Part shown: positions 1-64,000 of the stretch, piece after piece
Position numbering within the stretch: position 1 is the first letter of the stretch
How the letters are laid out: the number at the start of each line of letters is the position of its first letter
Source: a virus
Lineage: Duplodnaviria; Caudoviricetes
DNA length: 64,000 nt
Strand: one strand, 5' to 3'
IMG/VR virus record: IMGVR_UViG_3300033069_001185
Location: 1 to 64,000 of that record
Translations under genes and position numbers: made by a program
Notes under the pieces: generated by a model
The model's input: only the letters and a program-made list of their open reading frames with translations
The model's database searches: none
Told to the model about the DNA's origin: nothing

Positions 1-95
1 TGGATCCCCGATTTTGATAGTAAATGTATGCATTTTTATTCTCCCTTACAGTAAGCATCTAGTCCAATATACGCCTTTTTCGCTTTCATTGCCAT

Positions 96-332
96 TTAAA
101 ACTCTCCTGTAAAAGCGTTAGTTTGTTCCAAAGACCAAACGTTGAGCGATTCTTCGTAGTAGATCTGTTCTGCTGCGACAACAAAATCCACAGGCTTTTG
201 CGGTCCAGTATCAATGACAATCTTGTCAAACTCTGCATTTGATAATCCAGAGATTTTGGTAGTTTTCTGGCGCAATTCCTTATAGGCCTCTCGGAGTTGC
301 GGAGTATCCATTTCTTTGAAGTTGTTTTCCAT
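96..332 (-). CDS. hypothetical early protein, probably leaderless
   Basis: 78-aa ORF; ATG 6 nt after -10 of promoter 339-368. Confidence 0.7.
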   Translation of the reverse strand: MENNFKEMDTPQLREAYKELRQKTTKISGLSNAEFDKIVIDTGPQKPVDFVVAAEQIYYEESLNVWSLEQTNAFTGEF

Positions 333-338
333 GGGTTC

Positions 339-368
339 TTTATACCATTAACGGTTGACGCTAGTCAA
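339..368 (-). promoter_or_regulatory. sigma70-type early promoter
   Basis: TTGACT-18-TATAAA with TG extension. Confidence 0.7.
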
Positions 369-863
369 CTAAGTTTCGTATGCCAGATATGCGTAATCTA
401 GATAGGACTCATAGTTCAGATACACATCTAACTCGTATTTGTGTATATAAGATTTTTTCAGCACCCTGTCATTGTATGAATTGTCAATGTAAAAATCAGT
501 CCCTTCTCTATTTCTAAAGAAATGAATATTACATATTGTGGCGTTTTTGACATTGGCCGTGAGTAGATCTGAAAAAGATATGGCCATAGAATCTAAATTG
601 GCTTCTTCGAAGTTGGCACGGTCCAGAATCGTTCTATTGAAATATGCTGCCTTTAGGTTCGATCTTGTGAAATTCGCCTCAATCAATGTACAGTCATAGA
701 ATTCCACGTACCGAAGGTCCATACCAGAAAAATCAAATCCATCTAAGTATAGATCTCGGAAAACCGCCCTAGATCCGTCCATATTTCCATGTTCCATAAA
801 TTTTTTATGTCCATTTAACAGATCTGTAATCTGGTTCTTGGTGACATCGATGTAAGCTTTCAT
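369..863 (-). CDS. pentapeptide-repeat protein, family member 1
   Basis: ANFTRSNLKAA/ANFEEANL repeats; start moved to ATG 863 after GAGGAGG RBS. Confidence 0.8.
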   Translation of the reverse strand: MKAYIDVTKNQITDLLNGHKKFMEHGNMDGSRAVFRDLYLDGFDFSGMDLRYVEFYDCTLIEANFTRSNLKAAYFNRTILDRANFEEANLDSMAISFSDLLTANVKNATICNIHFFRNREGTDFYIDNSYNDRVLKKSYIHKYELDVYLNYESYLDYAYLAYET

Positions 864-917
864 TTTGAACCTCCTCTTCTTATAAGCCGCGCGCTGAATG
901 ATTTCACATGTCCACAA

Positions 918-1150
918 TTACAGGGCACGGTGTTGAGTGCGCACACGATCACGATCCCACCCGTGAGCACCACAGGGGGCAGTTGGCCGCGCGGGTGAGT
1001 TAGCGATCGCTTTCCGACTGCCTGATCTCTGCGGGAGCAATAAAACAAACACGACCCGCGATCACCACCACATAGAACCCCAGTGGTGTGATCCCTGTGA
1101 GAACCCCTGATCCTCTCGAAGTGCAGAGGATCAGGGGCAGGCAGGGCAGC
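918..1150. ncRNA. candidate structured non-coding RNA in GC-rich intergenic block
   Basis: 13-bp perfect hairpin 1104-1137, hairpins 1060-1093, 1031-1059, 958-997; closing helix 1018-1024/1138-1144. Confidence 0.4.
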
Positions 1151-1339
1151 TTACTTCGAGGCACTGGACACCTGCGCGAAGGTCCACACCTTGCCCGTCC
1201 CGTTGTCGTTCACTTCGTAAACACGTTCCGCCCAAGCGTAAGGCAGTTCTTTGCTGAAGTCGGGAACCACGGTGATTCCAATAATCGAGATTCCTTTGGC
1301 TGCGAGGGCTTTCAGGGTCTTGCGGTTGAAGTCGTTCAT
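1151..1339 (-). CDS. hypothetical protein (GC-rich, MNDFNRK...)
   Basis: GGAG RBS before ATG 1339. Confidence 0.7.
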   Translation of the reverse strand: MNDFNRKTLKALAAKGISIIGITVVPDFSKELPYAWAERVYEVNDNGTGKVWTFAQVSSASK

Positions 1340-1367
1340 GGTGTGTTCTCCGTGCTGCTTTGTATAC

Positions 1368-1574
1368 TTACCAGTTGTTCTCTCGGTCATTCTTGAGTTC
1401 TTCAAACTCAGCCATCCAGCGCTCCGTAGTCAGATCTGAAATACGGTTGGTATAGACCGAAGATTTGCACCAACGATCTGTTCCCGGACCGGCAAAATAT
1501 ACATACCCATTGCCTTGGACGATTTCGAAACCTTAGGGGAGCAGCTTGTTGATTTGCGATTTCGTTGATTTCAT
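1368..1574 (-). pseudogene. small early gene with in-frame TAA at codon 14
   Basis: MKSTKSQINKLLP*GFEIVQGNGYVYFAGPGTDRW...; ATG 7 nt after promoter -10. Confidence 0.6.
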
Positions 1575-1581
1575 AAACAGT

Positions 1582-1610
1582 CTTATATCAATACGACGCC
1601 CTACTGTCAA
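1582..1610 (-). promoter_or_regulatory. sigma70-type early promoter
   Basis: TTGACA-17-TATAAG. Confidence 0.8.
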
Positions 1611-1614
1611 GGAG

Positions 1615-1628
1615 TAATCTTCATATCA
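1615..1628 (+). promoter_or_regulatory. putative late promoter
   Basis: TAATCT-N6-CA before + strand operon. Confidence 0.75.
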
Positions 1629-1640
1629 AAGGGAGTCAAT

Positions 1641-1964
1641 ATGACTATATCAATAGAACCCAAAGACCTAGAAGCCCCTCCGACTAAAATCGGAATGCTA
1701 GAAAACCGTCCGGTATATCAAGCAAAAACGAAGGGCGGCTACCACCTTATCTTTACGCACAAGTCAGGCTCATCTGCCCCTGAGTTCTTGGCGGCTGGCA
1801 ATCACCGAGCCGTTGCTCGTCATGTTGCGGCTAAAAAGAATGAAAATCTTGTTTTTACTGAACTATCAAAGTCAGAGCATGTAAACATCGAACACTATTC
1901 GTATCTTATACCAGACTGTGAAGAACTTACAACCCGAATCCGAAAGTTGAATGGTGACGAGTAA
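1641..1964 (+). CDS. late hypothetical protein (LSKSE motif)
   Basis: RBS GGGAG; follows late promoter. Confidence 0.75.
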   Translation: MTISIEPKDLEAPPTKIGMLENRPVYQAKTKGGYHLIFTHKSGSSAPEFLAAGNHRAVARHVAAKKNENLVFTELSKSEHVNIEHYSYLIPDCEELTTRIRKLNGDE

Positions 1965-2806
1965 TGTCCAAAAGGGTTGCCAGAACTCTTCTGCCGCACT
2001 CTCTACCGTCTCAAACGGTTAGCTTCGATCCGAACGCTTTCAATGAACTCATTCAAAGCCAAGGGGTCAGACTAGTCCATTACAAAGCCTTGCGCTGTCC
2101 GGTAGGAATGGTAGATATTGACGACAATAGAAGGCCACACGAAGACCACGCCGGTTGTTCGAATGGTTTTATCTACTACAAAGCTGGTGTTGTCACGGCT
2201 TTTATGCAAGGCATTGGCAACAGCCAGCAATCACACGATGTAGGGTTACTGGAATCCAGTTCAAGCGCTACTACGTTCCCCCAATTCTACGAAGAATCAG
2301 AAGAACAGGTCATCGTAGCGCCGTTTGACCGTTTCTTCTTGCAAGAAGAAAACGAAGAAGATCAACAGGTTGTAGAGACTTGGCACTTAGTTGTTGCACA
2401 TCAATCTGGCATTGATAGACTGCACTATCCTGCCCAAAAGGTGACCAAACTTATTGATAGCCGTCTGGAAGAATACGAACAATGCAAGGACTTCGAACTG
2501 AAAAACGGCAATATCCAATGGACTGGTAGTCGTAGGCCCGGATATCAGCCTGAGATTGATAAAGGCACTGTTTATTCAGTGCGATATCTATACAGACCTT
2601 ATTGGTATTGTTCCAGACTAATGCACGATCTCCGTTTCAGCCAAATCGAGACCGAAGCTGGTAGACAACTCCAGCGGATGCCTCAACAGGCGCTGCTCAG
2701 TAGAGAATATACCTTTACCAACGAATCGAACGATTCGCAAGCCCGCGATGCCGATTCATTGAGACAAACACCCGGACCGAAAGATGGTGGTTTCGGTCCG
2801 AGATAA
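1964..2806 (+). CDS. putative head-tail connector/neck protein
   Basis: RCP...C.NGFIY motif reminiscent of large-myovirus neck proteins; position upstream of sheath. Confidence 0.5.
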   Translation: MSKRVARTLLPHSLPSQTVSFDPNAFNELIQSQGVRLVHYKALRCPVGMVDIDDNRRPHEDHAGCSNGFIYYKAGVVTAFMQGIGNSQQSHDVGLLESSSSATTFPQFYEESEEQVIVAPFDRFFLQEENEEDQQVVETWHLVVAHQSGIDRLHYPAQKVTKLIDSRLEEYEQCKDFELKNGNIQWTGSRRPGYQPEIDKGTVYSVRYLYRPYWYCSRLMHDLRFSQIETEAGRQLQRMPQQALLSREYTFTNESNDSQARDADSLRQTPGPKDGGFGPR

Positions 2807-2812
2807 GTATTA

Positions 2813-3604
2813 TTACTTAATGATACCGGTTCGGTCAGAGTAGGTAAAGTTAGCGCCGCTTGAGGTTTTTACGTTTGTAAAATTCGCACGGCAGAGCTTT
2901 GCGTACTGGAAACTTGAACTGCCAGCGTCAGCACCTTCAAAGCAAGAATCTGACAGATCACTACCAGTGAAGCTTATTTCGATATGTGCGTTTGAGAAAT
3001 TTGCATGACGCAAGTCCTTGTTTTCGAAGATACCTTTCGTGTAATTTTTGTAACAGAGATTCATATCGCTAAAATCAGCCTGTTCGCCTTTTGAAGGACT
3101 CGCCAGCCATTCGTTATGAGATTTAAGGACTCTTTCGACTTCCTCTTCTGTGGGGGTATACAAACTTACTCCCGATATACCCTCCCACTCCTTGCCCAAG
3201 GACTTCATCTCTTCCATGAGTTTCAACACTTTTGGGTCTTCGTTGTAGCGTTTCCAGCTATCAATACAGTTTTGAGGGTTTGCACAAGCAAAACCATTTT
3301 CCTTTACGGTTTTTTGCCAGCTAACATCAGTCTGTAGTTTTTTCAAAAGAGAAACGTACTCCTCCGGAGAGGTAACTACTGTATTGATATCAATACCCAT
3401 AATCCTGCAATAATCTTCCACAGTCTCGCATTTATCGGCAGGAATATAGCCATCACCGAAGCACTTACAGGTTGCTCCGTGGGCTTTCCTCAATGCTTTG
3501 AATGTGTTGTGAATCCCGTCAATCCCAGCCTGAATATCCACGATCTCCTGTTGTGTTGCGAGGTACTTCTGTTTTTGCTCTTGCACCTTCTTTTTGTCGA
3601 TCAC
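2813..3604 (-). CDS. coiled-coil/Cys N-terminus fused to pentapeptide domain, member 2
   Basis: PTEEEVERVLKSHNEWL cap, ANFSNA/ANFTN repeats; GTG start after GAGGG. Confidence 0.75.
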   Translation of the reverse strand: MIDKKKVQEQKQKYLATQQEIVDIQAGIDGIHNTFKALRKAHGATCKCFGDGYIPADKCETVEDYCRIMGIDINTVVTSPEEYVSLLKKLQTDVSWQKTVKENGFACANPQNCIDSWKRYNEDPKVLKLMEEMKSLGKEWEGISGVSLYTPTEEEVERVLKSHNEWLASPSKGEQADFSDMNLCYKNYTKGIFENKDLRHANFSNAHIEISFTGSDLSDSCFEGADAGSSSFQYAKLCRANFTNVKTSSGANFTYSDRTGIIK

Positions 3605-3650
3605 GAAGTACCCTCGGCTGGTTGCATAGTAGCTATACCAAACTATAATG

Positions 3651-4052
3651 TTATTCGCAAGCCTTAACTGCGGCTGACATTTGCTCCAGAACACCGTCAC
3701 CGGCCACGAACGAGCATTCAAGGGCTTCTTGGATGGTAGTGACGTTCTCGCTAACACCGAACAGAGTGATCACTGCATAGCTACCGTGGCGGCTCTTGAA
3801 CAACATCACGGTAGGGGCTGAGTAGATTTCTGTAGTGTGAGTATCCCATTCACCATCCGAACCCATTCGGCACTCTTTGTGCTCCGAAACGACACAGCCA
3901 AAGGACCAGACTTCTCTATAGACGGTGTGCATCTCCGTGCCGCTGTTGAAGCGCACTTCAACCTTGTTGGGACGCTTGCCGGTCAGCTTAATCAGGTCTT
4001 GAAGATACTGGGGAAGCTCTTTGCGGGTGGTTTCGATAGTCTTGAAGTTCAT
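3651..4052 (-). CDS. hypothetical protein
   Basis: 133 aa, AAGGAG RBS. Confidence 0.7.
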   Translation of the reverse strand: MNFKTIETTRKELPQYLQDLIKLTGKRPNKVEVRFNSGTEMHTVYREVWSFGCVVSEHKECRMGSDGEWDTHTTEIYSAPTVMLFKSRHGSYAVITLFGVSENVTTIQEALECSFVAGDGVLEQMSAAVKACE

Positions 4053-4120
4053 TTGTTCTCCTTGGTTGGTTGGACCGCCGTAACCCTAGCCGCTTCCGAT
4101 TTGGTAAGTTTCATAAAGTC

Positions 4121-4149
4121 TTTATATCAAAGCAGAATGGCTACGTCAA
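4121..4149 (-). promoter_or_regulatory. sigma70-type early promoter
   Basis: TTGACG-17-TATAAA. Confidence 0.75.
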
Positions 4150-4153
4150 GTGC

Positions 4154-4167
4154 TAATCTTTTTGATA
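4154..4167 (+). promoter_or_regulatory. putative late promoter
   Basis: TAATCT-N6-TA. Confidence 0.75.
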
Positions 4168-4172
4168 ACTAT

Positions 4173-4943
4173 ATGGTCAAATACAAATTCTTAGCTAGCG
4201 TTCTGGGCAAGACTGGCGCTGAAAGCTTAAAAAAAGCAGCAGACGTTGAGCCCGCCATTGATGCAATTATGGTGCCAAGGGCCATTATTGGATGGCTCGG
4301 GTTTGTATCAAAATATGAATATGAGGGGCAGATCCCCGGCTGTGACAATTCTTACCTTAAGTTTAACAAAAACGAAGACAGTACACAGTTTTCGGGTTCA
4401 ATTGCAATAGAGAACTCCATCTACAACTTCGAAAACGTCAGCATTTTTCATATTGCGTCAAACATTGCCGTTGCTATGGGCTTAGAAAAGATAGAAGTCC
4501 CGGAAGATACCAGAGATGTAGTTTTAGTCAAGCTCGGAAAATCTATTGATACTTTGGTTCGTGCCCAAGAGGTCGCCAAGACTCTTCATAAGAGATTGCT
4601 AGAGAAAACAGATCTTCCCGGACTTACCGCTCAACCAATGAAACAGGCCGGACCGGTAGAACCCAAGAAGCCTACGGTACGCCAGCCAAAAAAGACAAAG
4701 CTACCACGCCCCAGCCTCAAACCACAAGCCCTCAAACTCAACACCGCGAAGTCTGAAAAACGCTGTGAGATTTGTGATGGTACGCAGTTTGCTAACAATA
4801 GATTCGTAGGTTGTGTCTGCTATGCCGATCTGGCGAAAGCTATCAAAACAACCGTATATAAAGATGGTATGGTATTGGAGTTCGACAAGAACGTAGACCC
4901 AGAAGTCTTTGAGGCCATCAGCAAGTATTTTGTAGAGGAATAA
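4173..4943 (+). CDS. putative internal head protein with C-terminal Cys cluster
   Basis: start reassigned to ATG 4173; several LxK[SA] motifs; CEIC...CVC. Confidence 0.6.
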   Translation: MVKYKFLASVLGKTGAESLKKAADVEPAIDAIMVPRAIIGWLGFVSKYEYEGQIPGCDNSYLKFNKNEDSTQFSGSIAIENSIYNFENVSIFHIASNIAVAMGLEKIEVPEDTRDVVLVKLGKSIDTLVRAQEVAKTLHKRLLEKTDLPGLTAQPMKQAGPVEPKKPTVRQPKKTKLPRPSLKPQALKLNTAKSEKRCEICDGTQFANNRFVGCVCYADLAKAIKTTVYKDGMVLEFDKNVDPEVFEAISKYFVEE

Positions 4944-4945
4944 TC

Positions 4946-6181
4946 GTGAAAATCAAAGCCCCAATGTGGAAAAACAGGGTGATTCTAGACGAATCTCATG
5001 CCGGGGATCTTGAATCCCGTGCTGCCATTCACCAGTTTACTAACAAAATGGACTCAGAAGCGGCTGACGAAGCTGCCCATTCCGACTATAAGAAAGATCA
5101 TCACAGACAAGCCGCCGCAAAACACTTCGTTGGCATGAAAGCCGCAAGGGCTTCTGCCGATAACGAAGAATCCCGTAAGCACTTTATCATGTTCAACTTG
5201 CACATGAAAGCGCTGGGTTTGAACCCGAATGCTGCACTACCTAGCGAGATCGAAACCCACATCACCAACACCAAAGAGCCATTTTATCGCTTTTCTCCAC
5301 ACAAAGCCGATGCCTTTCTGTTTGCCAAGTCTGAAATTGACGGATACGAAGTCCTAACAAAACGATCCAAAAACGTTCGTAATCAAACTAGAAACCTGAC
5401 GCCAGAGCAAATCTCAAATAGACTTCAGCCTTTGAAAAGTAAGTTAGGAATTGTTGAGATACCTTCTGCAAGGTCAAAGCCTGCTTTGAGTCTCGCTGGG
5501 AAGACAGCTATTTACACTACTACCGGAAATGTTGATGGGGTTAAATTACCCCTACTTCACGAAGTAGGCCATCTATTAGCCGCTCCTCCCGGTCGGAAGT
5601 TTGCCGATCATCAGGAATGGATGGGAGATCCACACGACTATAAAGCTGGAGATCATGAACTTGCTGGCGATAGACATGAACGCGCTGCCACAAAAATTGA
5701 TATAGGATTGGGTCGTAGACATGGCATTTCCCCAGACGAAGATCTAGCTTTTCAAATGAAACCAGTAAGTCGCAAAGGTATTCAGACCGATGCTAACACC
5801 GGTAGGCCGATAAAGACTTTCACCTCCGCAGATAAGCTGGCTAGTAAGAGATTGGAAGATTTTGATAACAATAGACTCGATCTTAGCCAAGGGCATTTGG
5901 CAATCAAACGTTCGCCCATCCTCAAACGAGTAAAGAAATCAGAAGAATTTGCCAAAGCCGAACTTCATTCCGATATCAATAACTTCATGGCCGGGCTAAA
6001 GACCCTGCCTAAAGGTTCTGCGGAACGCGGGAATTACATTACCCAGCATATGTCGCACGGTCCGTTTATCTCCGCCCTTCAGGCACACCCACAAGGCAAA
6101 CAGATCCACACAATGCTTACTGGGTTTTTGAACAGTAAGCAAAATGCGGGGACCGGTAGCCTAAAAGTGACGGTTAGGTAA
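4946..6181 (+). CDS. putative internal head protein with central HEXXH domain
   Basis: LLHEVGH...HE; flanking AKSE and KKSEEFAKAE. Confidence 0.55.
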   Translation: MKIKAPMWKNRVILDESHAGDLESRAAIHQFTNKMDSEAADEAAHSDYKKDHHRQAAAKHFVGMKAARASADNEESRKHFIMFNLHMKALGLNPNAALPSEIETHITNTKEPFYRFSPHKADAFLFAKSEIDGYEVLTKRSKNVRNQTRNLTPEQISNRLQPLKSKLGIVEIPSARSKPALSLAGKTAIYTTTGNVDGVKLPLLHEVGHLLAAPPGRKFADHQEWMGDPHDYKAGDHELAGDRHERAATKIDIGLGRRHGISPDEDLAFQMKPVSRKGIQTDANTGRPIKTFTSADKLASKRLEDFDNNRLDLSQGHLAIKRSPILKRVKKSEEFAKAELHSDINNFMAGLKTLPKGSAERGNYITQHMSHGPFISALQAHPQGKQIHTMLTGFLNSKQNAGTGSLKVTVR

Positions 6182-6192
6182 GATCGACCTCT

Positions 6193-6672
6193 TTAGTCGT
6201 GACTGTAGTCTTCTACCTTAAAGCCTTTGCGGGTTGCTGTAACCTCAACCCCGTCTCCAAACGCTGATTCAAATAGCTCATCGCACTTGTTAGCGACCTT
6301 TCGCAGAGCCTTCAAGGCATTATCTGTCTTTTTCATTACAGGGTCCTTGCCTTGAACTTGAATGACTTCAAACTCAAAACCTGCCTCTCGCGTAACTTTT
6401 GAGTATTTGTTTTGTCGGGTGTTCTGGTCGTAGCCTTCATACTCTTCATCTTCAATCGGTACGCTGAACGTACCGCCAAAGTCATTAACACCGAACTCGC
6501 AAGCGTCGCCATCATTGAAGTGTGGAGTATATTGGGTCCACTTCAATGATTCAAGCTCTGGAACCTCTTCAAAGAGTTTCTTGAACTCTTTCGTCAGGGT
6601 TGCTTTGCCAATCTTTGATACTTTCTTTTGATACTCTTCTTTAGCTTGGAGAAATTCGTCAATCGTATTCAT
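6193..6672 (-). CDS. hypothetical protein (WTQYTPHFNDGDACEF motif)
   Basis: RBS AAGGA; adjacent to DUF6915-like gene. Confidence 0.75.
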   Translation of the reverse strand: MNTIDEFLQAKEEYQKKVSKIGKATLTKEFKKLFEEVPELESLKWTQYTPHFNDGDACEFGVNDFGGTFSVPIEDEEYEGYDQNTRQNKYSKVTREAGFEFEVIQVQGKDPVMKKTDNALKALRKVANKCDELFESAFGDGVEVTATRKGFKVEDYSHD

Positions 6673-6689
6673 TTTTTGATATAGTCCTT

Positions 6690-7160
6690 TTAGTCGAGAA
6701 TTGCGTTTTTGGGGTCAACAATACCATTACGGTACTGCTGTTCTTTCAACTTCATTGCTTCTTTGAGGCGTTCTGATGTAACGGAATCGGTTCCGAGTTC
6801 TTTAGCTTCAAGCTGGTCAAAGCTGATCTCTTTGACTTCCTTCTTGGGCTTGCCAAGCCAGTCGTAAAACGGCATACCATTCAGGTAGTCGCTCAGACTT
6901 GGAATTCGACCCATGTCGTCAATGATGTGCTGCTCGGCTACATCTCGAACGGAAACGGTCTTCCCCTCTGAATTGACGATTGTAATACCAAAGACCTTTT
7001 CGGCAATAAATGGTCCCATAGAGTTATGGAGGATCGCTCTGTGGCGCATGTCCGCATGGCAAGCTTTCGTTGAATCAAGAAAATCGTGGATCTCTTGATA
7101 ATCTTCTGGCTTGCCGCCAAACTTCTTCGCACTAACATTGCCGTGGAGATGTGGTTTCAT
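6690..7160 (-). CDS. DUF6915-like His-rich protein
   Basis: KFGG.PEDY..IH...D.....D.RHRA.LH pattern recalled from memory. Confidence 0.6.
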   Translation of the reverse strand: MKPHLHGNVSAKKFGGKPEDYQEIHDFLDSTKACHADMRHRAILHNSMGPFIAEKVFGITIVNSEGKTVSVRDVAEQHIIDDMGRIPSLSDYLNGMPFYDWLGKPKKEVKEISFDQLEAKELGTDSVTSERLKEAMKLKEQQYRNGIVDPKNAILD

Positions 7161-7236
7161 TTTGTGATCCTTTTAACGTGGTTTGTTTATAACGGTACAA
7201 TTCTTAGGTTTGCTTTTTCTTCTACAGAAAGCTCTT

Positions 7237-7467
7237 TTATTTGATTAGATCGCACCAGTCGGCAAACACGACCGCCACTTCATACAACCCTGCCGAATGA
7301 CCAGCACCCCAGCAGTGCCAGTAGAGCCTTTCGAGTTTCGGATTCGCAGGATCGATTTCGTTAGCTTGAGCGAGGTCTTTCATGAAACTGTCATGATTGG
7401 TAACTGTTTTGCCACGAATGTTAATCATATCGTAATCGTCGTTTTTAATTTTCTGGAAAATATCCAT
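7237..7467 (-). CDS. hypothetical protein
   Basis: GGAG RBS, downstream of promoter 7498-7526. Confidence 0.7.
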   Translation of the reverse strand: MDIFQKIKNDDYDMINIRGKTVTNHDSFMKDLAQANEIDPANPKLERLYWHCWGAGHSAGLYEVAVVFADWCDLIK

Positions 7468-7497
7468 ATGAATCTCCTTTGGAACTGGTGTGTTGTG

Positions 7498-7526
7498 CTT
7501 ATACCAAAGGAACAGCCCGCTGACAA
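7498..7526 (-). promoter_or_regulatory. sigma70-type early promoter
   Basis: TTGTCA-17-TATAAG. Confidence 0.6.
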
Positions 7527-7530
7527 GTGC

Positions 7531-8127
7531 TTATTGATTCGATTTGATAAGAATATTGTTATAAATCAAATTCCAAGCAGCAACCGTCCTGTTATGACGA
7601 TCGGTGAATACAATATTCTTGTTTGACTTCAAGTGGGCGTTGTAGGGGTATTCAATCGTCATGACCAGCGCATTGGGCCATTCGACCGAGTATTTTTCCA
7701 AGTGATCTGGCTTGTCGTCAATGAATACGTCTCCCTTTACCATTGGCTTGTCGTTTGCCAGAATGACATTCCGACTACCAATAAAAGGGAAATACTTGTC
7801 CACCCACATCAGCTTTTCCATGGCTGAGTGAGGATTGGCCGGAGTAGTCAAGAACCGAACGTCATGTCCGTCTCGGACGATTTTCTGCATAGTATCAATA
7901 GCCCCATCAAGGGGCTTAAGATCGTAGAAAAACATAGGCTTACGCATGATCCCGTAAATCTTCCCGCTATTGATATCTTTGATCTTATCGACCTTGGCCA
8001 TGTCCCAATGGATAACATCATCGTACTGGACTTTACGATTAAACTTGGCATTAATAGCATCAACCCAAGCCTGCAAGAAGTCCGTTACGATAGAGTCCAT
8101 GTCGCACAATACTGTTAGTTTTTTCAT
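7531..8127 (-). CDS. 5'(3')-deoxyribonucleotidase (HAD, NT5C family)
   Basis: DMD motif I, K..WV.KYFPF, GDVFIDDKP. Confidence 0.85.
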   Translation of the reverse strand: MKKLTVLCDMDSIVTDFLQAWVDAINAKFNRKVQYDDVIHWDMAKVDKIKDINSGKIYGIMRKPMFFYDLKPLDGAIDTMQKIVRDGHDVRFLTTPANPHSAMEKLMWVDKYFPFIGSRNVILANDKPMVKGDVFIDDKPDHLEKYSVEWPNALVMTIEYPYNAHLKSNKNIVFTDRHNRTVAAWNLIYNNILIKSNQ

Positions 8128-8831
8128 AGAGAAAACACCAATTGCATTCCTTGTTCGAGATAGATTTCTAGCCCGTCATGAGTCTTGTAGTTAGTTTGAA
8201 TCCTGTCAAACCAGTAGTCGGGGATCTTGTCTAGCTCTGATTCTGACTGGTGACTTGAGGTTAGACTTGAAGAGCTTTTGATAAGAATGGACGGAATGCC
8301 GTTTTTTCTGGCATTGGAGATTTCGTTCCTGAATCTTCCGTCGGTGATGACAGTAAGGTCGAAAGACCCTGAATAGGCTCTGTCGATAATTGCTTTTGTC
8401 CAAACGTCTGGATCAATATTTCTTGCAAACTCTGTGCCAAATTCTTGCAGGAAGATCCGGGGTGACAGGATTGCCTTCTGCTTGTGCATTTTGTGGAATA
8501 GGTTGTTAGAAAAATCACTTACCATTTTATGAAGCGAACGACCTCTTGCCAAAGGAGACAGAGCCTTGCGAGTAGCGTTTGATAAACCATCTACATCAAC
8601 TCTTATATCAATGAACGCAAGTGGATCTACGAAGCGTAGGTCTGGCTTATTACGCATTTCGGAGCTACCAAACATCTGCTCTTTTGTAAAACCGAACATA
8701 TGCGTTCCAAGCTCTTTCATTGGATCGGAATGTGCGATTTTTCTTGAGTTAGGGATTTTTGATATAATATGATCGGCCAGTGTGTCTTTGCCAACACCAG
8801 CCTTACCACACAGCAGCACCACAGGCTTCAT
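8124..8831 (-). CDS. deoxynucleoside monophosphate kinase
   Basis: GKAGVGKDT, PR..LQ.FGTE, ITDGRF.NE, H.SE. Confidence 0.9.
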   Translation of the reverse strand: MKPVVLLCGKAGVGKDTLADHIISKIPNSRKIAHSDPMKELGTHMFGFTKEQMFGSSEMRNKPDLRFVDPLAFIDIRVDVDGLSNATRKALSPLARGRSLHKMVSDFSNNLFHKMHKQKAILSPRIFLQEFGTEFARNIDPDVWTKAIIDRAYSGSFDLTVITDGRFRNEISNARKNGIPSILIKSSSSLTSSHQSESELDKIPDYWFDRIQTNYKTHDGLEIYLEQGMQLVFSL

Positions 8832-9046
8832 TCTGTAAGCCCTTTTTCAAGGGTATTTAGTCCATCCTCTTTGAGGTGGGCGATATTTTCCAGCAACTTA
8901 CCCTTTAGTTCTGCAATTTTCGCTTGCAAGAGTTTTTTTTGACTATCAATAGCGCAATCGACAAGCTCTTCCTTCAGTTCTAGGAACTGGACCAGATCGT
9001 TTGATAATTCATGGATTACAGCGGATTCAAATTCAAAGTTATTCAT
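8828..9046 (-). CDS. hypothetical coiled-coil protein
   Basis: translationally coupled ORF. Confidence 0.6.
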   Translation of the reverse strand: MNNFEFESAVIHELSNDLVQFLELKEELVDCAIDSQKKLLQAKIAELKGKLLENIAHLKEDGLNTLEKGLTE

Positions 9047-9230
9047 TTCCTTCCTCTTGTACCATGTCTAACAGGTTTTGGTAATCGTCTGCGTTCAGGT
9101 GGTAGTATGAACTATATAGTTCACTAGATATTTGTTTACTTATGTCGACCATCATCTTTGGGTTCAAATCTAACAGACCGTCTATTATGACAACCTTACT
9201 TGTGCATAAATCTTTAATATACGTATCCAT
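9039..9230 (-). CDS. small protein with LNADDY motif
   Basis: RBS AAGGA; shared motif. Confidence 0.6.
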   Translation of the reverse strand: MDTYIKDLCTSKVVIIDGLLDLNPKMMVDISKQISSELYSSYYHLNADDYQNLLDMVQEEGNE

Positions 9231-9238
9231 ACTTTCCT

Positions 9239-9321
9239 TGGCCCAGCCCGGAATTGAACCGGGATGATTTTGGATCGACGCATTTTGAGTGCGTTGTGTC
9301 TACCATTTCCACCACTAGGCC
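9239..9321 (-). tRNA. tRNA-Leu(CAA), no encoded CCA
   Basis: GGCCTAG/CTGGGCC acceptor, ACGCA-CT CAA AA-TGCGT, long variable arm, TTCAATT T-loop. Confidence 0.9.
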
Positions 9322-9330
9322 ATTCTCTTA

Positions 9331-9494
9331 AGAGTGTCTGTGGGAGTTGAACCCACAACTGTAAAATAGTTTTTCGTTTGGCCTCACTTCACCTAGAGTG
9401 CTGAAGTTATCAGCAACCACGAATACAAAAGATTCATAGTTCCTTTGCGGCTTTCGCCTAACTATTTCGCCTCTGCCGTTGGGCTAAGACACCC
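9331..9494 (-). ncRNA. tRNA-like RNA with ~90-nt structured insertion in place of the anticodon loop
   Basis: acceptor GGGTGTCT/AGACACTC, D arm GCC-CAACGGCAGA-GGC, stem AAATAGTT/AACTATTT, T arm GTGGG-TTCAACT-CCCAC. Confidence 0.8.
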
Positions 9495-9501
9495 ACCCGG
9501 C

Positions 9502-9753
9502 TTAAACAGCCACCGGAACAGATTGCGACCCTTCAACCGCTACGGTTGCGGTTGAAACGGTTGGGGTAGTGGGAGGATTGAGGGCTGCCAAGACTTCCGT
9601 TCGGAGTTCGTAGATACGGTTCGGACGCATGATGGTGCCGAACTGCTCCTTGATACGGCGCTGAGCCTCAGTTCCTGTCATGGCGTTGTTGTTGCGGAAG
9701 AGTTCACGGACGAAGGTTTCGCGTTCAGCTACTACGGTCTTTGAGAGTCGCAT
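9502..9753 (-). CDS. small basic protein, possibly DNA-binding
   Basis: RBS AAGGA, own promoter, helical Arg-rich N-terminus. Confidence 0.6.
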   Translation of the reverse strand: MRLSKTVVAERETFVRELFRNNNAMTGTEAQRRIKEQFGTIMRPNRIYELRTEVLAALNPPTTPTVSTATVAVEGSQSVPVAV

Positions 9754-9797
9754 TTTGTTTGTTCCTTTTGTTTGGTTTAGGTTTTGCTACGTTTATT

Positions 9798-9827
9798 GGT
9801 ATACCACACTGCTCTTTGTTATGTCAA
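9798..9827 (-). promoter_or_regulatory. sigma70-type early promoter for small gene plus tRNA pair
   Basis: TTGACA-18-TATACC with TG extension. Confidence 0.65.
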
Positions 9828-9870
9828 ACTTTATTCGAACTTCTTGATATCACCTTGTTTGATCGGGTAT

Positions 9871-10023
9871 TCAGGTTTCATCGGGTTTCACCTTCTTGCG
9901 GGCCAGCTTCTTGTTCTGTTCTTTCTTCTTGTCTTTCTGAGTACCGGACTTGGTTGCGCCCTTGATAATAGCAAGGATCAGGTAGTCTCGCCCGTTATTC
10001 AGTTGCTTAGGGTTCTTTTTCAT
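9871..10023 (-). CDS. small Lys-rich protein
   Basis: MKKNPK... ORF. Confidence 0.5.
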   Translation of the reverse strand: MKKNPKQLNNGRDYLILAIIKGATKSGTQKDKKKEQNKKLARKKVKPDET

Positions 10024-10033
10024 TGGCGGGCCT

Positions 10034-10321
10034 TCAGCGATACCAAGCGGCATATTGTTGGCTCAGGAACTTGTCAAAGCTTTCGATGAGGGCTTCGTTC
10101 CAGCCACTGAAACGTGCAACACCCCACCTGAATCCAATTGAAATTCGCTCTCCGTCTTCGGCCTCAAACTGCCAATACCCAGTATAGCCCAAATCATATT
10201 CGTCAATGTTGATTGTGTGGCGACCAAACATTTCCTGCATTTGCTGCTCTGTAATTTTAATGGTGGGGTAGCCAAGAAAACAGCCGCCGAAGTCATGCTC
10301 TTTGGTTTTTGTGAAGTTCAT
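10034..10321 (-). CDS. hypothetical early protein, probably leaderless
   Basis: ATG 6 nt after -10. Confidence 0.7.
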   Translation of the reverse strand: MNFTKTKEHDFGGCFLGYPTIKITEQQMQEMFGRHTINIDEYDLGYTGYWQFEAEDGERISIGFRWGVARFSGWNEALIESFDKFLSQQYAAWYR

Positions 10322-10327
10322 ATGGTG

Positions 10328-10357
10328 GTTATATCAAAACTATTGATAGTTCGTCAA
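10328..10357 (-). promoter_or_regulatory. sigma70-type early promoter
   Basis: TTGACG-18-TATAAC. Confidence 0.75.
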
Positions 10358-10361
10358 GGGC

Positions 10362-10375
10362 TAATCTTTAATGCA
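10362..10375 (+). promoter_or_regulatory. putative late promoter, predicted +1 is A of ATG
   Basis: TAATCT-N6-C-ATG. Confidence 0.75.
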
Positions 10376-11319
10376 TGGAAACTTTATTTATCAGTCTTTT
10401 TGCAAACGATATCGACCACAAAGAAGAACAAGCCTCTACTCATAATGAGTCGGCTGAAATGCGTCGTATCACCCAAGAACTCGAACGAGGAGCTAGGGTA
10501 TTGCACTCTTGGGTACTGACACATTCCGGTGAGATTATATCAAAAATAGGCAATGTCGCTAGGGTTTCTGTTCCCTTAGAGTATGTATCAGAGTTGGAAG
10601 ACGTTGTAAAGAACTATGAATCGGCTGTTCAGTCAACCGTTGCGGTTGGAGTCGGGCTTTCGACCAACGAGGCAGATCGTGCGTTGCAGGTCAGTATCAA
10701 AACCGGCGGATCTTGCATTACGTTCTATACCGAAGAAGTCGAAAAGCAACTGGAAGAGCAAGACGAAGAAGACAAGGAAGACGGCATTGCCCACTTGGAA
10801 AGATACCTAGACAAGTCAGAACATCCAAAACAGAAACAGTTTGAACAGCATGTTCAGGCAAAAGAGTCTATCAAAAGAAAGGTAGAGGAAGATCAGCAAG
10901 CCACAGAATCTGCCCAGACCGTCAAGGCTCAGGTATTGCAATTGCTTCAAGAGCTTAAAGAACAGGCTCCGGTCATCGAACAGCTCAAAGAACAAGCACC
11001 CGACGTATATCAATCCGTAACGAACATGGTCAATGGTGTGGCCCTTATGGCTCGTGAACTAGCAAAACAAAAGCCAGAGGAAATGGCTAAGGCTATCAAA
11101 GCGAAACACCTCAAAATGAACTACATGCCGAACTTCCACTTGCCAGCCGGTCCGGGAACTTCTCATGGAAAGGGCGGCAAGCTAAAAGTGATGCACTCTA
11201 ATGGTAAAACCACTTGGATTAGTGTACGTGCTGGCATGATTATGAGCCCCGAGGGTCGTCCTACTTCTAGCCGCCATCCTTCTGGCTACAAGCCAGAGGA
11301 TCATGACGAAAATCCATAA
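10375..11319 (+). CDS. putative head-associated late protein
   Basis: LDKSE, MAKAI motifs, coiled coil. Confidence 0.55.
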   Translation: METLFISLFANDIDHKEEQASTHNESAEMRRITQELERGARVLHSWVLTHSGEIISKIGNVARVSVPLEYVSELEDVVKNYESAVQSTVAVGVGLSTNEADRALQVSIKTGGSCITFYTEEVEKQLEEQDEEDKEDGIAHLERYLDKSEHPKQKQFEQHVQAKESIKRKVEEDQQATESAQTVKAQVLQLLQELKEQAPVIEQLKEQAPDVYQSVTNMVNGVALMARELAKQKPEEMAKAIKAKHLKMNYMPNFHLPAGPGTSHGKGGKLKVMHSNGKTTWISVRAGMIMSPEGRPTSSRHPSGYKPEDHDENP

Positions 11320-12893
11320 TGTTCTACATCCATCTAGACCTTTCAGATCTGCTTGAACTGAAAGACATGAAAAAGAAGATTGAAGCCAAGGCTCAGGACG
11401 AGCTTCGAATGATTACGCTTGCTACCCATGCACGTATTGTTGAGAACGTACAGTCCAAGCTGAAGTCAACCAGAGAGAAATACCTACAGGCCCTTTCTTA
11501 CAGCCAAGTCTCGGACGACACTTGGATTATCAATCTAGACTCGAAAGCCATGTGGATCGAAGAAGGGAAGCCACCCGGAGAGACGATTGACGATCTATTG
11601 AAATCGCCTAAGGCAAAGACAGCAAAAGATGGTTGCGTGCTTAATCCCAGAAATAAGGTTCTAACGTCCCTTGGGTGGAAGAAAATTAAAGATATAATTC
11701 CCGGAGATATGGTTTTGACGCATAGCGGCAAATTTCGGGAAGTCAAGAGCCTTTTGATACAAAAGGGCGGTGTGGGTACGGAGTATGTTATCATAAAACC
11801 AGCTTCAGTCCCCGGTAAACCAAACGGCAAAAACTCAGAGCTTGTTTCCCCGTCAATGTCGCTCACGATAGATCATCCGGTTTTGACCCAAAGAGGCTGG
11901 ATTGCCGCAGGAGAACTGCGAAAAAATGATTTGTTGGCGTCTCCTGCGGATCTTAAAAATCTCTGTATAAACTGTGGCGAGCCCATTCCTATCAATGTCT
12001 TGGGCCTAAAAACGTGTTTGAATAACAGATGTGCTAGACAGATAGCGTGTAAAGAAGGAAGGATTTTCCCGTTTTCTAAAGAACAGAGACGCAAGTTTGG
12101 AAAGGTAGCCCATGCCAAAGCGAAGGCTATGGGTGTTTTTGATAGATCTGACTGGGGTTCTAGGAATCCCGAGACGCTGAAAAATATGCGCGATGGTTCT
12201 GCCCGGTCGATGAGGGCGAGGATAAGAGACGGCAAGTGGGAGCCAGAGGCTGGTGAATTAGGCGTGGCTTGGGTCAAGATCCGAACCATCAAGAGGGGTG
12301 TAGTCAATAGGCCAGATCACATATATGCGAATAAATACGATATACAGTTAGAGGCAGAAGAACACAGTTTCTGTTGCGAAACCGTGTTTATTCATAACAG
12401 CAAATATCTCGCCGTTCCATTCCAGCATAACAAAAATCCAACAGCCCAGACTCAGGCTCAGAATTCACTTACAGCTACTATCAAAGCTGAAATGCAAAAG
12501 CGTAAAATCCCGTTTGGTAAAATCGAAAAGGACGATCAGGGCAAGCCAAAGCAAGGGCTGCTCCATTCATTCTCTATCACGGATTCACCTATAAAGACAC
12601 ACCAAGGTTCTGGGCAAGGTCACGGTCCTATCGGCTCCGTTAGACAAGGCCCCACAGGTATTCCTTTCCTGAAGGGTGTCAAAGTATATCAAAAAGAAGT
12701 CGTAGGCAAATCCGGCAAAAAGTCAATACAAAAGCAAATCATGACGTTCCGTATTGTTAGTTCCAAGATGAAAGGAACTGGTCGCTGGTTTCATCCGGGC
12801 GTTGAAGCAAAGCACTTCATGGACGAAGCACTCGATTGGGCCAAGAAAGAGTTTGAAAAGACTATGAAGGACAGAATCAGCGCTGAGATTTAA
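11319..12893 (+). CDS. putative neck/tail-completion protein containing an intein
   Basis: C-terminal W.HPG.EAKHFM motif; position before terminator and sheath. Confidence 0.6.
   Translation: MFYIHLDLSDLLELKDMKKKIEAKAQDELRMITLATHARIVENVQSKLKSTREKYLQALSYSQVSDDTWIINLDSKAMWIEEGKPPGETIDDLLKSPKAKTAKDGCVLNPRNKVLTSLGWKKIKDIIPGDMVLTHSGKFREVKSLLIQKGGVGTEYVIIKPASVPGKPNGKNSELVSPSMSLTIDHPVLTQRGWIAAGELRKNDLLASPADLKNLCINCGEPIPINVLGLKTCLNNRCARQIACKEGRIFPFSKEQRRKFGKVAHAKAKAMGVFDRSDWGSRNPETLKNMRDGSARSMRARIRDGKWEPEAGELGVAWVKIRTIKRGVVNRPDHIYANKYDIQLEAEEHSFCCETVFIHNSKYLAVPFQHNKNPTAQTQAQNSLTATIKAEMQKRKIPFGKIEKDDQGKPKQGLLHSFSITDSPIKTHQGSGQGHGPIGSVRQGPTGIPFLKGVKVYQKEVVGKSGKKSIQKQIMTFRIVSSKMKGTGRWFHPGVEAKHFMDEALDWAKKEFEKTMKDRISAEI
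11634..12398 (+). mobile_element. intein (255 aa) with apparently degenerate endonuclease region
   Basis: G|CVLNP...GWKKIKDIIPGDMVLTH, T.DHP block B, YDIQLE...HSF...IHN|S. Confidence 0.92.
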
Positions 12894-12894
12894 A

Positions 12895-13200
12895 TTACTC
12901 GTCCGGAGTTTGTTTTAGCTTGTGTATAGCGGAATTGAGCACATCTACCATATCGTTAGTAGAGATCATATCGTTATAGTGCGTATTGTTGAATGTTTCG
13001 GCAGACTTACCTAGTACATCTACTACTTTGTACATTGTATCAATAATCCACTTTGCACGATAGCCTTCTACCCGCTCCCCACGATCCAGTGCGGCTTTCA
13101 TTTCAGCTCGCCTTTCGGCACCGTACTTTAGCCTATTGGCTTGATTGCAGCTAAACTGAATAAAAACAACGTTAGCAAAATCTTTAATGCTCTGGTTCAT
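12895..13200 (-). CDS. hypothetical protein (single-gene island)
   Basis: GAGGG RBS before ATG 13200. Confidence 0.6.
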   Translation of the reverse strand: MNQSIKDFANVVFIQFSCNQANRLKYGAERRAEMKAALDRGERVEGYRAKWIIDTMYKVVDVLGKSAETFNNTHYNDMISTNDMVDVLNSAIHKLKQTPDE

Positions 13201-13212
13201 CGAAACCCTCGG

Positions 13213-13226
13213 TAATCTTATTGATA
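13213..13226 (+). promoter_or_regulatory. putative late promoter
   Basis: TAATCT-N6-TA. Confidence 0.75.
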
Positions 13227-13245
13227 TTCTAGCACAGAAGGTTAA

Positions 13246-14205
13246 ATGTCCATTATCACCAAGCCACCTGACGACGTTTATGGTATCCACCCATCGGATA
13301 TCATAATCCGTTCGGCTATTATTGACGGCCTTGAAGACCTCAGGAAAAACCCTTGGTTGCTTGACTATGTTTTTGCCGCGTTGCCGAAAGATGCTGCCAC
13401 TAGCAAAAAGTATGGGGACAAAGATATAGCGGCTGCTAAGTCTTGGTTTCTGAAAACCGAAATTCCAGTATCAATATCTCCAAGACTCGATGAAGGACGC
13501 TGGCCTAGAATATCAATCGAGTTGGCATCTTCGGTTGAGGCTGAGAATACGCTATCTGACCTACACTACTCTCCTGTAGAGATTTTATCAATACCAAACA
13601 ATCCTCTGACGAGTCCTTTCACTCCTCTTTATGATAGTCAGGCCGGGAAAATTACCCTTCCTGCTAGTGTTCTGGAAGAACTTTACCCCGTTGCTGGTCA
13701 AAAAATCGTAGATAAGACCGGGAACGAGCACGATATATTGTCAGTAGACGGTCTCGATCTGTTTGTAAAGCCCAATTTGATACTGGATCTAAGAGATGCT
13801 GTGATCAAAGGCTCTCTTCCGACCACAGCAGTACATATGGAGTCTGCTAATTTCAGGGAAACCTATCAAATTGGCGTATTTGTAGGCTCAGAAGCCGTTT
13901 ACTTAAGCTGGCTACACTCTATTGTAGTATTTATTCTGCTTAGATACAGAGAAACATTGTTAGAAGGACGAGGCTTTGAGCGATCTAGCTTCACTTCCAG
14001 TGACTTCATGCGTGATGAGTCGTTTGGACAAGAGATTGTCTATGCCCGTTTCATTACTATCAATGGTGTCGTCAGACAATACTGGCCTAAAGCGGTTGAG
14101 TCGCTGGTTTCGAATGTCCGTTTTGATAAATTAAAGGTAATCGGTGGAGATAATCTGCCAGAAATCGATCCGAATGACGCTTTGTGGGTCGGAGATAAAG
14201 ATTAA
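13246..14205 (+). CDS. putative tail terminator/completion protein
   Basis: P.ISI motif and position upstream of sheath. Confidence 0.5.
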   Translation: MSIITKPPDDVYGIHPSDIIIRSAIIDGLEDLRKNPWLLDYVFAALPKDAATSKKYGDKDIAAAKSWFLKTEIPVSISPRLDEGRWPRISIELASSVEAENTLSDLHYSPVEILSIPNNPLTSPFTPLYDSQAGKITLPASVLEELYPVAGQKIVDKTGNEHDILSVDGLDLFVKPNLILDLRDAVIKGSLPTTAVHMESANFRETYQIGVFVGSEAVYLSWLHSIVVFILLRYRETLLEGRGFERSSFTSSDFMRDESFGQEIVYARFITINGVVRQYWPKAVESLVSNVRFDKLKVIGGDNLPEIDPNDALWVGDKD

Positions 14206-14212
14206 TCAAACG

Positions 14213-14226
14213 TAATCTTATTGATA
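14213..14226 (+). promoter_or_regulatory. putative late promoter
   Basis: TAATCTTATTGATA identical to 13213. Confidence 0.75.
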
Positions 14227-14245
14227 TATTTGGGAGACTTTTATT

Positions 14246-15082
14246 GTGAGCAAAAACGACCAAGGCAGTGAGCTTAGCAAGAGCATAATGGAAAAGATCG
14301 AAAAGATCAAGATCCAGCTTAAACAAATCTCCGACAGAGAACTCAAAAAGTCTCTGATTCCGGTCCATAACCACAATCCGGGATCGGTAGTAGGCGGTGG
14401 GATTGAAGACGTACCATACGGTAAGGTCAATCCCAAAGGTACGGCAAAAGCCGAAAAGTGCATGAAGTGTGGGCATATGCACCAAGCGCTAGATAAGTGT
14501 GGCGAAATGAAGAAGACAGCCAAGTCTCCTATTCTAGGCCGAAAGTCAACCAAGAAATCAGAGTTAGTTGACGCAAAGGGTAATCGATCGAGCAATTCTG
14601 AAAACACTCCGTTCCCTGTCAAAGCCGACGGAACCGGTATGAAAGAAGTAAAGGCAGAAGGCTCAGGCGGTAAGGTAGTCAAAAAGGCCGAACCGCCCAT
14701 GGCCAAACCGCCATCAGGCGTGAACATGGCTACTAAAGTTCCTGTGTCAAAACCCGGCAAAGCCCCCAAAATGGGCACTGGGCTCGACAAGGGCATTCTA
14801 ACCGAAGCCGCCAAGCGTTCCGATCCCGTGTCCGCTGCCGCCTCAGCACATGCAGCTTCTAAGGAACCCAAGATCAAGCTACCCGGTGCCTCAGAACAAG
14901 CTACTCGTGCTAGCAATTTCAGCGCCGCCGGTGCGGGTGCATTCCAACCCAAAGGTCCCGTTAGTTCAGGTCTTGAACTCGACGATTCAAAACGGGCTGC
15001 CCCAAAACTTGCTTCACCCAAAGCGGCTGGTGTCGTCGCGACTAAGCCCGGAATCTTTGGGCGGCTAATGGGTAAGAAATAA
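14246..15082 (+). CDS. Lys/Pro/Ala-rich putative internal head protein
   Basis: several LxK[SAG]-like motifs, CxxC-H-H-C cluster. Confidence 0.55.
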   Translation: MSKNDQGSELSKSIMEKIEKIKIQLKQISDRELKKSLIPVHNHNPGSVVGGGIEDVPYGKVNPKGTAKAEKCMKCGHMHQALDKCGEMKKTAKSPILGRKSTKKSELVDAKGNRSSNSENTPFPVKADGTGMKEVKAEGSGGKVVKKAEPPMAKPPSGVNMATKVPVSKPGKAPKMGTGLDKGILTEAAKRSDPVSAAASAHAASKEPKIKLPGASEQATRASNFSAAGAGAFQPKGPVSSGLELDDSKRAAPKLASPKAAGVVATKPGIFGRLMGKK

Positions 15083-15085
15083 CAT

Positions 15086-15099
15086 TAATCTTTCTGCTA
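15086..15099 (+). promoter_or_regulatory. putative late promoter
   Basis: TAATCT-N6-TA before sheath. Confidence 0.75.
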
Positions 15100-15115
15100 T
15101 CGGAGAATATATCAA

Positions 15116-17629
15116 ATGGCTCAATCTTTATCAACTACCTCAGGCGTCGCTTATATCCCCGGTGGATATAGCACTATCAGAGTCCAGAACGGTACTTCTG
15201 GCCTAGCCACTTCTGGCGTTCTACTCTTGGTGGGCGAAGCCGATCAGGGTGATGCTTACACGCTTGAGACGGATTTGGAAAACAACTCATTCGGTCCAGA
15301 CCAGTTAGCCGATGTACAATTGAAATACGGCTCAGGGCCTCTTGTTGATGCATTCCGAGCGGCTTGTGCTCCGGCTGACGATCCACAAATCGGCGGCTCG
15401 TTTGCCAAAGCCGTTATGGTTAAGACCAACGCCTCAACCAAGGCCTCAGGTAATCTAACCAATGTTGCGTCTGGTACTTACGGTACGCTTGTAGCAAAAT
15501 CTTCTGGCAAAGTTGGCAATCTCATTACGTATGTAGTCACTGCCGATACCTCGGAAGCGTTGCCCACGACTGGTGCCTTTACTTGGGTTCCTAACGTTGC
15601 CTCACTCAATGCGGACTTCCGTGTTACCGGTGCGGCTTCGGTTCCGCTAACTGTAGGCGTAAATACCAGCCCTTCGGCTTTTGTTACTGCCGTTGACGGT
15701 TTGTCAGGCGTTGCTGCAACCGGTGGCGCTACCCGTGGCGTACTACCCGGCCTAGCTGCTGGTACTTTGGCTCTCTCTGCCGTTGCGAATGCGGTTACCA
15801 TCACCCGATCGGTAGCTTTCGCAGTTACTCCTACCGTTGGCGATACCATGATTATCCCCACTGGCTCAGTTCTTTCATCTTGGAATGACCAAAATGTCGG
15901 TGGATACGTAGTCACTGGTGTTACCTCAACCACGATTTCAGCCACCAAGCTGTCAGACGCCGGTAAGGCGCTAGGTCCTGCTCCGGTTGCAGGCGTAGTC
16001 ACCGCTCCGGTTGCTGTAAATACTACTGCAATGGCTGCCACCTCAGACGTACAATGCTTCGCTCCTGTCACCATCACCCTAGAAGCTGGCTCAGTAGTTG
16101 ACGGTGTTGGCAAAACTCTGGAAATCAATGCGCTGACTACAGGAACTGACTTACTGACCCGTTGCGCCTATGCCGGTTCGATCACTCCTGTCACTTTCAT
16201 TTCAACATCCGCTACTCCTGTCGTGATTGCTGCGACTTCGGAATACAAAGCCAAACTCACTGTATCACGGGCTGTTGATAACTTGCAAGAGATTCTAACT
16301 GCTGGCGGCGACATCGCTCTCAAAGTTAGCTATACCGGTACTACTGCAACCGTTACCATTACCGATACTGCGGTTACTTCAGTCGTTGCTGGTGGTTCAG
16401 GAGCTGCTCTTCCGGCCATTACCCTAGCTGATTATCCTACTATTGCGGATTTGGCAAGCTTTATCAATGCGCAGACCGGCTGGAAGGCTGCGGTAGGCTC
16501 AGCCGCTGCTGGAAATCTACCCACCAGCGCTCTTGACAATGGCACTTTTAATGTTTGCTCAACCTTCGGCGCACATGTTGGCCGAATCAAAGCAGACGGT
16601 TACAACTTCTTCAATACTATCAAAGACGGTTCGGCGCTTGTCCAGCTAAACACTACTCCAACTCAGGCCGCTGCTGGGTTGCCAGTCGTTGCTGCTCTCG
16701 CCTATTTGGCCGGTGGATTGAAAGGTTCAACCACCAGTGAAGAGGTTCTCGCTGCGATTGATGCGCTGGAAGCCGTCCACGGTAACTTCGTAATCCCGCT
16801 CTTTAGCCAAGACGCCAGCCGCGATATCATTGCTGGCCTAACGGAAAGCGGCTCGACGTATACCATTGAGGCTATCAATCTAGCCGTCAAGACCCACGTA
16901 CTCAAGATGTCAACGCTGAAGAAACGCCGGAATCGTCAGGCGTTTCTATCAATCGAAGACACCTTTGCCAATCAGAAAGAAGCGGCTTCGAATCTAAGCT
17001 CAAGCCGTTGCTCAGTCGCTTTCCAAGACTTCAAGCAACTCACTTCAGCCGGTACTATCAAACAGTTCCAGCCTTGGATGGGTGCGGTCATTGCCGCTGC
17101 CATGCAGGCCGCTGGTTTCTATAAGGCTATTTTCTTCAAAGGTATCAATACTGTTGGCACGGTCCATGCAGATGGTAGCTTCAAAGAAAACAACGACAGT
17201 CAGGTTGAGGAAGCACTGAAGGCCGGTCTCATGCCAGCCCGCAAGGCACAGACTGGCGGGTTTATCTGGGTTTCGGATCAGACCAGTTATATCAAAGACG
17301 AGAACTTTGTCTATAACTCAGTTCAGGCTGTCTACACTGCTGACCTGATTGCGCTAACCACTGCTCAAAAAATGGAAAAAGCGTTCGTTGGACAGTCGGT
17401 TGCCGATATCTCAGCAGCGCTGGCCCTATCATACCTAGAAGGCCTCATGGCTGAGTTCCTAAGACTCAAGCTCATTGCACCTTCTGACGACGCACTGAAG
17501 GGTTTCAAGAACGCCAAGATCCGAATCAACGGTGGGTCAATGTTTGTCAGCGTCGAAATCAAACTCGCTGGCGCTCTCTACTTCTCATTGATTGACTTCT
17601 TGGTTAGCCCGGTTGTTCAGTCAGCGTAA
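15116..17629 (+). CDS. tail sheath protein
   Basis: Y.PG.Y start, VGEAD.G, YGSGPLVDA, sheath-type C-terminus; followed by tube. Confidence 0.9.
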   Translation: MAQSLSTTSGVAYIPGGYSTIRVQNGTSGLATSGVLLLVGEADQGDAYTLETDLENNSFGPDQLADVQLKYGSGPLVDAFRAACAPADDPQIGGSFAKAVMVKTNASTKASGNLTNVASGTYGTLVAKSSGKVGNLITYVVTADTSEALPTTGAFTWVPNVASLNADFRVTGAASVPLTVGVNTSPSAFVTAVDGLSGVAATGGATRGVLPGLAAGTLALSAVANAVTITRSVAFAVTPTVGDTMIIPTGSVLSSWNDQNVGGYVVTGVTSTTISATKLSDAGKALGPAPVAGVVTAPVAVNTTAMAATSDVQCFAPVTITLEAGSVVDGVGKTLEINALTTGTDLLTRCAYAGSITPVTFISTSATPVVIAATSEYKAKLTVSRAVDNLQEILTAGGDIALKVSYTGTTATVTITDTAVTSVVAGGSGAALPAITLADYPTIADLASFINAQTGWKAAVGSAAAGNLPTSALDNGTFNVCSTFGAHVGRIKADGYNFFNTIKDGSALVQLNTTPTQAAAGLPVVAALAYLAGGLKGSTTSEEVLAAIDALEAVHGNFVIPLFSQDASRDIIAGLTESGSTYTIEAINLAVKTHVLKMSTLKKRRNRQAFLSIEDTFANQKEAASNLSSSRCSVAFQDFKQLTSAGTIKQFQPWMGAVIAAAMQAAGFYKAIFFKGINTVGTVHADGSFKENNDSQVEEALKAGLMPARKAQTGGFIWVSDQTSYIKDENFVYNSVQAVYTADLIALTTAQKMEKAFVGQSVADISAALALSYLEGLMAEFLRLKLIAPSDDALKGFKNAKIRINGGSMFVSVEIKLAGALYFSLIDFLVSPVVQSA

Positions 17630-17651
17630 TTTCAACAAAGGATAAAATCAT

Positions 17652-18125
17652 ATGGCAGCTAAAACTGTAACGGGCGCAAGAGCGCAAGTCATGATCGGAA
17701 ACAAGATCGTTGGCATTTTTAACAATATCAGCTTCGGTCTGAATTACGACTTGGCACCTATTTATGTGCTGGGCCGATATACGGCTGCGGAGACTGTATT
17801 TACGGCACAGGAAGTTGTCTCGGTATCTGCTACCGGGTTCCGTGCTGTTGGTGCGGGTCCATTTGAAGCCGTGAGCTTGCCATATCTTAAGCAACTCATG
17901 GGCCATGAATACATCGAATTGGCTGTTTTTGATAGACAAACCAACCGAAAGATTGCCCAGATCCACGAAGTCAGACCTACTGGCTTTAGCACCTCAATCG
18001 GCGCTCGCGGTATCGAAGAAATTTCAGTTTCGTTTACAGGCATCTCACTGGAAGACGAATCGACCGACGGTCAGGGTTCGGCAGGTCCAGACGGCGAGCT
18101 TCCCAACGCTACTCCGAAGTTCTAA
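17652..18125 (+). CDS. tail tube protein
   Basis: 157 aa after sheath; TGARA.V.I...IVG, PIYVLG. Confidence 0.85.
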   Translation: MAAKTVTGARAQVMIGNKIVGIFNNISFGLNYDLAPIYVLGRYTAAETVFTAQEVVSVSATGFRAVGAGPFEAVSLPYLKQLMGHEYIELAVFDRQTNRKIAQIHEVRPTGFSTSIGARGIEEISVSFTGISLEDESTDGQGSAGPDGELPNATPKF

Positions 18126-18149
18126 CATTTAGTTTCAGTATCAATAACG

Positions 18150-18187
18150 AACACCCCTTACTTAACGGTTTGGGGTGTTTTTATTTT
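18150..18187 (+). terminator. intrinsic terminator after sheath-tube
   Basis: AACACCCC...GGGGTGTT then T tract. Confidence 0.7.
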
Positions 18188-18459
18188 CGGGAAAGCTTGA
18201 TCTTTTTCAATTCTTTTTTAAGCGCCCTAAGTCCCTTTAAAAGGGCTTTGAGCTTCTTCGTAAGCAAAGCGTCGGCGTTTTTAGTGGCTTGTGCGTCTTG
18301 GATAGCTTTTTTGTCAATCTTTTTATTGGTTTTTTTCATCGTTTTAGTGCTCCTAACTCCACAAATGCTGCCCTTGGGACTTTCGTAACAAGGAACCCCA
18401 TTAACATCAAAGTGACAGTTTCCTTCGTCGTCGTACCAGTTAGGCATTCGCGTCCTCAA
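18181..18459 (-). CDS. small basic protein
   Basis: ORF overlapping ligase end. Confidence 0.45.
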   Translation of the reverse strand: MRTRMPNWYDDEGNCHFDVNGVPCYESPKGSICGVRSTKTMKKTNKKIDKKAIQDAQATKNADALLTKKLKALLKGLRALKKELKKIKLSRK

Positions 18460-19549
18460 GTAGGTCTAACACAACTTCGGCACCGGAATCAAGAAGATAT
18501 TGCTTAATACTTTCTACTTTGCCAGCCCGCAGCTTGAACAAAGCGTCCGGACATTTGCTTAGCTTGGCCTGTTTGGCAAACTCTTTCTGTGCTTCTTTCT
18601 GATCCGCAATGTGGTCTACTTTGATAGATGCATAGTCTTCCGTAAGGTCTTTGACTAGGCTCTGAAACGAAGCCGTTGCTTCTTCGAACAGGACTTTCCA
18701 TTCCGGGAAGTAACTCAGCACCTCAGCACCTTCTCCGGTTAGCACAATCCCCATGATTTTCTTGGGAGTAGGTCCTTCGTTGCCCTTCAAATGGTGCAGC
18801 GAAACATAGTTTGGGTGCTTGATTTTGATACGATTGAACTGATCGTCGACTACGACATATCCTTCTGAATCAATTCCAGAGAAATTAGCAAACGTATTGA
18901 TAATTTCATCCAATGAGCCAAGTCCAAAGGTCTTGACCTTTTGATAGTTAGGATAATACAAGGACCGTACCGGCTCTTCTTTCTGGGTCAGATTGTTTCT
19001 GATCCCAATAAGCGTTAGCTGAGCCTTTCGGTACGGAACTACAATTCGGTTATAAGGAGAAGTCAGTTCAAAGATAAAGGTGAAGCCATTTTGGGAGATC
19101 ATGGGCAGTTCGTACCCCATGGATTTGTAGGTTTCCCAGAAAAGCTCTGCGAATGTTATCTCGAATCCATGGACATTCCCACCCGCATCTGGCGAGCCAT
19201 TAGAAGCAACACGCCATTCTCCTTTGTACCAATACATGGACATAATAGAGCCGTCCAGCTTTTCCTGCACTACAGCGCTTGTCCAGTCAATCTTGGCCGC
19301 ATTGGGCTCGTCGGCATTGAAGAACTTGGTGAAAGGGAACGACACCACTTTCCAAAAATCCGATTCATCCAAGATCAGGCCGCGACATTCTCTAACAATC
19401 GGAGAAGTCATATCGGCATTGATTTGATTGTACTTTAACATTACCAGATTGTTAAACTGGGAATGCCGACGTACATCAATGCCGTAGGTATCGGGCAACT
19501 CTTGAAGAGTGATTTCTTTGTTAAGCAGTTTCTGTTGGATCTTTAGCAT
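18440..19549 (-). CDS. RNA ligase, T4 Rnl1-like
   Basis: ECRGLI, PF.KFFN, motif I EKLDGS, FEL, EGYVV, KIK. Confidence 0.92.
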   Translation of the reverse strand: MLKIQQKLLNKEITLQELPDTYGIDVRRHSQFNNLVMLKYNQINADMTSPIVRECRGLILDESDFWKVVSFPFTKFFNADEPNAAKIDWTSAVVQEKLDGSIMSMYWYKGEWRVASNGSPDAGGNVHGFEITFAELFWETYKSMGYELPMISQNGFTFIFELTSPYNRIVVPYRKAQLTLIGIRNNLTQKEEPVRSLYYPNYQKVKTFGLGSLDEIINTFANFSGIDSEGYVVVDDQFNRIKIKHPNYVSLHHLKGNEGPTPKKIMGIVLTGEGAEVLSYFPEWKVLFEEATASFQSLVKDLTEDYASIKVDHIADQKEAQKEFAKQAKLSKCPDALFKLRAGKVESIKQYLLDSGAEVVLDLLEDANA

Positions 19550-19553
19550 AAAA

Positions 19554-19677
19554 TTAGTTCTGGTCTTGGCTCAGGAGGTACTTCAGATAGTCGTCTATAT
19601 TGATAGTAATGCCTCCTCCTTTATAAAGCGTGGCTCTCCATCATGCGTTCGATTCGTTCTGGTGTAGGTTTTTTCAT
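19554..19677 (-). pseudogene. pentapeptide-family gene with entire repeat core deleted
   Basis: MKKPTPERIERMMESHAL* joined out of frame to ...GITINIDDYLKYLLSQDQN*. Confidence 0.7.
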
Positions 19678-20141
19678 TTTGTTACTCCGAAAAGCCTGAA
19701 GTAATCGTCTATGTTTAAGGAGTACGACATCTTAGATTTGACGGTGTTCATTTTGTATAGAGTGATTTCGGGGGCATCTTGGGCATAGCTACACAGAAAA
19801 ACTTTTGCGATGCTTGTCTCATAGACGGTCGTTTGGTCGAAAAGCGCATCTAAAAATGAACCATCGAAGCCTTCAACTAAACGGAAATCTGCATACTCAA
19901 AAGTCGCATCTTTTAGCAGACATTTTTCAAACCGGCAACTATCAAGTCTCGAATCCTCAAAATTTGCGTTTGTTAAGTCGCAGTTAACAAAGTCTGCTCC
20001 GCTCAGGTCAAGAAATGACAGGGTTCTTGAACCTAGATCCATATTGGAAAACTCAGCACGTTTTCCTTTGCTTTTCCCGATGACCCAATTTTCATGGTCT
20101 TTGACGATTTTTGCTATCTCTTTTTTAGTAGGTCTAAACAT
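19674..20141 (-). CDS. pentapeptide-repeat protein, member 3
   Basis: RPTKKEI..H..W cap, ADFVNCDLTNANF, LNIDDY tail. Confidence 0.8.
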   Translation of the reverse strand: MFRPTKKEIAKIVKDHENWVIGKSKGKRAEFSNMDLGSRTLSFLDLSGADFVNCDLTNANFEDSRLDSCRFEKCLLKDATFEYADFRLVEGFDGSFLDALFDQTTVYETSIAKVFLCSYAQDAPEITLYKMNTVKSKMSYSLNIDDYFRLFGVTK

Positions 20142-20144
20142 AAA

Positions 20145-20219
20145 CGATCTTGGCTGGACTCGAACCAGCGACCCTCGGCTTAGAAGGCCGATGCTCTAAT
20201 CCATCTGAGCTACAAGACC
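20145..20219 (-). tRNA. tRNA-Arg(TCT), no encoded CCA
   Basis: cloverleaf, TCGGC-CT TCT AA-GCCGA. Confidence 0.92.
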
Positions 20220-20249
20220 TTCCCTTTTGGTGTTGATAAACTTCATTTA

Positions 20250-20816
20250 TTAGGGGTGGTTTCTTTGAATATATTTCACGGCTTGGTCTGCTGTGTCGAA
20301 TTTTGCGATAGTCCGTGGAGTTCCATACGAAGTTATTGTTAGCAAGAATTCTCCCGGCTTGGTCTGAAGCTTATATGAGCCGTACTTGCTGCAAGTGTCT
20401 TCCAAGATGTTGAACCAAACATAACCGTCTTCGTGAGGAGTGAGAACCTTCATGAGAGTCTCTATCCCCGCCACTGCCTTCTTTGCTCCTTCGTTTGTTT
20501 TATCGACCCCAAACGAAACTGCAACCTCCCCTGTGTCGGTCCAAATCCCGCCCCTCCGCATACCGAACTCTTCATGGAGCCGATTGCTCAAATGTGCATA
20601 TGCGACCGAAGACGAATCTTTGTTCATTTCGAACAGTTGTTTCCAACCTATCTCAGGGTTCTGAGCCAAAACCAAAGCGTCTCTTTCGTCTTCCAGCTCT
20701 TCAATTTCATCGTAGCTAGAACGAAGTCGATCGTCGATAGGCTTCTTCTTGGCAAACAACTCAGTTCGCTCTGCCTGAAGTTGTTCGATTTTACTCTTAA
20801 TTTCTTCCAGAGTCAT
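20250..20816 (-). CDS. hypothetical protein with N-terminal coiled coil
   Basis: AAGGA RBS, 188 aa. Confidence 0.7.
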   Translation of the reverse strand: MTLEEIKSKIEQLQAERTELFAKKKPIDDRLRSSYDEIEELEDERDALVLAQNPEIGWKQLFEMNKDSSSVAYAHLSNRLHEEFGMRRGGIWTDTGEVAVSFGVDKTNEGAKKAVAGIETLMKVLTPHEDGYVWFNILEDTCSKYGSYKLQTKPGEFLLTITSYGTPRTIAKFDTADQAVKYIQRNHP

Positions 20817-20987
20817 ATTAATCCTTTTTAAGCCGCCCTTTCAGGTTTTTGATATCCAACATCAGCTTCTCAATTTTTTCCCAGTACATGGTTCTATCAT
20901 CGAAGAGAGCCTGTTGCAAGCGGCGAATCTCCTTGTTCGCTTCTTCTAGCGAGACGTGATCTGGAGTCATTTCGTTGGGATCCATTT

Positions 20988-21377
20988 TCATACTAGCGTT
21001 TCGACGGCGTAGTTGTTGTCCATTGCCTTGACGGCTTCCACCACGATCTGGTCTTTCGCATCAGAAACAAGATCAATCGAGATGGACTCTTCGGTCGGGG
21101 CGGTAATCACAGCCGGTTCTGGTTTGGTTTCAGGAACGGGACTATCAATAACGATTTTGTCGCTGCGATCCAGCAGACCCGTTTCAATCTCTACAAAGCT
21201 TTCTGTCACGTGGCGGGTAATACGAGTGCCCACTACAGCATTGCCAAGCTTTTCCTTCAGGTCCGCGATGTAGGCCTGAGCCTCTTCCTTGGTATCTACC
21301 TCGATCCGACGGATCGATTTGGGCTCGAATTTGTTCTTGACCACAACGACTTCGGCTTCAAAGATAGTATCAGACAT
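20988..21377 (-). CDS. hypothetical acidic protein
   Basis: start reassigned to MSDTIFE after AGGAG. Confidence 0.65.
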   Translation of the reverse strand: MSDTIFEAEVVVVKNKFEPKSIRRIEVDTKEEAQAYIADLKEKLGNAVVGTRITRHVTESFVEIETGLLDRSDKIVIDSPVPETKPEPAVITAPTEESISIDLVSDAKDQIVVEAVKAMDNNYAVETLV

Positions 21378-21378
21378 T

Positions 21379-21882
21379 TTATACTCCTGAATTATGATAT
21401 ATTTGCTTCCATTCTGCTGGCAATACAGCGCTTTGCATCTTTTGATACAAGCTATAAATGGTGTTTCGTGGCACTGAGTGTACATTACGAGCCACACATA
21501 CGTCAATAGGGCAAATGATGTTAACAATACTGAACTCAATATCAGCGTCTTTAGAGTAAAATTGAATTTCGTCAATATAAGGTTGGATACTTTTCTTAGT
21601 CAGATTGGTATTGTCAACAAAGATAGCGCAATTTTGCGCATTGGCCAATGTCCTAGCGAACTTTCCTTTGCAGGCACCATGAGCTTCTGGAAGTCTTTCA
21701 GGATCGTAGTCGTACTGAAAACAACCAAGAGCCGAGTCCCACTTCATGAACGAGTGGTCAGCAGAGCAAATGACAACATCGATCCCAAGGTCTTCAAAAA
21801 CCTTGGACATATCATTTACATACGTGGACTTTCCGGAACCCGGTAGTCCACGCATTATGAAGACCTTGATCTGGGGTTTCAT
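21379..21882 (-). CDS. P-loop kinase, Pnk/AAA_33-like
   Basis: MRGLPGSGKST, SAD, VDNTN, RNVH.VP. Confidence 0.85.
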   Translation of the reverse strand: MKPQIKVFIMRGLPGSGKSTYVNDMSKVFEDLGIDVVICSADHSFMKWDSALGCFQYDYDPERLPEAHGACKGKFARTLANAQNCAIFVDNTNLTKKSIQPYIDEIQFYSKDADIEFSIVNIICPIDVCVARNVHSVPRNTIYSLYQKMQSAVLPAEWKQIYHNSGV

Positions 21883-22128
21883 TCACTTGTCTTCGCTTTT
21901 GTCTTCCAAGAGAGCCGTTGCCTGTCGACGAGAAGAAGTAAAGAGGATATGTACAATGCTATATACGAGGTAAATCATATACAAGCTAATAGCATCGGTA
22001 AACCCAAAGGTCTGGGGTGCCGGTACGTATGACAGTACCTGTCGTACAAATACCGCCAAAAACGCCGAACCGATCAGCGTCTCAAGCAAAGCAAACAGCC
22101 ACATCACAACAAACGATTTCATATTCAT
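21883..22128 (-). CDS. two-TM membrane protein
   Basis: two hydrophobic segments. Confidence 0.6.
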   Translation of the reverse strand: MNMKSFVVMWLFALLETLIGSAFLAVFVRQVLSYVPAPQTFGFTDAISLYMIYLVYSIVHILFTSSRRQATALLEDKSEDK

Positions 22129-22364
22129 TTTTTCACCTTATCTGTATGCCAGTTACACCAGCGAGAGTGACCTATTTCACCCTTTTTGTACCCTACTTTT
22201 GCTCCACCGCATTCACATCGGTCTATAACTCTATCAAAATCTAACTCCAATGTACAGGCTTTTACTGGAGTCTCTCCAAAGTATATTTCTTCGTAGCCAC
22301 AAACCCCGCAAACCCTTGGGGTAAACGGCGGATCTTGCGGATCTTTAGGCCTGAACGAGTGCAT
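22125..22364 (-). CDS. small Cys/His zinc-binding protein
   Basis: CGVC, CECG...H..WC. Confidence 0.55.
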   Translation of the reverse strand: MHSFRPKDPQDPPFTPRVCGVCGYEEIYFGETPVKACTLELDFDRVIDRCECGGAKVGYKKGEIGHSRWCNWHTDKVKK

Positions 22365-22434
22365 AGATAATCGCAAACAGCACAGTGAGGTCAAACAAAC
22401 CGGCTAGAACGAGGGTTTTTCGAGTGATTCGCAT
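22345..22434 (-). CDS. 29-aa single-TM peptide (below ORF track cutoff)
   Basis: GGAG RBS after promoter; MRITRKTLVLAGLFDLTVLFAIIYALVQA. Confidence 0.55.
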   Translation of the reverse strand: MRITRKTLVLAGLFDLTVLFAIIYALVQA

Positions 22435-22470
22435 TTGAGGTTCTCCAAGACACTGCGTTGTTGTGCGGTG

Positions 22471-22500
22471 TTTATATCAAAACGAGTACCGCCATGTCAA
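22471..22500 (-). promoter_or_regulatory. sigma70-type early promoter
   Basis: TTGACA-18-TATAAA. Confidence 0.8.
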
Positions 22501-22510
22501 GTGATAAAAA

Positions 22511-22593
22511 CAACATGGAGGGAGTTGAACCCTCGTTCAGCCTGCGCTCGCTGAACCCTACGTCAAACCCCCAAGAGGGTCGGCGTCATGTCA
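22511..22593 (-). ncRNA. aberrant tRNA-like RNA
   Basis: TGACATG/CATGTTG acceptor-like stem, T arm GAGGG-TTCAACT-CCCTC, two non-canonical arms. Confidence 0.6.
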
Positions 22594-22635
22594 TCTCCCT
22601 CCCCAAGGAGCGACCTTGGAGCACGGAATCTTAAA

Positions 22636-22715
22636 TGCACAGACGTGGAATCGAACCACGAATGCCCGAAGGCCACAGATTTACAGTCTGCTGAGCGCCA
22701 TCGCTCACTCTGTGC
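22636..22715 (-). tRNA. tRNA-Tyr(GTA), no encoded CCA
   Basis: GCAGA-CT GTA AA-TCTGT, variable hairpin, TTCGATT. Confidence 0.9.
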
Positions 22716-22721
22716 TTAATA

Positions 22722-22793
22722 TTGGCCCACCAAGAGTTGAACTTGGATCTAGCACTTATAAGGTGCTGGCTCTAACCGTTGAGCTATAGGCCG
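22722..22793 (-). tRNA. tRNA-Ile(TAT), no encoded CCA
   Basis: AGCAC-CT TAT AA-GTGCT; C1:A72 mismatch. Confidence 0.85.
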
Positions 22794-23044
22794 GGAGCTA
22801 CAAACAAACTACTTTTTCTAAAGTACTCAAATGTATCAGAATTACAAACAACACGGTTATATACAAATCGGAGTGCGCCGTCAAATGTATAATACTCTGT
22901 AGCTAAAGCTTTTTGATATCCAAGATAGTAGTCGTCCAGCTTGAAACTAACAATCCCGTCCGGAAAGGTCTCGTTAAGATAAAAGCTGATATATCCGTTG
23001 TCAGTCAAAATCACTTCCAGAAGGGAATCTTCCAGAACACGCAA
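22784..23044 (-). CDS. small protein with VCNSDTF motif
   Basis: ORF in operon; start uncertain. Confidence 0.5.
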   Translation of the reverse strand: MRVLEDSLLEVILTDNGYISFYLNETFPDGIVSFKLDDYYLGYQKALATEYYTFDGALRFVYNRVVCNSDTFEYFRKSSLFVAPGL

Positions 23045-23125
23045 AACACAGTCTGGATCTGGCTCTTTAAAGAATCGCGGCTATCAGCACTTTCGCAGTG
23101 AGAACTAAACGCCTCAAGAAGTTCA

Positions 23126-23548
23126 TTATTTACCTGTAGACCCGAGTCCGCCACCCCCCCGAACAGTACCGTCTAGTTCGTCCTCCGTCAATACCGCAAT
23201 GGCATGGGCGGCGAATACAATCTGGGCAATGCGATCTCCCGGCTGAATAACGAAATCCTTGTCTCCGTGATTGATAAGAATGACCTTGATAACACCACGA
23301 TAGTCCGAATCAATCGTTCCGGGAGAATTCAACACGGTTACCCCGTGCTTGGCTGCTAGGCCAGACCGTGGGCGAATCTGGCCCTCATAGCCATGAGGGA
23401 TTTCCAAGCTAACTCCGGTTGATACAATGCTAAAGGCTCCGGGCGCAATCTTAATTTGATAGTCAAGATGGGCATGGAGATCCATTCCAGCCGACCCTTC
23501 TGTTTGGTACTTCGGTTTGATAGCGCCCTTTTCAAGTTTAATTTTCAA
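23126..23548 (-). CDS. dut: trimeric dUTPase
   Basis: AGMDL, RSGLA, GTIDSDYRG, RIAQ, RGGGGLGSTG. Confidence 0.97.
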   Translation of the reverse strand: MKIKLEKGAIKPKYQTEGSAGMDLHAHLDYQIKIAPGAFSIVSTGVSLEIPHGYEGQIRPRSGLAAKHGVTVLNSPGTIDSDYRGVIKVILINHGDKDFVIQPGDRIAQIVFAAHAIAVLTEDELDGTVRGGGGLGSTGK

Positions 23549-23559
23549 TTGAATACCTT

Positions 23560-23841
23560 TTATTTGATTGGGTGGAGAGTAACAGTATAGTCACAAGACT
23601 CGTAAAGTTCTACTACTTTTTGTAAAGTATCTGCGTTCATTACACAAACAGTATCGTCATTGTTTACTTCATAGCTTTGGAGCTTCAAAAAGAGTGCATC
23701 GTAGTTTATTTCAATGTTTATGGCGTATGCATTTCGGACAGTATCGTCAGACATGTAATTAGATATAAGCGCCGTAAAGGCGCTTATGGCCTGAGCATTC
23801 TCGTCTTTATTGTTAACAACGCCAAAAATATAGTCGGACAT
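23560..23841 (-). CDS. small protein, paralog of 23849-24175
   Basis: VMNADTLQKVVELY...Y.V.LH. Confidence 0.6.
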   Translation of the reverse strand: MSDYIFGVVNNKDENAQAISAFTALISNYMSDDTVRNAYAINIEINYDALFLKLQSYEVNNDDTVCVMNADTLQKVVELYESCDYTVTLHPIK

Positions 23842-23848
23842 TGGTGTT

Positions 23849-24175
23849 TTAAAACAGTTTTAGCGATTGATGCAATATCACTTCATAACCTTGGTTTTGG
23901 ATAAACTCGATTATTGAACCCAGAGTGTCTTCAGACAAGACCGCCGTGTAGTTACCAAACAGCCAATCGTCCTCGACTTTTCCGGTTGCAATTTTGATAA
24001 GCTCGTACCTTACAGACTCTTCAAAAACAATCTCCGTACCTTGAGTAAGGGTCACCTTGTTGTCTTCAATCGAATTGTTAATTTTGAATTTAAATAAGGA
24101 TAGCTGCCAACTAGGCTTACCTACGATTTTGATATGCAAATTGCCAATCTCGGCAGATATTGTTACTTTGTCCAT
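23849..24175 (-). CDS. small protein, paralog of 23560-23841
   Basis: VLSEDTLGSIIEFI...Y.V.LH. Confidence 0.6.
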   Translation of the reverse strand: MDKVTISAEIGNLHIKIVGKPSWQLSLFKFKINNSIEDNKVTLTQGTEIVFEESVRYELIKIATGKVEDDWLFGNYTAVLSEDTLGSIIEFIQNQGYEVILHQSLKLF

Positions 24176-24594
24176 ATTGATATAAATGAGCCGCCGACAA
24201 TCCTTTTGGCAAACGTGTTTAAGCTAATATACGGTTTTTGTAAAGCAGGATCTGCGATATAGACTCTTGAACCGGAAAACCCTCTTACCACAATCCAGTG
24301 GTCTGAATCAACATAACAAATCAGTATTCGGTTTTTCTTGGACTGGGACTTCATGGCACGCAATGTGCAGAAAGTTTCTGAAAACACCTTGGTCGTAAGT
24401 CCGTATACATTTAGCGTAGCTACTATGTCTTTTTGATATGTGCCTGAATTCCTGTCTGTATTGAGCAGCTCAGACATAACAGGCCTATGAGACTTGTCTA
24501 TACCAAACAGTTCTGCTATCATATAGACACAGCATCTGCCGCAGCTATAGTCGTCGTTTTGATATATAAACTTAAAGTTTTTGATAAAGTCCAT
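24163..24594 (-). CDS. C39-like cysteine peptidase
   Basis: Q....SCG..C, HWIVV, IADPA. Confidence 0.8.
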   Translation of the reverse strand: MDFIKNFKFIYQNDDYSCGRCCVYMIAELFGIDKSHRPVMSELLNTDRNSGTYQKDIVATLNVYGLTTKVFSETFCTLRAMKSQSKKNRILICYVDSDHWIVVRGFSGSRVYIADPALQKPYISLNTFAKRIVGGSFISIWTK

Positions 24595-24645
24595 GAGCAA
24601 GACAGATAATAACACAAAACTTAGTCTTAGAGAAATGACGTATTA

Positions 24646-25167
24646 ATGTATAAGCCAACACAGATCGAAATAGATAAGATGATGGAGGCCCATTCTGTTT
24701 GGCTGTCTAGTGCTCCCAATGCAGGCAAACAGGCTAATTTTAGCAATATGGATTTGGAAGGCATCAGCCTTGAGGGTCGGAACTTGTCGTTGGCGATACT
24801 TTCCGGGACTAAATTTGCTGGGTCAAATCTTCGAGACGCCTCACTTTGCAATTCTATGTTGAGTAAAAAAACCAATTTTGTCGGCGCAAATCTAGAACAG
24901 ACACACATCAGCAGTATGAATCTATCGCACTGCTCTTTCGATCCGGTCGGGCTTTCCAAAGCCCTGTACCTCTACAACGTAACTGTTGCTATTCGAGGTC
25001 GCAATTTTCTGAGGTTATTCACCCATACGCCGGATCTAACTACAGAAGAGGTCTTGGAGATAACGAAGCCACAGCCACAGACCACAATATTAAGATACCA
25101 CAACTTAATAGATATCAATCCAGACCAGTTTCTAGATTTGGTAGAAAGTGGGCTTTTTAGCCCCTAA
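24646..25167 (+). CDS. pentapeptide-repeat protein, member 4 (opposite orientation)
   Basis: MYKPTQIEI..H..WL..GKQANFSNMDL. Confidence 0.8.
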   Translation: MYKPTQIEIDKMMEAHSVWLSSAPNAGKQANFSNMDLEGISLEGRNLSLAILSGTKFAGSNLRDASLCNSMLSKKTNFVGANLEQTHISSMNLSHCSFDPVGLSKALYLYNVTVAIRGRNFLRLFTHTPDLTTEEVLEITKPQPQTTILRYHNLIDINPDQFLDLVESGLFSP

Positions 25168-25178
25168 TCTTATTGTTA
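25165..25178 (+). promoter_or_regulatory. putative late promoter, predicted +1 is A of ATG
   Basis: TAATCT-N6-T-ATG overlapping upstream stop. Confidence 0.7.
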
Positions 25179-25531
25179 TGCCTTACAATAACAATACTAG
25201 TGCGGTTATTTTTGAGTCACATGAAGAAAGACTCCAGACGGTAGAGTCTAATCAGACGGAACTAACCGCTAAGATTGCGGAAATTGCCAACGACCAAAAA
25301 CATGTGGTCAAGGCTCTTGAAGACTCTACAGATAGGGTTGTCGGAGAACTTGAAAAGCTCCACTCAGATCTGGGCAAACTCCACACAGACCTTAAGGGGT
25401 TTGATTCCCGTCTAGCACCCCTTGAACGGCAAGAAACCATTCGTGGTAATCGCTATAAGTGGTGGATAGCTCTCGCTACAACTGCAATTGGCGCTTTTAT
25501 CGGTGCAGTTATATCAAAGATAGTGGGGTAA
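25178..25531 (+). CDS. coiled coil with C-terminal TM (XhlA/holin-like)
   Basis: heptads then WWIALATTAIGAFIGAVI. Confidence 0.5.
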   Translation: MPYNNNTSAVIFESHEERLQTVESNQTELTAKIAEIANDQKHVVKALEDSTDRVVGELEKLHSDLGKLHTDLKGFDSRLAPLERQETIRGNRYKWWIALATTAIGAFIGAVISKIVG

Positions 25532-25538
25532 AACCCAA

Positions 25539-25781
25539 ATGAAAACAAGCTACAAAGAAGCCATTTCGAGCAAGAAGCTATGGTTTAGCGTGTTCGCTAT
25601 ATCAATAGCCTTTGTCTTTGCGTTTGTGGCTGCCAAGTACGTCCTGACCATGGTCCCGATGTACGAAACGTTCTCTGGCACGGTTATTGCTATAACTGCG
25701 GCATACCTGACAGGCAATGTAGTGAACAAGCTGGTTCTGTCTAAGGCCAAGACGCCAGAAGATCCCGATCAGAAGTCCTAA
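25539..25781 (+). CDS. two-TM holin-like protein
   Basis: SKKLW then 2 TM; late promoter. Confidence 0.5.
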   Translation: MKTSYKEAISSKKLWFSVFAISIAFVFAFVAAKYVLTMVPMYETFSGTVIAITAAYLTGNVVNKLVLSKAKTPEDPDQKS

Positions 25782-25793
25782 TCTAAGCGGCGT

Positions 25794-25807
25794 TAATCTA
25801 GGGTTTA
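25794..25807 (+). promoter_or_regulatory. putative late promoter (second copy at 25779)
   Basis: TAATCT-N6-TA. Confidence 0.6.
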
Positions 25808-25835
25808 TATGTCTTTTTAACCCGGAGATTAACAA

Positions 25836-26537
25836 ATGCGGATTTCTACTCTTTTCGTGCTGGTTGCGTTCACATTCAACTGCACTCACGCCGCACAGGC
25901 CCAATCCTTTTCAAGCTCCGGGCTTAGAATGGACGTTTCGAAGGAAACCGGCATCCTACCTTCACCTACAAATCACTATGTGCCGAAGATCGCGTTTGAG
26001 GCCGAGGTCGATTCAGACACAGTGGACCAAGCCATCACACTAATCAAAGCTTTGGGCGAACAAAAGGCAGAAGCCATCATTATTGAATGGAACTCTCCGG
26101 GGGGCTCAGTGGAAGACGGCTTCCGCCTAGCCAAGGCAATCGAAAACAGTCCAGTACCAGTTATTTGCGTAGTCGACGGAACTGCCGCTTCGATGGCAGC
26201 TTATCTGCAACAGTCGTGCCATGTTCGCATTATGACCAAACGGTCGACTTTAATGATTCACGAACCAGCCATGGGCGGAAGATTCAGCGGTCAACAAACC
26301 GAATGGCGCTCTATTGTTGACTGGCTTGCTGCAATGACCAAAGCGATGGTTGAGCACATGTGCCGTCGCACTAAGATCTCCCCAGCAGATATGGAAGATA
26401 AAATCCGTGGTGGCAGTATGTGGTGGTTAGCTTGGGGCGAAGCCAAGTCTCTGGGCCTCGTGGATGTAGTAGTGGACTCAGTTTCCGATGTTACTTCATC
26501 GTACAGAAACGATCTGCAAGCGCCTGCAAGCCTTTAA
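25836..26537 (+). CDS. ClpP-like (S14) protease with signal peptide
   Basis: NSPGGSV, AASMA, MIHEP, EA..LGLVD; N-terminal hydrophobic ...AQA. Confidence 0.85.
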   Translation: MRISTLFVLVAFTFNCTHAAQAQSFSSSGLRMDVSKETGILPSPTNHYVPKIAFEAEVDSDTVDQAITLIKALGEQKAEAIIIEWNSPGGSVEDGFRLAKAIENSPVPVICVVDGTAASMAAYLQQSCHVRIMTKRSTLMIHEPAMGGRFSGQQTEWRSIVDWLAAMTKAMVEHMCRRTKISPADMEDKIRGGSMWWLAWGEAKSLGLVDVVVDSVSDVTSSYRNDLQAPASL

Positions 26538-26791
26538 GGCTCAAGGATTACCAGCTTTAGTTCGTATTCGAAGTAATTACGAGCGCCTTTACGATTCCAA
26601 TAGTCTACGTAACGGTAGGCGTCGTCGATATTCATGGTCCCTGCTAGGTAGGGAATCGATTCTGGGTCTCGATCTTCAGTCGAGTTTACGATTGACGCTC
26701 GGCCTGTTTTTAAAGGTAGTTCTGATCGGCCCGCTTTTTCTATATAATACCCTTCAGCAGTTACTATCATTTCAAGCACCTTAGCTTTCAT
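26534..26791 (-). CDS. N-x-D/YxY family small protein
   Basis: MNIDDAYRYVDYW. Confidence 0.65.
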   Translation of the reverse strand: MKAKVLEMIVTAEGYYIEKAGRSELPLKTGRASIVNSTEDRDPESIPYLAGTMNIDDAYRYVDYWNRKGARNYFEYELKLVILEP

Positions 26792-27009
26792 GTGAAATCA
26801 ACCCAGATTTCAACCTCTTCGTGGGTTCTTTCGTATTGCACAGTCCAGTATGAAATGTATTGATATATAACATCTGTATTACAATATACGTTTATAAATC
26901 CGAGACTTTCGTCGATCTTTGAATCGTCGATTATTCCGCCCGGCCAACTTTCTTTGCTTGCTTTTCCATCTATTCTGGCTTTGATTTTGTACTTTGACAG
27001 AAGCTTCAT
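26788..27009 (-). CDS. N-x-D/YxY family small protein
   Basis: CNTDVIYQYISYW. Confidence 0.65.
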   Translation of the reverse strand: MKLLSKYKIKARIDGKASKESWPGGIIDDSKIDESLGFINVYCNTDVIYQYISYWTVQYERTHEEVEIWVDFT

Positions 27010-27158
27010 AGCTCGGTAATGTCTGTAATCTTAAGATTTTTGGGAATCTTGACTCCGTTCATCTTGGCAAATGCTTTGATGATGTAAATCAAGGCCGATT
27101 CGAAGAAGAAATTATCGCGGCCTTCCCATTCAATCTTAACAATCTTAGTTTGTTTCAT
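27006..27158 (-). CDS. 50-aa protein, duplicate of 28011-28163
   Basis: MKQTKIVKIEWEG...PKNLKI.DITEL. Confidence 0.7.
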   Translation of the reverse strand: MKQTKIVKIEWEGRDNFFFESALIYIIKAFAKMNGVKIPKNLKITDITEL

Positions 27159-27160
27159 TT

Positions 27161-27490
27161 TTAGAACCCTAGAGCGATACAGCTTGGACATCCATTGTGA
27201 TGGTAATGTAGCGGGTCTTTTTCGGGACAATCTCTTACACCGCATTGGCTGCACTCAAGTTTTGCGGAAGAGTGGCCGCACGGTCTTTGTATATATGCTC
27301 TTAATCCGGCAGTCAATGCTTCCTGCTCTAATTTAAGGAGGTTATCTATGTTGCATCTAGCAACAATCATTACTTCGGCAAGAACCAAGTCTTTTAATTT
27401 ATCAAAAGACCCTATATCATCAAGATAGTTATCAACATAAAACCTACTAACAGTTTTCTGGACCACAAGCCCATAAATGATTTCATTCAT
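27161..27490 (-). CDS. small protein with CNIDNL motif and C-terminal Zn finger
   Basis: CSQCG..DCP...HYH..GCPSC. Confidence 0.6.
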   Translation of the reverse strand: MNEIIYGLVVQKTVSRFYVDNYLDDIGSFDKLKDLVLAEVMIVARCNIDNLLKLEQEALTAGLRAYIQRPCGHSSAKLECSQCGVRDCPEKDPLHYHHNGCPSCIALGF

Positions 27491-27702
27491 GGAATGAGCC
27501 TGATCGTAATCTGATGCGGAATTATGTGGTTTTCCCAATAGTCCTGATACCTATAGAGCTGATCTGAATTACAGGCAGTTCCCATGCATCCAAAATTTTC
27601 CCAATCGGGCAAGCAATCCTCGATTTCGACTTCGAACGAATCGAAAGGCTTCCAAGTACTCAGATATAAACCTAGATATACACCTTCAATACGGGCTTTC
27701 AT
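27487..27702 (-). CDS. N-x-D/YxY family small protein
   Basis: CNSDQLYRYQDYW. Confidence 0.65.
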   Translation of the reverse strand: MKARIEGVYLGLYLSTWKPFDSFEVEIEDCLPDWENFGCMGTACNSDQLYRYQDYWENHIIPHQITIRLIP

Positions 27703-27926
27703 CGGCTGTCTAATTCAAAGAAAATTTCATACAAAGGCCATTGCTGTTTAAGCCAGTCCATGTATTGATATATATAGTCAGTATTGACTGTAGTCGGCCC
27801 GAGGCTTTTCTCTCGAAAAGGATCTTTGTCCAAAACGTCGTCGCTAACACCAAAAACATACTGGGCCTCTCCAACATCGGATATCCCGTTTAATGTCCAG
27901 TGCGCGACGATCCTAATTCTTTTCAT
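27699..27926 (-). CDS. N-x-D/YxY family small protein
   Basis: VNTDYIYQYMDW. Confidence 0.65.
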   Translation of the reverse strand: MKRIRIVAHWTLNGISDVGEAQYVFGVSDDVLDKDPFREKSLGPTTVNTDYIYQYMDWLKQQWPLYEIFFELDSR

Positions 27927-28010
27927 TCTAATTCTTCGATTGTCAGATTTAGATTTAGTGAAGGCAATTGGGATCGAAAACTGAATGCCAAGTTATGGCT
28001 GCTTCGTATG

Positions 28011-28163
28011 TCATAGTTCGGTGATGTCTATTATCTTCAGATTTTTAGGTTGCTTGACACCATTCAGTTTCGAAAAGGTTTTGATAATATATCTCAAAAC
28101 GCTTTCGAAGAAAAGATAATCGTTTCCTTCCCATTCTATTTTAACAATCTTGGTCTGTTTCAT
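28011..28163 (-). CDS. 50-aa protein, duplicate of 27006-27158
   Basis: identical first 13 residues and similar C-terminus. Confidence 0.7.
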   Translation of the reverse strand: MKQTKIVKIEWEGNDYLFFESVLRYIIKTFSKLNGVKQPKNLKIIDITEL

Positions 28164-28204
28164 GTTTAATTTTATCGAGGGTAGAAAAAAATACCAAGCC
28201 TCTT

Positions 28205-29329
28205 TCATTTGCCAAAACCGATCACTGCCGTCTTCTTTGGTTTAACTCCCGTTACTACCTCTGTTTTTTCCTTAGATAGCAGATAAACTTCGGCAAGGGT
28301 ATAGCTCTTTGAAGGCTCGGGTAGTTTTTGTCCGGGGCATAGCCGATCCAACACAGCCTGTGACTGTTCCGGAGACAGTCCAACGACTTCCATATGGGCA
28401 GATAGACGACCGGGACGCATGAGCGCTTTATCAATGTCCATGAATGTCGCATTCGTGGTTGCAACGATACGAATGTCAAGCAGACTGCCCAAAATACCGT
28501 CGCAAAGATTCAGTACGGTCGAAATAGCAGACATATTGCCGTTTTCACGGTTGACCAAAGTCTCGTCGGCATCTTCAATGATAAAGACCAAAGGCATTTT
28601 TGCTCCTTTGTCCCTTCTGAGGCCGATCATGGTGGGAATGACCTCGGGATTGGTCAGTTGCTGAATCATTGCGGCTGGGATTACGCAGAAAATGGCATTT
28701 TGGGTTTGACTCAGCAGGCCTTTGATCAGGAAAGTTTTCCCAGTACCAGCCGGACCGTTAATGATTGATAGTCTGCCGGTAGGATTGGCAGAACCCAAGT
28801 CCCTTACGATTTTTTTATAGCCTTCAATCACTTCTGGGGAGTAATTCTCTGCAATGATTTTTTGACCAGAAAGACCCATGGGGGTGAAACTCAGGCCACT
28901 GTCTGAGGCTGTCAGAACATAAACAGTTCCAGTGGGAGGTACGGTTCCCAACGAATCCATTATCTTGTTTACTTCTTCGCTGAAATTTTTATCAATAGAT
29001 GCAAACCGAATCGCAATATCACGCCAAGCAGAAACCTGTACATAGCCTCCGTCGAGTGCCCAAGAAGCACCGTCCTTCCTAAGCTCAATAGCCCTGCCTC
29101 CATACTTTTCCACCAGTTCTTGGACCCGGCTGCACGTCTCTGTAAAGTCCGCAATGCCTTCTTTTCTTCCGCTCATTACGGGTCCTGAGTTGCCCATCAC
29201 GGCATCGTAAGTAAGGGAAAGTTCTGCCCAATTAAGATCAACGGTGCTGTCAGTCTGCCCAAACGGGAGTTGTTTAATATGCTTTGCCCAAGAAACTGCC
29301 TTCAGGTCCTTCGGATCTGGGGTACTCAT
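28205..29329 (-). CDS. AAA+ ATPase
   Basis: GPAGTGKT, IIEDAD, LN..DG, TTN, D.AL.RPGRL. Confidence 0.9.
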   Translation of the reverse strand: MSTPDPKDLKAVSWAKHIKQLPFGQTDSTVDLNWAELSLTYDAVMGNSGPVMSGRKEGIADFTETCSRVQELVEKYGGRAIELRKDGASWALDGGYVQVSAWRDIAIRFASIDKNFSEEVNKIMDSLGTVPPTGTVYVLTASDSGLSFTPMGLSGQKIIAENYSPEVIEGYKKIVRDLGSANPTGRLSIINGPAGTGKTFLIKGLLSQTQNAIFCVIPAAMIQQLTNPEVIPTMIGLRRDKGAKMPLVFIIEDADETLVNRENGNMSAISTVLNLCDGILGSLLDIRIVATTNATFMDIDKALMRPGRLSAHMEVVGLSPEQSQAVLDRLCPGQKLPEPSKSYTLAEVYLLSKEKTEVVTGVKPKKTAVIGFGK

Positions 29330-29417
29330 TTATTTCCTCGAATCAGTGCTGGAAAACATCAGGTACATAAGCAGAAAAATGATACAAACGACGAAAATCT
29401 CTTCTAAAAGTTCCATA

Positions 29418-29687
29418 CTAGATCTGAATGGTTTTAACAAAGTCGCTAATTTTGTCTTTAAATCCCCGAAGCTCATTCAGCCCTCTGTCGGTCAAGACTA
29501 TAAACCCGGACCGATCCCGACAAAGCATTTCGTAAGAAATGAGCTTATCGATAAAAGCGAGGGCTACGCGATAGTCAAAGGTTTTGTCTTGGTTTTTTGA
29601 TACAGCCTGATATGCGATATCATTTTTAAGTAGGCCCAAATCCACTCTTGTGCTGCTTAGGATAAGGGCTTCTTGGTAGGAAATCAT
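29418..29687 (-). CDS. hypothetical protein, possibly winged helix
   Basis: LTDRG pattern. Confidence 0.45.
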   Translation of the reverse strand: MISYQEALILSSTRVDLGLLKNDIAYQAVSKNQDKTFDYRVALAFIDKLISYEMLCRDRSGFIVLTDRGLNELRGFKDKISDFVKTIQI

Positions 29688-29688
29688 A

Positions 29689-30183
29689 TCAATGTCGTAT
29701 AGCGTCTATCGTGGAAAATATATTATCTCTATGCCAGTTCGCGTGTTGAATGTCAACTCCGGGATCGGCGGGTAGATAGGGTGTACATTTCTGTACAATG
29801 TGCGCAAGTTCGTGAGCCAATGTACCGTCATTGGGGTACTGATTATTGACGAATACCAGTTTTTCCAAGCACCCGGATTCACCGGCTACGTCTACTCCGG
29901 CGTAGTTTTTCCAACTAAAAGTAGGGTGAACCCAAATGCTGTTTCCTTCGAATGCTTGACACAGCTTCCGCTCGCTCGAAAATCGATCGTCCGTGACTTT
30001 TTCCGAAAACATTTGAATGATTCGGTTTTCGGTCCACTGGACAAGTTCTTCTGTCCAGCCAGCAACAGGCATTCCGGTATTCAGTTCTCCTTGAAAAATG
30101 AGACCACATCGGGTCTCAAATTTGCCCCTGTTTACCGGCTGACATCCACACAACAGCAACAAAACAAGGGCAAGGTTTTTCAT
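29689..30183 (-). CDS. putative lipoprotein metallopeptidase
   Basis: LLLLCGC lipobox-like; LAHELAH. Confidence 0.6.
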   Translation of the reverse strand: MKNLALVLLLLCGCQPVNRGKFETRCGLIFQGELNTGMPVAGWTEELVQWTENRIIQMFSEKVTDDRFSSERKLCQAFEGNSIWVHPTFSWKNYAGVDVAGESGCLEKLVFVNNQYPNDGTLAHELAHIVQKCTPYLPADPGVDIQHANWHRDNIFSTIDAIRH

Positions 30184-30425
30184 GGAATCCGTTCCTTGGA
30201 AGCTAGCAAAAAGTTGAGGGCAAGGTCGATTGTGGGTCCGCCCTTGACCAAGGTAAGCTTGCCATTGATATCGGAAGTATGGATACCAACTGCGTGCTCT
30301 CCGTTCCGTGGATCGCCAACCAAAATGCGGACCGGCTGGCCTACTAGCTGTTCGGCAATCTTTCGGGCTTGGGTTTTCGAGTTAGTGACAAGGGGCTTGT
30401 GCGTTGCTTTGACTGAAGAGTTCAT
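30180..30425 (-). CDS. hypothetical protein
   Basis: AAGGA RBS, coupled. Confidence 0.55.
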   Translation of the reverse strand: MNSSVKATHKPLVTNSKTQARKIAEQLVGQPVRILVGDPRNGEHAVGIHTSDINGKLTLVKGGPTIDLALNFLLASKERIP

Positions 30426-31144
30426 TTCGTTCCTTTGTTTGGTGTGGTTTTCCATACTACGTTGTGATTTGGAGCTGGTATGTATATGTAGCCGCTGGTA
30501 ACTGTTGTGACTGGTTCGCTTATTGCTAGTTTTGGCGGTCGATTTTCGTTAGTAATAGATCGGCAAAGGTTACGCCAGAATTCACCCTGCCGCTCCTCGC
30601 AAAGCTCATATCCTTTGCTGTAATACTTCAGGATGCGCTCAAAACTCATCTTACTTAGGTTTCGATAGTGGCAAAACCGTAGCTGCTTTTTGGAAATATC
30701 GTTTTCTGTAAATTCATCGTAATGTAAAAAATATTTGTCGTTTTGTTTTGTTACAGCAGTCCTGCAACAAGCAAAGTCAAATTGACTAAGAACTGAATTG
30801 ACGCCTTCGATGCTTTTATTGTAAATGATCTGAATCGGTGTGGTATCGCCACTGAATGTCTTGACAAATCCCTCGCCAAGTTGTCTTGGGTGACCGGGTT
30901 TTAACCCCATATATTCAGCAATATAGCTGACTTCACGTACTTGTTCTTCATTGTTACAATACACATCAATATCATTAAAACAATGATACTTGTCAAAATA
31001 CTGAATACACGATCCTCCAGCAATAATGGTATTTGGAACCTCTAGCAATGCTTTATGGGCATAGCTGACATTATCAAATTGGCAGTATTTAAACGTCAGA
31101 TCTTTGTTTGTTTCGAACGATAGCAGTTGATATTTTTCACTCAT
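30422..31144 (-). CDS. nucleotidyltransferase (CCA-adding/poly(A) polymerase head-like)
   Basis: IAGG...DIDVY, FDF, R..KY..KGY. Confidence 0.75.
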   Translation of the reverse strand: MSEKYQLLSFETNKDLTFKYCQFDNVSYAHKALLEVPNTIIAGGSCIQYFDKYHCFNDIDVYCNNEEQVREVSYIAEYMGLKPGHPRQLGEGFVKTFSGDTTPIQIIYNKSIEGVNSVLSQFDFACCRTAVTKQNDKYFLHYDEFTENDISKKQLRFCHYRNLSKMSFERILKYYSKGYELCEERQGEFWRNLCRSITNENRPPKLAISEPVTTVTSGYIYIPAPNHNVVWKTTPNKGTK

Positions 31145-31641
31145 CTCACCAACCTCAAATAATCTTCGAAATTAACTTCGATGTGGCTTTTCAAACCATC
31201 CAAACTGTCGATTGTAATGTTTGGTTGATCGTCTGCTGAGCTGGTGATTGCTACCCAACGGCCTGATTTAGTTTGGTAAGCCCATGTTCGGTTGAACTTT
31301 GCATTTTCAAAGTTTGCACCAGTCAGGTATGCATTTTCAAGGTTTGCATTAGTCAGGTTTGCACCAGTCAGGTTTGCATCAGTCAGTTTTGCACCAGTCA
31401 GGTATGCATTTTCAAGGTTTGCATTAGTCAGGTTTGCACCAGTCAGGTTTGCATAAGACAGTTTTGCATAAGTCAGTTTTGCATGAGTCAGGTATGCACC
31501 AGACAGTTTTGCTCTAGATATGTTTGCACCAGTCAGATCCATATTGCTAAAAACAGCCTGTTTGCCTTTCTTTGGATCTTTCAACCATTCAGCATGGTTT
31601 TTGATGATCTCGTTGATTTCAGTTTGAGTTGGTTTGTGCAT
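31141..31641 (-). CDS. pentapeptide-repeat protein, member 5
   Basis: regular A[NKY]L[TE]x repeats; VNFEDY tail. Confidence 0.92.
   Translation of the reverse strand: MHKPTQTEINEIIKNHAEWLKDPKKGKQAVFSNMDLTGANISRAKLSGAYLTHAKLTYAKLSYANLTGANLTNANLENAYLTGAKLTDANLTGANLTNANLENAYLTGANFENAKFNRTWAYQTKSGRWVAITSSADDQPNITIDSLDGLKSHIEVNFEDYLRLVR
31295..31540. repeat. 15-bp tandem repeat encoding pentapeptides
   Basis: units like GCACCAGTCAGGTTT / GCATTAGTCAGGTTT. Confidence 0.85.
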
Positions 31642-31648
31642 GGATTGT

Positions 31649-32113
31649 TTATAGCAAACTGCGAATCTTCATTTTGCGCAACCTACGTTTATCACGTTTG
31701 GTGGTCTTTGGACCAGAATACTGCTCTTTCGCTCTTTTTGCCAACTTGTCGGCAATTTCGTTCAAGAGATCTCCGTTGTGGCCCCGAACCCAACGGCTTT
31801 TGGCTCTGGCAATCTTGAACAGTTGCTTGATTTCTGCTGCTAGCTCTAGGTTTTTGTTGGGGGTAAACTGACCAGAAGCCATTCCCAAAGCGTATTGGCT
31901 ATCCGAAACCAATTCGACTTCGACATCTTTTCTATCAATAACGGCCTTCAGCCCTTCAATGCATGCCGTAAGTTCTGCGATATTGTTAGTACCGATAGGA
32001 GCACCTCCGGAACCAGTAGCGATAATGAGACCGTTCTCCACCAGAATGTAGGCCCAGCCAATCGCTCCAGAAGAGCTGCCGTCGGAGCTACCATCTGCGT
32101 AAATCGAAATCAA
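31649..32113 (-). CDS. rnhA: ribonuclease HI
   Basis: YADGS, TNN.AEL, SDSQY, WVRGH, NE.AD.LA. Confidence 0.93.
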   Translation of the reverse strand: MISIYADGSSDGSSSGAIGWAYILVENGLIIATGSGGAPIGTNNIAELTACIEGLKAVIDRKDVEVELVSDSQYALGMASGQFTPNKNLELAAEIKQLFKIARAKSRWVRGHNGDLLNEIADKLAKRAKEQYSGPKTTKRDKRRLRKMKIRSLL

Positions 32114-32553
32114 TTCATGTATCCAGTAGGCTTGGTCGGAGCCCTTGTGGGTTGCTTCTCTGCATCTTTTTGATATCCGGCATTTTCAAACAAGTGTCGG
32201 AGTTTTCCTTGAATAGCCAAAATCTTGTCAGCCGCCCATTTTGTCTCTGACTCCGGATCGTCTTTCGAAATGGCCAGATTGGTAGAATACAGCTTGACAT
32301 AGATATTGTACATTTCAGGACTGAAAAACAATGTACCGGTCTTGGCAGACTTTGACTGCAACTCATTCTTTGCCAAAATGAAGATCTCGTCAGCCACTTC
32401 CAAACGGTCATGAGCAGTCAGTACGCGAAGTACCATGTCTTCCTTGTCGTCAGTGCCGTGGATCTGGTCGCGAACAATAATGGCAAAAAGATAGCGGTTA
32501 TAAGTCCGCGCATCGTCGATGTCTTCAATTGATACAGATATGGTTCGGTTCAT
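32110..32553 (-). CDS. hypothetical protein
   Basis: GAGGA RBS before MNRTIS. Confidence 0.6.
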   Translation of the reverse strand: MNRTISVSIEDIDDARTYNRYLFAIIVRDQIHGTDDKEDMVLRVLTAHDRLEVADEIFILAKNELQSKSAKTGTLFFSPEMYNIYVKLYSTNLAISKDDPESETKWAADKILAIQGKLRHLFENAGYQKDAEKQPTRAPTKPTGYMN

Positions 32554-32770
32554 TCCAGTCCTCATTGATAAGAATTTCACAGAAAAAGACACCGTTATAG
32601 TACACGATATCCCCCGGCATTCCACCCTCTTTCAAAATAAAACTCGTTACTTCTTGGATCGTGGTTGCATCTGAACCGCATTCAAAGATTTTGCCGTCTT
32701 GGTTATTGATATACTTGACGGTCAGAACGTCTTTGCCTTCCACAATCCACTCTGCATTCGGTTTGTTCAT
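32525..32770 (-). CDS. hypothetical protein, probably leaderless
   Basis: ATG 7 nt after -10. Confidence 0.6.
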   Translation of the reverse strand: MNKPNAEWIVEGKDVLTVKYINNQDGKIFECGSDATTIQEVTSFILKEGGMPGDIVYYNGVFFCEILINEDWNEPNHICIN

Positions 32771-32777
32771 GTTTCAG

Positions 32778-32807
32778 AGACTATCAATATCTACTGACTC
32801 CTGTCAA
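32778..32807 (-). promoter_or_regulatory. sigma70-type early promoter
   Basis: TTGACA-18-TAGTCT with TG. Confidence 0.6.
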
Positions 32808-32874
32808 CCTGAAAAGATCGTCGAGGTTCAAATACACTTCTCACCTACGGCTTCTTTGGTGGTTAGCTTCTTCA

Positions 32875-33612
32875 TTAGATATCGACAAGGACTCTTTTCC
32901 AGAAGTCTTTGTTCTCATTTTCCCGTTTGTAGCCCATTGGGTTTGCTAGAACATGTGTGCCAGCATTGTCATAGTCACAGGCCGTATGGGTATGGCCATG
33001 GAGCCAGTTCTTCGGATGCTCGGTCATGCTTGTTGCACAGTTGTCATAGAAAAAACAATTCAAATTGCTTCCACGGTGCTTTGGAGCAACGCTTTTGATA
33101 AACGGAAGATGATGGCTGATTACTGTAGTCTCCGGAGTGATCTTAGGCAATAGGTCCTTCTTGAATCTTTCGTTCAATCGATAGGCAGTGGTTTGAATAT
33201 CGTCCACATGGATATAATCGGTAAATCGAGTCAGCCAGTACAGTTCGGTGTCGGGCCGAGGAAACCACAACGTACCTCCAAGAAAATGTTTGCCTTGGAC
33301 TGTTTTTTCTGTATTGTTAAGTAAATGTACGTTTTTATAACCTATTGATTCAAATGTTTTGGTCGCCAGTTCGATGCTAGTAGCATAGGATTCATGGTTG
33401 CCGAACACATATAAAACGTCTTTGTACATACCAGCAAACCGATCCATTTGCTTCTTGGCTCGTACTTGATGTTCGGCAGACCAGTTAGTAATGTCACCAG
33501 CAAGTACCAGCAAATCAACCTTTGGTTGGTGACCTAGCTTATAGAAAAACTGATCAACATCTTCGTTTAATAGGTGTTCGAAGTGCAAGTCACTACATAG
33601 ATGGATTTTCAT
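32875..33612 (-). CDS. calcineurin-like metallophosphoesterase
   Basis: SDLH, AGDI, GNHE, HHLP, HGHTH. Confidence 0.92.
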   Translation of the reverse strand: MKIHLCSDLHFEHLLNEDVDQFFYKLGHQPKVDLLVLAGDITNWSAEHQVRAKKQMDRFAGMYKDVLYVFGNHESYATSIELATKTFESIGYKNVHLLNNTEKTVQGKHFLGGTLWFPRPDTELYWLTRFTDYIHVDDIQTTAYRLNERFKKDLLPKITPETTVISHHLPFIKSVAPKHRGSNLNCFFYDNCATSMTEHPKNWLHGHTHTACDYDNAGTHVLANPMGYKRENENKDFWKRVLVDI

Positions 33613-33854
33613 GGTAGCGTTTGTTCCGGAGGAGCGATTTTGTTAGATTCAAGGGTCTTCACAACAGCTTCTAGTCCGATGGAATCAACAAGGCTTTCGA
33701 AATCACTCTTTGAATTCAGGAGATAAATGCAGGCGGCTTCAGGGCCTGAACGAGAAGCATCGAAAAACCCACGGGTGTAAGCTTCCGCCTCGGCTTCTGT
33801 ATCAAAACGTTCAACAGAGAAATCAGACACATGAACAATGAAAAGAACGTACAT
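33609..33854 (-). CDS. hypothetical protein
   Basis: first gene after promoter 33895-33924. Confidence 0.55.
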   Translation of the reverse strand: MYVLFIVHVSDFSVERFDTEAEAEAYTRGFFDASRSGPEAACIYLLNSKSDFESLVDSIGLEAVVKTLESNKIAPPEQTLP

Positions 33855-33894
33855 AACATTAATCTCCTTGGTAAGACAGTCTTTTAGATTGAGT

Positions 33895-33924
33895 ATGGTA
33901 TCATACTTATCAATACTGTGTCAA
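33895..33924 (-). promoter_or_regulatory. sigma70-type early promoter
   Basis: TTGACA-18-TACCAT with TG. Confidence 0.65.
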
Positions 33925-33946
33925 CTCTTCAAAAGGAATATATCAA

Positions 33947-34327
33947 ATGAATACCAAGAGCTTTACTGTTGATGTAAAAGGATCTGTTACTGGGGAAACC
34001 TACAAAGGCTTGTTCAAGGTGAAACCTCTTTTATCACACAAAGACAAGCTTCGTCGTGACGAAATTCGCAGATCTTTGCTAGGAGAGAAAGCCACTGACG
34101 CCAGCGAGAATGCGCAAACTATGGCCAGCATTTTTAGCAAAATCTACATCCACGTTATAGACGCACCGTCATGGTGGACCAATGCAGATAACGGTTCAGA
34201 CCTATTAGACGAAGAACCTGTACAACAGGTATTGACCGAAATCCTGAAAATTGAATCAGATCAGATTGAATCAGTCAAGAAACAGGGCGAAGAAGCCAAA
34301 AAGGTCTTAGCTACCGAAGAGAAGTAA
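33947..34327 (+). CDS. putative tail assembly chaperone
   Basis: Y.G.F.VK and DAP.WW; two genes before tape measure. Confidence 0.6.
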   Translation: MNTKSFTVDVKGSVTGETYKGLFKVKPLLSHKDKLRRDEIRRSLLGEKATDASENAQTMASIFSKIYIHVIDAPSWWTNADNGSDLLDEEPVQQVLTEILKIESDQIESVKKQGEEAKKVLATEEK

Positions 34328-34329
34328 AC

Positions 34330-34836
34330 GTGAATTACTACGAAGCCCTCAGACTGAGGGCTATGCGGTCCGTTTTGAAGCCGGACTCAGACTATCAAAT
34401 CCGTAATGTACTTCGATGGTATAGCAAAACATACCATACTCCCCTACATTTTGTCGAAACTCTACCATTAGAGGTCATTTTTACGGCCTTCTATGAAGAA
34501 CAATACGAGAAAATGTCTGAGGAAGACCGTGAAGCTGAATTGCAAGCTTTGCTAGAAACCGACGAACAAAGAATCGCCAGAGAGAAGCGAAAAGACGAGG
34601 AAGAGGCTTCTGAGTATGAGTTCTTCAACCTGACAGCCAAAGCTTCCGCCGAAAAGAAATCCCCAGCAAAAGACGTTATATCAAAAATTCCGGATAGGTT
34701 TGACCAACTATCACAGTCTCTCAAAGACTTCAATGATAAACTAGAGGCTTTAGATCCCAAACCTCCTCCAGAGATTGATATGAAGTTCGTTTCCGAGTCG
34801 GAATTCGAAGATTTACTCAAGGGGAAGCCAGAGTAA
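34330..34836 (+). CDS. putative second tail chaperone
   Basis: position before tape measure; acidic. Confidence 0.5.
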   Translation: MNYYEALRLRAMRSVLKPDSDYQIRNVLRWYSKTYHTPLHFVETLPLEVIFTAFYEEQYEKMSEEDREAELQALLETDEQRIAREKRKDEEEASEYEFFNLTAKASAEKKSPAKDVISKIPDRFDQLSQSLKDFNDKLEALDPKPPPEIDMKFVSESEFEDLLKGKPE

Positions 34837-34847
34837 TCTCTATATCA
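34834..34847 (+). promoter_or_regulatory. putative late promoter
   Basis: TAATCT-N6-CA overlapping stop. Confidence 0.7.
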
Positions 34848-34872
34848 ATACCCCCACACTTAGTCGGTGCCT

Positions 34873-37329
34873 ATGTCAGACGAGAATGGCAAAACAATTA
34901 AATTCAAATTCGAGATTGATCAACAATCGTTCAATTCCGTCAAGCAGGCCATTGAGTCGCTAGGACAGAGTTTTAGCAAAATCAATGCCGCTGCTGGTGG
35001 ATTGATGGGTGGTGGTGGGCTTGCCAATATCTCTGTTGGCGGACAAAGCCCCGGAAAACAACAATTAGTGCAAGCTGCGGCTGCCAAGACCCAAGGATCT
35101 TCACAGGTCTCTGGTCCAAGCATGACTAAAGTCATTCTGGACAACGCCTCAGCCTTCAAGAAATTCGCTGCCGAGGGTAAAGAATCTTCAAAGATAATGA
35201 CTGACGCTTTGAAGCGTGACTTGACAGAACAGGAACGTTCATTAGATGAGCTGCAACTCAAACTGAAAAACCTTTCTGAGGAATATCAGGCAGCTACGAA
35301 AGCCCAAAAGGACTTTCTCAATGCCGGAAAGACCGGACAAGCTGCGGCCATGGGTGCCCACGCTACTAACATTTCCAACCAAATCTCCGCAACCTCAGGC
35401 CAAGTCCTCCAGACCAATAATCAACTAGCAAACGCCCAACAGCTTATTGGTGGTGGTTTCGGCGGTTTCATGCAGGCGGTGGGTTACGGTGGCTCTGGCT
35501 TTGGTGGCGGATATTTGGGAGCCCTAAGAGGTCTTGGCACTTCCGCTGCCGGTGCCTTTATGGTTGCCAATTTTGCAGCAGATCAAAGTCTTGCCGGGGA
35601 ACGGTCAATCAATACTGCCGGTGCTCAAAGGGGGGACCTGATTCGTAATTCCATGCGCAAGCTGGTTGCTGGGGATTACAAAGATCTTTTCTTCGCAGAC
35701 GGCGATCCCGAATTCAAAAAGCTTTTCAAGAAAGAAGCAACGAAAGGCGTCGATTACGCTAAGGAAATCAGCCTCAAAAATGCGGTACTGTCTGCCATAG
35801 CGCCTCCGTTGGCGTTAGGTGGTTTGGCGGGACAGTTTAAAGAGAGTTATGATAGTGGAAACCTAGCGAGAGACTTCAAGGGATTGGGTCGAGGCCTAGG
35901 TCAGCTTGCGGGTGAAGTGCCGATCTTGGGATCTCTTTTACGGGCTGGCGGTATTGTTGGGCCAGACGTAGGCGGTGGAGCTTTTGGAGGATTTACGACG
36001 GCTGCTCAGGCGGATGCACAAACCGCTCAGGCACAGGCAACTATCGATAATAATAGAAGAGCACAAGTTCTGGCGGAAATGTCAATAGACAAGTATCAAG
36101 GGCAAAGGGGCCTTTCGATGCAGGCGCAAAGAATCATGGGAATGTCTGGGTTTGGACTAGACAAACACGGTATGCCAATCAACAGCGTCGCAAGGCTGGA
36201 CGACAAGCTCATGGCTCAGGGCTATAATACGTCCGAATTAATATCTGCAACCTCTCAACTGATTGGCGGTGGTGGCCGAAAATTTGCTAGCCAAAACGCT
36301 TATCAATTAATGGCAGCGGCTGCCAGCGGGCTCGGTGGTTTCGGAGAACTTCTAGGCTCAAGCGCCCGTTCCGGAGCCGGGACTAGTCTTGCTTATGGGG
36401 CTCTTGGTGGTAAAATAGGAGATCAGGCAGGCGTAGCATTAGGTAGCGCGATCGCTCAAGGTGGTTTTGATCCCAGAGGTACGACAAGTGGTCTTGGAGT
36501 TCTCGCCGCAGTCCAGTCTGGGTTCTCTTTCGACGGACAGGCTACCGATTTCAATCAAGTACAGAGAATTCAGCAAGGATTAAGGGTTGGAGACGCCATA
36601 ACTGGTGGATCTCTCGACGGATATCAAAGAGGCAGAAACGTTGTAGGTGCCCAGCGCGTTCTGGGAGGAGGAGCTTCTACCTACGCCATTGACTATCTAG
36701 CAAATGGTATGACGATGAAGCAACGACTCGACGCTTCTCGTGGAGAGTTGACGAATTCAGCAAAAGCTATCGGCCTAACGTCAGACCAAATCAAAGCGGC
36801 GACTTCAGATCAATTAGGCTCGGTTCTAGATAGGTTTTTTGTTCAGAACACAAATGACCCGGCATCCAGAGCGGTAGCCAAATTCAGGGCCTCCGGGAAA
36901 AGCCTAGACGAATTTGTAAAAGGAGCTAATTCCGAAGATAAGTCGGCGCTTATGGGGGCCTACAATTTTGCCATGGGAGGTAAAGAAGAAGAAGGAGTTG
37001 CCGGTCTGTTCGGTCTAGCCGAGGGGTTTGGAGCCAAGGATTTTAAAAAGGGCGGTGTGGGTAGAAAACTCACCGGCCTAGAAGCGGACGATGCCCAAGC
37101 TCAAGCAGAGAAGCAAAAACGTATAACGGCGGAAATGGAACGTAATTTTGGGAAATTGAGTGAAAAGGTAGCTGCATCTACTGGATCTTTTGATAAGCTC
37201 AATACATTCTCTGAAAACTTAGGGGCAAGCGCCGAAGATTTTATAAAAGCAATGAAAGACACAACTACCGTAATGAAGACATTTGTAGATAAGGTCGGCG
37301 CTCAGGTAGGGTTCAAGAGGACGCCATAA
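34873..37329 (+). CDS. tape measure protein
   Basis: Ala/Gly-rich helical protein between chaperones and hub. Confidence 0.75.
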   Translation: MSDENGKTIKFKFEIDQQSFNSVKQAIESLGQSFSKINAAAGGLMGGGGLANISVGGQSPGKQQLVQAAAAKTQGSSQVSGPSMTKVILDNASAFKKFAAEGKESSKIMTDALKRDLTEQERSLDELQLKLKNLSEEYQAATKAQKDFLNAGKTGQAAAMGAHATNISNQISATSGQVLQTNNQLANAQQLIGGGFGGFMQAVGYGGSGFGGGYLGALRGLGTSAAGAFMVANFAADQSLAGERSINTAGAQRGDLIRNSMRKLVAGDYKDLFFADGDPEFKKLFKKEATKGVDYAKEISLKNAVLSAIAPPLALGGLAGQFKESYDSGNLARDFKGLGRGLGQLAGEVPILGSLLRAGGIVGPDVGGGAFGGFTTAAQADAQTAQAQATIDNNRRAQVLAEMSIDKYQGQRGLSMQAQRIMGMSGFGLDKHGMPINSVARLDDKLMAQGYNTSELISATSQLIGGGGRKFASQNAYQLMAAAASGLGGFGELLGSSARSGAGTSLAYGALGGKIGDQAGVALGSAIAQGGFDPRGTTSGLGVLAAVQSGFSFDGQATDFNQVQRIQQGLRVGDAITGGSLDGYQRGRNVVGAQRVLGGGASTYAIDYLANGMTMKQRLDASRGELTNSAKAIGLTSDQIKAATSDQLGSVLDRFFVQNTNDPASRAVAKFRASGKSLDEFVKGANSEDKSALMGAYNFAMGGKEEEGVAGLFGLAEGFGAKDFKKGGVGRKLTGLEADDAQAQAEKQKRITAEMERNFGKLSEKVAASTGSFDKLNTFSENLGASAEDFIKAMKDTTTVMKTFVDKVGAQVGFKRTP

Positions 37330-37331
37330 AA

Positions 37332-39269
37332 ATGACAAACTCATTTAACGTTCTTAACGATTTCAAAGGTGGAACGGACAGCTATGTCTCTACCAGTCCG
37401 TTCTGGATTGTCGCCATCTATCGATTAAGAAACCCAAATACATTTAATCGTAAATGGAAATCCGGCGTAGGTTCCATCCCGGACGGTGTAGACATTTTCA
37501 GCAAGCCTTTGATATTATCAGACAGTTGTCCCCAAATATCAATATCTTCAACCAAATCCAGACCGATCACTTCCTTACAGGGATTGCTATATCCTACAGA
37601 AGACTTTCTAAAGAAAATCTTCCCCGGCGATTACGCATTTGCTTGGATGATGAATAACAAAGAAACATATGATTCCGTACTTGAAAGATTGAATAGAAAT
37701 GAGGCTTGTAATTTTTTTACAGACGGGTTTAAATTTTTTGGCAAAATTGAAAGCATTCGGAAGCAAATTGTACAAAATCCAGAAGGACACAAAATGTCCC
37801 GGTACTCATTCAACGCTACCGGGTTCTCCGAATTTGACAATACACTTTTCTACGACCCATATCTAGCAGAAAAGACTCCAGAATTGGGGACATATTTTGG
37901 CAAACTAGGTACAGAGTTAAACTCTATCATTGCCAACAACGGCCTCGGCATAAGCGTAACTCGGGCCATTCCCGTTCTGGTCGATCTTCTCATGGGCAGC
38001 GGAGTTCCGTCGAATCTGGCCAGAGGCAATACAGATCCCGCGCTACGTTCTACTGCTGGCTTGGAAGGCGAATATTCATATATCCTGCCAAAGTCTATTG
38101 GGGCAGTTATGGGCAAGACTCTCAGCTCCAAGAACGGGGGCGTCATGGCATATGCAGACCTTCTTGAAATGATCTATGGAATCCAAAAATATTCCGACTC
38201 ACAAATAATCAGCATAGACCTAGACGAAATCGGCTTGGCAGCAAATGGGAAAAAATCCCAAAACCTTTATCGAGAGAAACATCTAGGAAGGCCGTTCACT
38301 CCAGACGGCACCGGAGATGAGTCAAGCCGCAGGTTCACTGGTATTGAAATGCTTGGAACGTTTACTCCAGATAATCCACAATTTTTCAATACCAGTATCT
38401 GGAATATCTTAAGACAGTATCTCAATCCTGTCGTGAATGAAATGTACGTCACATTACGGGTTAATAATTCTGGACGTGTAGTCCCTACGCTAGTCCTAAG
38501 ACAACACCCATATACCACAAACAGATATACCGGGGATCTGGAAGTTACCAAATTCGACAATCTACCTCGTTGGATCATACCTGATGTTTTGATAAAATCG
38601 ATAGATCTCGGTAGAAGTGACGCATTGCGTGTGAATTTTGTCCATACATACGGTTCGAATCAGGCCAATGGTTCTCGTGGCATGTCTGAACAAATAGTCC
38701 AGAACCCACCAGTAAGGGACGATATTGATATAGCAAGAAGCGGTTTCAGGCCTTACATGCAATCCGTCCCTTGCTCAATAAGCGATACCCGCAGTAGTTC
38801 TAATGGTAGGGGCCAGCCAGCCAAGTGGATGGAAATCCTATCCGACTTCACGATGGGGCAGCACTTGACGCTTACTGGCAGTATCAATACAGTTGGAATA
38901 CAATCCCCTATATGCATAGGAGACAACATTGAGTACGATGGGGCATTGTTCCATATTGAATCTGTTACTCATACATGCTCTGAATCTTCAGACGGGAAAA
39001 AGGATTTCTCTACGACTCTACAACTGAGCCACGGAGTAAGCGCCTCTATACCAAACAACGACTTTCAGATCTATGCAAATGTTGAAGGCACTCCGTCATT
39101 AACTACCAACGACCCCGCCGTAAACACTGACGGCTTTAGCGCAAGCGAAGATACGGAGACTTATGGTACATTAATCGAGCCTGTTCAAACAGACTTTTCG
39201 GTTGACGCAGAGCCGCCCGCTGAGGATAAAAGGTTGGGTAATAGCCGTAAGTTCCCGGAGTTTAAATAA
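37332..39269 (+). CDS. baseplate hub protein (gp27/gpD-like)
   Basis: C-terminal G...I.IGDNI...F.IESV.H...F.T.L.L..G. Confidence 0.7.
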   Translation: MTNSFNVLNDFKGGTDSYVSTSPFWIVAIYRLRNPNTFNRKWKSGVGSIPDGVDIFSKPLILSDSCPQISISSTKSRPITSLQGLLYPTEDFLKKIFPGDYAFAWMMNNKETYDSVLERLNRNEACNFFTDGFKFFGKIESIRKQIVQNPEGHKMSRYSFNATGFSEFDNTLFYDPYLAEKTPELGTYFGKLGTELNSIIANNGLGISVTRAIPVLVDLLMGSGVPSNLARGNTDPALRSTAGLEGEYSYILPKSIGAVMGKTLSSKNGGVMAYADLLEMIYGIQKYSDSQIISIDLDEIGLAANGKKSQNLYREKHLGRPFTPDGTGDESSRRFTGIEMLGTFTPDNPQFFNTSIWNILRQYLNPVVNEMYVTLRVNNSGRVVPTLVLRQHPYTTNRYTGDLEVTKFDNLPRWIIPDVLIKSIDLGRSDALRVNFVHTYGSNQANGSRGMSEQIVQNPPVRDDIDIARSGFRPYMQSVPCSISDTRSSSNGRGQPAKWMEILSDFTMGQHLTLTGSINTVGIQSPICIGDNIEYDGALFHIESVTHTCSESSDGKKDFSTTLQLSHGVSASIPNNDFQIYANVEGTPSLTTNDPAVNTDGFSASEDTETYGTLIEPVQTDFSVDAEPPAEDKRLGNSRKFPEFK

Positions 39270-39271
39270 AA

Positions 39272-40345
39272 ATGGCAAATATTCTTCCAGATGGCACCGT
39301 AGTGCCAAGCTATTTTTCGACAGAGCCCAAAGGTACTTATCGGCCAAATCAAAACCAGAACAATGTTCCGTTGCGGGTTGGTGAAGTTAGAAGCATCGTG
39401 TATCCATCAGATCCTTTGTCTGTATCAAAAAGATACGTGGAATATACAGTGGCCGTATTCCATCAAGAAGGAGACTCTCCTGTCACTACCACTATGTATA
39501 ATGGATGTACAGTCACAAATCTGTTTGGCGGGTTTGCTGACGAACTGTCTTACACCCTTCGTTCAGACAATCAGCCTGCTGAGGGAGTCGGCGTAGGATC
39601 TAAAGTATTGATACTATGCGTTAATGGAACAACCTCCGATGCTTTCATTGTCGGGGGAATACGTGATGTTAATACAGGACGAGATAACGACCTAGATCAC
39701 CAAAGCGAAGGCCACAACCTTTTCTTTGAATTCAATGGCATACAGTTTGCTATCAATAATGATGGCGAAATGAAACTAACATTCCGTGGAGCAACAAAGA
39801 CCGATTCTACCCTCAGGGACGATGCAGTCCCCAGTGCTGAAGGCAGTTATATTCAAATAGATCGGCAGGGCAGTATCAAAATAGCTACGCCAAGCGAAGA
39901 CCAGTTCATAACTGTAGATCACCAGAATAGAAAGATTGAAATACAGGCCCAAAGTCAATGGAATACCGTTGTTCATGGCGAAACGAATCTAACGGCTGAC
40001 GGTTTTGTTAACATTAGATCTGCCGGTGTTCATGTTGGCGATGCTACGAATCACTGGATGCTTGGAGACACTTATAGGACTGCGGAATCTACCCTAAACA
40101 ATACTCTTGCCGGACAGGCAACGGCACTTTCAGCTTTAATGGCTACGGCTGGTTCTGCTCTTACTACTGCTACTCCGCTGAATGCTATTCCAATTATCGG
40201 TGGAGTGCTGGCTGCTGCCCCACTAGCTATCGCGGCTAGCGCACTCACGGCGGCTGCTCCGATTCACGCTTCAATCTCGGCTGCAACTTCAGCATTCGAA
40301 GCCGCTGCTCCGACCTATCTCTCTACCAAAAACCTCAACGACTAA
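39272..40345 (+). CDS. baseplate central spike (gp5/gpV-like)
   Basis: OB-fold-like G..VLI..VNG...IVGG, beta-helix repeats, hydrophobic tail. Confidence 0.7.
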   Translation: MANILPDGTVVPSYFSTEPKGTYRPNQNQNNVPLRVGEVRSIVYPSDPLSVSKRYVEYTVAVFHQEGDSPVTTTMYNGCTVTNLFGGFADELSYTLRSDNQPAEGVGVGSKVLILCVNGTTSDAFIVGGIRDVNTGRDNDLDHQSEGHNLFFEFNGIQFAINNDGEMKLTFRGATKTDSTLRDDAVPSAEGSYIQIDRQGSIKIATPSEDQFITVDHQNRKIEIQAQSQWNTVVHGETNLTADGFVNIRSAGVHVGDATNHWMLGDTYRTAESTLNNTLAGQATALSALMATAGSALTTATPLNAIPIIGGVLAAAPLAIAASALTAAAPIHASISAATSAFEAAAPTYLSTKNLND

Positions 40346-40352
40346 GCCCATT

Positions 40353-40952
40353 ATGCCAATCAAAGTCAGACCATCGGAACAAACGCTGCTTGATACTATA
40401 GGATCGGAGTTCAACGATATCAATAGTAATGGGCTACAGGTTCAGCCCTCGACTGCATATGCGGCTACCGTATATCCCATTTCCGGCTATGCGGCAAGTG
40501 TTCCTCCAGCTTCTGCCAATGAGACGAAAGTCAAAGACGGTGCCAAAGGTATGATGGCTTCGCTGATCAGACACACCGCCCCTCTTCTGGATTCTGGCGA
40601 AACGCTGTCTCCAAGTATCAGCTTCACTGGCACTGCGACTAATCTTCTCGTCAAGGTCCTGTCAGAAAGCCTTGAAGTTCAAAGAAAAGTATTGATTTCA
40701 GCCAATTTTAGTGCTGTTTCTGACTCTACCAATACTCGATTGGACTATTGGATTGATGTAAACGGCGTTTCTACCTCAGTTTACAAGTTTTTCTTCAACA
40801 ACGCCACACACCACGAGAACATTTCAGGCAGTTGGGTAGTCACACTACCTATCGGTGCGGTCACCATTACGCTTAAAGCAATTCGAGGGTCTGGTTCTGG
40901 GACTTTAAGCCTCAATTCCGATGACTTTGTAGCAATAACTCTGGCAGGATAA
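40353..40952 (+). CDS. virion structural protein
   Basis: beta-rich, within baseplate cluster. Confidence 0.5.
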   Translation: MPIKVRPSEQTLLDTIGSEFNDINSNGLQVQPSTAYAATVYPISGYAASVPPASANETKVKDGAKGMMASLIRHTAPLLDSGETLSPSISFTGTATNLLVKVLSESLEVQRKVLISANFSAVSDSTNTRLDYWIDVNGVSTSVYKFFFNNATHHENISGSWVVTLPIGAVTITLKAIRGSGSGTLSLNSDDFVAITLAG

Positions 40953-40963
40953 TCTTTTTGATA
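40950..40963 (+). promoter_or_regulatory. putative late promoter, predicted +1 is A of ATG
   Basis: TAATCT-N6-T-ATG. Confidence 0.75.
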
Positions 40964-43485
40964 TGAGTGAACGAGAAAACAAAGCCGGGTCTAATGGCGT
41001 AATCACTACGCAGGCCGTACTGAATCGATCGACGGTTACGTTTATCAATCAGCCGACGGGTACAGCTAGGTTTCCAGAAAAAGACGTTTCGCTTTTCGAA
41101 AAGGCCGAAATCCAAGGCAATCGCTGGAATAAAAAGTACCCATACCAGCTTGTAGTTGTCAAGAAGCTTGAGAAAAACGCTGGTTATGCGCGGACTTCTA
41201 CTCAGTTTACACTACCGATTCCGCCACAGCAACTCGATATTGATATGCCGTTTGCGATTACCACCTCAGCCACCTTGGGTGGTGTCGTGGAAGAGCACAA
41301 CGGTGCGCCTTTCCGTATGATCTCCATGTCGGGAACTACGGGGGTTCTACCGCTTAAAGGCTCTGCCGGTGTTGCGCAAAGCCTTAACCCGATCCAATCG
41401 GTGTTCGCCGGTACTAGTCAGGCGATTGGGCGCGTAGCAAGTTCTGTATCAAAAATTGTCAATTCAACAGAACCGAATGTGGTTCCGGATTCTGAGTTTG
41501 AAGTAATCAACTCCGATATCAATACCACGTCTGGGTACTATCAGTTCCACTTATTGCGAACGTTCCTTGAAAACTACGCAAATAAGAAAAAGACTATTGA
41601 AGGTAGAGACTTTCGGCTGGCTTTGTGTCTATGGAAAGACAACAGCGTTTACCTAGTAACGCCCATGAACTTCCGCCTGTCCAGAGGTGTTGCATCTCCG
41701 TTCGAATATCAATATTCACTACAATTCAAAGCGTTTGCAAGAATCAATCTTGAGACTACCGATTACGATCAGACCCACAGTCCAATCGGCAGAGACCCCG
41801 GAGCCTTGGCTGCGATTATCAATAAAATTGACGCAGCAAGACAAGTCCTCTCAGCTAGTAGCAATGTTCTGTCTGCTGTACGATCTGACAGTAACAATGC
41901 CCTCTTCGAACCGGTTCGTCAAGTTGTTCTAGGGCTGAAAGATATTGCCGGTATTGCTCAGAAGGTCATCGATCTACCAGCCAATATAGTAATAGATACA
42001 ATGAAATCAACTCTGGAGACTATCAATAGTACCAGCGGTATTTCTCTACAGACTCAGTGGCCGAATGCAACAATCGATGAGTTGAGACAAATGCTTGATC
42101 TTGCAGTCAACTCTTCAATTTCTGAAACCAAGTCTGGGCTTATGTCTGGAGACGAGGGACAACAGTTTTCAGATCGTACAGCTATTTCTAGATCACCCAA
42201 CCCAATCGTTTCCAGCTACAAAAATCCTAACAAGATTTATGGGCTTCTGTCAAGTATTGATATATCGCAATTGAAGCTGTCTCCGGCCATCCAACAGAAA
42301 ATCAATCAAGAAAAATTCAAAGCCAGAAACCAAACACGCAAAGACTTTGAAAACACCAGAGATTCTGTTCTCACGGTAATGACCGACTATGCAGAAGCTG
42401 TAGGTCTGGGTAACGAAACCTATAACAATACTTTCGGTATTACCACGAAACAATCAACTGTCAACAAAGTAGCAACCGACGAAGATATCGAGCTTTTGTT
42501 TCATCTAAACGAAATGGTTCTTGAACTTAACAAGCTTTGTGTCTCGAACAAGATGGATCCGGCACGTATTGATACTCTTCAATTCGTTGCAGGACTTGCT
42601 TCAGGATCCGGCATTGCATTTAATGTGCCAGCTTCCAAATATTCCGTTCCGTACCTTTATAACCATACGCTTGAGCAAATGGCGGACAAATATCTCGGTG
42701 ATCCAAACCGATGGATCGAAATCGCGACTCTAAACGGTCTGCAAGAGCCATATGTGGACGAAACAGGTTTTGATATTGACCTGTTGGTCAATGGATATAG
42801 CAATTCTATTGAAGTCGCAGACTCAAGCAATTTGTACATTGGCCAGCCGGTTTATATTTCGAGCTTGACGGAAAACAATGAGTCCCGTCGCATTACAGGC
42901 ATTGCCAAGATATCCGAAAGCCAATGGGTCATTACTCTGAGTGGTGATGGAGATCTAGACAGATTTAAGGTTGCAGATAAAAGCAAAATCCATGCCTACT
43001 TGCCCAACACCGTAAATAGCCAGATGTCTATTTACATTCCTTCTGACGAGCCCACGGAAGAGGACGACTGGAAAACAAAGCAGATCGAAGGCGTGGATTA
43101 CTTTGACAGCCTGATTCGTGTGGGTGGCATTTCGTTGCTTCTATCACCAACGAACGATATTGTTTTTGATAGTAATGGCTCAAAACTTGCAGTCGGGCTA
43201 ACGAATATTGTTCAAAAGGCTAAGATCGCCCTTTCTACTCCTCGTGGAGCTTTACTACACCATAAATCCTATGGCTTGCCCGTTCAGGTTGGTCAATCAA
43301 CGGCAGACGTTTCGGCTCAGGACATCCTACAGGCCGTACAGCAGATGTTTGAAGGAGATCGTACATTCAGTGGAGTTACTGGAATTACCGTACTAAAGAG
43401 TGGGCCGTCTACCCAGATTACTGCCAATATCGGTATTTCTGGAGTACAGAAGAATATACCAATATCTGTGAACATTCAAAGATAA
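40963..43485 (+). CDS. fused baseplate protein: tube-initiator-like, LysM-like and gp25-like regions
   Basis: LPIPP...I.MSGTTG; TLEQMADKYLGDPNRW.EIA.LN; G..NI.Q...L.TP.G.L..H..YG. Confidence 0.65.
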   Translation: MSERENKAGSNGVITTQAVLNRSTVTFINQPTGTARFPEKDVSLFEKAEIQGNRWNKKYPYQLVVVKKLEKNAGYARTSTQFTLPIPPQQLDIDMPFAITTSATLGGVVEEHNGAPFRMISMSGTTGVLPLKGSAGVAQSLNPIQSVFAGTSQAIGRVASSVSKIVNSTEPNVVPDSEFEVINSDINTTSGYYQFHLLRTFLENYANKKKTIEGRDFRLALCLWKDNSVYLVTPMNFRLSRGVASPFEYQYSLQFKAFARINLETTDYDQTHSPIGRDPGALAAIINKIDAARQVLSASSNVLSAVRSDSNNALFEPVRQVVLGLKDIAGIAQKVIDLPANIVIDTMKSTLETINSTSGISLQTQWPNATIDELRQMLDLAVNSSISETKSGLMSGDEGQQFSDRTAISRSPNPIVSSYKNPNKIYGLLSSIDISQLKLSPAIQQKINQEKFKARNQTRKDFENTRDSVLTVMTDYAEAVGLGNETYNNTFGITTKQSTVNKVATDEDIELLFHLNEMVLELNKLCVSNKMDPARIDTLQFVAGLASGSGIAFNVPASKYSVPYLYNHTLEQMADKYLGDPNRWIEIATLNGLQEPYVDETGFDIDLLVNGYSNSIEVADSSNLYIGQPVYISSLTENNESRRITGIAKISESQWVITLSGDGDLDRFKVADKSKIHAYLPNTVNSQMSIYIPSDEPTEEDDWKTKQIEGVDYFDSLIRVGGISLLLSPTNDIVFDSNGSKLAVGLTNIVQKAKIALSTPRGALLHHKSYGLPVQVGQSTADVSAQDILQAVQQMFEGDRTFSGVTGITVLKSGPSTQITANIGISGVQKNIPISVNIQR

Positions 43486-43496
43486 TCTTTAGTCTA
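43483..43496 (+). promoter_or_regulatory. putative late promoter
   Basis: TAATCT-N6-TA overlapping stop. Confidence 0.7.
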
Positions 43497-43538
43497 GGTT
43501 GGTTTTGATATAATTCCGCCCCAAGGACCCATCGAATC

Positions 43539-46500
43539 ATGGCAAGTGTTCCTACACCCAAATCTTTCAATCAAATTCTAGGAGACGCGCTAGACGCGCT
43601 CACTAGTCGATTGGGCATTCCCAAATTGCCGCCCGGCGATCCTATTCTGTCTATTCTGGAAGCGACCAGCCAGTCAGACTTCAGAACCTCTCAGGACATT
43701 TTTCAACTGCTCAACTCAATCGTACTTGACCGTGCGACGGGATTGGCTTTGGACAGAATCGCTGCTGATGAAGATTTAGCTCGGTATTCAGAAAGCCCCG
43801 CGACCGGTACTGTAACCATCTCTGATACTTCTTTCGAAAAGAAACAGAGCACTATTTTCCAAGGACTTTCTGCTCCTGCTGTGGGCTCGACGACTATCAA
43901 TGTCGTATCTGCTCTCGGCTGGCCCGGCACTGGCAATATTTATATTGGCAGAGGTACTACCGAATATGAAGGTCCAATACCATATTCCAGCATTGTTGAC
44001 AATGGTACTTATTGGACTATCAATTTAACTACCAATACTACAAAATACCATAACCTAGGATCGGGCGTTGTTCTGGCTCAGGGCGGCAATCGACAGATCG
44101 CTTCCGGGACTGTGGTGCAAACTCCACAGGGCAATGCTGGTACGGCAGTTCAATTCACCGTTCAATATACCGCCGTTATTCCTGATGGCGAAACCGAAAT
44201 TACTTCTGTCCAAGTTGTAGCGAAGAAGCCGGGAGTAATCGGCAATGCTTCCGCAAACTCGGTGAATTCATTCACAAGTGCTCCCTTCACTGGTGCTGCC
44301 GTTAACAATACGACTCCATATACCAATGGACGAGCCACCGAAGAAGACAATACTTTTAGAGAAAGAATCCGTACCGCGAGACAGTCAAAGCAAAAGGGCA
44401 TAGCTCTTGCAATCAAGAGTGGTGTGATTGGTGCTGTTGCTACTGACGAGAACCGCAGAATTCTGTCTTCGTCTTTGGTGGCAAGAGAAGGTTATCCAAC
44501 GACCCTGTATATTGACGACGGCTCGGGCTACGAAGAGAAAACCCAAGGTACTCCTTTCGAAGTGATCGTTGACTCAGCTTTGGGTGGCGAACGCTATTTT
44601 GATTTGGCCGAAGGTCGTCCTGTAACAAAAGCCTTTGCCACCACTAGCCTATCAGCCCCTTTTATTTTACAGCCAAATGCACAATTAGCCGTCAAGGTCG
44701 GTGGTAAAACGTACATTCACAGCTTTACCTCGACATCATTCCGGTCTATTGATAGCGCAACGGCATACGAAGTGGCAGCGTCTATCAACTCCAACCCAGC
44801 GCTTGGGTTTAATGCTAGAACGATTGAAAACGGCAAAAGAGTATCGTTGTTTGCCGTAGCCGACACAGGCGAAGACATTGAAGTTGTTGCCCCAGTGCAA
44901 GGATCAATTGATGCCAATATATATCTTGGCTTTCCTACCGGTGCCAACAATACCCTAAGACTCTACAAAAACGACGTTCTATTATCAAAAGACGGCTCAA
45001 TTGCCAGTATCGCTTCTAACCCCCAATCAGCTTGGGGCTCAACCTCTGATGGAGAAACTCTGTCTATTGTGGTTGATGGGACTCCGGCCTTTACCGTTAC
45101 TATCAATGATTCAGATTTCGTCAACGCCGGAACTCCTTATAATACCGTTGTCTCTACGAACAGTACAGATAGCTGGGCCAAAGTATTGAATTACCTGATT
45201 CCCGGCGTAACCGCAACTGCGAACTCTGGAATTGTAACAATAACTTCGAACCTAGGGAAAACCTCAAGGGCTTCTGTAGAAATCCTCGCCGGTAGTTCTC
45301 TGGTTTCTAATGGGCTGTTTAATGTTTCGGTATCTCAAGGTTCTGATTCCGACTATACTCTGAACAGAAATCGCGGTCAAATCAGACTCGAAGAAGCGTT
45401 GTCTGTTGGAGATCGGCTCACGGCTGGTTCTTATGATACTCGGGCATTCATTGAAAGCGATTCGATTGGCACTATCAATCTAGGCTCAAATGCTAATTTG
45501 TGGTTTAGCGTTGACGGCAATGCCAGAATAATACCAACCGGACTATTGACGGGATCGGCTCTTGTCATTACCAGCTCTGTGACCGCTTATGGTAAGAGAG
45601 TTCGTGCAACCGCTTCCACGAGTGTTTTTGATAGTGTAAATGTATTGGACTGGATCATCATAGACGACCCAGCGCTTAGTGCGAATGCAGGTGCTTTCAA
45701 GATTGTTAGAAAATCCTCAACTTGGATTGAGTGGGAAAGAGAATCTGCGTTTGCGGGTACTGGTTCGTTTACGCTGTCTGCTGGCGGATTTACTGTTGCC
45801 AGAACGACCGATCAGATCCAAAAAGTAACAATACCTTCTGGCACTAACTATACTGCATTGACTCTTGTTGCTGCTATCAATAACTCAATTCTGGGTGCAA
45901 AAGCTTCTGTTTATAGGACTACTAAAATCCGGGTTCAGACCAACTCGTTCGCTAGTGGCAGTATTGCTCTTTTATCGGCAGATGCCGCAGGTAAGCAGCT
46001 ATTACTACCAATTGCTAGCGCTGTTGTCAATGTCGATTCTCATCTTGCCAGCGTTGTGGGTAATCCTCAGGCTGGTACTCCAAGCTTTGAGAACACTCTT
46101 AAGGCCAGTTCAACTACCGGCCCAGACAATTTTGATTCAGCAACCCTTGGTACTATCAATGAGGGACAACTCATTGTTGCCGACAAGCCAGTGAGCGACG
46201 GAATCGGTCGTGACTCCAATAGAACACACGTTAGCGCGATCGAAGATATTGCTACTAACACTATATCATTGCGGACGCCAGTTCTCAATAGCTGGCTCAC
46301 GGACGATGCGGTCTATCATGCCCGCCCGTTTGCTCTTAATCCTACTGATACTTTCGGTCTTATCATTGACTCGGAGCAAATCACCCATAGGTACAACCTG
46401 AATCTGTGGCGCAAAGTCAAGGCAACCACCAACGTCTATGGACTTACCAACGACTTCACAGATGCCGACAACGGCAATGCTTCTTTGGCTAGCGCTTTCG

Positions 46501-49061
46501 GTCTTGATTTTGATTTCACTGATTTCGCAGCTTACATGAAAGCCCGTGTCCGTACCCATGTTGTGGGCGGACTCAATACCGATAGAACTATTCTATATAA
46601 GTATGCAAGATTTGGACCAGAAGGTGAGCTTGCGCGACTACAGTATCGCTACCCATCACAACCTTCAAAGGCCGTAGCTCTTACCACCGAAACAACCAGT
46701 TCCGATAATGTAAATATTGTTATCAATCTTCCGTCAGGTGCAGCGCGTACCGGCCACACAATGAGACCTTCATCGAAAGTGGGTTTCAATACTCTTGCCG
46801 CACCTGTCGCAGGTCTTTATACCTATACCGTAACCCTCAGTCTAGATCTAACCCAGATCCAACGAACAGTCATTAACGTTGCAACCGCAACCGTAGCTCT
46901 CCCCGCTGGCATTACCGATCACGGCCTCAATATTGGTAATCGAATCTATCTTGTATCGACCGACGGCGCTTTCCCGTCTGGCTTGAAGTTGATTACGGCC
47001 AGACCGCCGGCCCCGGCCACCACCTTTGATTACGTCGACTCAGGCCCCATCGTAGGCGCAAGCCCTAATGCAGGTTCGGTATCGTTTGATAGTGTTGGCG
47101 AAGTCACGCTGAATGGTTCTACCGTGATTGTCGGAGACATTTTCGGCCAGCACAATCTGAACACAGGGACCGGTGGTGGTTCCAGAATCTCAGCCATTGC
47201 TGGCAACAATAGAAGCTTTAACATTACTTCAGACTTTGCTGCCGCTGTGAATACTACGATCAACTGGACACCGATTGGCAGTGCTGGGTTCTCTTACAGC
47301 TTTTTTCCGATCAATGCGGCTACTGCTACTGGCTTGGCTATTGCTAGCGCGGTCAATGCAATGAATGCATCAGTAACGGCAACAAACCTTGGTGCTGGCC
47401 TAAGCGTTATTGACTATGCAACTTACGAGCCAGCTCCTAATGGAGAAGGTGCGCTAACTCCTTGGTATACGCTCAGCGATGGTTTGAATTGGATCAAGTC
47501 CCAAACGAACCCTTTGCTTGTTGCAAATAACTACACCTTTGATTTTAAAAAGAGCATCACGGCTGGTCTAGGTACTGACTCTAATTGGTCTACCGAAGAC
47601 GTTCGCTTGGTGCCCACTACGGCCAAAAATATAGTCGATTTCCTGAATTCTACGGCAACTTCTGGGCTCCGTTCTGTAGCAATGGCGGAACTCACAGACA
47701 ACGGCCAAAGACCTCAAATCTCTTCACTGAAGATCGGGTCTTCTGGCTCTGTAGCAGTAAATGGTGGTTCTGGCAATAGCTACTTTGCTACAGCCAAAAC
47801 CAGCGCCGTAGCGACAAACTCCAACGCCCGCTGCATTGTGTCTTTTGATACATCAGACACCCAAGGTCTTTCGGCCAATCAATGGGTCGTTCTACAGAAC
47901 TCAACGGCTGTACCAAAAACCAGATTGTCTGCAACGACTACATTCAACTCTATTGATACTTCTGGAAACGTTGTTCTTTCCGTAACAAGAGCTTGGGACT
48001 GGGCCAATACCGCTGCGGCTTCTGTTACTGGGGACTGGGAAGTTATCAAGAACGGTAACTTTGTTCAGATGCGTGCCACTTCAGGAACACCCGCCGTTGG
48101 GGTAAAAGAAGGGGACTTCGCTATCATTAACATTACTTCCGGCTCTACGAGTAATGAATTTCTGTCTGGAGTTCGAATCGTTCGGGTTTCAGCGGATGGC
48201 AAAGTTTTCTGGATCGAAAGTCCCAACGCTACCGAAGAAATTGCTACTGCAACGATTCACTTCGTCACATATGACAGTGTTGTTCCGGGCGATGTACTAT
48301 CAATAAATAGCTCAATTCTAGGAGTTGGCAATGTAGGCCAATGGGTAGTTGAATCAATCGATCTGACCGACCGATTCAGATTCAAGTTGGCCACAGGTAC
48401 TGTTGCTCCAGTTGCGTTAGTCGTTCCTGTTACGCTCAATAGCGAAGCCGGACTGGTCCATGTGATTGAGAGAGCCCCTTCCAAACTGTTCAAGCAAATC
48501 CGAACTATTTTCCCAAATTCCGCTACGATGTCTACGGTCAAATTCACGACCAGTGAAGGTTATAGCAAAATTGGTCCGTTTGCCGGAACCATCCTCCAGT
48601 CTTTGGACAAACTAAACTTCAGCACCACACCTGCTTTCGGCTCAGACGCTTACACGCATAACACTGGTCTTATAGCAGAATGCAACGCCATTGTCTATGG
48701 CAAAGAATCAGATCCTTCTACTTACCCCGGTCTCGCTGCTGCTGGTGTGAATATCAATATCACAGGACCGCTGATCAAGAAAATTCAAGTCTCATTGGCA
48801 ATCAGAGCTTCTATCAATACTCAAAGCGTTATTGATAGAGTCAAGTCTGAGGTGGCTGCTGTTATCAATAATACGGCCATCGGTGCTCCAATTGCCATCA
48901 GCTCTTTGGTTCAAGCCGCCCAAAGCGTAAACGGAGTAACTGCCGTAACCGTACTCAGCCCTCTTTACGGTTCGGGCTCAGATCTAATTTCAGTTCAACC
49001 TTTCGAAAAACCTCTTGTCTTGGACGTTGATTCAGACGTTCTTGTCTCTCTTGTGGGATAA
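43539..49061 (+). CDS. very large baseplate wedge protein (gpJ/gp6-like with inserted domains)
   Basis: ATG.ALD.IA, G..GN, E.D..FR.RI, C-terminal V.GV..V. Confidence 0.85.
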   Translation: MASVPTPKSFNQILGDALDALTSRLGIPKLPPGDPILSILEATSQSDFRTSQDIFQLLNSIVLDRATGLALDRIAADEDLARYSESPATGTVTISDTSFEKKQSTIFQGLSAPAVGSTTINVVSALGWPGTGNIYIGRGTTEYEGPIPYSSIVDNGTYWTINLTTNTTKYHNLGSGVVLAQGGNRQIASGTVVQTPQGNAGTAVQFTVQYTAVIPDGETEITSVQVVAKKPGVIGNASANSVNSFTSAPFTGAAVNNTTPYTNGRATEEDNTFRERIRTARQSKQKGIALAIKSGVIGAVATDENRRILSSSLVAREGYPTTLYIDDGSGYEEKTQGTPFEVIVDSALGGERYFDLAEGRPVTKAFATTSLSAPFILQPNAQLAVKVGGKTYIHSFTSTSFRSIDSATAYEVAASINSNPALGFNARTIENGKRVSLFAVADTGEDIEVVAPVQGSIDANIYLGFPTGANNTLRLYKNDVLLSKDGSIASIASNPQSAWGSTSDGETLSIVVDGTPAFTVTINDSDFVNAGTPYNTVVSTNSTDSWAKVLNYLIPGVTATANSGIVTITSNLGKTSRASVEILAGSSLVSNGLFNVSVSQGSDSDYTLNRNRGQIRLEEALSVGDRLTAGSYDTRAFIESDSIGTINLGSNANLWFSVDGNARIIPTGLLTGSALVITSSVTAYGKRVRATASTSVFDSVNVLDWIIIDDPALSANAGAFKIVRKSSTWIEWERESAFAGTGSFTLSAGGFTVARTTDQIQKVTIPSGTNYTALTLVAAINNSILGAKASVYRTTKIRVQTNSFASGSIALLSADAAGKQLLLPIASAVVNVDSHLASVVGNPQAGTPSFENTLKASSTTGPDNFDSATLGTINEGQLIVADKPVSDGIGRDSNRTHVSAIEDIATNTISLRTPVLNSWLTDDAVYHARPFALNPTDTFGLIIDSEQITHRYNLNLWRKVKATTNVYGLTNDFTDADNGNASLASAFGLDFDFTDFAAYMKARVRTHVVGGLNTDRTILYKYARFGPEGELARLQYRYPSQPSKAVALTTETTSSDNVNIVINLPSGAARTGHTMRPSSKVGFNTLAAPVAGLYTYTVTLSLDLTQIQRTVINVATATVALPAGITDHGLNIGNRIYLVSTDGAFPSGLKLITARPPAPATTFDYVDSGPIVGASPNAGSVSFDSVGEVTLNGSTVIVGDIFGQHNLNTGTGGGSRISAIAGNNRSFNITSDFAAAVNTTINWTPIGSAGFSYSFFPINAATATGLAIASAVNAMNASVTATNLGAGLSVIDYATYEPAPNGEGALTPWYTLSDGLNWIKSQTNPLLVANNYTFDFKKSITAGLGTDSNWSTEDVRLVPTTAKNIVDFLNSTATSGLRSVAMAELTDNGQRPQISSLKIGSSGSVAVNGGSGNSYFATAKTSAVATNSNARCIVSFDTSDTQGLSANQWVVLQNSTAVPKTRLSATTTFNSIDTSGNVVLSVTRAWDWANTAAASVTGDWEVIKNGNFVQMRATSGTPAVGVKEGDFAIINITSGSTSNEFLSGVRIVRVSADGKVFWIESPNATEEIATATIHFVTYDSVVPGDVLSINSSILGVGNVGQWVVESIDLTDRFRFKLATGTVAPVALVVPVTLNSEAGLVHVIERAPSKLFKQIRTIFPNSATMSTVKFTTSEGYSKIGPFAGTILQSLDKLNFSTTPAFGSDAYTHNTGLIAECNAIVYGKESDPSTYPGLAAAGVNINITGPLIKKIQVSLAIRASINTQSVIDRVKSEVAAVINNTAIGAPIAISSLVQAAQSVNGVTAVTVLSPLYGSGSDLISVQPFEKPLVLDVDSDVLVSLVG

Positions 49062-49067
49062 AATCAA

Positions 49068-51503
49068 ATGCCTAATTTCGTTACCGACCTCACCACACTA
49101 CCAAACGGCAAGTCAGACCTGATTGTTAGTCCAGTTCCCGCTAACAATAAAGTAACTGCTACCGAGTGGAACACTACCATTCAGGCGGCTTACGATCTTC
49201 GTGGCCAATTACTTGAAGGTAACTATCACGGTCTTGTTGACACTATGACAGGAACGGCAGTTTCCGCTGCCGGTAAGTCTAGATTCAGACAGCGTGGGAA
49301 TTTCCTAGAAACGTCGATTGACGGCGCGCACTATCAAGTCATCAGCGAGAAAACTCCCGGTGTTATCAATGTTTGCTCGTTCGGAGCCGTCGGTGACGAC
49401 GCTACGGACAACGCTGCGGCTTTTGAAGCTGCATTTGCTTCGATTCCGAAAGACACGACCTATGGTAGAACGATTTACATTCCTCCGGGCAAGTATCGTT
49501 TTTCCAGATCTCTTAACATTACTCGCTGCGTAGTTCTATGCGGAGCTAGCGGTTGGGGCTGGTATTCTTCAAGTGTACTGAAATTCCCTGCCGGTGTCCA
49601 CGGCCTAATTATTCACGCTTACAATACGAATCCTGACGGCGAGCCCTTGCCGGGTGGTAACTGGGTAAGCGCTGGCTGGTCGATCTTGAGAGATTTCGGC
49701 GTAGAGTCCATGGGTTCAAACGCGACTACGGCCCATGGCGTGATTATGTATGCCCGTGCCAAGCTAGAAAACATGCATATTACTGGCTTCGAAAACGGTA
49801 ACGTTGTCAATATCGACACGACCTCCGGTGCCTTACCTGCATGGACACCATCTACTACCTATCGCGTAGGCGACTCTGTACATAACGCTACCGTCTGGGC
49901 TCCTTCTACAAGCTACGCTGCTGGCGATCGTGTATCAAACGCTGGGGAGTATTATTTCTGTGTCAGTCCCGGCACTTCAGCCGCTTCAGGCGGTCCTACT
50001 GGTCTTGGCGCGGGAATCGTAGACGGCGGCGTGACTTGGGATCGTTATAGTGGTTGGTATTACTGCAAAGGTGCAGGCACTTCAGCCGCTTCCGGTGGGC
50101 CGTCTGGCGTTAACTTCAGCATTGCCGATGGAGGTGTTACTTGGGGTTATATTGCCGGTACGAATGCGAACGGCTGGCAAATTTGGAACTGTCGAATCAC
50201 TGGTGGTATTAATTGCATCTATACTCGTGGCGGTGACGCCAATGCCGGAATGGCACTCGGTGTTGATACCGGCTACGCCACTAACCATTGTTTCTCTGAA
50301 AACTCGTTTCTGGGGAATGCATACATTGCCTGCCAAGCAGACTCAGGCGGTGGTATTCCTTACTACGCTATGAATGCCGCAGCGTCAAGCTCTTTTATCC
50401 ATTGCTATGCCGAAAACAATGTTAATCCATCAGAAATTCACCCCAACAGCACAGTTATTGGTGGCTGCACCGGCGCAGGGTTTCCCACTAGACCTTCTGG
50501 AGTAATCGGAAGACGAGCGGGTCCTATGGAATTCCAGTACCAGTACGGAACCGATAGGTTCACTACATTCGGTGAAGGGTCTTTCATGAGTATTTCTGGC
50601 TATGACAATGCCATTCGGTTTGTAGATTTCGGAACCACATATAGCGCTGGTGCCACCAGTCACATGTATACATGGAATTGGGCCGGTGCAGCCGGATTCA
50701 CGGGTTGGGGCTTCGCTGCTGACGATCGAGCGCATTATAAATATGGTTTTGAGGCTTCTAGATATGTCAATCCTACCCAGCTATGGACAGGTATCGGGTA
50801 CGGCTTACTAAACGAAGGCAAACGTATATCAAACTGCAATCCAACGGCTGGACAAACAAAACCGGCTCTGCAAGGCTTAGGGTTTGGTGGTCCAGTAACT
50901 GCTCAGTCCGGAGATATTGCTTTCAATAGACAGGCTGGTCGTGGTGATCCTCTTGGTTGGGTCTGTACCTCTTCCGGCACCGATTCTACATATGTTGGTG
51001 GACTAACGGCAACCACTAATGGTACAACCACCGTGACGCTTTCCGGTCCAAATCACATTACTCACGGCATTCAGGTTGGCGATCGTATTCAAATCGCAGG
51101 GACCTATACTCGCTTGGTTACCGACCGTGACGGTCCTAACTCAACTACCATTACGGTTGATTCTTCTGTTCCTGCTGGATCTGGTCAGGCCATTACGTAT
51201 GTCGCATCAACTTGGGCACGTATGCCGAGGATCGAAGGTGGGGCTATTGATAGTTCTGGAACTCCGGGGAATGTAACCCAAAATAGCTATTCAGGTCAAG
51301 TCGCATTTGCGATCGCTGGAACGACCGTAGTAGTCACCAACGCCTTTGCAGCAGTTGGTGACTACTGTTTGGCTACACTACAAACCGCCGACGGTACACT
51401 TACTTCCGTATCGGCTAACGTAACGGCCAGCACCATCACTTTAACAGGGAATGCACCTGCTACTGGCGTAACAAAGTGCTACTGGAAGCTTGAGAAGGCA
51501 TAA
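49068..51503 (+). CDS. tailspike/depolymerase-like protein (pectate-lyase-like beta-helix with CBM-like modules)
   Basis: NV..FGAVGD..TD...AF..A, IYIPPG.Y, GW.C..SG. Confidence 0.8.
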   Translation: MPNFVTDLTTLPNGKSDLIVSPVPANNKVTATEWNTTIQAAYDLRGQLLEGNYHGLVDTMTGTAVSAAGKSRFRQRGNFLETSIDGAHYQVISEKTPGVINVCSFGAVGDDATDNAAAFEAAFASIPKDTTYGRTIYIPPGKYRFSRSLNITRCVVLCGASGWGWYSSSVLKFPAGVHGLIIHAYNTNPDGEPLPGGNWVSAGWSILRDFGVESMGSNATTAHGVIMYARAKLENMHITGFENGNVVNIDTTSGALPAWTPSTTYRVGDSVHNATVWAPSTSYAAGDRVSNAGEYYFCVSPGTSAASGGPTGLGAGIVDGGVTWDRYSGWYYCKGAGTSAASGGPSGVNFSIADGGVTWGYIAGTNANGWQIWNCRITGGINCIYTRGGDANAGMALGVDTGYATNHCFSENSFLGNAYIACQADSGGGIPYYAMNAAASSSFIHCYAENNVNPSEIHPNSTVIGGCTGAGFPTRPSGVIGRRAGPMEFQYQYGTDRFTTFGEGSFMSISGYDNAIRFVDFGTTYSAGATSHMYTWNWAGAAGFTGWGFAADDRAHYKYGFEASRYVNPTQLWTGIGYGLLNEGKRISNCNPTAGQTKPALQGLGFGGPVTAQSGDIAFNRQAGRGDPLGWVCTSSGTDSTYVGGLTATTNGTTTVTLSGPNHITHGIQVGDRIQIAGTYTRLVTDRDGPNSTTITVDSSVPAGSGQAITYVASTWARMPRIEGGAIDSSGTPGNVTQNSYSGQVAFAIAGTTVVVTNAFAAVGDYCLATLQTADGTLTSVSANVTASTITLTGNAPATGVTKCYWKLEKA

Positions 51504-52096
51504 TGATAATTTTTCAAGGCTTATTTCCACTAACTGACGATTCCGGCTCAGATCTGGTTGTCACTTCTGTGACTGCCAGTCCGGGCAATGTTGTTGTTGT
51601 GTTTAGTCACGCAATAACATTAACTGGCGCCTCTATCGTGTTTAGCAATTGGGTCATTAGCGGTGGAGTCTCTCCTCCTGCCGTTCTTAATGTTAGTCTG
51701 GTTGGCAATGTAGTAACAATAACTACGCCAGAAGATATTCTTGGGCAAACAAGAACGTTAACCGTACCTAACGGTATTGTTAAGTTTTCTGATGGTGCCC
51801 AAACCCTGCAAGCACCTTTCAGCTTCAATTTCCCAAGCTCGGGCGTCACTCCGATCGTAACTGGTATTGTTAACAGAGATGCCAAGACCATTGAGGTTAT
51901 TTTCAGCGAACCTGTGGTTGAATCAGAAGCCTTGAACATAGCTAACTACAGCATCTCGCCGTCTTTGGCCATAAGATCTGCCTCAAAAGTCCAAGACAAC
52001 CGTTACAGATTGGATTTGCTTCAGTTCCAAACGCCAGCAATAGAATACACGCTGACTGCGACTAATATTCACGATCTTGCTGGTAATGTTATTTAA
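51503..52096 (+). CDS. tandem Ig-like virion protein
   Basis: V.FS..V, NYSI, YTL...NI.DLAGN. Confidence 0.65.
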   Translation: MIIFQGLFPLTDDSGSDLVVTSVTASPGNVVVVFSHAITLTGASIVFSNWVISGGVSPPAVLNVSLVGNVVTITTPEDILGQTRTLTVPNGIVKFSDGAQTLQAPFSFNFPSSGVTPIVTGIVNRDAKTIEVIFSEPVVESEALNIANYSISPSLAIRSASKVQDNRYRLDLLQFQTPAIEYTLTATNIHDLAGNVI

Positions 52097-52222
52097 AACC
52101 TGCTTTCCAGACGAGGCCAACCCAACAATCGCATCCGAAGTCCGAAGAAGTGCTTGCTGTCCGTACTTCCCGCTAGAACTTAGCCAGCGATAGTTATCGT
52201 CAAGCTTAGATCTTACGCCCAT
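52096..52222 (-). pseudogene. truncated pentapeptide-family remnant
   Basis: LDDNYRWLSSSGKYGQQA resembles family N-cap MDDHDLWLESKGTLGKRA. Confidence 0.45.
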
Positions 52223-52602
52223 TTTTTCTCCAGAAGCTCTTGATAGTCATCCATATTCAACGTCAATCCTGAACGCCAGATAGGAGGAGTTAGTGATGGA
52301 ACGTCAGGGGCATCTGTGTCCAGTCTCCAGCCCATATTACCTAATACTCGTATGGAGCATTCTTTAAAATATGCATCGACGAAAGCGGTTGATTGCCAAG
52401 TGACGCTCGCAAAATGACAACCATGGAAAACGGTGTTCTTTAACACAGCGTTTGGTCGAAAGACCGCTAACTTAAAGTTTTGGTTTTGAAATACCTGATC
52501 GGCCAGCATAGAGCCTTCAACAATGAGCCTTTGGCCTTTGGTGCTGTCTGTTAGCCACAATACGTGGTTACGCAACATGTAGGGAATGTTATAATTTGAC
52601 AT
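52213..52602 (-). CDS. pentapeptide-repeat protein, member 6
   Basis: H.LWL...KG.R cap; LNMDDY tail. Confidence 0.7.
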   Translation of the reverse strand: MSNYNIPYMLRNHVLWLTDSTKGQRLIVEGSMLADQVFQNQNFKLAVFRPNAVLKNTVFHGCHFASVTWQSTAFVDAYFKECSIRVLGNMGWRLDTDAPDVPSLTPPIWRSGLTLNMDDYQELLEKKWA

Positions 52603-52608
52603 ACAGTG

Positions 52609-52962
52609 CTAGACCCCAAGTTCCCTGAGAATGTCTTTTCTATCAATGCCTTCTCGCCAGAAATTACTTAAATCCCCAGAATCGTTAGGGGCGTATTCGC
52701 AATCTATAAATTGCGCTGTTGATATATCACAAGAACTGGTAAGGTCGCTACCGCGAAAATCGCAATTCTCGAAACATGCCATGCCAAAGTCTACATTAGC
52801 GAACAAAACCTTACGAAAACTTCGGCTGACAATTCGTTCGTTCGGAAAGGACTCGTCGATAAATTGGGCTCTTTTCCCCAAAGTACCCTTGGACTCAAGC
52901 CACAAATCATGATCGTCCATTCTGGCTGCTATTGTTTTGGCGCTAATGTTATAATTTGACAT
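52609..52962 (-). CDS. pentapeptide-repeat protein, member 7
   Basis: H.LWL...GKRA; ACFENCDFRGSDL; same MSNYNI start as neighbour. Confidence 0.75.
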   Translation of the reverse strand: MSNYNISAKTIAARMDDHDLWLESKGTLGKRAQFIDESFPNERIVSRSFRKVLFANVDFGMACFENCDFRGSDLTSSCDISTAQFIDCEYAPNDSGDLSNFWREGIDRKDILRELGV

Positions 52963-52967
52963 AGCTT

Positions 52968-52981
52968 TAATCTTAAGGATA
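52968..52981 (+). promoter_or_regulatory. putative late promoter
   Basis: TAATCT-N6-TA. Confidence 0.75.
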
Positions 52982-52986
52982 ACTAA

Positions 52987-55900
52987 ATGGCAAGTTCTAG
53001 CACTTTTATAGGCATTGGTTTATCAATACAAACTGTTACTTCTATCAATCGCGGAAGGACGGTTCGTGTACGTTTTACTAATGAACCCAAGCAAATCTCT
53101 ACCTCAGCCTCTGATGATGGCTTGAACGTTGCGAATTACACACTTACCGGTCCCGGTTTTGCTAACATTACCAGTTGTACCACAGTTGGCGGCGATACGC
53201 AAAGCATAGATTTGCACTTGGCAAGCCCCTTGTTCGGTGGCGAATGGCTGCTGACAATAGCCAACATCAAGTCTTCAACCGGAGTTCTCTGCGTTGCGCC
53301 TCTGAGTGGGTTTTTCACTGTTATAGCAAACAGCCAGCTTGCTATCAATAGCGGAGTTGAAGATTCTGAGAAAATCATTCGTAAACACCTGAACCCGGCA
53401 CTTGCTGGAGAGAACTGGACTGCATTGATTGCTGCCCTCTCGGTGGGCGACGAACATAATTTTAACAATGCCAAACTCGCTTTCGATCAGCTCTACAAGA
53501 CCTCAGCCTCTGGTCGGTTTTTGGATAGATTGGCAGCAAACGACGGAATTGCTAGACCGGCCAATGTAGGCCTAACAGACGAGATTTTCAGACAATACGC
53601 CATCAAGCTTAGCAATAAAAAGGTTGTAAATCAATCTGTTTTGGAAATGCTTGAGGTCTTCTATGGGACTGAATCGACCCGAGCGCACGCAACGACCGAT
53701 CTCTACGAGCCGTTTGTGTTGGCCGACGGTGACGATCTTAACATTACTATTGACGGTTTTTTGAAGTACAAAGTCGTATTTAAGTCAAGCGATTTCCTGA
53801 ATATTGCTCAGGCGAGAGCAGTTGAGGTAGCCAGTGCGATTACCAGAACATTTCTTCTGAATGGTTCTAAGGCCTTCGCGGTGCCTTTCACAGACTATCA
53901 AGGACTTACAAAAGTTCGTATCTACTCTCCAAGCCTAGGACTAAAAGGTAGCGTTCAGATCAGAGGCTCTGGTGGCGGTAAAGCTCAGAACTCCTTAGGG
54001 TTTGAAACTCGGCTTGGTGATGTCTATACGGGAACCATTGTCCCGAACCCTAGCGGGTCAAACATTCCGCTAGGCGTGGCTTGTGTGATTCCTCAAGCTT
54101 CCATGCTAGTTCCTTCACGTGCAGCGACTTCTCCTATTGCTGCTAAGTTGGGCGACGGTCGCATTGTGGTGGCTGGTGGCTATAACTTTGGGAATGGTAG
54201 TGCCAATTTTGGACTAGACATCTGGTCTGCGGACGGATTGACCAAAACTATCGGTCCGGATTTTCCTTACACCCAGTTGCCGCTCCATGCTGTTTCTTTG
54301 GGAAATGGCTCCATTCTGTTTGTAACAAACGAAAACAACAACTTCCCGTCACAGGCCAGTACGCTTAGCACTGGACTAACATTCACCACCAGACCAACCG
54401 TCAATCTCTTGTTCAACGAGTGCGCCTCGGTATCTCTACCGAACGGAAACGCTTTGTTTATCGGAGCTATTGACAATGTGGATTACACATCTGTTGTGGA
54501 ATACGACTACAATACCAATACTTGGATCTCCAGAACGCCGATCCCCGGAATTCTAGCCAATCGCCGTATTGCCAATGCGACGGTAATGAAAAACGGGAAT
54601 GTCCTTTTGACTGGCGGACAGTCGACTACCGACTCTTCCTATCCTTCTACGCATTACGTTTACAATCCAACCACTTTTGTCTGGACCACTGTTGCAAACT
54701 CTATGCCGGGTAGAACGTTCCATTCGGTTGGTAACTTCGAAGACGGTCGTGTGTTGATTGTAGGTGGACAGAACCAGTCCGGGTTCTTGAAAGACGTTTG
54801 GGAATACGATCCAAATACTAATTTATTCACCCAAAAAGAAGACTTCCCCTCTGAATACTATGGCCTCGCTGGTCCAGTACATAAACTTGACAACAACTAT
54901 ATGGTTTTGGTTGGTGGATACAGCAGCTCAGTTAGTGGTGGAACTAAATCTGTTTGGACCTACAACCCAAACCAAGACACTTGGGCAGAAACAACCGACG
55001 TTCTAAATGTAGGTAGATACGTCCATCAGTCGATCTACCAAGGTGGTTGTAAATTCTTCGTTGTAGGCGGTGCCAGAGAGTCATATGGTAACGTTTTGTC
55101 GGCAGAATTTATCAATCTAGACGCTGCTGCTCCATATGTTTCTCCAGAAAAAACTTTTTCTTGGGCTGCTGGCGGTACTCTTTCTGCGGCTAGAGCTTTC
55201 CCAAGTTCTATCAAAATGGACTCAGAGTCCAAAATTCTGGTTGTCGGCGGACAAAACGCCAACGATCTAACTTTTAGCTCGGTCAGCAATGCGGTGGATG
55301 TTGTCACTATTAGCAGCGGTGCCTCTAGTGCTGGTGCCAATCTGCCTTGGTCTGCGTCCCGAGTAAGCCTAGCCCAATTGACAGACGGTAACGTATTGGC
55401 TTGGGGTGGACAAACTACCACAGGTACTGTGAATAAGACGGCTATTTATGACGTAGCTGGAAATACTTGGACACAGCTATCGGCAGATGCCCTTGAGCTT
55501 GATTATGAACCCGGCAGTCACGCTTACGTAACAGACGGCGTTTCGGGAAGTCTTGGTATTCAGGGTACAAGTGACTTTACCATTAAGTTCACAATGAAGA
55601 GAGACGCTGCTCCTGATCCAACCACCTTATCGATTCTGAACAAAACCGGTGTTGTTGACGGCTGGAGTATTTTTCTCCAGAACAATGAGATTGTTGCTGT
55701 GATTGGCGATCCCACGAGTCCGGTAGTGGTGGGACCTACTACGGGTGGATTGGTCAATGATGTCAAATTTCATACCATAGAGTTTGGTAGACGGAGTGGC
55801 GATTTCTATATCAAAATCGATGGTATTGTTTGTGCAACACTAACAGACTCTATATCAATTACAGCCTCAACGGAAACTTTGTTTGTAGGACATAGGCCCA

Positions 55901-57420
55901 GTAGTAGACCATTCGAGGAAGACGCTAATCCGTCTACTCTGTTTACAGGGCTAAAAGCATTCTGGAAGTTGGACGGCGATGCAACTGACTATACAGGAAA
56001 CAACGACGCGGTTGCAACAAATTGTACCTTTAGCGCTGGTGTATGTGACGAATCGATAGAACTCACTGGCCTTACCAGTACCGTAGTCGCACCTCCCAAC
56101 GATCTGGACATAATGACAGATTTGACCGTTTCGTGTTGGATTCGTCCTACCGCCCATGCTAGCTATTATACAATCGTAGCCCATATGTTAGGTGGCGGTT
56201 GGCTCGACACCAACTATCATTTGATTATGTTGCCATCTGGGCATATCGCTCTGTTCGGCAGAGCAGACACCGGTGTTGTTGGCGCGGTCGCGAAATTGAA
56301 TACTTGGACCCATGTTGTAGCCACGAGAACTACTTCTGGCTATACGGAAATGTGGCACGACGGAACGAAGGTAAATACCGGAACAGGGCCTGTTCCGAAT
56401 TCAGTACCGACTGCCTCTACCCGAATTGGCTGCCGAGAAGACGCCTATGACTATTTCCGTGGAAAGATCGACGAAGTAGGTATTTGGAATCGCGTACTGA
56501 CCGATGACGAAATCGAAACGCTTTATGGCGTCGCTCAATTTAGCGCTTTTGGTGGTCAATTCAAGAATATAACAATACAATCAGATACGGCTCTTGAAGC
56601 AAAATGGTCTTTGAATCTCACCACGACCGACTCAAGCGGCAACTCAAGGGACCTGAACAAGACCGGTTCATCTTCATATCAATCCGACGATATCCTTCCG
56701 CAGGATATTTCAGACAATAGTATCCATGTAACCTCAGACGGCAGAATCTTCTCAGTAGGCGGGAAAACCAGTGCCGGAACCGCAATCAGAACTGTCTTTG
56801 AGTTCAACGAGACTGATTCAATCTGGGAAGTGCGAAATGCCCTGAATGTAGCCAGAGCTGGCCATACCTTTGCGACTCTCCCTTTCCGTGGAAACATTTC
56901 CTTAACGATGGGAGAAGCGTTTGTCGTAATGGGTGGATTTAACAACAGCACTCCAGTTACATCGATCGAGCATTACAATCTAGCTCAAGATTCTTGGACA
57001 ACACAACCGGTTGGCATCGGTGCTGCCAATATGTGGCGACTCCAGAGTGCCATAAGTTCTGACTCTATTATTTGGTGCGGAAACGGCAAGACCGACTTGG
57101 TAGACAGCGCATATCAAAATCTGAAATATTACGTTGCTTATGGAAATGTCTTCCCTACAGGTACGACAATATCTCATGTAGCAAAAAATGGTAAAATGCT
57201 CAACATTGACAATGGAGGCATTCTATCAATGTCGGACTCTTCTTCAAGTCTAATCTTAGATCCAGTTACCAGACAAACCTTTGCGACTACTTTCCCCTCT
57301 GGAGCAAGTTCTCCAGCCCTCGCAAGCTTTGCCATGGAATACGGTGCCAGTAAAGTCCTTTTGATTGGTGGACTCAAGAATGACGGTACACCGTTGAATA
57401 CGATTTGGATCGGGAGCTAA
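52987..57420 (+). CDS. baseplate wedge-like protein with Kelch and LamG domains
   Basis: ASG.FLD.LA...GI.RP..GL.DE.FR; many GG Kelch blades; F.GKIDEVGIWNRVL. Confidence 0.8.
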   Translation: MASSSTFIGIGLSIQTVTSINRGRTVRVRFTNEPKQISTSASDDGLNVANYTLTGPGFANITSCTTVGGDTQSIDLHLASPLFGGEWLLTIANIKSSTGVLCVAPLSGFFTVIANSQLAINSGVEDSEKIIRKHLNPALAGENWTALIAALSVGDEHNFNNAKLAFDQLYKTSASGRFLDRLAANDGIARPANVGLTDEIFRQYAIKLSNKKVVNQSVLEMLEVFYGTESTRAHATTDLYEPFVLADGDDLNITIDGFLKYKVVFKSSDFLNIAQARAVEVASAITRTFLLNGSKAFAVPFTDYQGLTKVRIYSPSLGLKGSVQIRGSGGGKAQNSLGFETRLGDVYTGTIVPNPSGSNIPLGVACVIPQASMLVPSRAATSPIAAKLGDGRIVVAGGYNFGNGSANFGLDIWSADGLTKTIGPDFPYTQLPLHAVSLGNGSILFVTNENNNFPSQASTLSTGLTFTTRPTVNLLFNECASVSLPNGNALFIGAIDNVDYTSVVEYDYNTNTWISRTPIPGILANRRIANATVMKNGNVLLTGGQSTTDSSYPSTHYVYNPTTFVWTTVANSMPGRTFHSVGNFEDGRVLIVGGQNQSGFLKDVWEYDPNTNLFTQKEDFPSEYYGLAGPVHKLDNNYMVLVGGYSSSVSGGTKSVWTYNPNQDTWAETTDVLNVGRYVHQSIYQGGCKFFVVGGARESYGNVLSAEFINLDAAAPYVSPEKTFSWAAGGTLSAARAFPSSIKMDSESKILVVGGQNANDLTFSSVSNAVDVVTISSGASSAGANLPWSASRVSLAQLTDGNVLAWGGQTTTGTVNKTAIYDVAGNTWTQLSADALELDYEPGSHAYVTDGVSGSLGIQGTSDFTIKFTMKRDAAPDPTTLSILNKTGVVDGWSIFLQNNEIVAVIGDPTSPVVVGPTTGGLVNDVKFHTIEFGRRSGDFYIKIDGIVCATLTDSISITASTETLFVGHRPSSRPFEEDANPSTLFTGLKAFWKLDGDATDYTGNNDAVATNCTFSAGVCDESIELTGLTSTVVAPPNDLDIMTDLTVSCWIRPTAHASYYTIVAHMLGGGWLDTNYHLIMLPSGHIALFGRADTGVVGAVAKLNTWTHVVATRTTSGYTEMWHDGTKVNTGTGPVPNSVPTASTRIGCREDAYDYFRGKIDEVGIWNRVLTDDEIETLYGVAQFSAFGGQFKNITIQSDTALEAKWSLNLTTTDSSGNSRDLNKTGSSSYQSDDILPQDISDNSIHVTSDGRIFSVGGKTSAGTAIRTVFEFNETDSIWEVRNALNVARAGHTFATLPFRGNISLTMGEAFVVMGGFNNSTPVTSIEHYNLAQDSWTTQPVGIGAANMWRLQSAISSDSIIWCGNGKTDLVDSAYQNLKYYVAYGNVFPTGTTISHVAKNGKMLNIDNGGILSMSDSSSSLILDPVTRQTFATTFPSGASSPALASFAMEYGASKVLLIGGLKNDGTPLNTIWIGS

Positions 57421-57423
57421 AAG

Positions 57424-60400
57424 ATGTCTGTCACTTGGGCAGTTACAAAACCTAGCCAAGACGTTATCCGGATGGAAGCTACCGGAGCAATTCCGCTCGA
57501 CCTGAATGAAGTTTGGATTGGCGACTATATCAATATCTACGGAACCGGATTCTCAGTAGAGAACAGGGGTTCTTTCGAAATAACCAACGTAGAAGTTTTC
57601 TATGTGACGGGAACATTATATCAAGCTTTGGAATTTGTCAATCCTACCGGTATTGCTGAATCCGCAGTGCAAAACTACAATTCCGATTTACAGTTTTTCC
57701 GTCCCAGTATCAATAACATTCAAGTGCCAAGCGGTAGAACCGTTGTAGTGTCTTCTACCATCAACAACAAGCTAAAAGTTGTAATTCCAGCCACAACAGC
57801 TATAGTAAATAGAGAGCTTTTCACCGCTGCGTATTTACACGACAACGAAAAGCTATCAATCCGATCTCTCGTCAGGAACAAAAATGGGCAAGTTACGGTT
57901 TATTACAACGAAAGTCCTGAATTTCCTCTTGCAGTTGGGAATCAGATTTATCTAGAGCAGATAGATCCTGCCTATCTTGATACGTTCACAGTTCCCTCTA
58001 CTGGTGCTTATACTGCGGCTTCATTGGCCGATAACATTACCGTCACCACTGCTTGCACCAATACTCAGGGCTATGTCAACGGCTCTCTTGTCGCGCTTGA
58101 AAATAATGAAGCCGCTTTGTTTGGTGGCTGGGGTCTGGTTGCTAGCACTCCTACTATCAATGTTGCAGGAGACCGATTTTCCATCACTGCCAGTTCTGTC
58201 GTTCCTTCTGGTACGATTGCTGCCGGGGCCGATATCTACACTTATGGTTGGACTCTGACGCAGACTGCCGGGAAAGAAAATTCCAAGGCTGTTTTGCTAA
58301 CGTCTGGAACCAAGATTGGCCAGATTCTTGTTAGTGGCGGCAATACCATCACTGAGGGCAATTACAATACCGGCTTGACGGTTTCTTCTCCCGGTACACA
58401 GATTCTTAATCCAACTACCGGTGTCGTCAGTTACTTTGACGCGATTGCTCCGACTGCCGGACATGCACAAGTACAAATCGTCGACGGACGTGTATTGATA
58501 ATCGGCGGCGTTACTACTCCATCGACGATCGATTATACCATTCAAAATAGAGCTTCCACTGCTATTTACATTTCAAATGCCAACGATAACGAGTTCGCAG
58601 CTACGGTAGGCGTTCCAGATTACAACCTGATCCAAGGTCGTGTCAATCCTTCTGTTGCAACGGTGCAGAATGGATTTGGAGTCCTGATCACTGGCGGGCA
58701 GGCCCTTGCCATTCCCTCACCAGCCGATAGCCTGACACTAGCAAAGTGGGGCTTTGACGAAGACTCAGGCTCAAATGCTGCTGACGCTCTTGGCGTTTAC
58801 AATCTTATTGGCTCAGGTACGACGGCGGCTGTGCTTGGAGCCAAAGTCATCAACGGCAGAGAGTTCACACAGGCCGCTGCCCATATGGCAGACAACGCCA
58901 GTGCTGGGGCCAGAGGCGACGCTGTTACTGCGCTAAACGGTGAGTGGACCGTAGAGTTCTGGTCTGCTGGAGCTTCTGGCACTTATCCCGGAAATATGAC
59001 TCTATCTGGAACGGGTACTGGGACCGTAGTCTCGTTTGGTACTCCGGCAAGCGAAATACAGGCCGACAACTGCTTGATGAGTATTTCTTTATCAGCGAAT
59101 ACCCTGACTTGGCGTTGGGAGAGAGGGGCCGGTACTGAAGTTACCGGCACTACGGCAAGCTTTGCCTCGTTACTGCTAGCAAACCGCTTCAATCACTTTG
59201 CTGTCCGAAAGACAAGTATCGGTGGAGGCAATTACAAGGTTGATGTTTTTGTCAACGGTAAGTATTTCGAGAACTTCCCAACCGTATTGAATTCTGACGG
59301 TGGCGTAAATACCAGCCGATTCTATGTTGCAAGAGATCCGGAAGGAACTACTGGTTTTAGCGGGGTTCTGGACGACATTCGTATATCAAAAGCTTCTCGC
59401 TCAGACATTGACATCCTCTTGACATACTTCAATTCTTGTGGTTCATTCCTTAGAACTCCAAGTGACTCTGACAGTACAAAAGCGTTTATTGGAAGACTGC
59501 TGAATAGTTGTGAATACTGGGATGGCTCGACGGTTGCTTCTGTAGCTCCGATGTCTTTGGCCAGAGTGTTCCATCACGCACTAACATTACCTGACGGTCG
59601 TGTTCTCGTAACTGGCGGGTTGGCTTACGATCCGACCAACTTTACCAAAGACATTAGAGACGTAAATTCAAGCGACGATTGGCACTCTCCTTCAGAGTCT
59701 ACTAACTTCGCAGAAGTCTACGACCCAGACTTGAATAAATGGTATCCGATTGCTCCCGCTGCTATTCGTAGGCACTCTCACCAAGCAATTTACATTCCAG
59801 AAAGAGACGCAGTTCTGGTTGTAGGTGGTGTATCAAAGCAAATCGACGGTCCGTCAGATAATGTTGGCGTTATTGAAATGCTTGACCTGAAAACCATGCA
59901 GTGGTCAAGCCTCGGGAAAACGTTACCGGCAGGATCATCAAATGCCGTTCGTCTGTCTAATGGGTTGGTTTTGATTGTTACCTCAGATCCTGACGGGATT
60001 GGTGGAACAAAGCGCACCCAGATGGTCCTTAATTTCCAATCAAAAGCCGTTTCTGGCGGTGGGCTCAATGGGTTTCATCAAATCACAGAAATTGGCTCTG
60101 GCTATTTCAAGTTCGAAACACCAGACTATCTACAAAGCACGTCGATATTCGGTAAACAGGACGATTCCAGCGCCAACACCATAACAAACGGCATCAGAAC
60201 TTCGAATATAACTACCATAACCTTAGGAATGCACAGTTTATCGATAGGAGATGTCGTCTGGGTTAATTTTAACGGTACTGGATTATTCTCTTCTGGTCTA
60301 AAAACCATCACAGCCGTTGGCACAACCACAATCAGTTATGCAGAGGTAGCGGCAAACCAAGCGTCAGTCTCTGTTGCTGGCGAAGTGTTTGTAAATTTTG

Positions 60401-60957
60401 CCAAAGAATCGAACGCTATCCCAACTAGAGCCGGAGGTACAGAAGTTGTCGGACCTTACGTATTCGATCAGGACTGTGGGTATTCGGTTACATCTATCAA
60501 AACAACCGTTGCCGATCCTGTAGAGAGCAATGGCCAATATTCAATTCTAGAACTGACCTCAAACGTAGGTTTTCCGGATCAAGAGGGCTGGGTAGTCATA
60601 GGCTTCGGCACTCAGTATCAAACCAAGCCTATCAAATATTTTGGCCTGTATGGTTCTATCGGAATTTTATTGGACTTTCAACACAAATTTACCGAAGACA
60701 TTCCACAGGGGACCGAAATCGTGCTGGTCACGAGAGAGTCACTGAACCCTGAGCTTGCCGGAGGGCTTTACGCCACGGCTTCTGATGCTGGTGTTGTAGC
60801 AGCAAAGAAAACTATCGAAACGATTGTGGCTGCCGGTGTCGATCTCGACTTTGACATAACCTATCCGGGAGATCGCGGGCTAGGTGCCGAAGGTTTTCCG
60901 TCAGAGGGCGAAGGCAAAACCAGCGATCAGCCTTATGTTTTCGGGGTAGATGAATAA
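57424..60957 (+). CDS. Kelch/LamG baseplate-associated protein
   Basis: DGRVL..GG blades; F.G.LDDIRIS; C-terminal IVAAGV. Confidence 0.75.
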   Translation: MSVTWAVTKPSQDVIRMEATGAIPLDLNEVWIGDYINIYGTGFSVENRGSFEITNVEVFYVTGTLYQALEFVNPTGIAESAVQNYNSDLQFFRPSINNIQVPSGRTVVVSSTINNKLKVVIPATTAIVNRELFTAAYLHDNEKLSIRSLVRNKNGQVTVYYNESPEFPLAVGNQIYLEQIDPAYLDTFTVPSTGAYTAASLADNITVTTACTNTQGYVNGSLVALENNEAALFGGWGLVASTPTINVAGDRFSITASSVVPSGTIAAGADIYTYGWTLTQTAGKENSKAVLLTSGTKIGQILVSGGNTITEGNYNTGLTVSSPGTQILNPTTGVVSYFDAIAPTAGHAQVQIVDGRVLIIGGVTTPSTIDYTIQNRASTAIYISNANDNEFAATVGVPDYNLIQGRVNPSVATVQNGFGVLITGGQALAIPSPADSLTLAKWGFDEDSGSNAADALGVYNLIGSGTTAAVLGAKVINGREFTQAAAHMADNASAGARGDAVTALNGEWTVEFWSAGASGTYPGNMTLSGTGTGTVVSFGTPASEIQADNCLMSISLSANTLTWRWERGAGTEVTGTTASFASLLLANRFNHFAVRKTSIGGGNYKVDVFVNGKYFENFPTVLNSDGGVNTSRFYVARDPEGTTGFSGVLDDIRISKASRSDIDILLTYFNSCGSFLRTPSDSDSTKAFIGRLLNSCEYWDGSTVASVAPMSLARVFHHALTLPDGRVLVTGGLAYDPTNFTKDIRDVNSSDDWHSPSESTNFAEVYDPDLNKWYPIAPAAIRRHSHQAIYIPERDAVLVVGGVSKQIDGPSDNVGVIEMLDLKTMQWSSLGKTLPAGSSNAVRLSNGLVLIVTSDPDGIGGTKRTQMVLNFQSKAVSGGGLNGFHQITEIGSGYFKFETPDYLQSTSIFGKQDDSSANTITNGIRTSNITTITLGMHSLSIGDVVWVNFNGTGLFSSGLKTITAVGTTTISYAEVAANQASVSVAGEVFVNFAKESNAIPTRAGGTEVVGPYVFDQDCGYSVTSIKTTVADPVESNGQYSILELTSNVGFPDQEGWVVIGFGTQYQTKPIKYFGLYGSIGILLDFQHKFTEDIPQGTEIVLVTRESLNPELAGGLYATASDAGVVAAKKTIETIVAAGVDLDFDITYPGDRGLGAEGFPSEGEGKTSDQPYVFGVDE

Positions 60958-61367
60958 TGCGAGCACGAACTTTAACAGCCGCCCATGCAGTTTGCTACAT
61001 TAACGGGCAAGTCTATGCGTTTGTCAATGGATTCAACTGGGATTCTCAAACCCCAGCTAGGCCTATTTACGGCCTAGACAGTGCCGACCCTTACGAACTT
61101 GCTCCTACCACCACCAAAGTGTCTGGAACTATTGGTGTTTTTAGGACCGTTGCCGACAAAGGCGCACAGGGCGCCGGTATGGTTCCGTATTTCGAGCAAG
61201 TACCGAACGGTAAGTATTTCTCTATATCAATAGTAGATAGATCTACGGATATGTTATTATTCCAATCTGATACAGCAATTTTGCAATCGGAGTCTTGGTC
61301 TATTCCAAGTAAAGGTTTGATAACTGGGCAGCTCAGATTTGAAGCCATAACGTGGACTAACCAGTAA
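60957..61367 (+). CDS. second tube-like protein
   Basis: RTLTAAHA..YING and PIYGL parallel the tube gene 17652. Confidence 0.6.
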   Translation: MRARTLTAAHAVCYINGQVYAFVNGFNWDSQTPARPIYGLDSADPYELAPTTTKVSGTIGVFRTVADKGAQGAGMVPYFEQVPNGKYFSISIVDRSTDMLLFQSDTAILQSESWSIPSKGLITGQLRFEAITWTNQ

Positions 61368-61378
61368 TCTTTATATCA
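61365..61378 (+). promoter_or_regulatory. putative late promoter
   Basis: TAATCT-N6-CA overlapping stop. Confidence 0.7.
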
Positions 61379-61397
61379 TAACCCCCAAAGGATTCCT

Positions 61398-64000
61398 ATG
61401 TCCGTTCTTCGCAAACTCAATGTTTTGCCACAATTAAGAGTTGATGCTCCACACTTGCGAATGATCGAAAGCGCCGTAGCTGGCGATTTTGATACAGTCG
61501 TAGGTAAGATGATGGCCGGTGGTAAGCCGTTTGTTATTCGCGGTTTTACATTGATTGGGACCTCAGTTGGTTCCGCTGCAAATCAGATGACTCTTGTAAC
61601 AGCAGACTCCATCGCTGTCAACCTGAATGCTTCGGAATCTGGCTCGTTTCTATGGATCCCTGCAAACCGTCCCAATGAGACTCTGGATCCGGCCACTAAT
61701 GGTAAAGTCACAGGATCGTTCGCCTCAGGCGTTACAAACTACGTAGGCATTGACTTCAAAAGAAGCCCAGACGCTTCCACTACAGACTTGGCTAAATTCT
61801 TAGACGCGGACTCCCTCTCTAGTGTAAAGACTGAATCGACTAGAAGTATTCCCCTTGGACTAACTCTTGACTACCGTATTGTTATAAGCACGGTTCCGTT
61901 CTCAAGCACCCCCAATATCATTCCGATTGCTAAAGTCGTTACCAATGTTAACAATGCAATCAGTACGATTGTCGATGCACGACCGATGATGTACCGGCTT
62001 GCAACTGGTGGAGATTTTCCGAATAGCGAAAACGTATATTCTTGGCCGTTCAATCGTGCCGAGAATTCAAGTTCAAACCTGTTTTCAGGTGGTGACAAAA
62101 ACATTGCTAGCGAGAAAGACTGGCGTGACGCAATCATGTCCCGAATTTGGGAACTCGGTGGCGGCGAAAACTGGTACAGCCCAACTGCCGATCGCAATGT
62201 TAGGATGGTTTACGAGCCGGGTGTCGTGTTTTCGAACGGCCAAAACTTCGAAGGGGTTGCTAACAATCTGCACTGGCGTGGACTAAGCATTCTTTTCGAT
62301 AATGCAAACAGCCCCGGAGTTTATTACAACGAAATTGCCGATCAATTAGTGGACTCTGCTGGTTTAACAGACCTAGCCCCCGGTGAATGCATCTATGCAG
62401 ATATTGATCGTACCCAAAACCTGATCGGCGTCGCCGCTATCGTTGCTCAAAAAGCAGTAATGCAAACGCTAGGCAGTCCCGTCGTACCGGGCTCTCGTTA
62501 TATAATCGCTTGGCGAACTTCAGACGCTGGTAATTTTACCATTTGGACTCGTGATGGATCGTATCCGGTCGACTTTACATTCCAGCCTGCAACTCCAACC
62601 TCTCTTGGGGCTGTCAGACTAAATGTTCCGTCTGGTACGCCCGGAACGCCAACCGTTGTCACTTTAAATTCAACCAACAGTATTGCTATTGGAACTGTTG
62701 GCTACCCTGTTACCGGCAACAATACGGCTATAATTGCAACTGGCAGTGGGAGCGGTTCTGGCATTACCTCAACCGGTGGTGCTACTGGTAATGGTATTGT
62801 AGCAACTGGCGGAAGCACTTCGGGTGCTGGCGGTGTGTTTACTGGAACCGGAACTGGTAATGGTGTTACTGCCGTGTCGTCAAGTTCAATCTCATTTGCC
62901 GTATCTGCTCAAGGGTTTTCTCCGGTATCTTCAGCAGCTGGCGGTAAGGCTGGCCAATTTGTCGGTGGCGACGGGAGTGCCGCAACTATCGGAACGGCAA
63001 GGGCCGGTGGGGCTGGATCTAGGTTTTTTGGTGGTAACGGCAGTGCCACAAATCCGGGCGGGGCAGGTGGAGAAGGTATAGTCTCGGACGGTGGTTCTGG
63101 TGGTAATTCACCTGCTGGCACAGGTGGTGCGGGTGCCGTTGGCGGCCAATTTGTCGGTGGGGTTGGTGGAGATTCTTTCGCACCTTCTTTCCCCGGAGAT
63201 GGCGGGGCAGGTGTTTCGGCATTTGGTGCAGATTCTGGCATAAGAAATGACGGAGTTAGAACCAATGGCGGCGCTGGTGTAAGAGCCAGCGGTGGTGCTG
63301 GTTTTGCGGGCGGTGCTGGCGTAATCGGTACTGGCGGAGATGCGACACTAGGAGGCCTCGGCGGCGCAGGCGGTGTTTTCAGCGGGGCTGTTCAGGGTAT
63401 TGGAACGGCGGCTTCTGACGGCGTTGTTGCGATTGGTGGCGACGGAGGATCAGTAACTGGTCACGGAATTACAGCGATTAGCGGGGATGGCGGGTTTGGC
63501 GGTTATTTTTCTGGTGCTCTAGGTGGCGCTCGCTTTTTTGGTACAAACGCAAATGCTCCCGGCATCGAAGCATCTTCTAATGGAACGAGCACTGCTGTCA
63601 TTGCAAGCCCTCTCGGATCGGGCAAAGCTTTCTATGCGGTTGCTGGTGATGTCGTAATTCAAGCAGCAAATAGCTTCAGATATGACACAAATGTCACAAA
63701 AACTATGCACGTACCAATGTCGGATTTTCAATCGACAACGGAGGCTGGTTCTTTCAGTCCAATTGTAACGATTAGTACGGCCAATGCTTTGGCGAAACTG
63801 ACAAGCCAAACTTCTGGTCCTGCTACGGCTGCGGCTAAGATCCGATTACCTCACGGTGCGTATATCACCAGTATTGAATTTGCCGTACTGAACATAGACG
63901 GGGTGGCGCGAGATACTCGGTGGGCTATTGTTCATAATACTTATAATGTTGCTGGCTATTTTCCCACCGTTGTGCATCTTAGCGGAGGTCCCACTCAGAC
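61398..64000 (+). CDS. tail fibre-like protein with Gly-rich region, truncated by window end (absent from ORF track)
   Basis: AAAGGA RBS, MSVLRKLNVLPQLRVD...; frame spot-checked at 62760 (GITSTGGATGNGIVATGG). Confidence 0.75.
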   Translation, partial: MSVLRKLNVLPQLRVDAPHLRMIESAVAGDFDTVVGKMMAGGKPFVIRGFTLIGTSVGSAANQMTLVTADSIAVNLNASESGSFLWIPANRPNETLDPATNGKVTGSFASGVTNYVGIDFKRSPDASTTDLAKFLDADSLSSVKTESTRSIPLGLTLDYRIVISTVPFSSTPNIIPIAKVVTNVNNAISTIVDARPMMYRLATGGDFPNSENVYSWPFNRAENSSSNLFSGGDKNIASEKDWRDAIMSRIWELGGGENWYSPTADRNVRMVYEPGVVFSNGQNFEGVANNLHWRGLSILFDNANSPGVYYNEIADQLVDSAGLTDLAPGECIYADIDRTQNLIGVAAIVAQKAVMQTLGSPVVPGSRYIIAWRTSDAGNFTIWTRDGSYPVDFTFQPATPTSLGAVRLNVPSGTPGTPTVVTLNSTNSIAIGTVGYPVTGNNTAIIATGSGSGSGITSTGGATGNGIVATGGSTSGAGGVFTGTGTGNGVTAVSSSSISFAVSAQGFSPVSSAAGGKAGQFVGGDGSAATIGTARAGGAGSRFFGGNGSATNPGGAGGEGIVSDGGSGGNSPAGTGGAGAVGGQFVGGVGGDSFAPSFPGDGGAGVSAFGADSGIRNDGVRTNGGAGVRASGGAGFAGGAGVIGTGGDATLGGLGGAGGVFSGAVQGIGTAASDGVVAIGGDGGSVTGHGITAISGDGGFGGYFSGALGGARFFGTNANAPGIEASSNGTSTAVIASPLGSGKAFYAVAGDVVIQAANSFRYDTNVTKTMHVPMSDFQSTTEAGSFSPIVTISTANALAKLTSQTSGPATAAAKIRLPHGAYITSIEFAVLNIDGVARDTRWAIVHNTYNVAGYFPTVVHLSGGPTQ

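Follow-up and report, generated by a model that had tools for sequence, protein, structure and literature searches.

The asymmetric octamer TATCAA[A/T]A (TATCAAWA) is dispersed in great excess through the genome of an uncultured T4-like phage of lytic type, where it is kept at the level of DNA, whatever the strand, reading frame, gene class or position. Our best guess, of low confidence (a probability of about 0.3), is that the word is a self-tag bound by a predicted, lineage-specific phage protein. The genome is represented by a 128-kb contig, and the window, the whole stretch of DNA considered here, is 64,000 nt of it.

TATCAA is the top over-represented hexamer of the window (z = 27.8, 20.1 and 15.1 under Markov models of order 1, 2 and 3). 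The strong excess reported by the first-pass annotation is borne out and in fact exceeds that report, with 118 copies of TATCAA and 92 of TTGATA where base composition predicts about 21 of each (21.2 per 64 kb). Its count of 41 TATCAA on the + strand of positions 1-18200 was exact on recount (about 6 are predicted by base composition), and for the roughly 19 cores it had assigned to a 5.5-kb gene the recount gave 14 + 6. The two features concerned are as follows.

1..64000, both strands: the octamer TATCAAWA, scattered over the window in 58 forward and 57 reverse copies.
43539..49061, + strand: structural gene of 1840 aa, baseplate- or wedge-like, holding 14 TATCAA and 6 TTGATA cores.

The real unit is longer than the hexamer. 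TATCAAWA is non-palindromic, differing from its own reverse complement, has weak flanks (t-a on the 5' side, a-c on the 3' side), and heads a graded family TA-N-CA-W-W-A, in which TAACAATA, TAACATTA and TAGCAATA are among the variants enriched 4-15 fold and to which the enriched TAACAA and TAGCAA also belong. The degenerate family TA[ATG]CA[AT][AT]A has 107 + 95 copies in the window. The fall-off of enrichment across the variants resembles a binding-affinity matrix and not a strict enzyme site. In the whole 128-kb contig, 208 copies of the octamer were counted (105 forward, 103 reverse) against 18 of the reversed control word (9 + 9). The observed/expected ratio in the contig is 10-16, and the density is 1.6 per kb, or one copy per about 600 bases with the strands pooled.

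An excess of this kind might be a by-product of codon and dipeptide bias, of matching to phage tRNAs, of promoter copies or of compensation for palindrome avoidance. When the synonymous codons of each gene were shuffled, the contig was expected to hold 164 ± 10 hexamers and 54 ± 5 octamers, against 389 (z = 22) and 208 (z = 31) observed. With amino acids, codons and every dinucleotide kept, the expectations were 234.5 ± 9.6 (z = 16) and 76.8 ± 5.8 (z = 23). The first-pass annotation had staked its claim on the enrichment outlasting a null of the amino-acid and dicodon type; under nulls that keep amino acids and codons, with or without dinucleotides, the enrichment persists (octamer z = 23-31). 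Because the shuffles already yield 54-77 octamers where base composition alone would give about 11-18, some of the signal comes from codon use and protein sequence. However, the observed count stands above that of every shuffle (the highest reached 69 and 90), and three shuffles ruled out codon, dipeptide and dinucleotide bias as the cause. Phage tRNAs do read UUG, AUA and UAU, codons found within the word, but the cores account for only 18/423 ATA, 18/743 TTG and 46/726 TAT codons; matching to tRNAs Leu-CAA, Ile-TAT and Tyr-GTA was rejected, only 2-6% of those codons lying within cores. Enrichment is seen in either orientation and in all open frames, and independent contigs of other samples carry the word too. 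We give almost no credence to an origin as an artefact.

The same holds for promoters. The annotation had placed TATCAA in early -10 regions and at late start sites. The first link proved marginal: 16 of the 208 octamers (7.7%) are found no more than 80 nt ahead of a gene start on their own strand, a zone that makes up 4.9% of sequence space, with 6.7% for the reverse orientation, while only 4/22 copies of TTGATATAA have TTGAC at -35 spacing. The second was not supported, since TAATCT(TTA) is what stands at the junctions of late genes. With no concentration of sites ahead of genes, promoter copies were discarded as the source; the upstream, sense-strand placement of a promoter element, whether of the T4 late TATAAATA type or of the sigma-70 extended -10 type, was not found.

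Within genes, where 92% of the copies lie, the word is in 5-20 fold excess in each stop-free frame, with 112 sense copies against 8.7 expected and 80 antisense copies against 7.3, in agreement with the annotation's statement that the word occurs in coding DNA on both strands and in different frames. Synonymous opportunities for the octamer are used in 192 of 457 cases (42%) where 28 (6%) are expected, and use is 37-50% in each gene module. A gene-by-gene test found no gene significantly poor in the word, and the idea of recently acquired genes lacking it was rejected on this ground. The pressure on the word sets codon choice and in places the amino-acid sequence too. The sheath gene was analyzed for such a cost.

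15116..17629, + strand: tail sheath gene, nine cores, also used as the query for relatives.

Sheath residues under the cores are conserved in 19/27 cases, compared with 548/810 elsewhere. Being no less conserved, they indicate that the word is placed mostly by synonymous choice in this gene, and an amino-acid cost there was rejected.

Spacing between octamers is exponential (KS p = 0.96), that is, Poisson-like and without a regular interval, with means of 1206 and 1252 bp on the two strands. Neighbouring sites are randomly oriented (same orientation in 95 of 207, p = 0.27), and neither polarity nor an origin-linked switch of orientation was found in the contig. The data fit a reading of the word as duplex or as one strand alike. 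Neither a partner motif within ±45 nt nor a preferred spacing was found, which led us to reject a bipartite or periodic structure. Close pairs occur at the chance (Poisson) rate, and inverted pairs are not in excess. Two local arrangements may be singled out.

48752..48870: cluster of four octamers in 119 bp, at 48752 (+), 48812 (+), 48830 (reverse) and 48863 (+).
10332..10348: perfect inverted octamer pair TATCAAAA-C-TATTGATA in a divergent intergenic region.

The former is a density allowed by Poisson scatter. The latter, flanked by the genes 10034-10321 (-) and 10375-11319 (+), is the only operator-like arrangement seen.

The word is shared by two contigs from other samples that are about 99% identical to the genome, one of which (G414) has 8.9 times the control. 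Enrichment is absent from the Myxococcus phage Mx1 and from all relatives at 54% tail-sheath identity or below. Between G414 and the genome, 2 substitutions fall in hexamer cores where 6.7 are expected (p = 0.036), and 1 falls in octamers where 4.6 are expected (p = 0.057). This avoidance of sites hints at ongoing purifying selection; the comparative evidence is thin, as the word-bearing relatives compared are all about 99% identical. Intermediate relatives are known as proteins, with sheath identities of 93% and 60-64%, and the contigs encoding them were not recovered from IMG/VR or the metagenome collection. A scan of IMG/VR for a three-copy pattern gave, among the matches listed, nothing beyond local clusters of iterons and chance matches in AT-rich DNA, and literature searches for TATCAA returned primers only.

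We prefer the self-tag reading because the signal lies at the DNA level and in all frames, reaches 42% saturation with even cover, has graded variants, is specific to the lineage and is conserved. A sequence-specific protein of this phage lineage would read TATCAAWA as an asymmetric single site; the denser and more even the cover, the better phage DNA would be recognized, and recognition may single out phage DNA from that of the host for headful packaging, for coating or compaction, or for shielding. Several points count against the self-tag. No reader protein was found among the genes examined, T4-like terminases are not, to our knowledge, known to require a sequence tag, and simple binding hardly accounts for 42% saturation, since a single weak site brings only a tiny fitness gain. 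The annotation had named one small protein as a possible binder.

9502..9753, - strand: 83-aa protein with a possible helix-turn-helix, a strong early promoter upstream.

It is a poor candidate, because it has a weak homologue in Mx1, a phage that lacks the word. By inspection, TATCAA also fits the WATCAA core of the IHF site WATCAANNNNTTR. At +10 to +12 no T-T-R signal was found for the TTR element four bases downstream of the core, and the contig holds no HU/IHF-family gene; a full IHF site was ruled out on both grounds. As for the annotation's "selected genome-wide mark", it stands in part: the nulls support a signal at the DNA level, the cover is genome-wide, and the density through genes is like that of uptake sequences and HIP1, while what the mark serves is a matter of the tentative reading above.

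The alternative that survives best, although we regard it as unlikely, is a Chi-like signal read on single-stranded DNA by a helicase-nuclease (host RecBCD/AddAB or a phage gp46/47-type enzyme), which would switch degradation to recombination. A headful-packaged, permuted genome has random ends, so a Chi-like word would be needed in both orientations, and the octamer is indeed asymmetric, with uniform cover and equal frequency on the two strands. Variants of Chi typically retain some activity, in agreement with the graded family. Nineteen 6-bp palindromes and CCWGG are nearly eliminated from the phage genome; under such extreme restriction pressure double-strand breaks should be frequent, and the phage has T4-like replication and recombination genes. 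Against this, the word is AT-rich, whereas every Chi known to us is G-rich, and it is about eightfold denser (1.6 per kb) than E. coli Chi (0.2 per kb). Enrichment of Chi in phages has precedent, strongest in T5-like and P1-like phages, and Bobay et al. (2013) found it strongest in genera without recombinases (PMC3784561). This phage, however, itself encodes a RecA/UvsX-like recombinase, together with a gp46-like ATPase and Mre11-like phosphoesterases. Among 401 genomes of Cyanobacteria the word/control ratios were 1-4, none above about 4, and ordinary bacteria gave about 2; the host's phylum may differ. Scans of genome contigs for PurA and the pentapeptide protein, carried out as a host search, gave no close homologue.

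Less likely again is that a divergent adenine methyltransferase acts on TATCAAWA or on its complement TWTTGATA, the methylated sites carrying the function as has been proposed for HIP1. The phage encodes two D12-class enzymes. The first is a DpnM/Dam-type GATC enzyme (2dpm, E = 2e-69), and the second is the putative modifier.

85637-86389 of the genome: second, divergent D12-class adenine methyltransferase, with no solved relative.

This second gene is absent from five word-less relatives, the complete Mx1 genome included, and present in the word-bearing G414 at 94% identity; its closest homologues, at 65% to 91% identity, are mostly on short contigs whose kinship is not established. Since many genes are lineage-specific, little weight can be placed on a joint presence in one lineage and an absence from five relatives. 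The complement TWTTGATA holds GAT, the core read by Dam-type enzymes, but the enriched TAACAA and TAGCAA lose it, unlike a strict methyltransferase site. Moreover, the specificity of such an enzyme is not readable from sequence, and a methylation site alone is no reason for over-representation. The idea of a Z-genome was rejected, the PurA-like gene, which matches bacterial PurA at E = 1e-72 and PurZ at E = 1e-20, being a genuine PurA.

It seems improbable that the word was spread by neutral molecular drive, in which a sequence-specific bias of repair or gene conversion, like very-short-patch repair, would turn near-matches into the word without benefit to the phage. Some one-mismatch neighbours are scarce (TATTAAAA, for example, 0 against 3.8 expected), and the word is evenly spread over all genes whatever their function. 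But the depletion of neighbours is weak, and it arises in part because the word's own abundance raises the expected counts. Repair of the Vsr type is coupled to deamination of C5-methylcytosine, and no C5 methyltransferase was found among the genes scanned; the drive would also need eight-base specificity with graded tolerance.

Still more improbable is a replication word, a preferred initiation or loading site of the phage primase-helicase on both strands at about Okazaki-fragment spacing. The scale is suitable, with about 1.2 kb per strand, equal strands and uniform cover, but the spacing is random, not regular. DnaG, T7 and T4-type primases read trinucleotides, and the primase here is of the DnaG/Toprim type (Aquifex DnaG 2au3, E = 1e-5). 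The PrimPol of NrS-1, an enzyme of the AEP type, shows that a phage primase can read a template word of 8 nt, 5'-TTTGGTTA-3' (PMC8718748); the PrimPol domain (PF09250) gave no match in this phage. Split DnaE intein domains were confirmed in the phage.

For 42% saturation to be reached across a 128-kb genome, a strong selective force must bear on every kilobase, and we know of no phage function that predicts it. We propose, tentatively, that lytic phages may carry genome-wide self-recognition words of their own, a viral counterpart of uptake sequences, each read by a lineage-specific phage protein that would distinguish phage DNA from the host's so that it can be packaged, protected or replicated; TATCAAWA would then belong to a class that is widespread and as yet undescribed. 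The identity of the reader could reveal a new way in which a phage marks or protects its own DNA or, alternatively, Chi-like or methylation-based signalling in an unstudied host. Such words are also a lineage signature for binning metagenomic phage contigs and linking them to hosts, and a constraint to be respected when phage genomes are recoded.

Among known systems, the DUS of Neisseriaceae and the USS of Pasteurellaceae are likewise short asymmetric words, present about once per kb in both orientations through coding DNA, lineage-specific and shaping the choice of codons and amino acids. They differ in lying in chromosomes of naturally competent bacteria, where the uptake machinery reads them, and in their excess of close inverted pairs (terminators), which TATCAAWA in its lytic-type T4-like phage does not have. 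HIP1 (GCGATCGC) of cyanobacteria is similarly hyper-abundant, is kept at the DNA level in all frames and has a possible methyltransferase link; it is, however, a palindrome of a bacterial chromosome, not an asymmetric phage word, and occurs only 3 times here. The enrichment of Chi in P1 is similar in magnitude to that of TATCAAWA. Chi-rich phages (P1-like and T5-like; PMC3784561) share with this one an asymmetric octamer far above expectation and the packaging of concatemers, whereas TATCAAWA is AT-rich, much denser than E. coli Chi, without polarity and accompanied by a phage-encoded recombinase. From AGCGCCAG, TCGGCGGA, CTGRACAG, GGYCTCAG, GTGTCGA and AGTACT it is set apart as an AT-rich, non-polar and non-palindromic word of another phage lineage. 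Stoperators, the 13-bp repressor sites of cluster A mycobacteriophages, are also many dispersed, asymmetric copies of one phage-specific site, as binding is predicted for TATCAAWA. There are about 30 of them, between genes and pointing along transcription, while the 208 copies of TATCAAWA lie mostly inside genes and in both orientations.

The over-representation of TATCAA/TTGATA proposed in the first-pass annotation was confirmed: TATCAA and its complement TTGATA occurred 118 and 92 times in the window, against about 21 each expected. The annotation's manual count of 41 TATCAA on the plus strand of 1-18200 was exact (about 6 expected from composition), and 20 copies were counted in the 5.5-kb gene (43539-49061, plus strand) that had been credited with about 19. 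When Markov models were applied, TATCAA was the top hexamer by a wide margin (z = 27.8, 20.1 and 15.1 at orders 1 to 3). Alignment of all copies revealed a unit longer than the hexamer: position 7 was A or T in 186/210 and position 8 was A in 125/210, with weak preferences for T-A immediately 5' and A-C immediately 3'. In the whole contig the octamer TATCAAWA was found in 105 forward and 103 reverse copies, compared with 9 and 9 for a control word made of the same letters in backward order. Enrichment over expectation was 16-fold for TATCAATA, 15-fold for TAACATTA, 10.5-fold for TAACAATA, 9.7-fold for TATCAAAA, about 5-fold for each of TATCAATC and TATCAATG, and 4.3-fold for TAGCAATA; the degenerate family TA[ATG]CA[AT][AT]A had 376 copies versus 58 expected.

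The spacing of the sites was exponential (mean 617 bp, coefficient of variation 0.96, KS p = 0.96), with one site per 1.2 kb on each strand and a largest site-free gap of 2.9 kb, which is within chance. The orientation of adjacent sites was random, and neither an orientation switch along the contig nor a second motif at a fixed distance from the word was seen.

Of the sites, 92% lie in coding DNA (genes being called by a simple longest-ORF rule). The counts were compared with coding-level nulls. The enrichment, which the annotation had expected to vanish if it came from coding, survived per-gene synonymous-codon shuffling (hexamer 389 observed versus 164 +/- 10, z = 22; octamer 208 versus 54 +/- 5, z = 31) and also a shuffle in which amino acids, codons and all dinucleotides were preserved (hexamer 389 versus 234.5 +/- 9.6, z = 16; octamer 208 versus 76.8 +/- 5.8, z = 23). 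The word is thus not a by-product of coding, and the signal is at the DNA level. Its reported occurrence on both strands and in different frames was confirmed by codon-order permutation, in which all frames not creating a stop were enriched 5-20 fold (sense sites 112 versus 8.7; antisense 80 versus 7.3). Synonymous permutation alone gave 35 and codon-order permutation 16; therefore the protein sequences themselves are bent towards the word. Among 457 peptide contexts able to spell it synonymously, 192 (42%) were used, versus 28 expected from codon usage. Use of synonymous opportunities reached 52-77% in favourable frames and was 37-50% in every gene module, and no gene significantly poor in the word was found. 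Across 38 relatives, sheath residues that the word overlaps were conserved to the same degree as the others, so that in this gene the word is placed mainly where the protein permits.

Site density was about twofold higher in intergenic than in coding DNA (18/208 octamers within or spanning intergenic DNA); despite this, no concentration of sites upstream of gene starts was found. The proposal that the word lies in early -10 regions held in part: some TTGATATAA copies form the extended -10 of sigma-70-like early promoters, but a properly spaced TTGAC was present in only 4/22. The word was not the signal at late start sites; junctions ahead of late structural genes bear TAATCT(TTA) instead, overlapping the upstream stop codon, which is often supplied by its TAA.

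Window 10362, 13213, 14213, 15086, 25779, 34834, 40950, 43483, 52968, 61365, plus strand: TAATCT, often TAATCTTTA, at junctions 5' of plus-strand structural genes

TAATCT may be a late promoter or another gene-junction signal. A coding or promoter artefact as the source of the TATCAA word is excluded.

The source is an IMG/VR viral contig of 128,385 bp (45.6% GC, completeness rating 79%), the window being its first 64 kb. The structural genes are T4-like (tail sheath, baseplate proteins, an RNA-ligase-type tail-fibre attachment catalyst), and the nearest named phage is Myxococcus phage Mx1, with 48% tail-sheath identity. Replication genes encode a RecA/UvsX-like recombinase, DnaB-like helicase, DnaG-type primase, gp46-like ATPase, RNase H and a split-intein DnaE polymerase. 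Other features are listed below (L020-L022 are parts of this genome).

Window 369-917, minus strand: pentapeptide-repeat protein
Window 19674-20141, minus strand: pentapeptide-repeat protein
Window 24646-25167, plus strand: pentapeptide-repeat protein
Window 9238-9322: tRNA gene
Window 20145-20219: tRNA gene
Window 22636-22715: tRNA gene
Window 22722-22793: tRNA gene
L022:7492-7566 (genome about 105492-105566): tRNA gene
L020:15979-17121, minus strand, outside the window: purine-metabolism gene
L021:2919-3938, minus strand, outside the window: purine-metabolism gene

The three separate pentapeptide-repeat proteins may mimic DNA or interact with gyrase. The tRNAs are Leu(CAA), Arg(TCT), Tyr(GTA), Ile(TAT) and Asn, the last having an unusual ATT anticodon. 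The purine genes encode adenylosuccinate synthetase and a member of the IMP dehydrogenase or GMP reductase family; the former is a true PurA, and its identity as PurZ of Z-genome phages was rejected. A dNMP kinase, a 5'-nucleotidase and a dUTPase are encoded in the window.

Two contigs from other samples, L010 and G414, are about 99% identical to this genome and carry the word (L010, 21 cores in 4.9 kb; G414, 62 octamers versus 7 control-word copies in 43.9 kb). G414 shares 60/61 octamers with this genome. Among 398 substitutions in 43.2 kb, 2 fell in hexamer cores versus 6.7 expected (p = 0.036) and 1 in octamers versus 4.6 expected (p = 0.057), which, in a comparison resting on relatives about 99% identical, suggests, at only marginal significance, purifying selection on the sites. 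The only segment that G414 does not share is window 62614-64000, continuing to genome 64188, where G414 has about 0.6 kb in place of about 1.6 kb; the 3' half of a 929-aa ORF (61398-64184) lies within this segment.

Beyond these, the word was absent from about 25 loci of phages with 26-54% sheath identity, Mx1 had 4 octamers in 170 kb, and two AT-rich relatives had the octamer at only 1.6-2.3 times the control, the baseline of ordinary bacteria. Intermediate relatives, with 93% and 60-64% sheath identity, are known as proteins. In the relatives for which whole contigs were analysed, no word reached hundreds of copies. Enrichment in potential hosts was sought in one phylum, Cyanobacteria, where none of 401 genomes exceeded a ratio of about 4 over the control word.

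Restriction-site avoidance was extreme across the whole contig, window included. CCGCGG, CGGCCG, CGTACG, CTCGAG, CTGCAG, GAGCTC, GGGCCC and GTGCAC had 0 copies versus 12-34 expected; CAGCTG, GCCGGC, GGTACC, GACGTC and ACGCGT had 1 copy each, and AGTACT, GCATGC, GGCGCC, CCCGGG and CACGTG 2-3. Hexamers with CCAGG or CCTGG were nearly all absent, which points to avoidance of CCWGG. GATC was not avoided, and the phage encodes a DpnM/Dam-type GATC methyltransferase together with a divergent D12-class enzyme. Such avoidance implies that the DNA is unmodified and that the host carries an unusually large set of restriction systems. In related loci and contigs, over-represented words were CTCGAG (L011, L012), TTCGAA (L013, L024), GATATC (L019, L028, L034; less so L016), GCCGGC and CCTGGA (L014, L015, G004) and GGTGGA (G002, 131 copies versus 36); several are exactly the palindromes eliminated from this phage. 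G004 also has about 10 copies of a promoter-like word, CGTTATAG.

Any reader of the word must fit a signal that is DNA-level, asymmetric without strand preference, evenly spread, near half saturation, graded in its variants and lineage-specific. Our preferred reading, tentatively held at a probability of about 0.3, is that the word may be a self-tag bound by a lineage-specific protein. By analogy with uptake sequences, denser and more even cover would improve recognition. The gradation among variants is more like that of a binding-affinity matrix than that of a strictly read enzyme site. Counting against the self-tag, no candidate reader protein emerged: the contig has no HU/IHF gene, and a weak homologue of the 83-aa possible helix-turn-helix protein (9502-9753, minus strand), suggested earlier as a binder, occurs in Mx1, a phage without the word. 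In IMG/VR, among the matches listed, three tandem copies of TATCAAAA with 11-13 bp spacing were seen in unrelated proviruses from isolate genomes (G006:50760-50791, G008:1813-1844, G009:1779-1810). They look like origin iterons, and proteins binding TATCAAAA therefore exist.

A Chi-like signal, rather unlikely in our estimation, would fit a phage under severe restriction pressure and has the sole precedent of comparable size in phages (PMC3784561); however, this phage encodes its own recombination genes, and the word is AT-rich and about 8 times as dense as E. coli Chi. It is unlikely that the word is the target of the divergent D12-class methyltransferase: five relatives without the word lack this enzyme and G414 has it, but the enriched variants TAACAA and TAGCAA disrupt the GAT core, and methylation alone leaves the abundance unexplained. 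Neutral repair drive as the origin of the word has little direct support and seems very unlikely. A priming word, recalling the 8-nt word of NrS-1 PrimPol (PMC8718748) and matching the 1.2-kb spacing per strand, is hardly probable, as the primase is DnaG-type and PrimPol is absent.

Compared with known systems, each word family tested has at least one defining feature that the word lacks. Its behaviour is nearest to that of uptake sequences and HIP1, its setting to that of phage Chi enrichment.

Follow-up and report, generated by a model that had tools for sequence, protein, structure and literature searches.

A strand-Asn-x-Asp-helix motif in small accessory proteins of a tailed phage probably marks the C-terminal domain of a pentapeptide-repeat family

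Why should small accessory proteins dispersed along a single stretch of phage DNA carry similar short peptides in which a strand, Asn-x-Asp and a helix follow one another? The stretch in question (the window) comprises 64,000 nt, positions 1 to 64,000 of the IMG/VR virus record IMGVR_UViG_3300033069_001185 (Duplodnaviria; Caudoviricetes), and the genome analysed here is a 128-kb, 79%-complete phage contig. A preliminary description of the window had listed 15 such peptides, all of which we found in the open reading frames and at the positions assigned to them, and had proposed that they form a common tag by which varied cargo is docked to one partner. The sole match in the phage collection was the tail sheath of Myxococcus phage Mx1 (48% identity), and nblA was looked for but not found in the 79%-complete contig. 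Pentapeptide-repeat genes are present in Microcystis Fukuivirus genomes (PMC12542629). Genes are referred to below by their first coordinate.

The core of the motif can be written as [LIVMA]N[LIVMFAP][DE][DNQ][YFWCMLA]xx[LFWYV][LFWYV] or, in short form, h-N-h-[DE]-[DNQ]-aromatic-x-x-h-h. It has 15 six-frame matches in the 128-kb genome compared to 0.08 in mononucleotide shuffles, so that the proposed recurrence held up against shuffled controls, and 14 of the 15 matches sit 11-19 residues upstream of a stop codon. In a leave-one-out analysis, a position-specific scoring matrix (PSSM) ranked the tag first among all sites in 11 out of 12 members, with scores of 5-28 bits. Recurrence at the 3' ends of genes is the one observation in favor of a repeated DNA element, such as a promoter, terminator or recombination site, that is incidentally translated. 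However, the tag codons vary synonymously and freely between copies (AAT/AAC, GAT/GAC, TTA/CTG/TTG, AGG/CGA) while the amino acids are kept, indicating selection on the protein rather than a DNA repeat, and one copy is encoded on the opposite strand with its reading sense unchanged; an element of this kind is scarcely credible. These data support the conclusion that the strand-Asn-x-Asp-helix module is real, shared, and under protein-level selection. A duplication of the tag inside the domain, as in a dockerin-like pair, was ruled out, as the second-best PSSM sites reach at most 3.6 bits.

The proteins that carry the motif belong to a family of pentapeptide-repeat proteins (PRPs) with about 18 loci in the 128-kb contig, of which 13 are PRP-type, 3 are stand-alone domain proteins, and 2 are short remnants. 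The PRP-type loci consist of nine intact genes with the C-terminal domain, one with a degenerate tag, two without the domain, and one frameshifted pseudogene (74206-74450). Family members have in common an N-terminal helix (M-x-[KR]-P-T-x-x-E-I ... H-x-x-W), repeats that vary in number and are predicted to form a right-handed quadrilateral beta-helix, and the C-terminal domain, with net charges of -8 to +2 and pI values of 4.4 to 8.7 among paralogs. The curated cut-off of Pfam PF00805 (20.2 bits) is exceeded by 369, 2813, 19674, 24646, 31141 and 52609, as well as by 70500, 75964, 76359, 127765-end and the 74351 piece of the pseudogene; 52213 and 70909 fall under it and are tied to the family by BLASTP (E 1.9e-8 and 8e-11, respectively).

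Within the window, the complete PRP at 19674-20141 (minus strand) carries the tag LNIDDYFRLF at 19689-19718 (PF00805, 46.4 bits; domain HMM, E 7e-22). The PRP at 24646-25167 (plus strand) has INPDQFLDLV at 25114-25143 (42.7 bits; E 5e-10), and that at 31141-31641 (minus strand) has VNFEDYLRLV at 31147-31176 (104 bits; E 2e-23). At 52213-52602 (minus strand), a diverged PRP with no Pfam pentapeptide model above cut-off bears LNMDDYQELL at 52231-52260 (domain HMM, E 2.5e-19), and its BLASTP link to the family is to 76359. This gene stands in tandem with 52609-52962 (minus strand), a paralog lacking a recognizable tag (PF00805, 22.8 bits; BLASTP to 2813, E 8e-5); both are located between tail genes and on the opposite strand to them, and a promoter and terminator scan around 52213-52962 gave nothing above shuffles. 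The 63-aa protein at 9039-9230 (minus strand) is the domain on its own, with LNADDYQNLL at 9069-9098 and an alignment that spans the whole domain. It scored above all noise ORFs with an HMM built from PRPs only (E 0.049) and reached 13.8 bits in the leave-one-out PSSM, while the ESM Atlas returned only unnamed or unrelated entries for it.

Other loci are degenerate or partial. The paralog at 369-917 (minus strand) has the degenerate tag YLNYESYLDY at 393-422 and receives no score from the domain HMM (E 16), but it aligns with the family over its full length, with the Asn in an invariant column (alignment A3; PF00805, 47.6 bits; BLASTP to 19674, E 5e-8). Three-frame translation of 19557-19677 (minus strand) revealed a PRP remnant that is both internally deleted and frameshifted (domain HMM, E 1.5e-4). 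Its 18 N-terminal codons (MKKPTPERIERMMESHAL, stop) precede the final 28, which are read in a different frame and contain INIDDYL, and its start codon overlaps the stop codon of 19674 (ATGA). In the 314-aa protein at 2813-3757 (minus strand), residues 199-314, the C-terminal third, constitute a family PRP (BLASTP to 31141, E 3e-16; PF00805, 26.5 bits) in which the N-terminal helix motif is present and the C-terminal domain absent. Translation also revealed an intergenic 18-codon remnant of a lost family member at 32787-32840 on the minus strand (EVYLNLDDLFRLTGVSRY), which is absent from the preliminary list; a read-through extension of the metallophosphatase gene was ruled out as its source, given that it lies in another frame across an intergenic gap. 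Of the roughly 15 proteins originally grouped together, seven thus belong to this family: 369 in diverged form, 19674, 24646, 31141, 52213, the 19557 remnant, and 9039.

In these proteins a folded C-terminal domain of 55-60 residues (alignment A1) has the motif as its conserved end. AlphaFold2 modeled 19674 with a pLDDT of 87.8 and a pTM of 0.81, giving the domain order beta-hairpin, D-x-P turn, short helix, beta-strand, Asn, and terminal amphipathic helix (E138-142, N143, H144-151). The predicted strand-Asn-helix element agrees with the structure anticipated for the tag, which is modeled as strand plus helix, with a mean pLDDT of 84-87 over residues 131-150. A profile over the hairpin, D-x-P turn, strand and N-x-D-D helix matched 19674, 24646, 31141, 52213 and 9039 and, outside the window, 70500, 70909, 74206, 75964, 76359, 82442, 82692 and 127765. 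With the PRP-only HMM, 74206, 82692, the 19557 remnant and 82442 outranked all noise ORFs, as did 9039. Against 1.84 billion proteins (1.84e9 representatives), the domain profile had 12 true matches of 63-173 aa, all from this phage lineage, and in every profile match the domain was joined to a PRP body or to nothing, and never to other cargo. Both the domain and PRPs of any kind are missing from more distant relatives, among them a 135-kb contig that is 82% complete. In an ortholog of 66% identity the N-terminal helix, hairpin and tag are retained, and the linker between them is scrambled. We therefore conclude that the motif is the mark of a single gene family and not a tag shared by many cargoes, and it is probably the best-conserved part of a C-terminal domain that is specific to this lineage and belongs to the multigene PRP family.

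The model suggests how the conserved residues may act. The Asn would cap the N terminus of the last helix, with the two acidic residues at N2 and N3 in a capping-box arrangement, and the aromatic-x-x-h-h face would bury this helix against the solenoid's open end and the small sheet. A short strand, an Asn or Asp N-cap, an acidic residue at +3, an aromatic residue and hydrophobics are also found in the exiting half of EF-hands and in the dockerin F-hand. The spacing h-N-x-x-D-aromatic-x-x-h-h corresponds to EF-hand loop positions 8-17, dockerins have Asp at position 12, and the best PDB profile match was to MICU3, in the exiting half of one of its EF-hands (ELNFEDFYRFMDNL). At E 0.17, however, neither this match nor any other in the PDB sequence profile search was significant. 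Moreover, the positions upstream of the Asn that would correspond to the metal ligands 1, 3 and 5 are not acidic and Gly6 is missing (K-S-K-M-S-Y-S in 19674, G-L-K-S-H-I-E in 31141), and no EF-hand or dockerin Pfam model matched at E<=0.1. A calcium-binding EF-hand or dockerin-like half-site is accordingly very improbable. We consider it just as far-fetched that the motif is a C-terminal sorting or turnover signal, directing either capsid packaging or degradation by the ClpP/NfeD-like protease encoded at 25836-26537. The consistent distance of 11-19 residues from the C terminus fits such a signal, and the ClpP-family gene adjoins one PRP and the fam2 proteins described below, but the prediction shows the tag as folded (pLDDT about 85), not as disordered.

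The preliminary description had also attributed the module to eight small proteins without pentapeptide repeats, namely 22784, 23560, 23849, 26534, 26788, 27161, 27487 and 27699, none of which was matched by the A1 domain profile (E 0.7 or worse). Four of them are paralogs (fam2) arranged in two minus-strand pairs, 26534-26791 (MNIDDAYRYV) with 26788-27009 (CNTDVIYQYI), and 27487-27702 (CNSDQLYRYQ) with 27699-27926 (VNTDYIYQYM), and in their alignment (A2) N, D, Y and Y are invariant. The sites in 26534 (PSSM, 15.1 bits; tag HMM, E 0.06) and 27699 (10.9 bits; E 0.034) are the best non-family matches in the proteome by tag-only HMM or PSSM. The fam2 AlphaFold2 model is poor (pLDDT 58), and hhalign gave a probability of only 1.4%. 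The link of fam2 to the tag is thus borderline, and fam2 may have derived, distantly, from the same element.

The other four are without profile support. The minus-strand fam3 pair, 23560-23841 (MNADTL) and 23849-24175 (LSEDTL), related to each other by BLASTP at E 0.014, has no signal with the domain HMM, tag HMM or PSSM. The 109-aa protein at 27161-27490 (minus strand, internal ATG), with a Cys/His-rich C terminus and CNIDNLL in mid-protein, has no HMM or PSSM signal and is not a family member. In the 86-aa ORF at 22784-23044 (minus strand), the quoted CNSDTF is at background, and a different site, KLDDYYLGY at 22916-22942, is weakly tag-like (PSSM, 5.8 bits; tag HMM, E 0.58). The quoted sites of 22784, 23560, 23849 and 27161 all score at background, and on sequence grounds a relation of these proteins to the module is not demonstrable. 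A PHROGs search with ten small proteins returned nothing.

It is quite possible, though short of what we would expect, that outside the PRP and domain family the N-x-D matches at 22.7-27.9 kb are unrelated helix N-caps that recur through paralogy. Neither the domain HMM nor hhalign gave a significant link, the pattern was set post hoc, once paralogs are collapsed there are about five independent occurrences, and the fam2 model is of low confidence. On the other hand, the loose pattern [LIVMC]N.D.{1,2}[LIVFYM] occurs at 2.64 per 1000 aa in small non-family proteins compared to 0.35-0.45 in larger ones, a roughly 6-fold difference, and with the family-only PSSM 26534, 27699 and 10034 outscore all 32,849 windows from larger proteins, none of which reaches 8 bits. 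The caveat originally attached to the motif, that N-x-D is a generic helix N-cap, is accordingly not a full account of the cluster, given that larger proteins have the loose pattern only at shuffle level. Additionally, weak cross-family BLAST matches in register were obtained in a 14-sequence database (27699 vs 82692, E 0.021; 22784 vs 82692, E 0.049). Together with the enrichment of the loose pattern, these similarities hint at a superfamily wider than the PRP and domain family.

These findings bear directly on the proposal that a portable docking tag attaches diverse effector bodies to one common phage or host partner, comparable to the docking modules found in dockerins and in the F-box/PRANC ends of poxvirus ankyrin proteins. 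The tag stays conserved while the PRP bodies diverge to 20-35% identity, stand-alone domains exist, the accessory cluster has an excess of the loose motif in small proteins that look unrelated (with borderline tag matches in fam2), and giant-virus PRPs fused to an F-box or U-box, which are among the BFVD matches, show that viruses do have such architectures. However, no body other than a PRP is ever attached, half (4/8) of the proposed non-PRP carriers lack a profile signal, no candidate partner was identified, and the tag is predicted with confidence to belong to a folded domain and not to be a free peptide. The notion of varied cargo on one docking tag is thus not supported, and we regard a portable tag as unlikely.

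If the motif is instead the end of a domain particular to the PRP family, the closest guide to its role is found in the Qnr, MfpA and AlbG-type proteins, DNA mimics that protect topoisomerases, which resemble the phage proteins in their PF00805 repeats, right-handed quadrilateral beta-helix (predicted here), small size and C-terminal helix. Qnr/MfpA-type PRPs dimerize tail-to-tail through their C-terminal helices (PMC10886550). By analogy, the likeliest role of the domain is that of a solenoid cap and dimerization module; it would probably mediate homo- or hetero-dimerization, while the variable beta-helix surfaces bind different targets, probably in the host. A docking or oligomerization role is plausible. 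In contrast with the single C-terminal helix of Qnr/MfpA, the phage domain is a larger alpha/beta unit of 55-60 aa with its own motif and no sequence match, the charges of the paralogs are not clearly DNA-like, and about 13 paralogous loci occur in one phage.

Foldseek and VIA structure matches fall on the beta-helix, and BFVD holds many phage PRPs. The small cyanobacterial and plant thylakoid PRPs (NP275/276, alr5209, Rfr32, At2g44920) are cellular proteins of about 20% identity whose caps lack the hairpin and the N-x-D-D. In tblastn, PRPs of Twort (ORF044), Listeria A511-like phages and Staphylococcus Kayvirus aligned over the N-terminal helix and repeats at 25-36% identity, but these phages have one or two PRP copies and the matches never reach the tag (query residues 142-151). 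The poxvirus ankyrin-PRANC/F-box proteins and giant-virus PRPs are similar in design, combining a variable repeat body with a conserved terminal module in an expanded, fast-turnover family, although the comparison with F-box or U-box is an analogy only, with no relation in sequence or fold.

PRPs are common in phages, but the phage described here is unusual in combining an expansion to about 18 loci, a private conserved domain, and gene-by-gene gain, loss and decay in near-identical strains, a pattern typical of genes engaged with host defenses or other host targets. The conserved domain offers a handle for finding the binding targets of the family, and the stand-alone domains are small, tractable targets for structure determination. 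A bolder suggestion, which we think decidedly unlikely, is that the domain serves for pairing or docking and is private to this phage, joining a diversifying set of beta-helix binders, the stand-alone minis and the distantly derived small families at 23.5-27.9 kb into a single combinatorial system. Its components would act either as heterodimers or by sharing one common partner, in host takeover or counter-defense; if true, the family would be a bacterial-virus counterpart of the poxvirus ankyrin-F-box families.

Relatives that are near-identical (~97-100%) differ from this phage by insertion, deletion or frameshift of family genes, which turn over quickly through tandem duplication, repeat expansion, internal deletion and frameshift. 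The family to which the stand-alone domains belong is rich in pseudogenes and deletion remnants, and we infer that these domains arose by deletion and could have kept the ability to pair with full-length proteins of the family. The frequent pseudogenization could alternatively reflect relaxed selection instead of an arms race. In the near-identical relative L003, the PRP 31141 is missing, as are both 27487 and 27699, and the fam3 locus has other alleles, one of 96 aa with MNEDTF and one of 98 aa with IGSDQL, while the PRP 24646 is 100% identical in L003 and in a second relative, L005.

All-against-all BLASTP groups one family of pentapeptide-repeat proteins (PRPs), comprising ORFs 369, 2813 (C-terminal third only), 19674, 24646, 31141, 52213, and 52609 in the window, and 70500, 70909, 75964, 76359, and 127765 (which runs off the contig end) outside it; most members were confirmed by Pfam pentapeptide models. 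Alignment of the last 60 residues indicated that conservation extends beyond the N-x-D-D tag and spans, in all, a hairpin, D-x-P turn, variable linker, strand, and N-x-D-D helix. The small non-PRP proteins 9039, 82442, and 82692, as well as the 38-aa ORF 74206, align across this entire C-terminal domain, and an HMM trained on the PRPs only placed these four, together with the 19557 remnant, ahead of all noise ORFs of the six-frame set (E-values, in order of rank, 1.7e-8, 1.3e-4, 0.02, 0.049, and 0.082). The motif is part of a C-terminal domain that is private to this diversifying PRP family.

The preliminary description had attributed a strand-N-x-D-helix module to about 15 small accessory proteins, and all fifteen of the peptides it quoted were found in their ORFs. 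Six-frame matches to the core motif (h-N-h-[DE]-[DNQ]-aromatic-x-x-h-h) numbered 15 genome-wide, compared to 0.08 in shuffles, and 14 of the 15 fall 11-19 residues ahead of a stop. Because this pattern was composed post hoc, from data already seen, it was cross-validated by leave-one-out PSSM, in which the tag scored highest in 11 of the 12 members (5-28 bits). The codons of conserved tag residues vary freely between copies, and therefore the tag is conserved at the protein rather than the DNA level. The excess over shuffles, the leave-one-out recovery, and the codon variation confirm that the shared motif in the PRP C-termini is real.

AlphaFold2, supplied with the paralog alignment, produced a model of 19674 (pLDDT 87.8, pTM 0.81) that is predicted to begin with a helix at residues 6-20 and to continue through the solenoid into a hairpin (104-108 and 112-116); a short helix at 128-132, a strand at 138-142, Asn143, and a terminal helix at 144-151 complete it. 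An N-cap Asn followed by acidic N2/N3 residues is a classical way of capping a helix, and the aromatic-x-x-h-h pattern forms a broad hydrophobic face on the terminal helix of the model. A PDB profile search yielded no more than a non-significant match, to the exiting half of a MICU3 EF-hand; the upstream metal-ligand positions of an EF-hand are absent from the phage domain.

Degraded copies of the family were also observed. The 'remnant' at 19554 proved genuine: its ATG start overlaps the stop of PRP gene 19674 (ATGA), an 18-codon ORF reproduces the N-terminal helix motif of the family, and, past a frameshift, the last 28 codons end with INIDDYL and 12 further residues. These features mark it as a tandem paralog stripped of its repeats. 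A second short remnant, of 18 codons, lies between genes at 32787-32840. ORF 74206 forms the tail of a PRP broken by a frameshift, with pentapeptide repeats just upstream in another frame, and its counterpart in relatives is an intact 126-aa gene (P0010).

The extension of the module to eight non-PRP proteins at 22.7-27.9 kb held only in part. The domain HMM detected 0 of the 8, and hhalign to the domain gave probabilities of 1.4% for the four paralogs 26534, 26788, 27487, and 27699 (fam2) and 0.3% for the pair 23560 and 23849 (fam3). The loose pattern [LIVMC]N.D.{1,2}[LIVFYM] occurs at shuffle level in proteins >130 aa (0.35-0.45 per 1000 residues), rising to 2.64 per 1000 for small proteins outside the family and to 8.8 per 1000 within the 22.7-28.2 kb cluster. 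The earlier caution that N-x-D is a generic helix N-cap is thus not the whole story, given this enrichment in small proteins, but it is in keeping with the missing HMM and hhalign links. With a family-only PSSM, 26534 (15.1 bits), 27699 (10.9), and 10034 (9.5) outscored every one of 32,849 windows from larger proteins, and a tag-only HMM gave E-values of 0.034 for 27699 and 0.06 for 26534, leaving fam2 borderline. The third of these PSSM scores, also third-best among non-family proteins, belongs to a 95-aa ORF (10034-10321) not previously listed, with INIDEY mid-protein. In fam2, a D-x-D-P turn precedes the motif, and a low-confidence model displays the same element order as the C-terminal domain; we consider it evenly balanced whether fam2 is a distant derivative of the tag domain. 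No positive evidence of the module was found at the quoted sites of 22784, 23560, 23849, and 27161. The fam3-locus allele of a relative (98 aa) resembles the C-terminal end of fam2 protein 27487 (E 0.022, 14-sequence database), a hint of possible kinship between fam2 and fam3.

A search of 1.84 billion representative proteins with the domain profile returned 15 matches, 12 of them true, all of 63-173 aa and from this phage or near-identical relatives; the other three were unrelated repeat proteins. None of the matches placed the domain on a non-PRP body. More distant relatives reached through the tail sheath, among them a 135-kb contig (82% complete), had neither the domain nor any PRP, in searches that gave 14 and 20 matches in the window's own genome. 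The domain would close off the solenoid at its open C-terminal end and, by analogy with Qnr/MfpA-type PRPs, would probably mediate dimerisation; the stand-alone domains may have arisen by decay, or may compete for this pairing. The proposal that the motif is a docking tag attaching varied cargo to one partner is a live alternative, albeit an improbable one. PRP paralog net charges range from -8 to +2 and do not clearly signal DNA mimicry. No description of the domain was found in the literature searched; phage PRPs are common, and what is new here is the PRP expansion, the private domain, and the turnover between strains.

This turnover was evident in four contigs from other samples, which share ~97-100% protein identity over most genes, yet differ at PRP/domain and accessory loci. 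One has 75964 deleted and 76359 frameshifted, and 82442 is doubly frameshifted in two. The 154.9-kb relative (L003) lacks PRP 31141, and either lacks or has substitutes for fam2 members 27487 and 27699 and the fam3 pair. There, at L003:6428-7656, the RNase H gene is directly followed by a Pfam Gad2-family gene; the window, at 30422-31641, has PRP 31141 as an insertion, and the gene downstream, 30422 (240 aa), shares only 48% identity with that Gad2-family allele. This resembles the swap of an accessory or counter-defence cassette. A 19674 ortholog of 66% identity retains the N-terminal helix, hairpin, and tag, but not the linker. The contig-end PRP (G000:C1:127765-128385, numbered on the whole contig) has >200 aa of near-perfect pentapeptide repeats, compared to 121 aa for its ortholog P0008, and this array probably caused the assembly break.

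The virus record is a single linear contig (IMG/VR) of 128,385 bp, 79% complete (CheckV), of which the window is the first half, with 43-49% G+C and four tRNA genes. Its myovirus structural proteins include a tail sheath, a baseplate wedge protein, and fibre-like proteins; the sheath of Myxococcus phage Mx1 (48% identity) is the sole match of the record in the phage collection. An accessory cluster encoding a T4-type RNA ligase, C39-family peptidase, ClpP/NfeD-like protease, RNase H, and calcineurin-like phosphoesterase surrounds the PRPs (18440-19549, 24163-24615, 25836-26537, 31649-32113, and 32875-33612). At its 3' end, ORF 22784-23044 runs 10 nt into tRNA-Ile(TAT) (22722-22793), with tRNA-Tyr 6 nt beyond, and the frame of this ORF is called as a longer gene (117 aa) in the 154.9-kb relative. 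Small ORFs 27006-27158 and 28011-28208 have in common a 50-residue stretch (80% identical, BLASTP E 1e-20), a local duplication that flanks the fam2 cluster. Two further small paralogs (1151-1405 and G000:C1:127464-127664, 65% identical), each beside a PRP, lie near opposite contig ends and may represent a duplicated block or diverged terminal region. Lastly, residues 985-1180 of a 1477-aa fibre-like protein (52987-57420) and a 309-aa protein (G000:C1:69253-70182), for which a Laminin_G_3 match was obtained in a relative, share a 197-residue segment at 61% identity, which suggests exchangeable receptor-binding modules.
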